A stretch of DNA of 39,534 nucleotides from the NCBI GenBank assembly GCA_964244895.1, contig CAXTKV010000017.1, positions 1-39,534 of the forward strand. Direction: 5' to 3'. Shown here in pieces: positions 1 to 39,534 of this stretch. Position 1 is the first letter of the stretch; each line of letters starts with the position of its first letter. The translations under genes and the position numbers were made by a program. The notes beneath the pieces are model-generated. The model saw only the letters and a list, made by a program, of their open reading frames with translations. It ran no database searches and was not told the DNA's origin. The DNA comes from an uncultured Deinococcales bacterium (GTDB taxonomy: Bacteria > Deinococcota > Deinococci > Deinococcales > JAAFIG01).

Positions 1-48
1 CGCCTTACAAGCGAGTGGTCGTTGGTTCAAATCCGACATCGCCCACCA
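1..48 (+). tRNA. tRNA-Val(TAC), 5' part outside window
   Basis: Anticodon loop CTTACAA (anticodon TAC at 6-8), T-arm GTTGG-TTCAAAT-CCGAC, acceptor strand ending in encoded CCA at 46-48. Confidence 0.93.
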
Positions 49-52
49 ACAG

Positions 53-84
53 AAACGTGGTCAAGGGTCGCGGCCTTGACCACG
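53..84 (-). terminator. Hairpin between tRNA and convergent antitoxin gene; likely intrinsic terminator
   Basis: CGTGGTCAAGG (56-66) / CCTTGACCACG (74-84) perfect 11-bp stem, followed by TTTCTGTT on the minus strand. Confidence 0.6.
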
Positions 85-324
85 CGTTCGTGCGGCGCGG
101 TCTTGCCTTACGGCCAGCAAACCGCTGACCATCGAACGCAATTCCTCGAGTTCGGTTTGTAATCGTTGGTACTCGCTGACGCCCATCATCACGGCAGCGG
201 CGCGCCCGTTGTGCGTGACGACCACGGGCGATCCACCCTCGCGCAACCGTTTCAAGATTGGTGAGGCGTTCGCACGGAAATCCGAAAGCGGCACGATATC
301 TTGCTCGAGATTCAAAGTTGGCAT
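61..324 (-). CDS. Phd/YefM family antitoxin (no toxin gene adjacent)
   Basis: IVPLSDFRAN...PVVVTHNGRAAAVMMGVSEYQ is a typical Phd/YefM N-terminus; start placed at ATG 324, 6 nt after -10 TACAGT. Confidence 0.85.
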   Translation of the reverse strand: MPTLNLEQDIVPLSDFRANASPILKRLREGGSPVVVTHNGRAAAVMMGVSEYQRLQTELEELRSMVSGLLAVRQDRAARTRGQGRDP

Positions 325-359
325 ATGTAAACTGTACATGATTCAAGACAGGATTTCAG
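325..359 (-). promoter_or_regulatory. Leaderless promoter of the antitoxin gene with overlapping TGTACA palindrome (candidate operator)
   Basis: Minus strand CTGAAA-17 nt-TACAGT-6 nt-ATG; TGTACA at 333-338 overlaps the -10. Confidence 0.55.
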
Positions 360-451
360 ACAATCTTGAGAATGCTGTCCCAGACTCAAAATCCCTCCAA
401 CTGTTCAATGACGTTCTCAACGTCAGTTATCATCCTCAAAAGGAGGATGTG

Positions 452-946
452 ATGACCCAACCCTCAAGTTCAATCGAGCCTTTCACCGAAGAGGTTTTTG
501 TAAGCGACTCCGAGCGGAGACTTTTTAATGAGAAATCTATTGAGATCAGTAAAACCTTATTTAAAGAGGTTTTAAGCGAAACTTCTAAGAAGAATTACAA
601 CATTCTCCTTGGGGCTTCACTTGCTTGCGTTTTGCTTTGGCTAGGTGTGAAGATAGAAAATATTTCTGCCCTCGCCGCACTTAAGGAACTCAGCATACCC
701 GTAATTAGGTATGCCGCAGCTCTATCAACCATTTATTTCTTACTTATTTTTTTAATTTCTATAACACAAGATTGGCAGATTTATAGTTATGAAATTTCGA
801 AAAATCGAGAAGAACTTAGTGCCTTCATGACCACATTAAGTAATCGAGCTATTGAACTTGCCTTAAAAAACTTAAGACTGCACAGAGAAATTAAAATGTT
901 TTTCCTAAATGAAATCGGAAAACTTGATAAAAATGTGAAAATTTGA
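452..946 (+). CDS. AT-rich hypothetical membrane protein, N-terminal fragment (2 predicted TM helices)
   Basis: Strong RBS AAGGAGG before ATG 452; hydrophobic segments ILLGASLACVLLWLGV and YAAALSTIYFLLIFLISI; probably one gene with 943..1359. Confidence 0.65.
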   Translation: MTQPSSSIEPFTEEVFVSDSERRLFNEKSIEISKTLFKEVLSETSKKNYNILLGASLACVLLWLGVKIENISALAALKELSIPVIRYAAALSTIYFLLIFLISITQDWQIYSYEISKNREELSAFMTTLSNRAIELALKNLRLHREIKMFFLNEIGKLDKNVKI

Positions 947-1359
947 CAAAATTAAAATATTTACTAACTAACGATGATTTGAAAGAAAATGATGAGTATA
1001 AGGATTTGCAAAAGGAAGTTATCGAACGCATAGTAAATAAATATGGTGAAGGTTATCTAGGAAAATTGAATCATCCTGATTTGTTGCATAGTCTAGTGGA
1101 CGAATTAGAGCTTTTATTAGATGAAGGAGTTGAGGAAAATAAGAAGCTTCGAGCGGAAATGGATTTACGTATGAATGAATTTGAAGATAATAGCAAGAAT
1201 TCTGAAGTTCTAAGAAATAGATACGAAAGGCTTAAAAAGACTTTTGTCACTCACCAAAATCTCTCGAAGACAAAGTACGTACTTGAAATCTTATTTCCGG
1301 TTGCAGTCGGTATTTTTGCAGTTACTGTTTCAATTCTTAATATATCTCCGCTAAAATAG
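943..1359 (+). CDS. AT-rich hypothetical protein, C-terminal fragment (charged coiled-coil-like region plus C-terminal TM helix)
   Basis: TTG start with no RBS, overlapping the upstream stop in the -1 frame; C-terminal VLEILFPVAVGIFAVTVSIL. Confidence 0.6.
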   Translation: MTKLKYLLTNDDLKENDEYKDLQKEVIERIVNKYGEGYLGKLNHPDLLHSLVDELELLLDEGVEENKKLRAEMDLRMNEFEDNSKNSEVLRNRYERLKKTFVTHQNLSKTKYVLEILFPVAVGIFAVTVSILNISPLK

Positions 1360-1399
1360 CGAGGCTTTTCAACGATCTAACGTTTAAAAACATGTTCTT

Positions 1400-1456
1400 T
1401 CGAGAACACCGTCCCGCATGTATATTTTGATTCGCGTCCTGCGCGGTGTTCTCGAG
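1400..1456. repeat. Family A palindromic repeat (degenerate two-arm copy)
   Basis: TCGAGAACACCGTC...GCGGTGTTCTCGAG. Confidence 0.75.
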
Positions 1457-1467
1457 TTTCAACAACG

Positions 1468-1495
1468 AAAAAGGGGCGGCAAATGCCGCCCCTTT
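1468..1495 (-). terminator. Intrinsic terminator of rpoBC (possibly bidirectional)
   Basis: AAAGGGGCGGC-AAAT-GCCGCCCCTTT stem with U-tract on the minus strand, just past the rpoC stop. Confidence 0.9.
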
Positions 1496-1510
1496 AACAT
1501 CTTCTAAACC

Positions 1511-6094
<4,584 letters not shown>

Positions 6095-6128
6095 TCATAA
6101 CTCCTTTGGGAGTGTGGTGCTAAAAATT

Positions 6129-6250
6129 GCGTGCCGGACGGTTTTCTCGAGAGAAACAAAACTTGCGTCCTTTGGGAAACACCGTCCAGGACGGTGTTTC
6201 TCGAGATTCAAGGAAATGCGTCTAGGACGGTGTTTCCTTGAATCTCGAGA
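6129..6250. repeat. Family A repeat cluster in the rpoB-rpoC spacer
   Basis: Half arm 6129-6151, palindrome GAAACACCGTCCAGGACGGTGTTTC 6176-6200, perfect 18-bp inverted repeat 6199-6216/6233-6250. Confidence 0.85.
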
Positions 6251-6257
6251 CGTGCCA

Positions 6258-9638
<3,381 letters not shown>

Positions 9639-9841
9639 CCCATCCCGGCGTACCGGGTCGGCCCCACGCGGGGACCCGAGAGAACTGTGCTAGGCTTCCT
9701 CAACGCCAATACGCCGTCGCTGATCTGCCGAGCCCGTCAGTGCCCATCGTGGTTGACGTGACAAGGCCGGAGGGGAAACCTCCGGTGTAAACCTCAAAAA
9801 AGCTGCGCCCCAGAAAACTTGAAAAAGGGCATCAGTCGTCT

Positions 9842-9869
9842 AGTTTACTGGCCTGAGCGCCCCTGTCAA
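9842..9869 (-). promoter_or_regulatory. sigma70-type promoter of rpoBC
   Basis: Minus strand TTGACA-16 nt-TAAACT about 200 nt upstream of rpoB. Confidence 0.75.
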
Positions 9870-9994
9870 GGGTTGTGGCTTACGTTTCATGGGCTTGAAG
9901 ATTCGGCTCGAGGATGGACAAGTGAAGCGGGACTGCTCGAGAAATCCGTCTGAGACGATGCGGCTCGGGTATTCTCGTCCGCTTGGTTCATAAC

Positions 9995-10040
9995 AACACC
10001 GTCCAGCACGCATTTCTTGACTCGCGTGCTGGACGGTGTT
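9995..10040. repeat. Family A palindromic repeat (two-arm)
   Basis: AACACCGTCCAGCACGC / GCGTGCTGGACGGTGTT perfect 17-bp inverted repeat with AT-rich loop. Confidence 0.85.
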
Positions 10041-10071
10041 TGTAATTCAGGCAGTCTCGAGCCAGCCAGAC

Positions 10072-10557
10072 CTACAGTTTGACGTCAGCTCCGACCGTGA
10101 ACGCAAAAACCCCGCCCGTGCCCGTCGGGTTGCTCAGGTACAGGCGCAAATTGCCGACGATCCCGAGCGGCCCGAAGACCTCGTAGCGCACGCCGCCGCC
10201 GGCGAACAAAGCCCAACCCACCGCGTCGAAGGGGTCGCCGAGGGTGGATTTCTCGAAACCGATCTCGCCGCGCAGGGTGATCGGGGTGAAGGGCACGGGT
10301 ACGTCGCGCAGCACGGCGGCGATGTCGTAAACGTGCCGTCCGCCCGAGCCGAAGCCGAGCGGCGTGATCTCGAGCCCGAGCGCGCCCAGACCGATCGGCA
10401 AGCTCAGGCCCGCGCCGACGCTGATGCGCGCGTGCAAACCGTTCGAGGTGCCGCCGTAACCGCCCTGGGCCGCGCCCCAGACGGAGAAGCCCTGCGCGCC
10501 CGCCGTGGGTACGAGGGCGATGGCGGCGATGATGATGACGCGTTTGAGGAATTTCAC
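10072..10557 (-). CDS. Secreted protein, probable small outer-membrane beta-barrel
   Basis: Signal peptide MKFLKRVIIIAAIALVPTAGA, alternating hydrophobic Gly-rich strands, ends FTVGADVKL; CATACT 6 nt before GTG. Confidence 0.7.
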   Translation of the reverse strand: MKFLKRVIIIAAIALVPTAGAQGFSVWGAAQGGYGGTSNGLHARISVGAGLSLPIGLGALGLEITPLGFGSGGRHVYDIAAVLRDVPVPFTPITLRGEIGFEKSTLGDPFDAVGWALFAGGGVRYEVFGPLGIVGNLRLYLSNPTGTGGVFAFTVGADVKL

Positions 10558-10717
10558 GGGCTCAGTATGACCTTCCAGCCTGAGCCCGGCATGGGATTTT
10601 CGACACTGAGCACGGGTTATTGAACTGAAATTGAGAGGTCGGCTCGAGCCTCAACCTCGTCGCGCGACTGCGATGGGCAGCGCAATGTCCGCGAGAGAAC
10701 GGGGTCAGACTGCGCGC

Positions 10718-11746
10718 ATGGATTCGATCTGTGACGTGCTGGTGGTCGGTGCGGGCCTCGGTGGGCTGGCCGCAGCGCGCGATCTGATGCGGGCCGGGCT
10801 GCGCGTGCGGGTGCTCGAGAAATCGAAAGGCGTGTCCGGGCGGGCCGCCACCAAACGCTTGGACGTGGACGGCCAGGGCGTCCGCGCCGACCACGGCGCG
10901 CAGTTCTTCACGGTGCGCGGCGAACGCCTGAGCGCGATGCTGGGGATGCTCCTGGAAACGGGCATCAGCCGCGAGTGGACGCGCGGATTTCCGCGCTGGA
11001 CGCCGGACGGGCTCGAGGAGCGCCCACTGGGACACCCGCGTTACGTCTGCCCGGACGGCATGAGCACCCTCGGGAAGGTTTTTGCGAAGGGTTGGGAACC
11101 GGGCGATACCCCGCTCGAGGTCGAGACGCAAGCGCTGGTCGCGGCAATTGAGCCCACTTCAAACGGTTGGAGCGCGGTCTTGGAAAACGGTCGCGTCCAG
11201 CACGGGCGTAGCCTGATCCTGAACGCGCCCGCGCCGCAAGCGGTTTCGCTGCTCCGAAACAGCCTGACACCCGCCGAGCTCGAACCGCTCGAGGCCGTGC
11301 GCTACGACCCGTGCTGGGCGGTCGTGATTGCCCTGAAGGAAATGCCGCCGGTCGGCTGGTTCGGCCTCGAGATGGCGCATCCCGTCCTGGGCTGGGCCGC
11401 GATGGATCACACCCGGCGCGAGTCCGGCAGCCCGCCCGTGCTGGTGCTGCACGCGAACGGCGCGTGGAGCCGCGATCACCTCGAACTGAGCTCCGACGCG
11501 GCCCTCGAGATGATCACTGCAGCCGCCGTGGATGCGCTCGGAGGCTGGGTCGCCCAGTCCCGCGCCGCCATCGCGCACCGTTGGCGGTACGCGCAACCGA
11601 CGGTGCTCTATCCGCACGTGTTCGTGGCGCACGACAACCTGGTGCTGTGCGGCGACTGGTGCGGCACGCCCCGCGTCGAGGGTGCCTTAGAGAGCGGCTG
11701 GGCGAGCGCCGCGTACTTGCGCGAACGCTCGAGCCTTCAGACCTGA
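10718..11746 (+). CDS. NAD(P)/FAD-dependent oxidoreductase, renalase-like
   Basis: GAGLGG Rossmann motif, DHGAQFFT, RWRYA, GDWC...VEGALESG; start at ATG 10718, 6 nt after CAGACT. Confidence 0.9.
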   Translation: MDSICDVLVVGAGLGGLAAARDLMRAGLRVRVLEKSKGVSGRAATKRLDVDGQGVRADHGAQFFTVRGERLSAMLGMLLETGISREWTRGFPRWTPDGLEERPLGHPRYVCPDGMSTLGKVFAKGWEPGDTPLEVETQALVAAIEPTSNGWSAVLENGRVQHGRSLILNAPAPQAVSLLRNSLTPAELEPLEAVRYDPCWAVVIALKEMPPVGWFGLEMAHPVLGWAAMDHTRRESGSPPVLVLHANGAWSRDHLELSSDAALEMITAAAVDALGGWVAQSRAAIAHRWRYAQPTVLYPHVFVAHDNLVLCGDWCGTPRVEGALESGWASAAYLRERSSLQT

Positions 11747-11767
11747 AGGCTCGAGGAAGCTGGTTCA

Positions 11768-11830
11768 GAGAACACCGTCCAGGACGGTGTTCTCGAACAA
11801 TCAAAAATGCCGTGCTGGACGGTCTTCTCG
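11768..11830. repeat. Family A repeat (collapsed palindrome plus half arm)
   Basis: GAGAACACCGTCCAGGACGGTGTTCTC then CGTGCTGGACGGTCTTCTCG. Confidence 0.85.
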
Positions 11831-12025
11831 TGAATAGTACTCGAGGCTGAGCCTTGAGGCAGAACGATAAAGAACCCCGAAGGCGGCGAGCAAGGGCTCG
11901 TCGTCTTCGGGGTCGATGCGCTTCTGGTCAAGAGTTTCAGAGGTACATCTCGAGATCGCAAGTATCGCTCCGAGCGTTACGGCGATCAATTCGGCAAAAT
12001 TCTCGTCTCTACATCTACAAAGAAA

Positions 12026-12277
12026 CTAGAATTGTTTTTCAGGTGCTTCTCCCTGGTCGGGCAGGTAAGGGCGGTCGTTGACCGTGTAACCTGCGGCCAG
12101 TTCATCTTGTATCCGCTCGAACAGCCCGTCATCTTCGACGGGCTCGCGTGTTCGGACCGTTCTTTTTCGAGGCTGCCGCTTGGACGATTCGCCAGCAGAA
12201 ACCATCAGTTCCTTTGCGACTGCGCCGATGAAGCGCACCACAAATCCGATTGTTATCTTTTGCTTTTTGTTCTTCAT
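12026..12277 (-). CDS. Hypothetical small protein (uncertain)
   Basis: 83-aa ORF in a lower-GC stretch, ATG start, no recognisable domain or clear RBS. Confidence 0.35.
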   Translation of the reverse strand: MKNKKQKITIGFVVRFIGAVAKELMVSAGESSKRQPRKRTVRTREPVEDDGLFERIQDELAAGYTVNDRPYLPDQGEAPEKQF

Positions 12278-12424
12278 TTATTTTTTCTGACAACGACATG
12301 GCGGCACGGGCCGCAGACCCAAAAACAATGGAATACGCCAGAAGTTTCAAGGAGCGCAGCGGCGATGCCACCGACGCGAGTGTAAGGGCGTTATCGGGAT
12401 TGTGGGTGAAGTGGCGCACAAAAA

Positions 12425-12480
12425 GAACACCGTCCGAGACGATCGATTGCGTTGCTCGAGAAACACCGTCCTGGACGGTG
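12425..12480. repeat. Family A repeat
   Basis: GAACACCGTCCGAGACG and CTCGAGAAACACCGTCCTGGACGGTG. Confidence 0.8.
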
Positions 12481-12496
12481 CGCGTTAGAATCGAGC

Positions 12497-12976
12497 ATGG
12501 AAGACCTACTGGATTTGCTGGCCTACCACCGTTGGGCCACGGAGCGCACGCTGTTGGCCGCCGAGAAACTCGATCAGGAGCAGTTCACGACCCCGATCGC
12601 CTCGAGCTTTCCGGGCGTGCGGGACACGCTGGTTCACGTCTTCGGCGCGGATCGGGCGTGGCTGGGAAGGCTGGCGGGCGAATCGCCGGAGCGCGGCAAT
12701 CCAGCAGATTTTCCCACGCTGGAATCCTTGCGTGAACCCTGGCTGATCGTGCTGGACGCGTTTCCCGAGCGCGTCAGAGGGATCAACCGTGACGCGGCGA
12801 TCTCGTACAGGAGTTTTTCCGGCGATCCGTTCACGAGTTCGCTCGAGGAGATCGTCAGGCAGGTCGTCAACCACGGCACGTACCACCAGGGGCAGGTCAC
12901 GACGATGCTCAGGCAACTGGGTGCGGAGACCGTCAACACCGACATGATCACGTACTTCCGCCAGAAGACCCGATGA
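12497..12976 (+). CDS. DinB family protein
   Basis: LLAYHRWA, TLVH, VVNHGTYHQGQ His-triad pattern; ATG 12497 5 nt after TAGAAT. Confidence 0.9.
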   Translation: MEDLLDLLAYHRWATERTLLAAEKLDQEQFTTPIASSFPGVRDTLVHVFGADRAWLGRLAGESPERGNPADFPTLESLREPWLIVLDAFPERVRGINRDAAISYRSFSGDPFTSSLEEIVRQVVNHGTYHQGQVTTMLRQLGAETVNTDMITYFRQKTR

Positions 12977-13479
12977 GGTGCGGGCTGTTGATTCTGGCGC
13001 TCGGGCTGATCGCGTGCGCGCCGCGCAACGCCCCGGTTGCGTTCTCGGGCGAACCGCAACGGCTGGCCGTCTCGAGCCTGGTTTCGCCGTTCGCGCGCGG
13101 ATCGCTGGAACGCATCCTGCGCGAAGAAATCCTGGCCAATCCGACGCTCAAGGCTCGCGTCGCGGTCATCCCGCAGGACGAACTCGAGCGCGCGCTGGGC
13201 GGCCCGCCGCCGCAGAACTGGAGCGCCGCGAATTTTGCGCAGTTGCAGGCCAGCCTGAACGCGGGCCTGTTCCTGTCCGGACGCGTGGCCTTGAGCGCCT
13301 CCACGCGCCAGGCCAGCTTGCGGCTCTCGAACCCGCGCGGTCTGATCGGTGAGTACGCCGCCGAAACTGCGGCTTTTCTGGTGCCTTACGCCGAACCCGC
13401 CAAGCCCGAAGATGCGCGGGACGCGATCCGCTTGGCGCTCGAGCGGCTGGGCGCTGGGCTGGTGGACGCGCAGAAGTAA
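12973..13479 (+). CDS. Hypothetical lipoprotein
   Basis: ATGA overlap with the DinB gene stop; lipobox LALGLIAC. Confidence 0.7.
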   Translation: MRCGLLILALGLIACAPRNAPVAFSGEPQRLAVSSLVSPFARGSLERILREEILANPTLKARVAVIPQDELERALGGPPPQNWSAANFAQLQASLNAGLFLSGRVALSASTRQASLRLSNPRGLIGEYAAETAAFLVPYAEPAKPEDARDAIRLALERLGAGLVDAQK

Positions 13480-13556
13480 AGGGCGTTCAAGCGGCGGTTT
13501 CTTGGAGCTTCGAGACTCGTCTGAAGTTTCGCGCACCTATTTTTGAATCATTCATG

Positions 13557-13610
13557 CTCGAGAATACCGTCCTGGACGCGAATTCAATCGTGCGTCCAGG
13601 GCGGTGTCCC
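13557..13610. repeat. Family A repeat (two-arm)
   Basis: CTCGAGAATACCGTCCTGGACGC...GCGTCCAGGGCGGTGTCCC. Confidence 0.8.
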
Positions 13611-13616
13611 CTAAAT

Positions 13617-14576
13617 CTAACTGCCCGCCAGCCGTCCGCGCACCTCGAGCTTGCGGTTGCGTTTGGTGGCGTACATGGCGGCATCGGCGCGTTCCAAAAG
13701 CGCGTCCAGATCCTCGCCGTGACCGAAGGGCACGGAACCCACGTCGGCCTGAACCATCACCAGCCCGCTCGAGGTGCGGATCGGCATGTCGAGTGCGGCC
13801 TGCAAGCGCGCCAGCCCGTCCTGGCCGTGGCGGGTCGCGACGATGAACTCATCGCCACCGTAGCGCGCGACCACGTCCGTGGAGCGCACCGCCGCCCGCA
13901 ACCGATCCGCCACGGCGCGCAGCACCTCGTCACCGACGCGGTGCCCGTAACGGTCGTTGATGTTCTTGAAATCGCCCAGATCCACGAAATTCAACGTGAA
14001 AGCCTCGCTGGAACGCACCCAGGTCTCGAGCTGCGCGATGCCCGCGCTGCGGTTGAGAATCGTCGGGATCAGCGTGTCGGCCCGGTTCATGCGGCGTTCG
14101 GCGGTCAGCGTGCCGATGCCCAACCCCATCGCGGTCAAACCGAGCAGGTTGACCGCCGCGAACAGCGCGAACCCGTTTGAACCCCACGCCCCAAGCCCGA
14201 GCGAGAGCCCGACCATCAGGCACATCGGGATGATCGGCGCGTCCGAACCATCCACCAGCATCGCCAGGGCCGACCCGAACAACCAGGCGTACCCCAGCAC
14301 CTGAAACGGGCTGGCCGCGCCGCCCGTGACCCGCACCAACACCGACAGCACCCCGAGTTCCGAGAAGGTCAGCACCCACTGTCCCAGACCGCGCGGCCCG
14401 TCCGAGCGCCAGGCGATCACGTAAGAAAGGCCGAAACCGACCAGAATCGCGAACTGCCAGGACTCGAGCGGCAGCAATCTGAACAGGCTCAGCACGAAAA
14501 ACGCCAGCAGCGTCACGAAACTCCCGGCGACCCGCTGTCTCCAGATGGCCCGAGAGGATGCGTGAAGGAGGTTCAC
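13617..14576 (-). CDS. Membrane-anchored diguanylate cyclase (GGDEF)
   Basis: Multiple TM helices, DLGDFKNINDRYGH, RYGGDEF active site with RSTD I-site; GTG 14576 6 nt after TACGGT. Confidence 0.92.
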   Translation of the reverse strand: MNLLHASSRAIWRQRVAGSFVTLLAFFVLSLFRLLPLESWQFAILVGFGLSYVIAWRSDGPRGLGQWVLTFSELGVLSVLVRVTGGAASPFQVLGYAWLFGSALAMLVDGSDAPIIPMCLMVGLSLGLGAWGSNGFALFAAVNLLGLTAMGLGIGTLTAERRMNRADTLIPTILNRSAGIAQLETWVRSSEAFTLNFVDLGDFKNINDRYGHRVGDEVLRAVADRLRAAVRSTDVVARYGGDEFIVATRHGQDGLARLQAALDMPIRTSSGLVMVQADVGSVPFGHGEDLDALLERADAAMYATKRNRKLEVRGRLAGS

Positions 14577-14662
14577 GCATTCACCGTATCGTGAAATTGT
14601 CATTCGCGCCGTGAAGAACGCACTGCATTGATCTTTAACCCGCCCAGCTCATCCGGTAAAAA

Positions 14663-14695
14663 CGAGACGACGCTGTGCAGAACGGCGTCGTCTCG
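14663..14695. repeat. Hairpin downstream of the oxidoreductase, possibly a diverged family A copy
   Basis: CGAGACGACGC / GCGTCGTCTCG perfect 11-bp inverted repeat. Confidence 0.5.
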
Positions 14696-14709
14696 CGTAG
14701 AGCTTCACT

Positions 14710-15303
14710 TCAGTCGCTGTAACGCTCTTCCTTCCACGGATCGCCCCGGTCGTGATAGCCGTTGCGTTCCCAGAAACCCAACTCGTCGCGGTTCAGGAAC
14801 TGCAAACCCGATACCCACTTGGCGCTCTTCCAGAGGTACAGATGCGGCACCAGCAAGCGCATCGGCCCGCCGTGCTCCAGGGGCAGGGGTTGGCCTTCGA
14901 GGGTGTGGGTGAACAGATTTTCATCGCGGTTGAAATCCGAGAGCGCCAGGTTGGTGGTGTAGCCGCCGTAACAGTGGATCAGCACGTGCGTGGCTTCGGG
15001 TTTGAGCGCGACCTGCTTCATCAATTCTGTGACCGGAATGCCCGTCCAGGTCACGTCGAGCTTCGACCAGTGCGTGACGCAGTGAATGTCCTTGGTGATC
15101 GTCACCTGCGGCATGGCCATCAGGTCGTCCCAGGTGAACTCGCGCTCCTCGGCCAGGCCCGAAATCACGATCTTGACGTTTTTCGCCTCGATGCGCGGGC
15201 TGGGGCCGTAGGTCAGCACCGGAAACCGTTCGGTCAGCGTCTGACCGGGCGGTGTGCGATCCGCATCTTTGCCTTCGGGCTTCTTGAACAACTTTCCGAA
15301 CAT
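14710..15303 (-). CDS. Sulfite oxidase-like molybdopterin-dependent oxidoreductase (YuiH-like)
   Basis: [47 protein letters not shown] before ATG 15303. Confidence 0.92.
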
Positions 15304-15505
15304 GGAGACCTCCTGTTCGATTGTGCCGGACTCGGGTGCCGTTGACGATGGACAAATGACGTACATGGTGTCCTGACTGAACTGCGTTCGAGCCTAGCAT
15401 CGCTTTCAACCGTGCGCGGTGGCTTGGGTTACTCGCGAAGACCGATTTCACTTTTGCGCGGCATGCCGTCCCGAGTCTCTTAAGACATCCTCTGGGCAGT
15501 GGGCC

Positions 15506-15564
15506 GCCGTCTGGAACGGTATTCTTGAAGAGTCGAAAACCCCGTCCTGAACGGTGTCCTCGAG
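15506..15564. repeat. Family A repeat (two degenerate tandem arms)
   Basis: GCCGTCTGGAACGGTATTC and CCGTCCTGAACGGTGTCCTCGAG. Confidence 0.65.
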
Positions 15565-15615
15565 AAATGCGCCCAGAGCGTTCAGCTGCGCATTTCTCGT
15601 GTCAGAATTCGCTGC

Positions 15616-16839
15616 GTGAAGACAACCTCCCAAACCGTGATCCTGAGCGTCGCGGTCGCGCTGGGCTGGGTCGTGACCGCCCAGAACGCGCCGACCGCAC
15701 CGACCACGGTCAACAACGATGCCGCCCAGGACGCCGCGCGACCTTCGCTGGCGCTGGATCGAAACGGTCACGCGGTGATCGGCTTGATCGAGCGCACGGA
15801 CGGCGTGTACCGCGCCTTCGTCAAGAAATGGAACGCCGGAAAATGGACGACGCTGGGCGGTGCGCTCAACCTGAACCCGAGCTTCAACGCCTTCAACATC
15901 GCGGTCAAACTCGACGGGACGGACGCGCCCGTGGCGGTCTGGACGGAGCGCAGCAACACCAACGACGGCAAGGCGCAGGGCCCCGGCAAGGTCTACGCGG
16001 CGCGCTGGGATGGCAAGGCGTGGCGCACCTTCGGGGAATCCCCGACCAAGAAGCTCGCCTCGGCCTCGGACTTGCCGAAGCTCGCGCTGGACGCGAAAGG
16101 CTACCCGGTGATCGGCTGGAGCGAGCTCTCGCCGGATTTCAACGCCGACAGTTACTTCGTGGATCGCTGGGCGGGCGACGCCTGGCAGCCCGTGGACACG
16201 GGATCGTTGAGTTCCGATGTCAGCGGCTCCTCGAGATCGCGCGACCTGGCGGTCGCGTCAACTGGCCAACCGATCCTGGCCTGGAGCGTGCAACCTTACG
16301 TCGCGGGTCGGGGCGCGCTCGATTTCAACGTCTTCGTCGGCCCGTGGAACCAGGGCAGATGGGCGGCGCTCGGCGGGGTTTCGTTGAACGCCAACCCGAA
16401 CGCCTACGCCGGTTCGCCTTCTCTCGCGCTCGACGCGCAGGATCGGCCTGTGGTCGCGTTCAAGGAAGCCAGATCTGGCTTCGACGTGTTCGTCAAACGC
16501 TGGACGGGCAACGCCTGGCAGGCCGTGGGCGGCAGCGTCAACGACGAAACCGGACTGGCCGACGGCCCCGCGCTGGCGCTGGACGCTCAGGGCAACCCGA
16601 CGGTCGCGTGGCTCGAGAACGCCGGTGCGGTCGGCGTGTTCGTCAAACGCTGGGACGGCCAGAACTGGGTCGCGGTCGGTGGACGGCTCAACGCCGACCC
16701 GAAAGCCTACGCGCTGGAATGCGCGATGGCGCTCGATGGTCAGGGTCAACCCACCGTCGCCTGGAGCGAAGAAATCAGCAAGGACGTGCGACGCGTTTAC
16801 CTGCGGCGCTGGAACAAGAAAGCCTGGGTCGGGCTGTAG
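15616..16839 (+). CDS. Secreted repeat protein, probable 7-bladed beta-propeller
   Basis: Signal peptide; seven repeats of PxLALDxxGxPxVAW-like units with RWxGxxWxxxGG; GTG 7 nt after CAGAAT. Confidence 0.8.
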   Translation: MKTTSQTVILSVAVALGWVVTAQNAPTAPTTVNNDAAQDAARPSLALDRNGHAVIGLIERTDGVYRAFVKKWNAGKWTTLGGALNLNPSFNAFNIAVKLDGTDAPVAVWTERSNTNDGKAQGPGKVYAARWDGKAWRTFGESPTKKLASASDLPKLALDAKGYPVIGWSELSPDFNADSYFVDRWAGDAWQPVDTGSLSSDVSGSSRSRDLAVASTGQPILAWSVQPYVAGRGALDFNVFVGPWNQGRWAALGGVSLNANPNAYAGSPSLALDAQDRPVVAFKEARSGFDVFVKRWTGNAWQAVGGSVNDETGLADGPALALDAQGNPTVAWLENAGAVGVFVKRWDGQNWVAVGGRLNADPKAYALECAMALDGQGQPTVAWSEEISKDVRRVYLRRWNKKAWVGL

Positions 16840-16862
16840 GTCGCCAGGGGTCAGGAGCCAGA

Positions 16863-16917
16863 GGGAACACCGTCCGGGACGTATCATTTAATTTGCGTCC
16901 CAGACGGTGTTCTCGAG
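16863..16917. repeat. Family A repeat (two-arm)
   Basis: GAACACCGTCCGGGACG...CGTCCCAGACGGTGTTCTCGAG. Confidence 0.85.
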
Positions 16918-16929
16918 AAGGCACATCGA

Positions 16930-17075
16930 TAGACCTCGTGCGAACGTCAGTCCTAAGACCGTCTTCACGCGAGGGCAACCATAAAGGTTGCCCCTACAGG
17001 ACAGGGTGGCGTAGGGGTAGGGCTCGTCCCTACCCTTCCGTCGGGACGTGTTCGATCACGTTCGCACGAGGTCTA
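16930..17075. mobile_element. MITE-like element, 146 bp, perfect 18-bp terminal inverted repeats ending in TA
   Basis: TAGACCTCGTGCGAACGT (16930-16947) and ACGTTCGCACGAGGTCTA (17058-17075); no coding capacity. Confidence 0.7.
16971..17036. repeat. Head-to-head pair of GTAG-type REP sequences
   Basis: GAGGGCAACCATAAAGGTTGCCCCTAC and GTAGGGGTAGGGCTCGTCCCTACCCT. Confidence 0.8.
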
Positions 17076-17196
17076 ATTGAATTCGGGCGTGTGCGTCTCG
17101 AAGGCGGGGCAACCGCGAGGGTTGTTCCGATAAGAAGCGTCTGGCAGGGCGTCGTGACCAACGCTCGAGACTATCTGAGCTCTGACTCCTGACCGC

Positions 17197-18435
17197 CTAC
17201 CGATACGCCAGCTTCAGCACGCTCTCGTCGCCGCGAAGCACGATCACGTGGACGCCAGCGTCCTTCAGCACGCCAGCCCGAGATTCCAGATCGCGGATGG
17301 CGTCGGGGGCGCTGACGAACAACGGTCGGGGGCTTTCGTTGGGCTCGAGGTAGAAGCCTTCGGGCAGGGCGATCACCAGCACGCGGGCGGCGCGGGATCG
17401 GGCGCGGATGGCACCCTCGATCAGACCTTCGGGCGCGCGCATGGTGATCACGACCAGGTTCGATCCGGGCGCTGGGATCGGCACGCGCTCCGGTGCGCCG
17501 GGCTCGAGCTTGACCAGCGCCAGGTACGCCAGCGCTCGCTCCAAGGCGTTAAAGCCGCCACCGTACTCGCTTTCACCGCTCAGGCTCGAGACGCCCAGCC
17601 GCAGGTTGGACTCGAAAGCGCTTTTCAGCACGCTCGCGGCCAGCCGCGCGGCGCTCTCGAGATAGATTTCCGCCTGCCGCCCGGAAGCGTTCAAGTCCAG
17701 GTGAACCAGCACGCCCGTCGCGGCCACCCGCTCGAGTTCGCGCACGATCAGCTGGTTGTAACGCTCGCCGCCAGATTCCAGGGCTGTCGTGCCGAACCGC
17801 GCCGTCTGCCGCCAGTGAATCCGCCGCTGCGGATCGCCGGGCGCGTAATCGCGCACGCCCGCGAAGGTGCTGGGATCTTCCAGTCCCCACGCCCGCGATG
17901 GCGGCCCGTCCGTCAGCAGCGGCCTGGCCAGGTCGGGCAGCTCGAGCGGGTGCGCGCCCGGATAGACCAGCAGCTCGAAGCCGTGCTGATCGGGCAGCGC
18001 AACCCTGGCGTCCCTGACGAACAAGCCGAGCGGATCGGACCAGTTGACCTGCAAACCCGGCCAGTTCCAGCCGCCCCGCGCGTTCGGCGTGACGCGGTAG
18101 ACGAGTTCGTGCTGGCTCTGTCCCCAGAACAACCCGGTCAGCGCAGCGGGTCGATCCGGGATGACCGTGCGCGGCGGGGATTCCACGATCGTCAAGAGCG
18201 TCGGGAAAACCGCGCGAACCCGCACCGTGACGCGCACCTCGCACGGCGCACCGACGAAAGTTCTGGTGCTGGAAAGCGCCCGCTCGAGCGCGACCGATGG
18301 CGCGCGCCTGTAGGCCGCCCACAAGCCCAACGCGATCCCGGCGACCAGCACCTCCCACGGCCAGATGCCCGGACGCACCAGCCCGTAGCCAATCGCGATC
18401 AGGCCGATCAGCACGGGCAAAAATGGAATTCTCAC
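17197..18435 (-). CDS. DUF58 domain protein (MoxR-associated)
   Basis: FAGVRDYAPGDPQRRIHWRQTAR motif, N-terminal TM helices; start uncertain (GTG 18435, or GTG 18456 inside a repeat). Confidence 0.9.
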   Translation of the reverse strand: MRIPFLPVLIGLIAIGYGLVRPGIWPWEVLVAGIALGLWAAYRRAPSVALERALSSTRTFVGAPCEVRVTVRVRAVFPTLLTIVESPPRTVIPDRPAALTGLFWGQSQHELVYRVTPNARGGWNWPGLQVNWSDPLGLFVRDARVALPDQHGFELLVYPGAHPLELPDLARPLLTDGPPSRAWGLEDPSTFAGVRDYAPGDPQRRIHWRQTARFGTTALESGGERYNQLIVRELERVAATGVLVHLDLNASGRQAEIYLESAARLAASVLKSAFESNLRLGVSSLSGESEYGGGFNALERALAYLALVKLEPGAPERVPIPAPGSNLVVITMRAPEGLIEGAIRARSRAARVLVIALPEGFYLEPNESPRPLFVSAPDAIRDLESRAGVLKDAGVHVIVLRGDESVLKLAYR

Positions 18436-18439
18436 GCTG

Positions 18440-18489
18440 GGAATACCGTCCAGCACGATGTTTTTGATTCGCGTACCGGACGGTGTCCC
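18440..18489. repeat. Family A repeat (two-arm)
   Basis: GGAATACCGTCCAGCACG...CGTACCGGACGGTGTCCC. Confidence 0.8.
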
Positions 18490-18531
18490 TGCAATGCGGC
18501 CTGCACAAATCTTGACGCGAAACTGATTCTC

Positions 18532-18572
18532 GTAGGAGCGCTGCTCGCTGCGCCATCTCGCTGCGCCCCTAC
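18532..18572. repeat. GTAG-type REP-like element
   Basis: GTAGGAGCGCTGCTCGCTGCGCC...GCTGCGCCCCTAC. Confidence 0.6.
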
Positions 18573-18740
18573 AGTTGGCAGGGGTGTTTCGCGCGACGAC
18601 CTGTCAAAATACCGCTGTAACACCCACCCTTCAGCTCGAGCATTCGAGGTGGCGCTCTCGTTCTCACGTCTGAATGGGGGAGGGCTGGGTTCTCGCCGTT
18701 CGCCCGCGATGCCAGTCTCGAGAGAACCGTCCATCGGGGT

Positions 18741-19685
18741 TCAGACCCTCTCGACGGGCACGGGCTGGCTCGAGAGCAGACCGCGCACCAGGCTCTCGGG
18801 CGTGACACCGCGCAATCGGGCTTCGGCGCGCAGCATCAGACGGTGCCCGAGCACGGGCAGGGCGGCGCGTTTGACATCGTCCGGCGTGACGAAACGCCGA
18901 CCTGATAACCCGGCCAGCCCCTGCGACACGCCCTGCAAGGCCAGGCTGGCGCGGGGGCTGGCACCCAGGTAGGTTTCCGTCAGGCTGCGCGTGGCGTGAA
19001 CCAGCCCGACGATGTACGCGCGCAGTTCGGACTCGAGGTGAATCTCTCGCGTTTGACGGCGGGCCTCGAGGAGTTCGGACGCCCGCGACACCGCCAGCAA
19101 TCCTGTGATCGGGTGATCGCTCTGCAAGCGCTCCAGCACGGTCAGTTCCTCGGAAGCCGTCGGGTAACCGATGGAAAGGCGCACCAGGAAACGGTCGAGT
19201 TGCGCCTCGGGCAGCCGGTACGTGCCGTCCATCTCGACGGGATTCTGCGTGGCGATCACGATGAACGGTTCCGGCAGGGCGCGCGTCCGACCGTCGGCGG
19301 AGACCTGAGATTCGGCCATGGCTTCCAGAAGCGCGCTCTGGGTTTTGGGCGTGGCGCGGTTGATCTCGTCGGCCAAGAGCAGGTTGGTGAAGATCGGGCC
19401 GGGTGAAAACTCGAAACCGGAATCGGTCGCGCCGCCCCGGTAGACGCTGACGCCGGTCACGTCGGATGGCAGCAAGTCCGGCGTGAACTGCACGCGTTTG
19501 AAGCCCAATCCCAGGCTGGCGGCGATGGCTCGGGCGAGCATCGTCTTGCCCGTGCCGGGTACGTCTTCTAAGAGGACGTGTCCGCCCGCCAGGATCGCGG
19601 CCAGCGCCAGTTCCAGGGTGTCGTCCTTGCCGACGATCACGCGCGCCACGTTCTCGCGCACGCGGCGTCCGAAATCTTCAATCAT
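18741..19685 (-). CDS. MoxR family AAA+ ATPase
   Basis: EDVPGTGKT Walker A, RVQFTPDLLPSD, ADEINRATPKTQSALLEAM, LPEAQLDRF. Confidence 0.96.
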   Translation of the reverse strand: MIEDFGRRVRENVARVIVGKDDTLELALAAILAGGHVLLEDVPGTGKTMLARAIAASLGLGFKRVQFTPDLLPSDVTGVSVYRGGATDSGFEFSPGPIFTNLLLADEINRATPKTQSALLEAMAESQVSADGRTRALPEPFIVIATQNPVEMDGTYRLPEAQLDRFLVRLSIGYPTASEELTVLERLQSDHPITGLLAVSRASELLEARRQTREIHLESELRAYIVGLVHATRSLTETYLGASPRASLALQGVSQGLAGLSGRRFVTPDDVKRAALPVLGHRLMLRAEARLRGVTPESLVRGLLSSQPVPVERV

Positions 19686-21091
19686 GCGCGCCTTCCTGGT
19701 TCATCTCCAGAACCTTCATGCTCGAGAATACCGTGCAGGTCGCGCAACGCGGTCTCCGCCTCGAGCGCGCCGGACGCGTCCGCCAATTGCCCGTAGCGCA
19801 CGGGTTCGTACAGCCCGGTCAGCCGAGAAGACGGCCCGGACGCGTCCGGGTGGCGTTCCGCGACGCGCACCGCGAATTCGTGCGGTGTTTCGGACGCGAC
19901 CTTCGGAATTCCGGCCCGTGCGCAGAGCGCCAGAAACGCGCGGTACGCCTCGCGCACGCGGTCGGTGGCCTGGATGCGGCTTTGGGGCGCGTCGGCTGGG
20001 GCTTCCGGTTCGTCACCCTCGAGGCTTTGGGGTGCGCGCCGCGCCAGGTACAAGAAATACGCGCCCGCCGCGAGCGCCACGGCCAACATCGCGACCGTCG
20101 GCCAGATCGGGTCGTTGGGTGGTTTTCTTGCGTCCTGGACGGTGTTCTTTTGCTTGCCCGCGTCCTGGACGGTGTTCCCTGAAACCGACCCACCGCCCAA
20201 ACCCGAGCTGGGCGCACCCGAGCCATCCCCGCGCGACAGCAAACTCCAGGCCAGGATCGCCAGCACCAGCACGGTCATGCCGACGATCGGGATCAGATCG
20301 ACCCAACCGCCGCGCGCACCGCGAGCTTTCTCGAGCCGCATCCGCAGAATCGCCAGCCCGATCACTAGCACCATCACGACCAGCACGATTTGAAAGCTGA
20401 TGTTCACCAACTCGCTCTGGACGGATGGCCTCGGCGCATTTGGGGCGGGGCGGCTGAACGATTTGCCGGATGCACCAGGTTTCAGCGCGGCGTTTTCGGG
20501 CGTTCGCACCCGAGGATTCGGGCTCGAGGGCTGATCCAGATTCCAGCCCGACGGCCTTGCCAGTCCCAGCGTCAGCACCGCGACCGCGATGGCTACGAGC
20601 CCGAGCGCCGCAATTCCCTCCGGGCGGAGGTGCCCGAGTTGGCTGCGCGCCCGCCAGCGCCGGTTCTCGAGCGCCCCCAACGCGCCCAACCCCAACGCCC
20701 CCAACGCGCTCCATGGGCCGGGCCAGACGGCAAAAATGATTCCCGGCGCGATCCAGGCCCACGGCGTGCCGTCGCGCACGCCGTCCAGCGCCGCGCCGAT
20801 CAGGTACGCCAAGGCGAGCGCCGCGAAGAACGCAGCGAGCCGATGGAGCAGATCCCCGCCCGTCAAGAGCGCGGGCACGGCGGCGTAAACGCTCGACCAC
20901 GGCGCGTACGGTGCGCTTCCCGCGAATCGCCGCGCCAGGAACGGCGCGAGGGCCGCGAAGAGCGCCGCCCACGCGGGCAACCAGGTCATCCAGCCGAGCG
21001 CACACAGGCAGGCGAACGGCAAGGCCAGCATCGCCTCGCGCCACGGTTGCACCGATTCGAGCGGTTGGTGGTGCGCGGCGGTCGCGTTCAC
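19682..21091 (-). CDS. Membrane protein with C-terminal DUF4129-like domain
   Basis: Many TM helices; VREAYRAF...SETPHEFA...LYEPVRYG; GTG 21091 overlaps the upstream stop and the stop overlaps the moxR start. Confidence 0.8.
   Translation of the reverse strand: MNATAAHHQPLESVQPWREAMLALPFACLCALGWMTWLPAWAALFAALAPFLARRFAGSAPYAPWSSVYAAVPALLTGGDLLHRLAAFFAALALAYLIGAALDGVRDGTPWAWIAPGIIFAVWPGPWSALGALGLGALGALENRRWRARSQLGHLRPEGIAALGLVAIAVAVLTLGLARPSGWNLDQPSSPNPRVRTPENAALKPGASGKSFSRPAPNAPRPSVQSELVNISFQIVLVVMVLVIGLAILRMRLEKARGARGGWVDLIPIVGMTVLVLAILAWSLLSRGDGSGAPSSGLGGGSVSGNTVQDAGKQKNTVQDARKPPNDPIWPTVAMLAVALAAGAYFLYLARRAPQSLEGDEPEAPADAPQSRIQATDRVREAYRAFLALCARAGIPKVASETPHEFAVRVAERHPDASGPSSRLTGLYEPVRYGQLADASGALEAETALRDLHGILEHEGSGDEPGRRA
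20130..20177. repeat. Two family A arms inside the coding sequence
   Basis: GCGTCCTGGACGGTGTTC at 20130 and 20160 (30-bp period), read as NTVQDA twice. Confidence 0.8.
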
Positions 21092-22413
21092 GCCAGCCTC
21101 GCGGTTTCGGGGTCGTTCAGCGCGGTTTCGTCCGGTGCGCGCGCCACCTCGAGCCAGCGCTCCACGGCCTCCTCGACGGCTCGGGCTTCCAGGTCGCTCG
21201 GAGCGCCGCCGTAACGGACGCGCTCGTAGGCGTCGGTGATGGTGCGCGTGTCCTGGCGTTGGGCTTCGAGGTGAACGCTGACGCGCCGCGAGAACTCGAA
21301 CGGCGTCTCCCACGGGGCGCGCGGCAAATCCAGGTCGCGCAGGTGCGCCAGCCAGCGCGCGTAGGCGGCCCGAACGCGGTCGGCGGGAAGCTCAACGCTG
21401 CTCGGGCGCCGCGCGCGGAGCTCAATCGGTTCGGTCGCCCGCCAGCCCGCGCGCCCCAGAAGTCCGCGCAAAAAACTCCAGGCTCGCCACGCCAATCCCA
21501 CCAAGCCCAGCACGTACAGCACCCCAACAATTGACCCGAGCGGAATGGACAGCTTGAATGTGTTGAACCTCCCGACTGATCCTGGCAGCGCCCAGACCGC
21601 GAACGCGATCAGGAACGTGGCCAGCAGCGCCAACGGTAACGCCAGATCGAGCGCCAGCCTGCGCTTTTTGATCTTCCCGGCCCGCCACGCACCGAGGCTT
21701 CTTCTCGAGCCGCGTCCGAACCAGACCGCGCAGGCGGCAGCCAACGCCAACCACCACCAGGCGGGCAACCTGGGGAAAGCCAGCCGAACGCTGGAACCAT
21801 CCGACGAGAAAAAGGGTGCCGCCGTCCCAGTGGGGGCTGGAACCTCGAAGCGCGGTACGACGAAGGCCGCGTCCTGCACCTGAAACGCGCCCGGTTGCGG
21901 CAACGGCCACGCGATCAGCGCCGCCGCCACGACCCCCACCGCCACCGGTGACCAGCCCAGACCGGACGATCCCGCGGGCTGCAACGCGCCGCGCGCCGGG
22001 GCCAGCCCACCGCGCCACGTCCGGCTGGCCGAAGCCGCCAGGAACGCGATCCCCGGCACCGCCCAGGCGGTCGGTTGCCAGAGCGCCAGGATGATCGCGG
22101 GCCACCAGCCGAACCGCGATTCGTCCTCGCGCGATTGCAGCGCCGCCCAGGCCGCCCAGTAACCGATCATCAAGGCCAGTGCGCCCAGCCCGCGCTGCGT
22201 CAGCCCGCCCGGCGTGACCACCAACCCCAACGCGCCCGGCACGCCCACCAGCAGCATGCCGTAAGCCCTGGGTTTGAGTCTGAACCAGGCCAGCCCCGCG
22301 CCCGCGCTGACCGCCAGCCAGGCCAGCCACGGCGTGCCGACGGACGCGCTCGCGCCCCAACCGATGGCGGTCACGGCGCTCAGGGAGCAGATGGTCTGGA
22401 GCGCGGGAGACAC
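21088..22413 (-). CDS. Membrane protein with C-terminal DUF4129-like domain
   Basis: TM-rich; VRAAYARW...ETPFEFS...AYERVRYG; TAGAAT upstream of the start. Confidence 0.8.
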   Translation of the reverse strand: MSPALQTICSLSAVTAIGWGASASVGTPWLAWLAVSAGAGLAWFRLKPRAYGMLLVGVPGALGLVVTPGGLTQRGLGALALMIGYWAAWAALQSREDESRFGWWPAIILALWQPTAWAVPGIAFLAASASRTWRGGLAPARGALQPAGSSGLGWSPVAVGVVAAALIAWPLPQPGAFQVQDAAFVVPRFEVPAPTGTAAPFFSSDGSSVRLAFPRLPAWWWLALAAACAVWFGRGSRRSLGAWRAGKIKKRRLALDLALPLALLATFLIAFAVWALPGSVGRFNTFKLSIPLGSIVGVLYVLGLVGLAWRAWSFLRGLLGRAGWRATEPIELRARRPSSVELPADRVRAAYARWLAHLRDLDLPRAPWETPFEFSRRVSVHLEAQRQDTRTITDAYERVRYGGAPSDLEARAVEEAVERWLEVARAPDETALNDPETARLA

Positions 22414-22526
22414 GATGGCGCGATTCTAGCGGTGGGCGTCGGGAAAGATCGTGTCGGAGGTGTGACGCGCCGTCGGGGCTGGATGCTGGGCGCTCGCGTA
22501 TCGTTTTTTCGTGACGCCGTGAAATA

Positions 22527-22590
22527 GAGGACACCGTCCAGCGCGCAAATCTTCGAGTCTCAAAAAGCGCGTCCCAGATGGTGTTTCTCG
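22527..22590. repeat. Family A repeat (two-arm, degenerate)
   Basis: GACACCGTCCAGCGCGC...GCGTCCCAGATGGTGTTTCTCG. Confidence 0.75.
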
Positions 22591-22639
22591 TTCGAGGGTT
22601 CGAGATATAAGCGATCTGTCTCACTCGAGGTGCGCAAGA

Positions 22640-23512
22640 TCAGCACTCCGGCAAATCCAGCTTGCTGGCCGCGATCTGCTCCGGGGATCGGACGAAGAAC
22701 GGCACGCCCTCCAGGCGAAGCGCCGGGGTCGAACCGTCGGAACCGTCGTTGAAGCTCACCTTCAGGGTTCTGACGCTGGTGGGCGTGTACTCGAGAATCA
22801 GCAGCGCGCGCAACTTCGAGATCGGATAGACCCGCCAGCGTCCAGCCACGCGGGTTTTCGGATCGTTAGGAGTCAAAGCCTCGATCACGTTGAGGCGCGG
22901 GAAATCCTGCATGCCCTGAAAGAAAAACCGACCCTCATCGCAAAAACGCACCACGTCCGTACCGCGCATGTGGTCGCTAGCGAAGACCGTGGATGGCTTC
23001 AGGATGGCCTTCCAGACGCCCTCGAGCCCACCGACTTGTGGCGCGAAAAACGTGACGTTCTCGTTCAGCGCCCTCTGCATCGCCCGACCGATCCGCGCTT
23101 CGTTGCTGGGGTTGATGGCCTCGCTCGAGAGGAGCACGCCCTGAGCTTGCGGCCCCTGACGGTACGCGATGCGCCAGAAGGAGTTGTTCGACAACTGATA
23201 CCGCGCCATCAGGGTGTTGCCCTCGACGCTGATGCCACCTTTCAGACCCAGGCTCCTGTACTGACCCTGAACCGCGGCCTCGATGGACGCCTTGACCTGC
23301 GCGACGCTCACGCCCGGTTGCGGCCCCACCCTGAAATTGCCCTGCCCGAGCAGGTACTGGTTCAGATCGCCGAAGATCACGAAGTCGAAACGCAGGCTCA
23401 TTCCGAGCGCGTTCATCTTGACGGTTTCGTTGCGTTCGTAGCGCTTTTGGGGCTCGATGCTTTGCGCCAGCGCGACACCCAACGCGATCACCACAGCCAG
23501 AAATCGTTTCAC
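22640..23512 (-). CDS. Hypothetical secreted protein
   Basis: Signal peptide MKRFLAVVIALGVALA from GTG 23512, 6 nt after TACAGT; no recognised domain. Confidence 0.7.
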   Translation of the reverse strand: MKRFLAVVIALGVALAQSIEPQKRYERNETVKMNALGMSLRFDFVIFGDLNQYLLGQGNFRVGPQPGVSVAQVKASIEAAVQGQYRSLGLKGGISVEGNTLMARYQLSNNSFWRIAYRQGPQAQGVLLSSEAINPSNEARIGRAMQRALNENVTFFAPQVGGLEGVWKAILKPSTVFASDHMRGTDVVRFCDEGRFFFQGMQDFPRLNVIEALTPNDPKTRVAGRWRVYPISKLRALLILEYTPTSVRTLKVSFNDGSDGSTPALRLEGVPFFVRSPEQIAASKLDLPEC

Positions 23513-23607
23513 CCTGAGACTGTAACGCCGTGCGGGAACGGGCTGCGGTGATTTCCCACGCGCTGATTTCGTCCCGTTCAAAGCCCTTCACCTGAACCGA
23601 CGGACTG

Positions 23608-23663
23608 CTCGAGACACCGTCCAGCACGCATGATTTACTTTGCGTGCCGGACGGTGTTCTCGA
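23608..23663. repeat. Family A repeat (two-arm)
   Basis: CTCGAGACACCGTCCAGCACGCA...TGCGTGCCGGACGGTGTTCTCGA. Confidence 0.85.
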
Positions 23664-23736
23664 TCGCGCGTTCGTCGCGCAGGCTCGAGTCTGAGAGGTG
23701 AGTGGGCGATAGGATGAACGCGCCCAGGAGGTCAGG

Positions 23737-25527
23737 ATGCCCGTGATGGATCGCCGCAATTTGCGTTTCACGCTTTTTGAGCTCCTGAACGCCGAAGCCC
23801 TGACGCGGCGCGAGCAGTTCAGCCAGCACTCGCGCGAGACCTTCGAGGCGGCGCTCGAGTTGGCGCTCGAGATCAGCGAAAAGTATTTCGCGACGCACGC
23901 CAGGGAATCCGATCTGAACGAACCTCGCGTCGTGAACGGGCGCGTCGAGACGATCCCGGCAATTCAGGCGGCGCTCGTCGCGTTCCGCGAGGCCGGGTTT
24001 TTCTCGGCGCACGCCAGCCTGGAAGAGGGCGGCATGGGCTTGCCCAATTTGATCTCGCAGGCCGCCCAGGCGATGTTCGTCGGCGCGAACCCCGGCACGG
24101 GCGCGTACGCTTTTTTGACCATCGCGGCGGGCAACCTGATCGAGACTTTCGGGACGGACGCGCAGAAATCCCGCTACCTCGAGCCGATGCGCGCCGGGCG
24201 GTGGTTCGGCACGATGGCGCTCAGCGAACCGCAGGCCGGATCGTCCCTGGCGGACATCACCACCCGCGCTGAGGCGTTGCAGGACGGCTCGTACCGCGTC
24301 ACGGGTTCCAAGATGTGGATTTCTGCGGGCGAACACGAACTGTCTGAAAACATCGTGCATCTCGTGCTGGCGCGGCTCAAAGATGCCCCGGCGGGTGTCA
24401 AGGGCATTTCCTTGTTGATCGTCCCGCGCTACAGACCGAATGGCGCCGCGCTCGAGCCCAACGATGTCAACCTGGGCGGGCTGCTGCACAAGATGGGCTA
24501 CCGGGGCACGACCAGCACGGTGCTGAACTTCGGTGAAGGCGGCGATTGCCGCGCGGAACTCGTCGGGGAAGCCCACAAGGGATTGTCCATGATGTTCCAG
24601 ATGATGAACGAGGCGCGCATCGGCGTCGGCATGGGCGCGGCGATGCTGGCCTATCAGGGCTACCTGTACAGCCTTCAATACGCTAGGGAGCGCGCGCAGG
24701 GCAGGTCGCCATCATCGAAGAACCCGCTCGAGCCTGCGGTCAAAATCGTTCGGCACGCCGATGTCAAACGCATGCTGCTGGCGCAAAAAAGCATCGCGGA
24801 AGGATCGTTCGCGCTCGGGTTGTACTGCGCGCAACTGGTGGACGACCAACGAACCGGAAATGAAACCGCGCGGCGCGAGGCGGGATTGCTGTTGGACATC
24901 CTGACGCCGATCATGAAAGCCTGGGCCAGCCATTACGGGCTGGAAGCCAACTCGCACGCCATTCAGATCCTGGGCGGTTACGGCTACACCCGCGAATACC
25001 CGGTCGAGCAGTTCTACCGCGACAACCGGTTGAACCCGATCCACGAGGGCACAAACGGCGTTCAGGGCATCGACTTGCTGGGTCGAAAAATATCGCAATT
25101 CGACGGTGAATCCCTGAAATTGCTCGAGCGCGAGATCGAACGCGCCATTCGCGACGCGAAACTTCAGCCAGCCACCAAAGACCGGGCCGAGGAACTGGAA
25201 ACCGCGCTGGGCGTCGCGAAAGAAACGACCGCCGCCATGCTGAGCGCGCGCGATTCGGTCGGCGCGGACGCGTTCCTGGCGAACGCATGGCATTACCTGG
25301 AATTGATGGGGCACCTGGTGATCGGCTGGATCTGGCTACAGCAGGCGACCGTCGCGGCGCGCGCGATTCAGATGCAACCCTCAGATTCCGACGCGGATTT
25401 TTACGCGGGCAAGTTGCACACCTGCCGGTACTTTTTTCGCCACGAACTGCCGAAGCTCGCGCACTGGGGGCGCTTATTGCGCGCGATGGACGCGACCACC
25501 CTCGAGATGCGCGAGGAATGGTTCTGA
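23737..25527 (+). CDS. Acyl-CoA dehydrogenase (long ~600-aa type)
   Basis: GTMALSEPQAGSSL, GSKMWIS, MMNEARIG, QILGGYGY, IHEGTNG; RBS AGGAGG. Confidence 0.95.
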   Translation: MPVMDRRNLRFTLFELLNAEALTRREQFSQHSRETFEAALELALEISEKYFATHARESDLNEPRVVNGRVETIPAIQAALVAFREAGFFSAHASLEEGGMGLPNLISQAAQAMFVGANPGTGAYAFLTIAAGNLIETFGTDAQKSRYLEPMRAGRWFGTMALSEPQAGSSLADITTRAEALQDGSYRVTGSKMWISAGEHELSENIVHLVLARLKDAPAGVKGISLLIVPRYRPNGAALEPNDVNLGGLLHKMGYRGTTSTVLNFGEGGDCRAELVGEAHKGLSMMFQMMNEARIGVGMGAAMLAYQGYLYSLQYARERAQGRSPSSKNPLEPAVKIVRHADVKRMLLAQKSIAEGSFALGLYCAQLVDDQRTGNETARREAGLLLDILTPIMKAWASHYGLEANSHAIQILGGYGYTREYPVEQFYRDNRLNPIHEGTNGVQGIDLLGRKISQFDGESLKLLEREIERAIRDAKLQPATKDRAEELETALGVAKETTAAMLSARDSVGADAFLANAWHYLELMGHLVIGWIWLQQATVAARAIQMQPSDSDADFYAGKLHTCRYFFRHELPKLAHWGRLLRAMDATTLEMREEWF

Positions 25528-25614
25528 AGGCGCTCAGCTGAATTCACCCGCCCCTGTGGGTTCGCACCTGACCTCGAGAGGGTGGCTCCGTCGCTGCACG
25601 ATCCGGACGGATGC

Positions 25615-25644
25615 TGGACAGAATCGCGACGGCGCTGCTAGCAT
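25615..25644 (+). promoter_or_regulatory. Promoter of the proS leader
   Basis: TGGACA-18 nt-TAGCAT with extended -10 TG (25636-25637); GTG 6 nt downstream. Confidence 0.65.
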
Positions 25645-25650
25645 GAACGC

Positions 25651-25719
25651 GTGACCGTCCTTTCCCCGCGACCGCCCGGAATTCGCCCCGCGAACGCGGC
25701 GTGTGAGGGCGCGCTCTAA
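25651..25719 (+). CDS. Putative Pro-rich leader peptide MTVLSPRPPGIRPANAACEGAL
   Basis: Leaderless GTG 6 nt after the -10; 4 Pro codons including PRPPG; directly followed by an intrinsic terminator upstream of proS. Confidence 0.6.
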   Translation: MTVLSPRPPGIRPANAACEGAL

Positions 25720-25739
25720 CCGATCAATTCGAGACTTCG

Positions 25740-25773
25740 ACCCGATTCCGCTTGGGAGTCGGGTTTTTTGTTT
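25740..25773 (+). terminator. Intrinsic terminator / attenuator in the proS leader
   Basis: CCCGATTCC-GCTTG-GGAGTCGGG stem followed by TTTTTTGTTT. Confidence 0.85.
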
Positions 25774-25797
25774 GCCCAGATCACCTCAGGAGGAACC

Positions 25798-25878
25798 ATG
25801 CGACCTCGACCGCGTCCGCTCGAGATTGAACCGATCAATGAAGAACACCGTCCTGAACACGATTTTTTGATGCCCTAG
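25798..25878 (+). CDS. Second small uORF MRPRPRPLEIEPINEEHRPEHDFLMP
   Basis: Perfect RBS AGGAGG then AACC-ATG; 6 Pro in 26 aa; 3' half runs into a family A repeat. Confidence 0.5.
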   Translation: MRPRPRPLEIEPINEEHRPEHDFLMP

Positions 25879-25900
25879 ATTCGCGTCCCAGACGGTCTTC
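25843..25900. repeat. Family A repeat (two-arm) in the proS leader
   Basis: GAACACCGTCCTGAACACG...CGTCCCAGACGGTCTTC. Confidence 0.75.
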
Positions 25901-25935
25901 CCACCCCTGACCTCTGATGGCCCTCAAGGAGCCCC

Positions 25936-27621
25936 ATGCGACGAAGCCAACTGCACGTCCCGACGCTGCGCGAGAACCCCACGGAAGCCGAAACCACCTC
26001 GCACCGATTGCTGCTGCGGGCGGGTTTCGTGCGTCCGCTCTCGAGCGGAATTTACTCGATGCTGCCGCTCGGGTTGCGCGTCAAACGCAAGATTGAGAAC
26101 ATCATCCGCGACGAAATGAACGCCATCGGCGCGCAGGAGTTCGAGCTTTCCAACCTTCAGCCCGCCGAAATCTGGAAGGAATCCGGGCGCTGGAACGCGA
26201 TCGGCACGGAGATGCTGCGCCTGCGCGACCGTTCCGGACGGGAAATGTGCTTAGGGATGACGCACGAGGAGATCTTCACGGCGCTGGCTCGGGAACTGCG
26301 TTCGTACCGCGAACTGCCCACGATCTGGTACCAGATCGTCAAGAAATTCCGCGACGAACCGCGACCCAAGGGCGGCATGATCCGGCTGCGCGAATTCACC
26401 ATGAAGGACTCGTACAGCTTCGCGCTGGACGACGCCGGACTGGACGAGCAATTCCGCGCGCACGAGGGCGCGTACCGCCGAATCTTCGAGCGTTGCGGCC
26501 TGGAAATCGTGGTGGCGCGCGCCGACAACGGCATGATGGGCGGCACGGATTCGCTGGAATTCGTGGCGCTCTTGGACGCGGGCGAGGACTGGGTGGCGGT
26601 CGCACCGTCCGGTTGGGCGGCGAACCTCGAGGTCGCCACGGGTCTGCTCGAGCCCGTGTCTGACGAAGGTGTGGGCACGACCGTCCAGGAGTTCGCCACG
26701 CCGGGAATCCTGACGATTGATGCGTTGGAAAAATTCGGCGTGCCCGCCGTGCGCCAGATGAAAACCCTGATCTACGTCGCGCAGGGCGAACCGGTGGTGA
26801 TCGTGCTGCGCGGTGATCACCAACTCAACGAAAGCAAGCTCGCGCACGCGCTGGGCACGACCGACATCCGGGCCGCCGAACCGGAGGAAGCCTATGAACT
26901 GATGGGCGCGAACTTCGGCAGCCTCGGGCCAGTGCCCACGAACGGAGGCGGCCTTAAGGCGCGAATCATCGCGGATCGGGCTTTAGAGGGTCGCCAGGGC
27001 ATGGTCAGCGGCGCGACCAGGGACGGCTACCACCTTTCAGGACTCGAGCCTGGGCGGGATTTCCAGTGCCGTTTCGCGGATGTTCGCACCGTCAAAAGCG
27101 GTGAGATGTCACCGGACGGTTCGGGCGCTCTTCGGATCGAACGCGGGCTGGAACTGGGCCACATCTTCAAGCTCGGCACGCGCTACGCCAGCGCGTTGGG
27201 TGCGAACGTGACCGGCAAGGACGGTAAGAGCGCAACCCTGGTGATGGGTTCTTACGGCATCGGCGTGGAACGTTTGATGGCCGCCATCGCGGAACGTTAC
27301 GCGGACGAGCGCGGTCTGATCTGGCCTCGGGCGGTGTCCCCGTTCGACGTGACCGTGCTGGAACTCGGTGATACGGGCGGTGCTGCGCTGCGCCTCCACG
27401 ACGAATTGCAGGCCGCAGGTCTGGACGCGCTGCTGGACGACCGCGACGAGCGCGCCGGGATGAAATTCACCGAATTCGAGTTGATCGGCGTACCCGTCGC
27501 CGTGGTCGTGGGTTCTCGAGGCCTGGAACGCGGCCTGGTCGAGTTGCGCGAACGCGCGACCGGCATCAACACGGAAATCAAGCTTGAGGAGATCCGGCAG
27601 GTGTTGCTCGAGATGCGCTGA
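25936..27621 (+). CDS. proS: Proline--tRNA ligase, bacterial (prokaryotic) type with INS editing domain
   Basis: SHRLLLRAGF, KFRDEPRP, REFTMKDSYSF, INS motifs KTL and GSLGP, ELGHIFKLGTRY, MGSYGIGVERL; RBS AAGGAG. Confidence 0.97.
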   Translation: MRRSQLHVPTLRENPTEAETTSHRLLLRAGFVRPLSSGIYSMLPLGLRVKRKIENIIRDEMNAIGAQEFELSNLQPAEIWKESGRWNAIGTEMLRLRDRSGREMCLGMTHEEIFTALARELRSYRELPTIWYQIVKKFRDEPRPKGGMIRLREFTMKDSYSFALDDAGLDEQFRAHEGAYRRIFERCGLEIVVARADNGMMGGTDSLEFVALLDAGEDWVAVAPSGWAANLEVATGLLEPVSDEGVGTTVQEFATPGILTIDALEKFGVPAVRQMKTLIYVAQGEPVVIVLRGDHQLNESKLAHALGTTDIRAAEPEEAYELMGANFGSLGPVPTNGGGLKARIIADRALEGRQGMVSGATRDGYHLSGLEPGRDFQCRFADVRTVKSGEMSPDGSGALRIERGLELGHIFKLGTRYASALGANVTGKDGKSATLVMGSYGIGVERLMAAIAERYADERGLIWPRAVSPFDVTVLELGDTGGAALRLHDELQAAGLDALLDDRDERAGMKFTEFELIGVPVAVVVGSRGLERGLVELRERATGINTEIKLEEIRQVLLEMR

Positions 27622-27648
27622 AACAGGTGTTGCTCGAGATGCGCTGAA
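27598..27648. repeat. Tandem 25-bp duplication of the proS 3' end
   Basis: CAGGTGTTGCTCGAGATGCGCTGAA at 27598 and 27624. Confidence 0.9.
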
Positions 27649-27664
27649 CCAGAAGCCCCTTTTT

Positions 27665-27690
27665 GTAGGGCAACCCTTGTGGTTGCCCTC
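27665..27690 (+). repeat. GTAG-type REP
   Basis: GTAGGGCAACCCTTGTGGTTGCCCTC. Confidence 0.75.
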
Positions 27691-27733
27691 GCCTCGAATT
27701 TCTTCAAAATGTTCGCAAGATTGCGTCTCGAGC

Positions 27734-27785
27734 GAGAGCACCGTCCAGCACGCGAGCTTAAATACGCGTGCTGGACGGTGCTCTC
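27734..27785. repeat. Family A repeat (perfect 21-bp arms)
   Basis: GAGAGCACCGTCCAGCACGCG / CGCGTGCTGGACGGTGCTCTC. Confidence 0.9.
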
Positions 27786-28794
27786 ACGTCAGGTTCGGGT
27801 TCAGCACGCGTCCGTCATCGAATTCCAGTTCGATCAACCCGGCGCGCTTCTCGAAGCGCAAGTCACCGGCGTGATCGCCGACGAAACGCCCGGACGTGGG
27901 CGGCACGTCGGCGTAATCGCGCCCGACGGCGACGGTGGCGTAGCCCAGGTTGGGGCGGCGGCGGTTGGTCGGATCGAAACCCACGGCCTCGAGCGCGCCC
28001 GTCTCAATCGGCACGATCATCTCGAGCCAGGCGTGCGAGCCGCCCTCGCCGAGCATGTGCCCGGAGACGTAGCGGGCGGGCAGTCCAGCCTCGCGGCAGA
28101 TGGACAGCGCCACGTGCGCGTAATCCTGGCAGAGTCCCGCGCCGAGCCGCAGGGCTTCGGCGGCGGGCGTATCGACGTGGGTGACATCGTGCTGGTAGCG
28201 CATGGTCTGGGATACCCAGTCGCTGATGCGTTCGGCCAGCTCGAGCGGGGTCTGTGCGGTGGCTCGAAGCTCGCGGGCGACTTGCCGAATGCGCGCGTCC
28301 GGCGCGGTCAGGGGCGTCGGTTCGAGCAACGCGGCGGCGTCTGCTGCGGTCAGGCGAGGTCGGGGTGCATCCGCCAGGCGTTCAGTGCAGAACATCACCT
28401 CGAAAGTCGTCCAGTGGTTGACGCGCGCGACCTCGAGTTCGATCACGGGGTTCCCGAAGGTGTCCATGCGTTCAGCGCGGGAAAGCGCGATCGGTTCGAC
28501 CCCCAACCTGAAATCGAGCAGGCGCTGATCGCCGTGCTGCGCTCGCGGTTTGACCACCAACTGCTGCGACAGGTCTCGCGCCAAGCTGGAATAAACGTAA
28601 CTGAACTGCTGGTACGCGAAATACCGGGCGCGGCGCACGCGATGCCAGTCCAGATCGCGGTGCTCCAGGAGGCGCACCCGGCCCGCCAGCAGGTGCTCCA
28701 AGCTGCCGGACGGCCCCATGATTTCGTCCAGCCGCTCGAGGCCGCGCGCCAGCACCAGGCTGCGCTCTCGCGGTTCGAGCGGCGAGGCGTTCAC
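27784..28794 (-). CDS. Transglutaminase-like protein
   Basis: GLCQDYAH, SHAWLE, FDPTN triad, GRDYADVPP; GTG 28794 overlaps the upstream stop. Confidence 0.88.
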   Translation of the reverse strand: MNASPLEPRERSLVLARGLERLDEIMGPSGSLEHLLAGRVRLLEHRDLDWHRVRRARYFAYQQFSYVYSSLARDLSQQLVVKPRAQHGDQRLLDFRLGVEPIALSRAERMDTFGNPVIELEVARVNHWTTFEVMFCTERLADAPRPRLTAADAAALLEPTPLTAPDARIRQVARELRATAQTPLELAERISDWVSQTMRYQHDVTHVDTPAAEALRLGAGLCQDYAHVALSICREAGLPARYVSGHMLGEGGSHAWLEMIVPIETGALEAVGFDPTNRRRPNLGYATVAVGRDYADVPPTSGRFVGDHAGDLRFEKRAGLIELEFDDGRVLNPNLT

Positions 28795-29666
28795 GGGTGC
28801 GTACCGCCAGGAATCGTCTGACCGGGTTGCGCCTCGTCCGCCCAGACTTTGATCAGGCTCAGTTGGGTCTGCCCGTAGGTCGTGCTGAAAGCCGTGTCCG
28901 CCGCGTCTCGTCCGATGGCAATGATCACGCGGCCCGTGCGCGGTTTGTTGTGGCGCGCGTCGAAGGTGCGCCACGCGCCGCCCAGGAAAACCTCGAACCA
29001 GGCGTGAAAATCCATCGGCAGACCGTCCAGGGGCACGCCGATGTCCGGCAGGTAACCGCAGACGTAACGCGCGGGGATGTTCAGCGCGCGGCAGAAGCTC
29101 ACGCCCAGGTGCGCGAAATCGCGGCACACGCCGCGTCTCGAGAAGTACGCGTCCAACGCGGTCGAACTCGCGTTGCTGCCCGCGCCGTAGGTGATGTTGG
29201 CGTGCAACCAGTCGCAGACGGCCTGCACGCGCGCCCAACCGTCCGGCACGTTTCCGAACATCGCCCAGGCGTCCTGAATGAACAAATCAGATGGGCAGTA
29301 GCGGCTGGGCAGGGTGTAGACGATCGCCTCGTCCGGCAAGTCCTGCACGAGCGCGCCCGGCAATTCCGGCAGAACCGGATCGAGTCCGGCTGACACGCTC
29401 ACGATCGCGTCGTGCAGCACCTCGAGCTTGCCCGCGCGGGCGAACACGCGCCAGATCGTGTTGCCGTGCGCATCGGTGTACGCGCGGAACCCGTCCGGCT
29501 CGAGCGCGGGCGTGAAGGCGCGCGCCATCTCGAGGATGCGCTGACCGGGACGGTCTTTGGGTTCCAGCACGAACATCAGCGGCGCATCGAAGGGCAGATC
29601 GTAAGTCAGTTTGCATCCGACCCGCACGCGGCGCGTCCCACCGGAAAAAACGCCGTCGTCGTTCAT
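28791..29666 (-). CDS. Transglutaminase-like protein
   Basis: PSRYCPSD, GVCRDFAH, DFHAWFE, FDAR, GRDAAD; ATG 29666 6 nt after TACACT. Confidence 0.92.
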   Translation of the reverse strand: MNDDGVFSGGTRRVRVGCKLTYDLPFDAPLMFVLEPKDRPGQRILEMARAFTPALEPDGFRAYTDAHGNTIWRVFARAGKLEVLHDAIVSVSAGLDPVLPELPGALVQDLPDEAIVYTLPSRYCPSDLFIQDAWAMFGNVPDGWARVQAVCDWLHANITYGAGSNASSTALDAYFSRRGVCRDFAHLGVSFCRALNIPARYVCGYLPDIGVPLDGLPMDFHAWFEVFLGGAWRTFDARHNKPRTGRVIIAIGRDAADTAFSTTYGQTQLSLIKVWADEAQPGQTIPGGTHP

Positions 29667-29731
29667 CGTTGGAGTGTACCCGTTCCGGGCGCAGGGTTGA
29701 TGCAAATTTGCTCGAGCGAACGGAGGGGAAA

Positions 29732-29793
29732 TAAAGAGCACCGTCCTGGACGGTGCTCTTTAAGATCAAAAATTTGTGTCCTGGACGGTCTTC
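29732..29793. repeat. Family A repeat (collapsed palindrome plus half arm)
   Basis: TAAAGAGCACCGTCCTGGACGGTGCTCTTTA then GTCCTGGACGGTCTTC. Confidence 0.85.
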
Positions 29794-31204
29794 AGTGCGT
29801 CTGGAACTGGATCACGTTCGGAGCCCACGCCAGCACTTCGACGGCCTCGCCGTAGAGGTCGTACTCGTCGGCATCCTCGATTCTGACGCGCACGATGTCA
29901 CCGATCTTGATCGCGCCCGCCAATACGCCCGCCGCGACGTAGACGCTGCCGTCGATGCCCGGCGCATCACCTTTGGTGCGCCCGACCAGCTTGGTTCCGG
30001 GCGCGTCGCCGTCGTCGTCGTTGTACTCGTCCACGATCACGTCCAGCACGCGACCTATTTTTGCGGCGTTCTTCTCGAGGCTGATGGTCTGCTGCAAGGC
30101 CATCAGGCGCTCCAAGCGTTCGGCTTTGACCTCTTCGGTGACGTGCCCCTCCAAGCTGTTCGCGTCCGCGCCCTCGACCTCGGAGTACGTGAACGCCCCG
30201 ACCCGATCCAGACGCGCTTGCGCCAGAAAATCCAGCAGCAACTGGAAATCTTCCTCGGTTTCACCTGGAAAACCGACGATGAAGGTGGATCGCAACGTGA
30301 TTTCCGGGCAGATCTCGCGCCAACGGCGGATGGTGTCCAACTGCTTTCCGGCTCCGGGGCGGCGCATCAGCTTCAGGATTCTGGGGCTGGCGTGCTGCAA
30401 CGGCACGTCCAGGTACGGCAAGATTTTCCCGTCCGCCATCAACTGCACAATTTTTTCCACGTGCGGGTACGGGTAGACGTAATGCAAACGCACCCACGCG
30501 CCCAACTCGCCCAGTTTGGTGGTCAGATCGACCAGGTGCGCCTGGACTTGCTCGCCCTGGAATTCGGATTCGCGGTGGCGCACGTCCACACCGTAGGCGC
30601 TCGAATCCTGCGCGATCACCAGCAACTCCTTGACGCCCCCGGAGACGAGCCGGTAGGCCTCGTAAAGGAGTTCCCCGGCGTCGCGGCTGACCTGCAAGCC
30701 GCGCAGCTTCGGGATGATGCAAAAAGAGCAGGTGTGGTTGCAACCCTCCGCGATCTTCAGGTACGCGTAATGCTTCGGCGTCAACTTGATGCCCGTCACG
30801 GGCAGGAGGCTGGTGAAGGGGTTCTCGTCGGGCGGGATCAGTTCGTGCAACGCGCCCATCACGCCCGTCACGTCGCCGGGGCCGGTCACGCTCGAGACGT
30901 TCGGGTGGCGCGACATGATCGTCTCTGGGCGCTCACCCAGGCAACCCGTGACGATCACCTTGCCGGTGTGCTCCAGGGCTTCACCGATGGACTGGAGCGA
31001 TTCTTCGATGGCGGGCGTGATGAACCCGCAGGTGTTGACGATCACGACCTCCGCGTCCTGGTAGGTCGGCGCGATCTCGTACCCTTCGGAGCGAATCTGC
31101 GTCAGGATGCGCTCGGAATCCACCAGCGCCTTCGGGCAACCCAGGCTGACGAACCCGACCTTGCGGGGCGCAGCCACGACATTTTGATCAATGGTGGTAC
31201 TCAA
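29792..31204 (-). CDS. rimO: Ribosomal protein S12 methylthiotransferase
   Basis: [18 protein letters not shown], radical [21 protein letters not shown]-terminal TRAM; TTG 31204 follows GGAGG (alternative ATG 31225); TATAAT at 31253-31258. Confidence 0.95.
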
Positions 31205-31449
31205 CGCGGTTCCTCCGATGCCCATTGGCGATGCCTAACGGGGCGACCACGGATTATAGCGGGAAATCTCAAGTCCGCCCGACTCGAGCCGCTTCCTCGA
31301 GCAGGGCGACCGCAAAGTCCGGTTTCTCCCGCTCCCCTGATGGGCGTGGGTCAGGGCGAGGGGGCGAACGCGCGGCCTCTCCCATAAAAGCACAACCTTG
31401 CGGTTGCGCGATGGCTCAGCTCAACTGCAGCGCTCGAGGTCGCCGACAC

Positions 31450-31508
31450 GAGAACACCGTCCAGCACGGTGTCCTCTGATGCTCGAGAATGCCGTCCCGG
31501 ACGGTCTT
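31450..31508. repeat. Family A repeat (two tandem collapsed copies)
   Basis: GAGAACACCGTCCAGCACGGTGTCCTC and CTCGAGAATGCCGTCCCGGACGGTCT. Confidence 0.8.
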
Positions 31509-32034
31509 AGCGTTCCAGCGCGCGCCCGAAGAAGGCGCGCATTTTGTTGGAAGTCGGGAACACCCGCTCGAACTCGAGCGCCCAACGGGCGAAATCGCGC
31601 CGGATGGGTTTGTCCTTCGCGTCGAAGACCTGCTCAGACCTGCGGAACTCGCGTCCGCGCGGATCGAAATACAGGCGGCGTTGAACGTGCACCGGGCCGG
31701 GATCGGCGTAGAACGTGCCCAGGGAAGTGTGAATGAACGCCAGCGTACCGTCGCGGCGGAAGCAGTAGCGCACGGTGATGGCGTTGTCTTCGCTGGCGGT
31801 TTGAAGGGTCGCCACGCGGATCGTGCGACCCTCGAACCAGACGGACGCGAACTCGCCGCGCTCGAGGGTATCGCCGCGCTTCCAGCTGCCATCGTAGGGG
31901 CGCTCGAGCGCCACCGGCGCAGTGCGCGCCGCAAAGCTTCGGCAGGCGGCGTAGGCGGCGCGCACCTCGTCGAGTGGGCTGATGGCCTGACCTGAACTCA
32001 GCAGGAGCGCGATCAAGACCCCGAGCATTCTCAT
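31507..32034 (-). CDS. Hypothetical secreted protein
   Basis: Signal peptide MRMLGVLIALLLSSGQA; ATG 6 nt after TAGACT; beta-rich YCFRRDGTLAF. Confidence 0.7.
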   Translation of the reverse strand: MRMLGVLIALLLSSGQAISPLDEVRAAYAACRSFAARTAPVALERPYDGSWKRGDTLERGEFASVWFEGRTIRVATLQTASEDNAITVRYCFRRDGTLAFIHTSLGTFYADPGPVHVQRRLYFDPRGREFRRSEQVFDAKDKPIRRDFARWALEFERVFPTSNKMRAFFGRALER

Positions 32035-32252
32035 GCCCAAAGTCTAGCCGCAAGCGGTGCTTGAGGCGCAATGCGCGAACAACACATCAGCCGGGCATCA
32101 GGAACGATCAGCAGAATGAGCGAATTAAAAGAATTCGGAGCCAAAAAAGAATCCAGGGGAATTCACCGTGATAGCGATCCTTTCTTCAGCGCAGACGGGC
32201 TATTTTTCCACCGACACAGGGCGCACTGAACCCAGAATTTCGCCATCAGACA

Positions 32253-32281
32253 TTGACATCCGGGCATTCCCGTTGCATAAC
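32253..32281 (+). promoter_or_regulatory. sigma70-type leaderless promoter of the ECF sigma gene
   Basis: TTGACA-17 nt-CATAAC-6 nt-GTG. Confidence 0.6.
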
Positions 32282-32287
32282 GGAAGC

Positions 32288-32839
32288 GTGACGTTGCTCG
32301 AGGAGCAGGATGACGTGACGCTGCTCGGGATCATCCGTCGCAACGATCACGGTGGAGCTGAGGCGGCGCTCGAAGCGCTGTACCGCAGGCATTCCCGGAA
32401 CGTCTACTCGCTGGCTCGCCGGATCGTGCGCGACGAAGCGGCGACCGAAGAAATCGTCCAGGACGCATTCATGAAGCTCTGGAAGAACGCCAGCGGCTTC
32501 GATGCCGCGCGCGGTAGCGTCACGACGTGGCTCTTGACGATCACGCACCACGCCAGCGTGGATCACCTGCGGCGCGTCAGCAAACCCGTGTCCTACCCCG
32601 AAGAACCCATTCTGGAAGCCATTGCTGACCCCAAATTGAACGATCAGGTCGAAACCGTGATGCTGGACGCGGCCCTGGGTGCGCTCAGCGCCGACGAGCG
32701 CAGCCTGATCGAACTGGCGTACTACGAGGGCCTATCGCACGCCCAGATCGCTACTCGCACGGGTCTGCCACTCGGTACGGTCAAAACCCGGATTCGGGTG
32801 GCGTTGACCCGCCTGCGCGACCGCCTCGAACCCGCCTGA
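32288..32839 (+). CDS. ECF RNA polymerase sigma factor (SigK-like)
   Basis: EEIVQDAFMKLW, FDAARGSVTTWL, LAYYEGLSHAQIA...LPLGTVKTRIR. Confidence 0.93.
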   Translation: MTLLEEQDDVTLLGIIRRNDHGGAEAALEALYRRHSRNVYSLARRIVRDEAATEEIVQDAFMKLWKNASGFDAARGSVTTWLLTITHHASVDHLRRVSKPVSYPEEPILEAIADPKLNDQVETVMLDAALGALSADERSLIELAYYEGLSHAQIATRTGLPLGTVKTRIRVALTRLRDRLEPA

Positions 32840-32942
32840 GCGAAGGCGCTCGAGGATCGTCACGGCGTCTCGGGTCTCGCGGCCCGGTTTGGGCGGACGG
32901 CGCTCGAGGCCAATCTTCGCTGAAGAAAGATCGCCGAATAAA

Positions 32943-32968
32943 GAGCGCGCCGTCCTGGACGGCGCTTC
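32943..32968. repeat. Family A repeat (collapsed variant)
   Basis: GCGCCGTCCTGGACGGCGC. Confidence 0.7.
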
Positions 32969-33068
32969 CGGCGATGCCAGACAATGGGATCAGCGTTACA
33001 CACATTCTGACCCGGCGGGTCATCTTGGGAATCGGGCGACAGGTGGTCACACCGCCGAGGAGGGCGCG

Positions 33069-34428
33069 ATGAACGCGACGCAGTCCGTCAACGCTGAGGG
33101 TGATCAGGCACGCGACCAGCGCGCCCTTTCGACCTCGAGATCGATCCTCGAGATGCTGACCGGCCCGGTTTCCGGCAGGGATTTTGCGGTGCGCTGGTGG
33201 GACGGTTCGCGGGACGAACCCGGTGGCGCGCCGCGGTTCACGATTCGTATGAACCGACCCGGCGCGCTCAGACGGATGCTGCTGCCACCGACCGAACTGA
33301 ACTTGGCGGAAGCTTTCATCCGCCAGGACTTCGACGTGGACGGCGATCTGGAGCTGGCGCTCGGGTTGGACGCGACCATGCGCGCGGTCTCGAGCCCGGC
33401 GAACGTCGCGCGGCTCGTGCCGATGCTTCGCTCCTTGCCGACCGACGATCTACCGCCGGAGGCGAAGCTGACCCGTCCCAAACCCGGCCTGAGCGGACAC
33501 GTCCACTCGAAAACCCAGGACGCCAACGACGTGCGCTCTCACTACGATCTGGGCAACGATTTCTACGCGCTGTTTCTGGATTCGCGCATGGTCTACAGTT
33601 GCGCGTACTTCCAGACGAGCGCGGAAGACCTGGACGCCGCACAAGCCGCCAAGCTGGAACTGACCTGCCGCAAATTGCGCCTTCAACCCGGCCAGCACTT
33701 GCTGGACATCGGTTGCGGTTGGGGCGGGCTGGTCATGCACGCCGCGCAGCACCACGGCGCGCGCGACCGGCATCACGCTCTCCGAGCGCCAGGCGGAACT
33801 GGCTCGAGCGCGCGTCCGAGACGCCGGGCTCGAGGATCGGGTCAGCATCGAGGTGCGCGATTACCGCGATCTGCCCGAGAACGCGCGCTTCGACAGGATC
33901 GTCAGCGTCGGCATGGTCGAACACGTCGGGCGCGCGAATATTCGCGCCTACTTCGAGACGGCCTATCGGCTGCTTCAGCCCGGTGGCGCGTTCTTGTGCC
34001 ACGGCATCGTCGAGGCCAGAACCACGCTCGCGCCCGTGCCCAGGCTGATCGAACGCCTGACCTGGCGGCGCAACTCGTTCCTGCACCACTACATCTTTCC
34101 CGGCGGCGAGGTGCTCTACCCCAGCGAATTGCTGTCCGCCGCCGAAAGCGCCGGGTTTGAACCGCGCGACCTGGAAAACCTGCGCGAACATTACGCCCTG
34201 ACCGCCCGCCACTGGTCGCACCGGCTCGAGGCGCGCAAAGACGACGCGATCCGTCTGGTCGGTGAACCCACCTACCGCGCGTATCGGCTGTACCTGACGG
34301 GCGTGATCCGCACCTTCCAGACGCGCGTCAACGGGCTGACGCAGATGCTGCTCTCGAAGCCCACGGATAGCGGCTCGAGCGGCCTGCCGTTGTCTCGGGC
34401 GGACTGGTACGCGACCGGGATCGGGTGA
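33069..34428 (+). pseudogene. cfa: Cyclopropane-fatty-acyl-phospholipid synthase family methyltransferase, frameshifted at ~33757-33765
   Basis: HYDLGNDFY, MVYSCAYF, LLDIGCGWGG in the first frame; TGITLS...DYRD...FDRIVSVGMVEHVG...YIFPGG in the shifted frame; restoring one GC unit in the GC tract rejoins them. Confidence 0.85.
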
Positions 34429-34431
34429 ACA

Positions 34432-34483
34432 GGGACACCGTCCGGGACGCAGTACCAAATTTGCGTCCCGGACGGTGTTCTCG
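34432..34483. repeat. Family A repeat (two-arm)
   Basis: GACACCGTCCGGGACGCA...TGCGTCCCGGACGGTGTTCTCG. Confidence 0.85.
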
Positions 34484-34525
34484 GGTGGTATCGGCTCAGG
34501 GACGCTACCCTGTCATACTGAACGC

Positions 34526-35254
34526 GTGAATGTGCCCCAGGCCAGACGCGCCATCAATGATGCGTCCAGGATCGCGGTGCTGACGGGTGCAGGCATCAGC
34601 GCCCCGAGCGGCATCCCGACCTTCCGCGAGGCGCAGACGGGTTTGTGGGCGCGGTTCAGCCCCGAAGAACTGGCGAGCCCGAAGGCGTATGCGCGGGACG
34701 CGAGGCTCGTCTGGGACTGGTACGCGTGGCGCTACCGACTGTGCGAGAAGGCCCTACCGAACCGGGCGCACGCGATCCTGGTCGAACTCGAGGCGCGAGT
34801 CGGGGATGGTTTCTTGCTCGCGACGCAGAACGTGGACGGTTTGCACGCTCGAGCCGGATCAGAGCGCCTAGTCGAACTCCACGGCAACATCAGCCGAGCC
34901 CGCTGCGAAGGCTGCGGCGCGCGCCAACCGTTGCCGCCGCCCGATACTTTCGTGCCACCCCCGACCTGCGCGTGCGGCTCGAGGATGCGCCCGGATGTCG
35001 TGTGGTTCGGTGAAAACCTGCCCTCGGACGCGCTCGAGGCCGCCTGGGATGCGTTTTGTGCCTGCGATACCGCGCTCGTGATCGGCACCAGCGGCCTGGT
35101 CGAACCCGCCGCTAGCCTGGGCCGCGTGGCGCTCGATCGCGGCGCGTTCCTGATCGAGATCAACCCGGTTGAAACGCCGTTCTCGGGCCTGGCGGATTGT
35201 TCACTGCGTCTGGGCGCAATCGAAGGGCTCGAGGCGTTGGTTGGTCAGGCGTAA
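34526..35254 (+). CDS. cobB: NAD-dependent protein deacylase (sirtuin)
   Basis: GAGISAPSGIPTFR, TQNVDGLH, ELHG, Zn cysteines, RPDVVWFGE, GTSG; GTG 34526 6 nt after CATACT. Confidence 0.93.
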   Translation: MNVPQARRAINDASRIAVLTGAGISAPSGIPTFREAQTGLWARFSPEELASPKAYARDARLVWDWYAWRYRLCEKALPNRAHAILVELEARVGDGFLLATQNVDGLHARAGSERLVELHGNISRARCEGCGARQPLPPPDTFVPPPTCACGSRMRPDVVWFGENLPSDALEAAWDAFCACDTALVIGTSGLVEPAASLGRVALDRGAFLIEINPVETPFSGLADCSLRLGAIEGLEALVGQA

Positions 35255-35478
35255 GCCTCGAGGTTCGAGCCGCAAGCCTCGAGCCGCAAGCGACATCTTC
35301 TCGGATCAGAAACACCGTCTAGCACGCAGTTTCCTGAAAAAGAAGAACACCGTTCTTGCTCATAAAATAGTACCTTGCGGGTTATTCGCGCTCCTGGACG
35401 GTGTTCTCGAGAAACCATCCAGGGCTTTTCGCTTTTGCCTCATGCCTTGCGGCTCGCGGCTTGCGGCTCAAAGCTTGC
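35253..35478. repeat. Inverted GAGCCGCAAG short tandem repeats flanking family A arms (35309-35411)
   Basis: CGAGCCGCAAGC twice at the left; CTTGCGGCTC twice at the right; GAAACACCGTCTAGCACG and CCTGGACGGTGTTCTCGAG inside. Confidence 0.7.
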
Positions 35479-35481
35479 GAC

Positions 35482-36492
35482 CTATCCCGGCCCGACCCAC
35501 ACGACCGCGCCCGAGCTCAGCTTGAAGCGGTCCGCCAGTTCGAGGGGCAGCACCAGGGATTCGTCCGGTGTGTCGTCCGCCGCGATGGGCAGCACCAACC
35601 CGCGCCGCGTCAGGTCGATGCGGAACTCCATGCGCGTGATCTGCCGCCCCAGGATTTCCTCCCAGTCGCGCACGATCCGGGCGGGCAACCTGGATCGCTT
35701 GTCGGTCGCGTCGGTCGCGCGAGAAACGCTGATCGGGATGAACGCCACGCCGTGCGCGGTCGGGGCGACGTGCGACCCGGACGGGTGAGACGGGTTGGTC
35801 GGGTGCGTCGGGTTGGTGGCGCGCATCGGGGCGGGCGGTTCGGGCTTGTCGATGTCAACAGCCTCGAACTCGAAATCAATCTTGAGGCTTTCGGTGGTCT
35901 CGAAAGGGTCGATCTGGGTTTCGGTGGGTTTGGTGACGTTCAGGCTGCGCGAGGGTTGCTGCGGGGTTTTGCTGGCGCCCAGGCTGACGTTGAAGATGCT
36001 GCCTTTGAGCATCGTCTCGAGCGCCTCGAGCTTGGTGGCGTCCGACCCGGCAGCGGATTTCACGCTCCTGGGTGCTGGCGAATCGGCGGGGCGCGAGGTG
36101 CGCCCGAGCGACTGCGCGTTCCGTCCGGCATCGAGGGATGCGCTGCCGGTTTTGCGTTTGATCGTGACTTCGCTGCGCAGCGCGGGCGGGCGCGTGTCGG
36201 CCTTGTTCATGGCGCTCATCAGCGTCCACTCGGCGGCGCCCTGAATGGTGCGCTCCGTGGTTTGAACGCCCGGTTTGAACTCGAATTTGCCGCTCTGCTC
36301 GAGCATTAGCGCGGCCAGCGCGTCCACGCCCTGTTCGGTGTCGTACTGGGCGTGGACCAGCTTGCCAGATTCGAGGTACGCGATGAAGTGCCGCCCGGTC
36401 GGGTGCGCGATCTCGAGCGCGCCCGTGGCTCGGCTGGAACCGAGCACCTGCAACAGCGATTCGACGTTGAAATCCGATAAATTCCCGCGCAT
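35482..36492 (-). CDS. DUF4388 (PATAN-like) domain protein
   Basis: MRGNLSDFNVESLLQVL...TGALEI...YLESGKLVHA...GKFEF; GAGGAG upstream of ATG 36492. Confidence 0.85.
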   Translation of the reverse strand: MRGNLSDFNVESLLQVLGSSRATGALEIAHPTGRHFIAYLESGKLVHAQYDTEQGVDALAALMLEQSGKFEFKPGVQTTERTIQGAAEWTLMSAMNKADTRPPALRSEVTIKRKTGSASLDAGRNAQSLGRTSRPADSPAPRSVKSAAGSDATKLEALETMLKGSIFNVSLGASKTPQQPSRSLNVTKPTETQIDPFETTESLKIDFEFEAVDIDKPEPPAPMRATNPTHPTNPSHPSGSHVAPTAHGVAFIPISVSRATDATDKRSRLPARIVRDWEEILGRQITRMEFRIDLTRRGLVLPIAADDTPDESLVLPLELADRFKLSSGAVVWVGPG

Positions 36493-36766
36493 GGTTCGTG
36501 TCTCCTCGGGGCGTGCGCGCCCCGTCCGGCTCGAGTCTCGTAGGGTTCGTGGCTCGCGTGGTGGCGCGAGACTCGAAAATAAGTCTAGGTTTCCGCGCGG
36601 ATTTCGGGCGGTGATTTCCGGCACGACCCCGGACGCCAATTGAAATCCGGATACCCGTTGCGGTGGTCATTTTTCGCGTTCAGGGCGTGCTGCAGGGCGT
36701 ACAGTGAACCCAGTTTCGCTCGAGAGAATCCTCTCCCTCGAGCCCAGATGATCCTCGGAGGCTTTC

Positions 36767-37537
36767 GTGATCGAAGTGCGCGGTTTTTCCAAACGGTTCG
36801 GACGCGTCGAGGCCGTCAAACCCCTCGACCTGACGGTGCAACCCGGCCAGATTTTCGGCCTGCTGGGGCCGAACGGCGCGGGCAAGACGACCACGATTCG
36901 CGCCATGACCGGCCTGACCCGGCCCAGCACGGGCACGGTGCGCGTGGCCGGTTTCGATGTCTGGCGCGAGCCCGTCAAGGCCAAGGCCAGCTTCGGCTAC
37001 ATCCCGGATCGCCCGTACCTGTACGGCAAATTGACCGCCCGCGAGTTGCTGCGCTTCATCGCAGGGTTGCACAAGCTGGACGCCAGAACGGAAATCGAGC
37101 GCTGGCTCGAGTTTTTCGCCTTGACCGATTTCGGCAACGAGTTGATTGAAACGTTTTCCCACGGCATGAAGCAGAAACTCACGATCATCGCCGCGATGCT
37201 GCCCGAACCGCCCGTGCTGATCGTGGACGAACCGATGGTCGGATTGGACCCTCGAGCGGCTAAACAGGCTCGGGAGCTGTTCGCCAATTACGCCGCCAAA
37301 GGCAAGACGGTGCTGCTGACCACGCACTCGATGCCCGTGGCGGAGGCCGTCGCGCACCGCATCGCAGTGCTGGATCGCGGTCGGATTTTGGGCGAGGGCA
37401 CGCTGGACGAACTGCGCGCGCAGACCCAGACCGACGCCGGCGGCGTCGAAGGCATGAGCCTCGAGCGGATCTTCTTCAAGCTGGTCGAGGAAGAAGAAGC
37501 CCTGAAGGAGGCCGAGCGTGACCGCGTCGCCGCGTAA
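36767..37537 (+). CDS. ABC transporter ATP-binding protein
   Basis: GPNGAGKTT, FSHGMKQK signature, IVDEPMVGLD; RBS GGAGG. Confidence 0.96.
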   Translation: MIEVRGFSKRFGRVEAVKPLDLTVQPGQIFGLLGPNGAGKTTTIRAMTGLTRPSTGTVRVAGFDVWREPVKAKASFGYIPDRPYLYGKLTARELLRFIAGLHKLDARTEIERWLEFFALTDFGNELIETFSHGMKQKLTIIAAMLPEPPVLIVDEPMVGLDPRAAKQARELFANYAAKGKTVLLTTHSMPVAEAVAHRIAVLDRGRILGEGTLDELRAQTQTDAGGVEGMSLERIFFKLVEEEEALKEAERDRVAA

Positions 37538-37585
37538 AACACCGCGTGGGACGCGTATTCAAACTCGCGTCCCGGACGGTATTCC
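37538..37585. repeat. Family A repeat (two-arm, degenerate)
   Basis: AACACCGCGTGGGACGCG...CGCGTCCCGGACGGTATTC. Confidence 0.75.
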
Positions 37586-37586
37586 C

Positions 37587-37744
37587 GTAGGGGCGCGATT
37601 CATCGCGCCCTGCCCTACCCGATTCCTCGAGCGAAACCGCGACGACGTGTCCACGCGCGGGCAACCACATCGCATACAGCGTGCTGAAGCACGACGTTCG
37701 CCCCTACAGGCTGTTCTTGTAGGGGCAGGGCTTGTCCCTGCCCT
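37587..37744. repeat. Cluster of GTAG-type REPs
   Basis: GTAGGGGCGCGATTCATCGCGCCC (37587), TTCGCCCCTAC (to 37707), GTAGGGGCAGGGCTTGTCCCTGCCCT (37719). Confidence 0.75.
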
Positions 37745-37819
37745 CCCCTCGAGACGCCTCTTTCATCGAAATCCCGATCACCGCCTTCTCGAGATTCCCG
37801 TTCCGTCTGAGGTGCGACC

Positions 37820-39534
37820 GTGGCGCTGACCCTACCCACACCGCGCCCGCAACGCCATTCCGGGTCGTTGCTGCGGCTGAAATTGCGCGCGCTCTACAAC
37901 GCCTTCGCCAGGGGTTCAAAGGTCGGTTACGTGCTGGTCGCGCTGTTCGTGGCGCTGGTCGCGTGGGCGGAATTCTCCGGCACGATCCGCGCCATGACCT
38001 TTTTGTGCGAGTACGGTCGGCTGCCGTTCCTGGAAAAATGTTCCCTGGTCGGGCGCAGCGTGGCGCAACGCACCCTGGAAATCGGCTTGATCGTGCTGGC
38101 CTCCGGCGTGACCTTCAGCGCGATCACGACCGCGATCACGACGCTGTACGCGTCTGATGACCTGAATTTCTTGCTGTCCCAGCCGATTCAGGCCTGGCGC
38201 GTGTTCGCGGTCAAATTGATGGAAACCTACCAGAACGCGGCGGGCGTCCCGGCCCTGTTGACGCTGCCGATCATCGCGGGATTGGGCGCGTACTGGAACG
38301 CGCCCGCCTGGTATTACCCGTTGGCGGCGCTGGCCTCGTTGATCGTGTACGCGCTGCCGGTCGGTCTGGGCGCGGCCACGGCGGTCGTGCTGATGCGTTT
38401 CGCGCCCGCCGGACGCGTGCGCGAGGTGGCCACCGGTCTGGGCGTGGTGCTGAGCGCCAGCTTAGTGTACTTCATCCGCGCGGCCAGGCCGGAGGATTTG
38501 CTCAAGCAGTTGCAGGATCCGAACGCCTTCGACGCGCTATTGGCGCAGTTCGCCGCGCCGTCCAACCCGTTCCTGCCGCCATCGTGGGCGGCGCGCGTGA
38601 TCTGGGATGGTGCGCGCGGAGACTTCGCGTACTCGTTCTTCACGCTGGCGGGGCTGGCGTTGGTCGTGCTGGCGGCGGCGGGCTGGTTGGCGGCCAGGGC
38701 GTACCAGGAAGGCTGGGTGCGCGGCCTCGAGAGTTCCCGCGTCAAGCTGGATCGAACCCCGCGCGACGCGAGCGCGGTGGAGCGTTTCTTCTCGAGATTC
38801 GGCCCGAGCGGCGTGCTGATCGTCAAAGACGCGCGCTTGTTGTTCCGCGACGCGACCCAGTGGTCGCAGCTCCTGATCCTGGTCGCGCTGGGCGGCGTGT
38901 ACCTGGTCAGCGTGCGCTCCTTTCCGGTGCAGGAAGCGTTGTTTCGCAACGTGCTGGGCTTTTTGACGCTGGCTTTTCAGGGCTTCGTGATCGCGGGCGT
39001 CGGTATTCGCATGGCCTTCCCGAGCGTTTCATTGGAAGGCGCGGGCTACTGGTTGCTGCGCACCAGCCCGATGAGCGCGCGTTCGATTGTCATGGCCAAA
39101 TACTGGGGCGCGCTGCCCGCCACGCTGGTGCTGGCGGTCTTGATGGGTTTTGTCAGCGCCCGCATCCTGGAACTGGCCAGCGTGATGGTCTTCTTGAGCG
39201 TGCTGGTGTCCGTCTCGAGCGCGCTCTCGATCACGGCGCTGGGCGTGGGGTTGGGTGCGGCCCTGCCGCGCTTCAAGCACGACAACCCCGCCGAGGTCGC
39301 CGTCTCGCCGGGTGGGTTGCTGTACATGCTCTTATCGCTGGTGTACTCAAGCCTGCTGGTGCTGATCACCGCGCGCCCCGCGTACCTCTCGATCACGCAA
39401 CCCGGCGCGTACCCCGGCCTGACGTACTTCTCGAGCATTGAGGGTTGGTTGGTGCTGGCGCTGGTGGCGATCGTGACGGTCGTGGGGACGGTCGCGCCGC
39501 TGTGGTTCGGCTGGAATCGGCTCGATCAGCACGA
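37820..39534 (+). CDS. ABC-2 type exporter permease, 3' end outside window (missing from the ORF track)
   Basis: GAGGTG RBS, GTG 37820; open frame to the window end with many TM helices and DLNFLLSQP, KDARLLFRDATQWSQ, FPSVSLEGAGYWLLRTSP. Confidence 0.88.
   Translation, partial: MALTLPTPRPQRHSGSLLRLKLRALYNAFARGSKVGYVLVALFVALVAWAEFSGTIRAMTFLCEYGRLPFLEKCSLVGRSVAQRTLEIGLIVLASGVTFSAITTAITTLYASDDLNFLLSQPIQAWRVFAVKLMETYQNAAGVPALLTLPIIAGLGAYWNAPAWYYPLAALASLIVYALPVGLGAATAVVLMRFAPAGRVREVATGLGVVLSASLVYFIRAARPEDLLKQLQDPNAFDALLAQFAAPSNPFLPPSWAARVIWDGARGDFAYSFFTLAGLALVVLAAAGWLAARAYQEGWVRGLESSRVKLDRTPRDASAVERFFSRFGPSGVLIVKDARLLFRDATQWSQLLILVALGGVYLVSVRSFPVQEALFRNVLGFLTLAFQGFVIAGVGIRMAFPSVSLEGAGYWLLRTSPMSARSIVMAKYWGALPATLVLAVLMGFVSARILELASVMVFLSVLVSVSSALSITALGVGLGAALPRFKHDNPAEVAVSPGGLLYMLLSLVYSSLLVLITARPAYLSITQPGAYPGLTYFSSIEGWLVLALVAIVTVVGTVAPLWFGWNRLDQH

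Follow-up and report, generated by a model that had tools for sequence, protein, structure and literature searches.

A highly iterated CTCGAG palindrome in a family of Deinococcota, tentatively attributed to a methylation-independent molecular drive

The palindrome CTCGAG occurs in large excess throughout the genome analysed here and throughout its family, in every reading frame as well as in spacers. Existing sites are lost at a reduced rate, their spacing is random, and the Leu-Glu dipeptide which they encode is about doubled in the proteome (LE 2.12); a raised gain from near-misses is suggested. We tentatively interpret CTCGAG as a highly iterated palindrome that is kept and created by a molecular drive via a putative, probably methylation-independent factor, and assign a probability of roughly 0.4 to this reading. 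In the literature searched, which comprised papers available without subscription, no description of a genome-wide CTCGAG excess in Deinococcota was found.

The window, a stretch of 39,534 bases, is a sample of the genome-wide pattern. It contains 156 exact copies of CTCGAG, one per 253 bp, dispersed over positions 1..39534 (the first at 145-150, the last at 39430-39435), while 100 dinucleotide shuffles of the window gave a mean of 17.95 and a maximum of 30. A sequence-only reading had arrived at about 150 sites (about one per 250 bp), close to the exact count, and at an expectation of about 13, which is too low given the value of about 18 from the shuffles. As it had also noted, CTCGAG is missing from an AT-rich islet (310..1450), which stands out by its base composition (35.6% GC) and is likely to be recently acquired DNA; the islet ORFs (209-946 and 943-1359) did not match any protein family above a cut-off. 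According to the gene calls, 109 sites fall into 32,654 coding bp (81 in the Leu-Glu frame, 6 in frame 1 and 22 in frame 2) and 47 into 6,880 bp of intergenic or uncalled DNA, the uncalled part of which possibly contains a few missed genes. On the reverse strand, rpoC (1511..6094), which was used for the tree and for the cross-genome comparison, carries 13 sites (10, 1 and 2 by frame) and rpoB (6258..9638) carries 9. Three forward-strand sites that had been quoted as rare-codon contexts were all correctly described: TCC-TCG-AGA (Ser-Ser-Arg; frame 2, 16230..16235), TCT-CGA-GGC (Ser-Arg-Gly; frame 1 of proS, 27515..27520) and TTC-TCG-AGA (frame 2, 38791..38796). AGA (3.2% of Arg), TCT (3.9% of Ser) and CGA (9%) are indeed rare, but TCG, with 28% of Ser, is not.

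The genome, which is only 91% complete, has 21,883 CTCGAG sites (4,270 per Mb, about one per 230 bases). CTCGAG is its top hexamer, at 9.84 times the order-2 expectation and at 19.9 times when the sites are masked. ATCGAG (1.13), GTCGAG (1.04) and TTCGAG (1.54) are far lower relative to the order-2 expectation, which rules out TCGA as the true word; TCGA itself, the TaqI site, is not enriched. Fixed flanks are absent, and flank preference is weak and inconsistent. Palindromic octamers containing CTCGAG head the many-copy enriched ones in the genome, and the octamer GCGATCGC of cyanobacterial HIP1 is absent from the enriched palindromic octamers. In this genome all three transition neighbours of CTCGAG are slightly enriched (CTTGAG 1.7 times and TTCGAG 2.4 times expectation) and none is depleted, thus it is the whole word which is favoured. 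Ratios of CTCGAG to the reversed control word GAGCTC overstate the enrichment, since the family avoids the control word.

Such an excess could be a by-product of codon, dipeptide or repeat composition, arising from a preference for Leu-Glu or from the ends of REP repeats. The Leu-Glu frame does account for 73% of the coding sites, a site directly follows 292 of the 2,314 REP cores, and CTCGAG density is higher near REPs (9.1 vs 5.6 per kb). However, a protein-preserving codon shuffle of 3,508 genes gives 3,302 sites where 14,067 are observed, and an excess remains in each frame: 10,308 vs 2,825 in the Leu-Glu frame (3.6-fold), and 741 vs 57 (13-fold) and 3,018 vs 420 (7.2-fold) in the other two. 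Spacers are the most highly enriched class (9.6- to 11-fold), with 6.5 sites per kb compared to 3.7 in genes; when REPs are masked they still have 6.1 per kb, about 17 times what a Markov model with masked sites predicts. Relatives which are just as rich in CTCGAG have only two REP cores in 14 loci totalling about 230 kb. A codon or dipeptide artefact is thus ruled out by the codon-preserving null in all frames together with the spacers, REPs as the origin are ruled out by the masking and by their scarcity in rich relatives, and we regard a compositional by-product as extremely improbable. That Leu-Glu codons are insufficient and that spacers are rich had already been claimed from the window.

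CTCGAG is also conserved in place, as found in eight genome pairs from two genera, which are not independent of each other. In genus g5 (three pairs) it is kept at 0.885, 0.893 and 0.797 vs 0.707, 0.605 and 0.504 for permuted words, and in genus g4 (five pairs) at 0.81-0.93 vs 0.44-0.65 for control words. For all four codons compared, conservation is higher within CTCGAG than outside. This conservation indicates that the force is active now in g4 and g5. The polarised loss rate is 0.07-0.10 for CTCGAG and 0.18-0.27 for controls. In two comparisons, 3 of 33 and 4 of 41 one-off words gained the site (0.24 and 0.49 expected); near-misses appear to turn into CTCGAG about ten times faster, with small counts, and a third comparison had no excess (1 of 102 vs 0.66 expected). 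In all three polarised comparisons, which share genomes, single-step losses exceed gains (24:1, 12:3 and 10:4). Tree-incongruent sites point to recombination among the compared genomes, which blurs polarity. One-off words in g5 have a conservation of 0.34-0.51 vs a background of 0.52-0.71, which is partly so by construction. Ordinary selection for CTCGAG would raise gain and lower loss just as well.

CTCGAG stands at 4,300-6,800 per Mb in each of the 19 genomes of this Deinococcota family, with 12,000-35,000 sites per genome and one site per 150-230 bp, and sampled relatives have similar densities while spanning 46 to 63% GC. In a relative assembled as a single contig (G006; 23,515 sites), CTCGAG is flat along the chromosome, every one of 20 samples having 3.9-5.6 per kb, and no ori/ter gradient was found in these samples. 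The spacing is near-Poisson (CV 0.96), without periodicity in the range of about 100-3,000 bp; by a method simpler than the published HIP1 one, applied to distances of up to 6 kb, the peak power of periodicity was 4.7, and 10 random placements gave 3.8-7.1. Random, aperiodic and flat spacing resembles a filling of free positions more than a set of placed binding sites. Enrichment can differ strongly at equal GC: two sisters of one genus have 7,000 (G253) and 300 (G197) sites per Mb, a 24-fold difference.

Mobile DNA was also considered. Meiothermus phage MMP17 has 87 CTCGAG in 33 kb (6-fold), a density like that of the sampled Meiothermus-type chromosomes (2.1-2.5 per kb), in keeping with a force to which any DNA inside the cell is exposed. 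MMP17 is, however, a single Mu-like genome that was possibly once a prophage. In the first 50 kb of Allomeiothermus silvanus plasmid pMESIL01, CTCGAG is the top hexamer (3.1-fold). As a haloarchaeal check, a Natrialba magadii plasmid has 2.3 per kb, just 2.1- to 3.0-fold, and CTCGAG is not its top word. Among 80 of at least 126 loci of viral contigs, none was assignable to this family.

These data bear on the idea that the sites are under ordinary selection and are bound by an abundant chromosome-organising or DNA-protecting protein, possibly as a mark of self. Conservation in place, the similar density over 46-63% GC and the host-level density in the phage would fit. Random, aperiodic spacing without an ori/ter gradient would not, selection on any single site can only be very slight at a density of one per 150-230 bp, and the sisters differ 24-fold, so that we consider this explanation unlikely.

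Alternatively, CTCGAG might be an uptake or recombination signal: the competence machinery would favour fragments with the word, and transformation would spread the alleles that contain it, in the way known from Neisseria DUS and Pasteurellaceae USS and recently put forward for HIP1. At the level of motifs (regular expressions only) the genome has two ComEA-like HhH proteins, DprA, two PilT-like ATPases, pilins and one ComEC-like metallo-hydrolase candidate. In g5, 34 of 77 and 33 of 58 site/non-site differences span at least 2 bases, vs about 29% in controls (17 of 50 in the third pair), and in g4 differences of at least 3 bases are about as frequent as single-base ones. Many such differences, some of them tree-incongruent, would be expected of imports, but multi-base differences are also expected if one-off intermediates are short-lived. 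The host-level density of MMP17 also argues against an uptake signal. Deinococcus and Thermus are competent, yet in the genera which we take to be these CTCGAG is barely or not enriched. Uptake sequences are known to double the encoded peptide, as is seen here for Leu-Glu; like CTCGAG, they fill positions wherever coding allows and are missing from recently acquired DNA (as described in PMC2817400). HIP1 has been reported to increase transformation efficiency (10.1101/2024.09.10.611283; PMC13756078). Known uptake sequences, however, are non-palindromic 9-12-mers with about 1,000-2,000 copies per genome, about tenfold fewer, for which a receptor and an uptake bias have been shown; CTCGAG is an exact palindromic 6-mer without an extended non-palindromic consensus. 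On balance, an uptake signal seems rather doubtful to us.

A methylase recognising CTCGAG or TCGA had been suggested as the link to the enrichment, and our results do not support it for this lineage. Five methyltransferases were found in this genome: a beta-class enzyme which adjoins a nuclease-like ORF in DNA of 42% GC (C114), a D12 enzyme whose neighbour is a nuclease of the NotI family (C6), the M subunit of a type I system (C122), a putatively PglX-like protein (C139) and a DUF6094 protein (C50). There is no C5 enzyme, as PF00145 has no match in the genome; for MT-A70 and other small methylase classes, the search was confined to motifs in this genome. Methyltransferase specificities cannot be read from sequence. 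Family-wide profile searches and clustering, which covered 50 of 78 PF07669, 30 of 65 PF01555, 30 of 70 PF00145 and about 44 of 50 PF02086 matches in incomplete draft genomes, revealed no methyltransferase common to the family. Two D12 clusters, each in 7 family genomes and one also in G253, were rejected since they are missing from the near-complete genomes G000, G004, G008 and G010; one D12 cluster adjoins a nuclease whose plasmid homologs carry a SacI family annotation. G006 and this genome have no close methyltransferase homolog in common. A 571-residue gamma-class enzyme of G006, which has no match in this genome (the sole one compared), escaped PF07669, showing that the family searches were not exhaustive. 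Two enzyme types that probably methylate CTCGAG or TCGA were also traced. Matches to the first, a TaqI-like enzyme, were found in 34 of 301 genomes and in none of 10 family genomes, but in 31 of 31 genomes of one genus with little CTCGAG enrichment. The second, another gamma-class methylase, was found in 15 of the 301 genomes, again in none of the 10, and in genus g13 in just 5 of 22 genomes although all 22 are enriched. The XhoI nuclease family gave matches in 0 of 5, with no positive control scoring either.

A role of methylation is nevertheless conceivable under the ratchet model of Elhai (section 18 of PMC4390886), in which an orphan CTCGAG methylase and a MutH-like nickase would fix new sites; the family enzyme would have been missed, be of an unsearched class or be intermittent. 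Marinithermus hydrothermalis, Meiothermus ruber and M. chliarophilus have active orphan CTCG(m6A)G methylases (M.Mhy14884I, M.Mru1279II and M.Mch9957IV) according to tables S3 and S4 of PMC4752239, so that three of the four Deinococcota methylomes in that survey methylate the same hexamer in the same phylum, with no cognate nuclease listed. This counts against a methylation-independent drive and, like the incompleteness of our genome, speaks for the ratchet. For Allomeiothermus silvanus, table S4 gives 5 detected motifs, CTCGAG not among them although it tops the hexamers in the pMESIL01 segment described above, and where the text of that paper deals with CTCGAG it concerns origin clusters in Nocardia and not a genome-wide excess in Deinococcota. 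The orphan enzymes are patchy, with two unrelated gamma-class types in relatives, neither of which was found in this family. Considering also g13, the 23,515 sites of G006 and the force currently active in g4 and g5, the ratchet seems quite improbable. We infer that the orphan methylases are a consequence, shielding thousands of sites from XhoI-type nucleases, rather than the cause.

Other repair and recombination systems were considered. Creation of sites by Dcm/Vsr very-short-patch repair was rejected, as there is neither a PF00145 match nor a Vsr motif and CTTGAG and TTCGAG are not depleted. Chi of RecBCD/AddAB is likewise a short self-enriched word with a possible conversion advantage in break repair, but it is asymmetric and modestly enriched. 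The nuclease domain of these enzymes (PF12705) has no match in this genome, weak matches only in G006 and G253 and a strong pair only in G196, a distribution which argues against AddAB/Chi. NucS was rejected after analysis of 74 chosen genomes, with strong matches in 6 of 8 family genomes and 6 of 10 poor g7 genomes but none in G253 or in most of g13 and g18. MutS and MutL motifs are present in this genome. With NucS, AddAB and Vsr negative, no candidate factor emerged from these tests.

In the molecular drive that we propose, a putative factor inside the cell would recognise DNA with the perfect hexamer and would bias mismatch or heteroduplex resolution toward the version with CTCGAG. Occasions for this might be replication errors, or events in which chromosome copies recombine with each other or with DNA entering the cell; that this lineage is polyploid is our assumption, based on Deinococcus and Thermus. 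The agent is probably a protein, which would act inside the cell rather than at uptake. Of the driving systems named in the sequence-only reading (methylation/repair, uptake or recombination), methylation is unsupported, while a drive by repair, recombination or uptake is still the likely class of cause.

Why HIP1 exists has been an open question for three decades. In cyanobacteria it is nearly always tied to its methylases, which makes cause and passenger hard to separate. The early comparison of CTCGAG to HIP1 held up, since the excess over the codon null is found in every frame and sites are conserved beyond codons. As described in parts of PMC4390886, PMC5861425 and PMC13756078, HIP1 (GCGATCGC) and alternate HIPs are short palindromes, hyper-abundant genome-wide and enriched and conserved in all frames; codons are more conserved within the word, occurrence is lineage-wide with sporadic losses, and the function is unknown. 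CTCGAG shares genome-wide hyper-abundance, presence in all frames and in non-coding DNA, conservation beyond codons with codons more conserved inside the word, and a lineage-wide occurrence with sporadic losses. It differs in word, length (a hexamer) and phylum, in density (4,300-6,800 per Mb vs 300-2,700 for HIP1 in table 2 of PMC4390886), in being strong enough to double a dipeptide, and in that conservation of its one-off words is below and not above background, partly by construction. Quasi-periodic spacing was not detected, and the searches in incomplete draft genomes revealed no conserved orphan methyltransferase in the richest family. CTCGAG is apparently a denser, methylase-free counterpart of HIP1.

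HIP1-like behaviour is thus seen for a different word, which is two to three times as dense as HIP1 at its densest and apparently uncoupled from a methylase. It is a clear case of a DNA-level force altering protein sequence, with Leu-Glu doubled proteome-wide. Enrichment has switched several times within the tree of one order, including the 24-fold sister pair, which makes phylogenetic profiling for a causal gene possible, and direct tests can be made in cultured thermophilic relatives from the Meiothermus group, in which the word is moderately enriched. With some reserve, we suggest that Deinococcota may possess a methylation-independent system, which can be gained and lost, that writes and guards one hexamer and rewrites codons and protein even in RNA polymerase. 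This would be an undescribed type of drive, perhaps akin in nature to HIP1 although independent of it, and its gene might be found by comparing G253 with G197.

The window carries 156 copies of the palindromic hexamer CTCGAG, compared to a mean of 17.95 (maximum 30) in 100 dinucleotide shuffles. The sequence-only reading, which had estimated about 150 sites, far above expectation, is thus borne out; its codon contexts at 16230, 27515 and 38791 were also confirmed, as was the lack of sites in the AT-rich islet at 310-1450 (35.6% GC). The two islet ORFs (209-1359) match no family above the cut-off, the second having a weak match to DUF445. The window corresponds to contig C17 in a genome of 5.12 Mb (328 contigs, 91% complete) with 21,883 sites in total, or 4,270 per Mb. 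No other hexamer is as common there: relative to an order-2 Markov model, CTCGAG is enriched 9.8-fold and the runner-up 3.8-fold. All 40 largest contigs have 3.5-4.7 sites per kb. Enrichment is restricted to the exact hexamer: the remaining NTCGAN words are near expectation and the flanks are free.

A coding artefact could be ruled out. Synonymous codons were shuffled within each gene (6 shuffles; 3,508 of 4,445 self-called genes, those with at least 150 codons), and the observed sites exceed the shuffled ones in all three frames (10,308 vs 2,825; 741 vs 57; 3,018 vs 420), in keeping with the earlier claim that Leu-Glu codons do not explain all sites. CTCGAG ranks first among hexamers under this null. 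The null is conservative, since the sites' own codons are part of the shuffled pools. Spacers, moreover, are denser in sites than genes (6.5 vs 3.7 per kb), and with REP repeats masked they still have 6.1 per kb (17-fold enriched). The proteins are affected as well. CTC GAG encodes 59% of the Leu-Glu pairs, and Leu-Glu is the most over-represented dipeptide of the genome (2.12; Glu-Leu 0.99), while the ratio is 1.04 in 14 control loci outside Deinococcota. For RpoC, the 11 sequences from the window's family, f1, range from 1.7 to 2.2 in this ratio and 30 others from 1.0 to 1.6. Amino-acid changes coincide with sites in alignments, e.g. KAFADK vs KALEAK in RpoC of genus g4.

The spacers also contain a REP-like imperfect palindrome with core GACGGTGTT, often as inverted pairs. 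There are about 2,300 genome copies, 20 of them in the window (e.g. 6178-6234, 9995-10040, 11771-11791, 16866-16911 and 35311-35405). A simple regex search for a RAYT motif found none. CTCGAG directly follows 292 REP cores, yet the repeat is rejected as the source, being nearly absent from equally rich sampled relatives.

Distances between neighbouring sites are near exponential (mean 234, CV 0.96), with no period found up to 6 kb and no trend along G006, a single-contig relative. The 16S region has zero sites. AT-rich windows of this genome (40-44% GC) drop to 1-2.5 sites per kb, yet relatives with 46% GC are second to none in density, and therefore foreign DNA starts out poor in sites and fills up.

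RpoC of this genome aligns full length to 1,524-residue beta' chains (e.g. 1iw7 and 1l9u, Thermus enzymes) with 2,170 bits, compared to at most 1,334 for others; the 16S has a deinococcal look by eye. In a quick RpoC tree f1 adjoins family f3 (support 83). From species numbers and the TaqI system of g9 we infer that f3/g7 is Deinococcus, g9 Thermus, g13/g18/g19 the Meiothermus group and f2 Trueperaceae. Our survey of the phylum covered 301 genomes, including the unpublished G265, on which alone no result depends. Family f1 comprises 19 genomes, of which only one, a single-contig assembly, has the completeness of an isolate, and all 18 relatives have about 4,600-6,800 sites per Mb (genome sizes rounded); sampled loci, spanning 46-58% GC, have about 5 per kb and exceed an order-1 model by as much as 40-fold. 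Densities per Mb are 9-270 in g7 (100 genomes), 630-1,560 in g9 (31 genomes) and 1,400-3,500 in g13, g18 and g19 (29 genomes together), and mixed in f2. Within f3, G196 has 3,570, G253 7,010 and its sister in the RpoC tree, G197, 297 (support 100). In sampled DNA, G253 (51.6% GC) is 71-fold enriched and G197 (50.5% GC) 1.7-fold; g9 is enriched 3.4-fold, g7 0.8-fold. The same word has therefore been switched on and off several times, through repeated loss or regain. A milder excess occurs in a haloarchaeon, on a Natrialba magadii plasmid (116 CTCGAG vs 6 GAGCTC in 50 kb, L377:1-50000).

The f1 genome G008 was aligned with three congeners (62, 45 and 21 kb at 93, 90 and 88% identity). The conserved fraction of sites is 0.885, 0.893 and 0.797, that of permuted words 0.707, 0.605 and 0.504. 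For the codons CTC, GAG, CGA and TCG this fraction is 0.85-0.99 within sites and 0.53-0.82 elsewhere. Five pairs from a second genus gave 0.81-0.93 vs 0.44-0.65 for controls. When polarised by an outgroup, loss is 0.07-0.10 for sites and 0.18-0.27 for controls, and gains from one-off words, although small in number, are 3/33, 4/41 and 1/102 vs 0.24, 0.49 and 0.66 expected; gains from words at least two steps away are likewise in excess. Losses exceed gains among single-step changes in these comparisons, which have genomes in common. Tree-incongruent sites reflect recombination among the compared lineages. Single-base differences are mostly transitions (65 of 77), across all three symmetric positions. 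These alignments show that the force on CTCGAG is active at present in the compared genera. On sequence data drive and selection are inseparable; selection for a chromosome-binding protein appears unlikely to us.

The sequence-only reading had linked the word to a CTCGAG or TCGA methyltransferase, and this link found no support in this lineage. A TaqI-like enzyme (L209, family f4) with demonstrated homology to M.TaqI has matches in every one of the 31 g9 genomes, in the two g21 genomes and in a single one from g11 (34 of the 301 surveyed), and a second gamma-class enzyme (L248, g13; Pfam Eco57I and TaqI_C), presumably PaeR7I/XhoI-like, matches 15; neither type occurs in the ten f1 genomes searched. 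The TaqI nuclease is present in only 9 of 29 fetched g9/g21 loci (L218-L246). TCGA-type methylation is insufficient for enrichment. M.TaqI homologs occupy two recurring loci in g9, and a shorter version of the segment behind the NPPY motif is common to 16 of the g9/g21 sequences, possibly marking an orphan subfamily with altered specificity. The window's genome encodes five DNA methyltransferases, each set in a context of restriction, BREX-like genes or mobile DNA. A C5 methylase was not found in this 91% complete assembly, nor were close homologs of the five in G006. Methyltransferase clusters within f1 are partial. The drafts are incomplete, and the Pfam search missed one enzyme. Judged by gene content, enrichment does not depend on conserved methylases of the searched classes, and we consider a ratchet by a missed or transient methylase improbable, slightly more so than selection for a binding protein. 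Active CTCG(m6A)G methylases without cognate nuclease are described for Marinithermus hydrothermalis, Meiothermus ruber and M. chliarophilus (Blow et al., PMC4752239); no such motif is listed for M. silvanus. The L209 or L248 query is likely an enzyme named there.

Several words are avoided. In the window's genome, which yielded no C5 methylase, GC-rich palindromes are avoided to an extreme degree: CGGCCG (30 sites), CCCGGG (60), GGGCCC (129), GACGTC (208) and GCCGGC (294), and GGWCC is also scarce; a D12 methylase and NotI-family nuclease on contig C6 may explain the avoidance of CGGCCG. GAGCTC is near-absent (0-30 sites) from most f1 genomes and G253. This may relate to a locus (L474:3176-5109) where a D12 methylase adjoins a nuclease with plasmid homologs annotated as SacI family; homologs occur in G003, G007, G009, G011, G013, G018 and G253. 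In g4 and g5 (L289-L308) GGCC has an O/E of 0.00-0.06 and CCGG is strongly avoided, in g5 likewise GATC. Seven g5 genomes have a C5 methylase, adjoined by an HNH nuclease in the one locus checked.

Vsr-type repair, NucS and AddAB do not explain the enrichment. Vsr-type repair should drain one precursor word, but none is drained in the window's genome, which has no Vsr motif. The presence of NucS does not track enrichment among 74 chosen genomes: it occurs in all ten CTCGAG-poor f2 genomes tested, without strong matches in rich f2 and g13/g18 genomes, and the apparent anti-correlation in f2 and f5 fails in f1. No AddAB nuclease domain was found in the window's genome.

Meiothermus phage MMP17 has 87 sites (6-fold), a density at host level; its annotated Vsr-like endonuclease adjoins a D12 adenine methylase (L664:26062-27388). 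A drive for the whole word inside the cell, to which we tentatively assign a probability of about 0.4, best fits four observations: free positions are filled at random, to one site per 150-230 bp; loss is reduced at each position of the word; gain is raised; and the phage is as dense in sites as its host. A putative sequence-specific factor would favour the whole word on DNA within the cell, and repair or gene conversion would be biased toward CTCGAG. A drive acting through uptake is a weaker candidate, more plausible to us than either selection or the methylase ratchet.

CTCGAG behaves as a highly iterated palindrome, as had been proposed from its HIP1-like look, and shows three defining features of the class. 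It lacks two others, a cognate methylase and periodicity, and it is a word separate from HIP1, which reaches 300-2,700 per Mb according to table 2 of PMC4390886. We found no account of CTCGAG in Deinococcota in the literature searched, most subscription papers being outside its scope. If the word is driven inside the cell, the orphan CTCGAG methylases of some relatives would be an insurance against XhoI-type restriction.

Follow-up and report, generated by a model that had tools for sequence, protein, structure and literature searches.

A conserved proline-codon leader upstream of a second, P-type prolyl-tRNA synthetase gene in Deinococcales as a likely ribosome-mediated transcription attenuator

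The prolyl-tRNA synthetase (ProRS) gene proS of an uncultured Deinococcales bacterium is preceded by a conserved leader which is likely, with a probability of about 0.78, to act as a ribosome-mediated transcription attenuator inducing this second, P-type proS when the ribosome stalls at Pro codons of a small upstream ORF (uORF), the signal being most likely charged tRNA-Pro. Attenuation of proS through Pro codons had been proposed in an earlier note on this DNA and is well supported by comparison of the sequence with that of relatives. Such a reading is preferred because the element is kept in 17/17 family genomes with differing upstream DNA; because signs of coding are seen, such as an in-frame first Pro codon, a synonymous change in the second one and freedom of frame beyond the Pro codons; because the distances from Pro to GCC and from Pro to GCGG are fixed, and the modelled pairing appears with the ribosome at the conserved Pro and up to three codons past it; because eight other amino-acid genes of the genome share the layout, each with its own residue; and because other designs of Pro leader sit on other proS lineages (in the families f2 and f3 of the order and in Anaerolineae).

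The window (the whole stretch of DNA analysed, 39,534 nt) carries the features collected in Table 1, and the promoter, the 22-codon uORF with four Pro codons and the terminator described by the earlier note upstream of proS were each found in their place. The leader promoter is the sole match of the promoter scan within 24-28 kb (0.4 expected), with no match there 3' of the leader terminator. The GTG of the uORF is placed 6 nt past the -10 box, and Pro stands at codons 6, 8, 9 and 13, the CCCGC of these Pro codons being able to pair with GCGG when the RNA is untranslated. The terminator stem starts 19 nt past the uORF stop and ends in a U6 tract (25764-25769), from which proS is separated by a spacer of 165 nt; the folding energy of the whole leader region is ordinary (z -1.38).

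Table 1. Features of the proS leader region in the window
Feature	Position	Strand	Details
sigma-70-type promoter	25615..25644	+	TGGACA (25615-25620), 18 nt, extended -10 TG-N-TAGCAT (TG 25636-37, hexamer 25639-44)
predicted leaderless leader-peptide ORF	25651..25719	+	22 codons, MTVLSPRPPGIRPANAACEGAL, GTG start, TAA 25717-19
putative sensing codons	25665..25677	+	Pro6 (CCG), Pro8 (CCG, positionally conserved Pro), Pro9 (CCC)
predicted protector hairpin	25684..25711	+	CGCCC with GGGCG, GCGG inside; -12.2 kcal/mol in the window
GCGG, predicted antiterminator 5' strand	25696..25699	+	partner CCGC 25748-51
intrinsic terminator	25739..25773	+	stem 25739-25765, 11 bp, -18.8 kcal/mol; CCGC 25748-51 at top
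AGGAGG and 26-codon ORF	25788..25878	+	ATG 25798, MRPRPRP...; 3' of the terminator; in this genome only
dispersed repeat copy	25842..25903	+	about 60 bp, outside the switch; 44 genome matches including the self-match
proS, bacterial (P-type) prolyl-tRNA synthetase with editing domain	25936..27621	+	NF006625, TIGR00409 over cut-off; PF04073

The second small ORF in the spacer (25798-25878) was ruled out as a conserved part of the leader, its 3' half lying in the dispersed repeat and the U-tract lying only 14-66 nt from the proS ATG in 13/17 leaders (14-16 nt in five spacers). Its AGGAGG and ATG-CGA resemble the start region of proS itself (AAGGAG, ATG-CGA) about 140 nt downstream, and it is possibly a duplicated proS start; by its sequence, which begins R-P-R-P-R-P, it could also be a chance second Pro sensor. 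Neither of the two small ORFs of the window matched an NCBIfam family at E<=1e-20. The earlier note is silent on this second ORF, on the dispersed repeat and on the E-type proS of the genome. Another copy of the dispersed repeat lies at C1:2476-2537 of the window genome (G000), upstream of its E-type proS, and some of the copies look like terminators in the genome-wide leader scan.

The proS 5' end is assembled in 17 of the 19 family genomes, and a promoter, a homologous uORF with P-[RQ]-P and a terminator were found in all 17, which is the conservation of Pro codons and a terminator upstream of orthologous proS that the earlier note had proposed to test. This element, type A, was also found in one genome of family f2 (G126), in which the N-terminus of proS resembles that of family f1 (locus L185), which suggests that gene and leader were transferred together. 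The 17 distinct type-A leaders (the family set plus G126, minus the identical copy in G017) are mutually related, six of them near-copies, and counts over them are not independent. No change was seen in any of them in the start-codon TG (ATG or GTG in 17/17), in CCCGC over the first Pro codon (Pro1), in bases 1 and 2 of Pro2, in GCC or GCGG, or in the U-tract. Pro1 is in frame in 17/17, at a distance of 12, 15 or 18 nt from the start codon, and Pro2 ends in G, A or T (CCG/CCA/CCT), a synonymous change only; GCGG is invariant in 17/17 and yet stands in all three reading frames, a pattern that would follow if translation counted as far as the Pro codons and pairing of the RNA beyond them. A Pro codon begins 12-13 nt before the invariant GCC and 23-25 nt before GCGG in every leader. 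The terminator is present in 17/17 with differing stem sequences, and CCGC stands at its top in 17/17 distinct leaders, against 16/534 terminator-like hairpins of the window genome. TANNNT is found 6-7 nt before the start codon in 15/17, 9 nt before it in one, and is absent in one.

The candidate antiterminator was modelled by a mask scan, in which transcripts were cut before the terminator 3' arm and a ribosome mask with its leading edge at +13 was moved codon by codon. Over the 17 leaders the mean probability of the in-register GCGG/CCGC helix was 0.00 without a ribosome and <=0.03 before the conserved Pro, then 0.36, 0.63, 0.77 and 0.73 at codons 0 to +3 from it, and <=0.02 beyond; with leading edges of +12 and +15 the pairing window moves by about one codon. 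The switch contrast was 0.48 versus 0.05-0.17 in 12 sets with shuffled uORF tails. Before the ribosome arrives, the GCC arm pairs 12-13 nt past GCGG and so encloses it in 13/17 leaders, and pairs onto GCGG itself in 2/17; in the leaders of G004 and G006 the in-register pairing was absent from the scan. Covariation of the GCGG/CCGC helix is zero because the helix never varies (one of the 17 rows being misaligned), its duplex energy is better than in shuffles at p<0.05 in only 1/17 leaders, and cognate pairs are not better by duplex energy than cross-genus pairs. In full-length equilibrium folds with ribosome masks the terminator was not switched off at the Pro codons, and therefore any switch must be kinetic. 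Both alternative pairings given by the earlier note are possible (25677-85 with 25743-50, and 25684-88 with 25707-11), and the CGCCC/GGGCG one corresponds to the conserved protector hairpin. The other stretch, CGGAATTCG, was rejected as a conserved antiterminator: it occurs in the window genome only, and its modelled pairing with the terminator arm is seen with the ribosome at codons 4-5 (0.48-0.96) and from codon 17 to the stop (up to 0.77), but is 0.00 at Pro8/9, where a stalled ribosome covers the stretch.

The following order of events is proposed. Transcription would start at or beside the GTG, and the ribosome would load directly. With ample Pro-tRNA it would pass through and mask GCGG, so that the terminator forms; with no ribosome on the RNA the terminator would form too, GCGG being sequestered either in the protector hairpin or through pairing with the CCGC that lies in the Pro codons. 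If instead the ribosome pauses at the conserved Pro or within the next three codons, it would mask the 5' arm of the protector and leave GCGG free, and the freed GCGG with the following G-rich run could pair with CCGC and the terminator 5' arm before the 3' arm is made; RNA polymerase, thus antiterminated, would read into proS. The basal ProRS activity would be provided by the E-type proS.

Several other explanations have to be weighed against this attenuator. The folding with masked ribosomes, suggested by the earlier note, favours the switch in the average over the 17 leaders but not in the window copy, whose contrast is not above that of its shuffles (0.15 vs 0.19) and is the second-weakest of the 17; its in-register pairing is 0.02, 0.02, 0.35 and 0.51 at codons 0 to +3, the core helix has just 4 bp in register, a competing GGAAU pairing is also seen when the ribosome is near the stop, and a repeat and an extra ORF are inserted in the spacer. 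The family element might thus be a real attenuator of which the window copy has decayed to a leaky terminator damping proS constitutively; however, the invariant bases, frame, spacing and promoter are all intact in the window, and the pairing of the terminator arm still depends on the modelled ribosome, being 0.00-0.02 without one, 0.11-0.34 with it at codons 6-11 and 0.00-0.03 with it at codons 12-14, so that such decay is considered unlikely. About equally improbable is that the translated attenuator senses EF-P activity or the general speed of elongation rather than Pro-tRNA charging. The gene efp is present in the window genome, the window peptide contains P-P-G, adjacent prolines are found in 6/17 type-A and 6/8 type-B leaders, and PPP in type C (for types B and C see below). 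The stalling at PPG put forward by the earlier note does not hold for the family, though: PPG is found in the window genome only, and 11/17 type-A leaders are devoid of adjacent prolines, including all six of the g4 group, whose P-R-P argues against EF-P as the main signal. Many Anaerolineae leaders are likewise P-x-P, the controlled gene is the Pro-charging enzyme, and a synthetic RPAP motif caused no pausing in the HisL reporter, in the part of the source consulted (PMC8129111).

Less likely still is an RNA-only sensor (T-box-like, a riboswitch or a protein-binding leader) with an incidental ORF. Each of the most conserved blocks (CCCGC, GCC, GCGG and CCGC) could be taken for an element of RNA pairing, and the Pro codons show no excess: the window uORF has 4 Pro where shuffling it gives a mean of 3.8 (p=0.58), and none of the 17 type-A leaders is enriched against its shuffles (p 0.16-0.85). 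The metG, trpE and aspS leader peptides of the same genome have 3 Pro each, and several accepted leaders in Table S9 of the Deinococcus deserti study have just one or two cognate codons (PMC4007540). Against a pure RNA sensor, the start codon, in-frame Pro and stop are kept in 17/17, Pro2 changes at its wobble base, and the modelled structure switches only with a ribosome placed on the leader. The Rfam search over the window gave no match in the leader at gathering, its sole match being a tRNA fragment at 1-45 that is cut off by the contig start; at E<=0.5 over 8 leader loci there was one chance match (E 0.3), outside every leader, and T-box features (Stem I with specifier loop, antiterminator bulge) gave no Rfam match over the leader at gathering or at E<=0.5. 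The least credible explanation is that the terminator merely ends the mRNA of the acyl-CoA dehydrogenase, whose gene runs in the same direction and ends at 25527, and that proS has its own downstream promoter, for which the spacer offers one TANNNT. The dehydrogenase is, however, upstream in 0/16 other leader loci, each with >=358 nt of upstream DNA, in contrast to what the earlier note had allowed for; TANNNT is absent from 12/17 spacers between terminator and proS, five spacers measure only 14-16 nt, and the promoter scan is empty 3' of the terminator.

The attenuator, if such it is, belongs to the second ProRS of the organism. The window proS reaches 664 bits for the PRK09194 equivalog (cut-off 558), and an archaeal-type (E-type) proS over cut-off lies elsewhere in the same genome (G000:C1:2639-4066), so that the window gene is a second ProRS. 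The E-type enzyme matches best PDB 1h4q (E 1e-198), presumably the Thermus enzyme, and its gene has TAGACT 8 nt before the ATG, with no uORF and no leader. The E-type proS was found in 66/72 genomes tested, and the P-type in 69/301 genomes of the order: in f1 15/18, f2 17/96, f3 36/95 and the window genome, with 0/23 in f4 and 0/68 in f5. Both types adjoin in L128 (G283, divergent) and stand in tandem in L281 (G304) and in several Anaerolineae such as G446, G492 and G460. A rule that the leader is found only on an auxiliary ProRS was rejected, as five leaderless f2 P-type genes share the genome with an E-type gene. No E-type match was found in two leader-bearing f2 genomes and in 8/17 leader-bearing Anaerolineae genomes, all of these being incomplete assemblies, and the latter count implies that auxiliary enzymes are not the only ones to carry the leader. 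Three f2 genomes of g41 agree with the auxiliary rule, lacking both an E-type match and a leader, but represent one clade only.

Other Pro-leader designs were found on other proS genes. In f2, 8/17 P-type genes have a type-B leader, one has type A, and in eight none was found, one of these eight loci being partly masked and one lying behind an apparent transposase gene. In type B a CCG codon stands 12 nt before AGGGG, which pairs with the terminator CCCC (0.87-1.00) in 6/8 with the A site at that Pro and not beyond. In f3, Pro leaders were found in 36/36 genomes carrying P-type proS (type C in 32 by script and in two more by eye; G283 and G133 carry divergent Pro-rich uORFs). Type C reads ..GLPV[LR]PPP[SFA]GV stop and has no U-tract terminator; it was observed at L019, L144, L146, L151, L152, L155-L157, L159-L178, L180-L182, L184, L201 and L203, and in some folds its Pro codons pair with the Shine-Dalgarno (SD) region of proS, which hints at translational or Rho-dependent control. 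The modelled accessibility of the SD rises only from 0.34 to 0.44 (up in 25/32). Among 60 Anaerolineae loci, relatives of two Chloroflexota genomes, a Pro-rich uORF with a terminator was seen by eye in 17 and by the strict script in 10 of 52 parsed; a further design was seen in these relatives at L289, L294, L296, L302 and L307, where the uORF ends in TCTGGA or CCTGG, complementary to TCCAG of the terminator. A Pro-rich uORF with a terminator was found in 0/77 metagenome loci of non-family P-type proS (80 scanned, 3 too short) and in 2 of the 20 examined out of 80 other genome-contig P-type loci. The enzymes of the A, B and C designs scatter among other phyla in quick trees, type A grouping with an Acidobacteriota enzyme and with metagenome enzymes, among which such a leader was seen in 0/77, and type B with Chloroflexota, and a 26-protein tree rejects the monophyly of A+B+C (p-AU 7e-41 under LG+G4, for a group picked after the first tree). 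To judge from these phylogenies, the proS genes with the A, B and C designs were separately acquired within one order.

The layout of a -10 box, uORF, terminator and gene recurs in the window genome, where the scan gave 33 candidates. Besides proS, eight amino-acid genes have a uORF holding the matching residue: tyrS, ilvB, leuA, leuS, metG, trpE, non-discriminating aspS (by NCBIfam) and pheS (by eye from the ORF), at the candidate leaderless leader loci L191-L198 (G000 C4, C11, C30, C68, C136, C154, C80). From these sequences the organism appears to use the leader-peptide device widely, and a Pro leader at proS fits the set. At L199 (G000 C76 near 13422, minus strand) a Tyr/Phe-rich uORF is followed by a strong terminator, and the scanned downstream frame, which matched no family, is probably the wrong frame; by analogy with D. 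deserti Table S9 our guess would be a DAHP synthase leader. In D. deserti, according to the accessible part of the study, 14 leaderless leader-peptide attenuators were predicted with the uORF at the mRNA 5' end, likewise upstream of aminoacyl-tRNA synthetase (aaRS) and amino-acid genes, and the layout is the same for all eight leader genes above, which are present in its Table S9 (PMC4007540). Unlike the window, that table is without a proline or proS entry, and the listed start site of the 499-aa D. deserti proS coincides with the start codon; the text consulted gives no antiterminator model for such a leader, whereas the window has a candidate one (PMC4007540).

A wider reading, which we hold only tentatively and consider rather doubtful, is that the leader is a fail-safe sensor of the housekeeping E-type ProRS: when this enzyme is inhibited or damaged, stalling at Pro codons would induce the horizontally acquired, editing-competent P-type ProRS, and the P-type proS would have been gained at least three times in the order, each time with its own Pro-leader design (two with intrinsic terminators, one without). 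Were it true, Pro-codon attenuation of ProRS would be widespread, would have evolved repeatedly and would form an unreported class, and would point to a natural pressure on the E-type ProRS. The attenuator as such would extend leader-peptide attenuation to a further amino acid, proline, and a further synthetase, ProRS, would explain the tuning of proS in bacteria without T-boxes, and would give a reason for having two structurally different ProRS, one leaderless and one inducible. The f3 genomes with type-C leaders, several of them in few contigs, should make the idea testable in a cultured strain, and the leader itself could be turned into a compact in-vivo sensor for Pro-tRNA charging or for ProRS inhibitors.

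A known case of an aaRS operon under such control is E. coli pheM-pheST, a leader-peptide attenuator. The E. coli leaders are SD-led and carry runs of cognate codons, while type A has no SD and two to five scattered Pro codons, and its core helix is short, of 4 bp, and aimed at the terminator top, unlike those of pheM-pheST, hisL and trpL. As far as the consulted descriptions of hisL and trpL go, the logic of protector, antiterminator and terminator set by the ribosome position is the one proposed for the window. The auxiliary TrpRS gene of Streptomyces was reportedly placed under ribosome-mediated attenuation by Vecchione and Sello in 2010; there, as with the putative attenuator of the window, the controlled gene is an auxiliary aaRS copy and a same-specificity synthetase, in the window genome the leaderless E-type proS, stands elsewhere, the differences being the amino acid and the reported antibiotic resistance of the Streptomyces paralog, the window pair being instead of different structural types. 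In Salmonella, stalling at Pro codons of the mgtA and mgtCBR leaders is said to raise downstream expression; Pro stalling would be shared with the window, but the sequence is unrelated and the target is Mg2+ transport, not ProRS. The T-box (RF00230) also ties proS to tRNA-Pro charging by antitermination, the tRNA binding the RNA directly with no need of translation. The attenuator survey of Lopatovskaya (2010) is said to list genes without proS.

A T-box context is tabulated for proS and an unclassified candidate 5'UTR is given upstream of V. cholerae proS (PMC2836559). At the Pro-Pro of E. coli ilvL, extra ProRS is stated to cut induction from 3.1- to 1.5-fold, so that stalling at Pro codons raises expression there as well, but of branched-chain synthesis, not of ProRS, and from an unrelated sequence (PMC8384417). 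The leaderless leaders of alaS, thrS, trpS and leuS in S. lividans, as far as that text goes, are likewise cases of aaRS attenuation, for other amino acids (PMC8079986). Bacillus thuringiensis also has both P- and E-type ProRS, reported in the part consulted as constitutively expressed, whereas in the window genome a leader and terminator stand on the P-type and none on the E-type gene (PMC11229370). A Pro leader-peptide attenuator of proS was found in no description returned by full-text literature searches, and by a term search it is absent from the main text of PMC4007540, PMC8079986, PMC2965389, PMC11109978, PMC8632094 and PMC4833913, the search covering also Table S9 and two of the three supplements of PMC4007540, while the supplements of the other five papers could list one. 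The attenuation device itself is classical, and what would be new is its target, proline and ProRS, its pairing with a leaderless E-type gene, and the three designs within one order.
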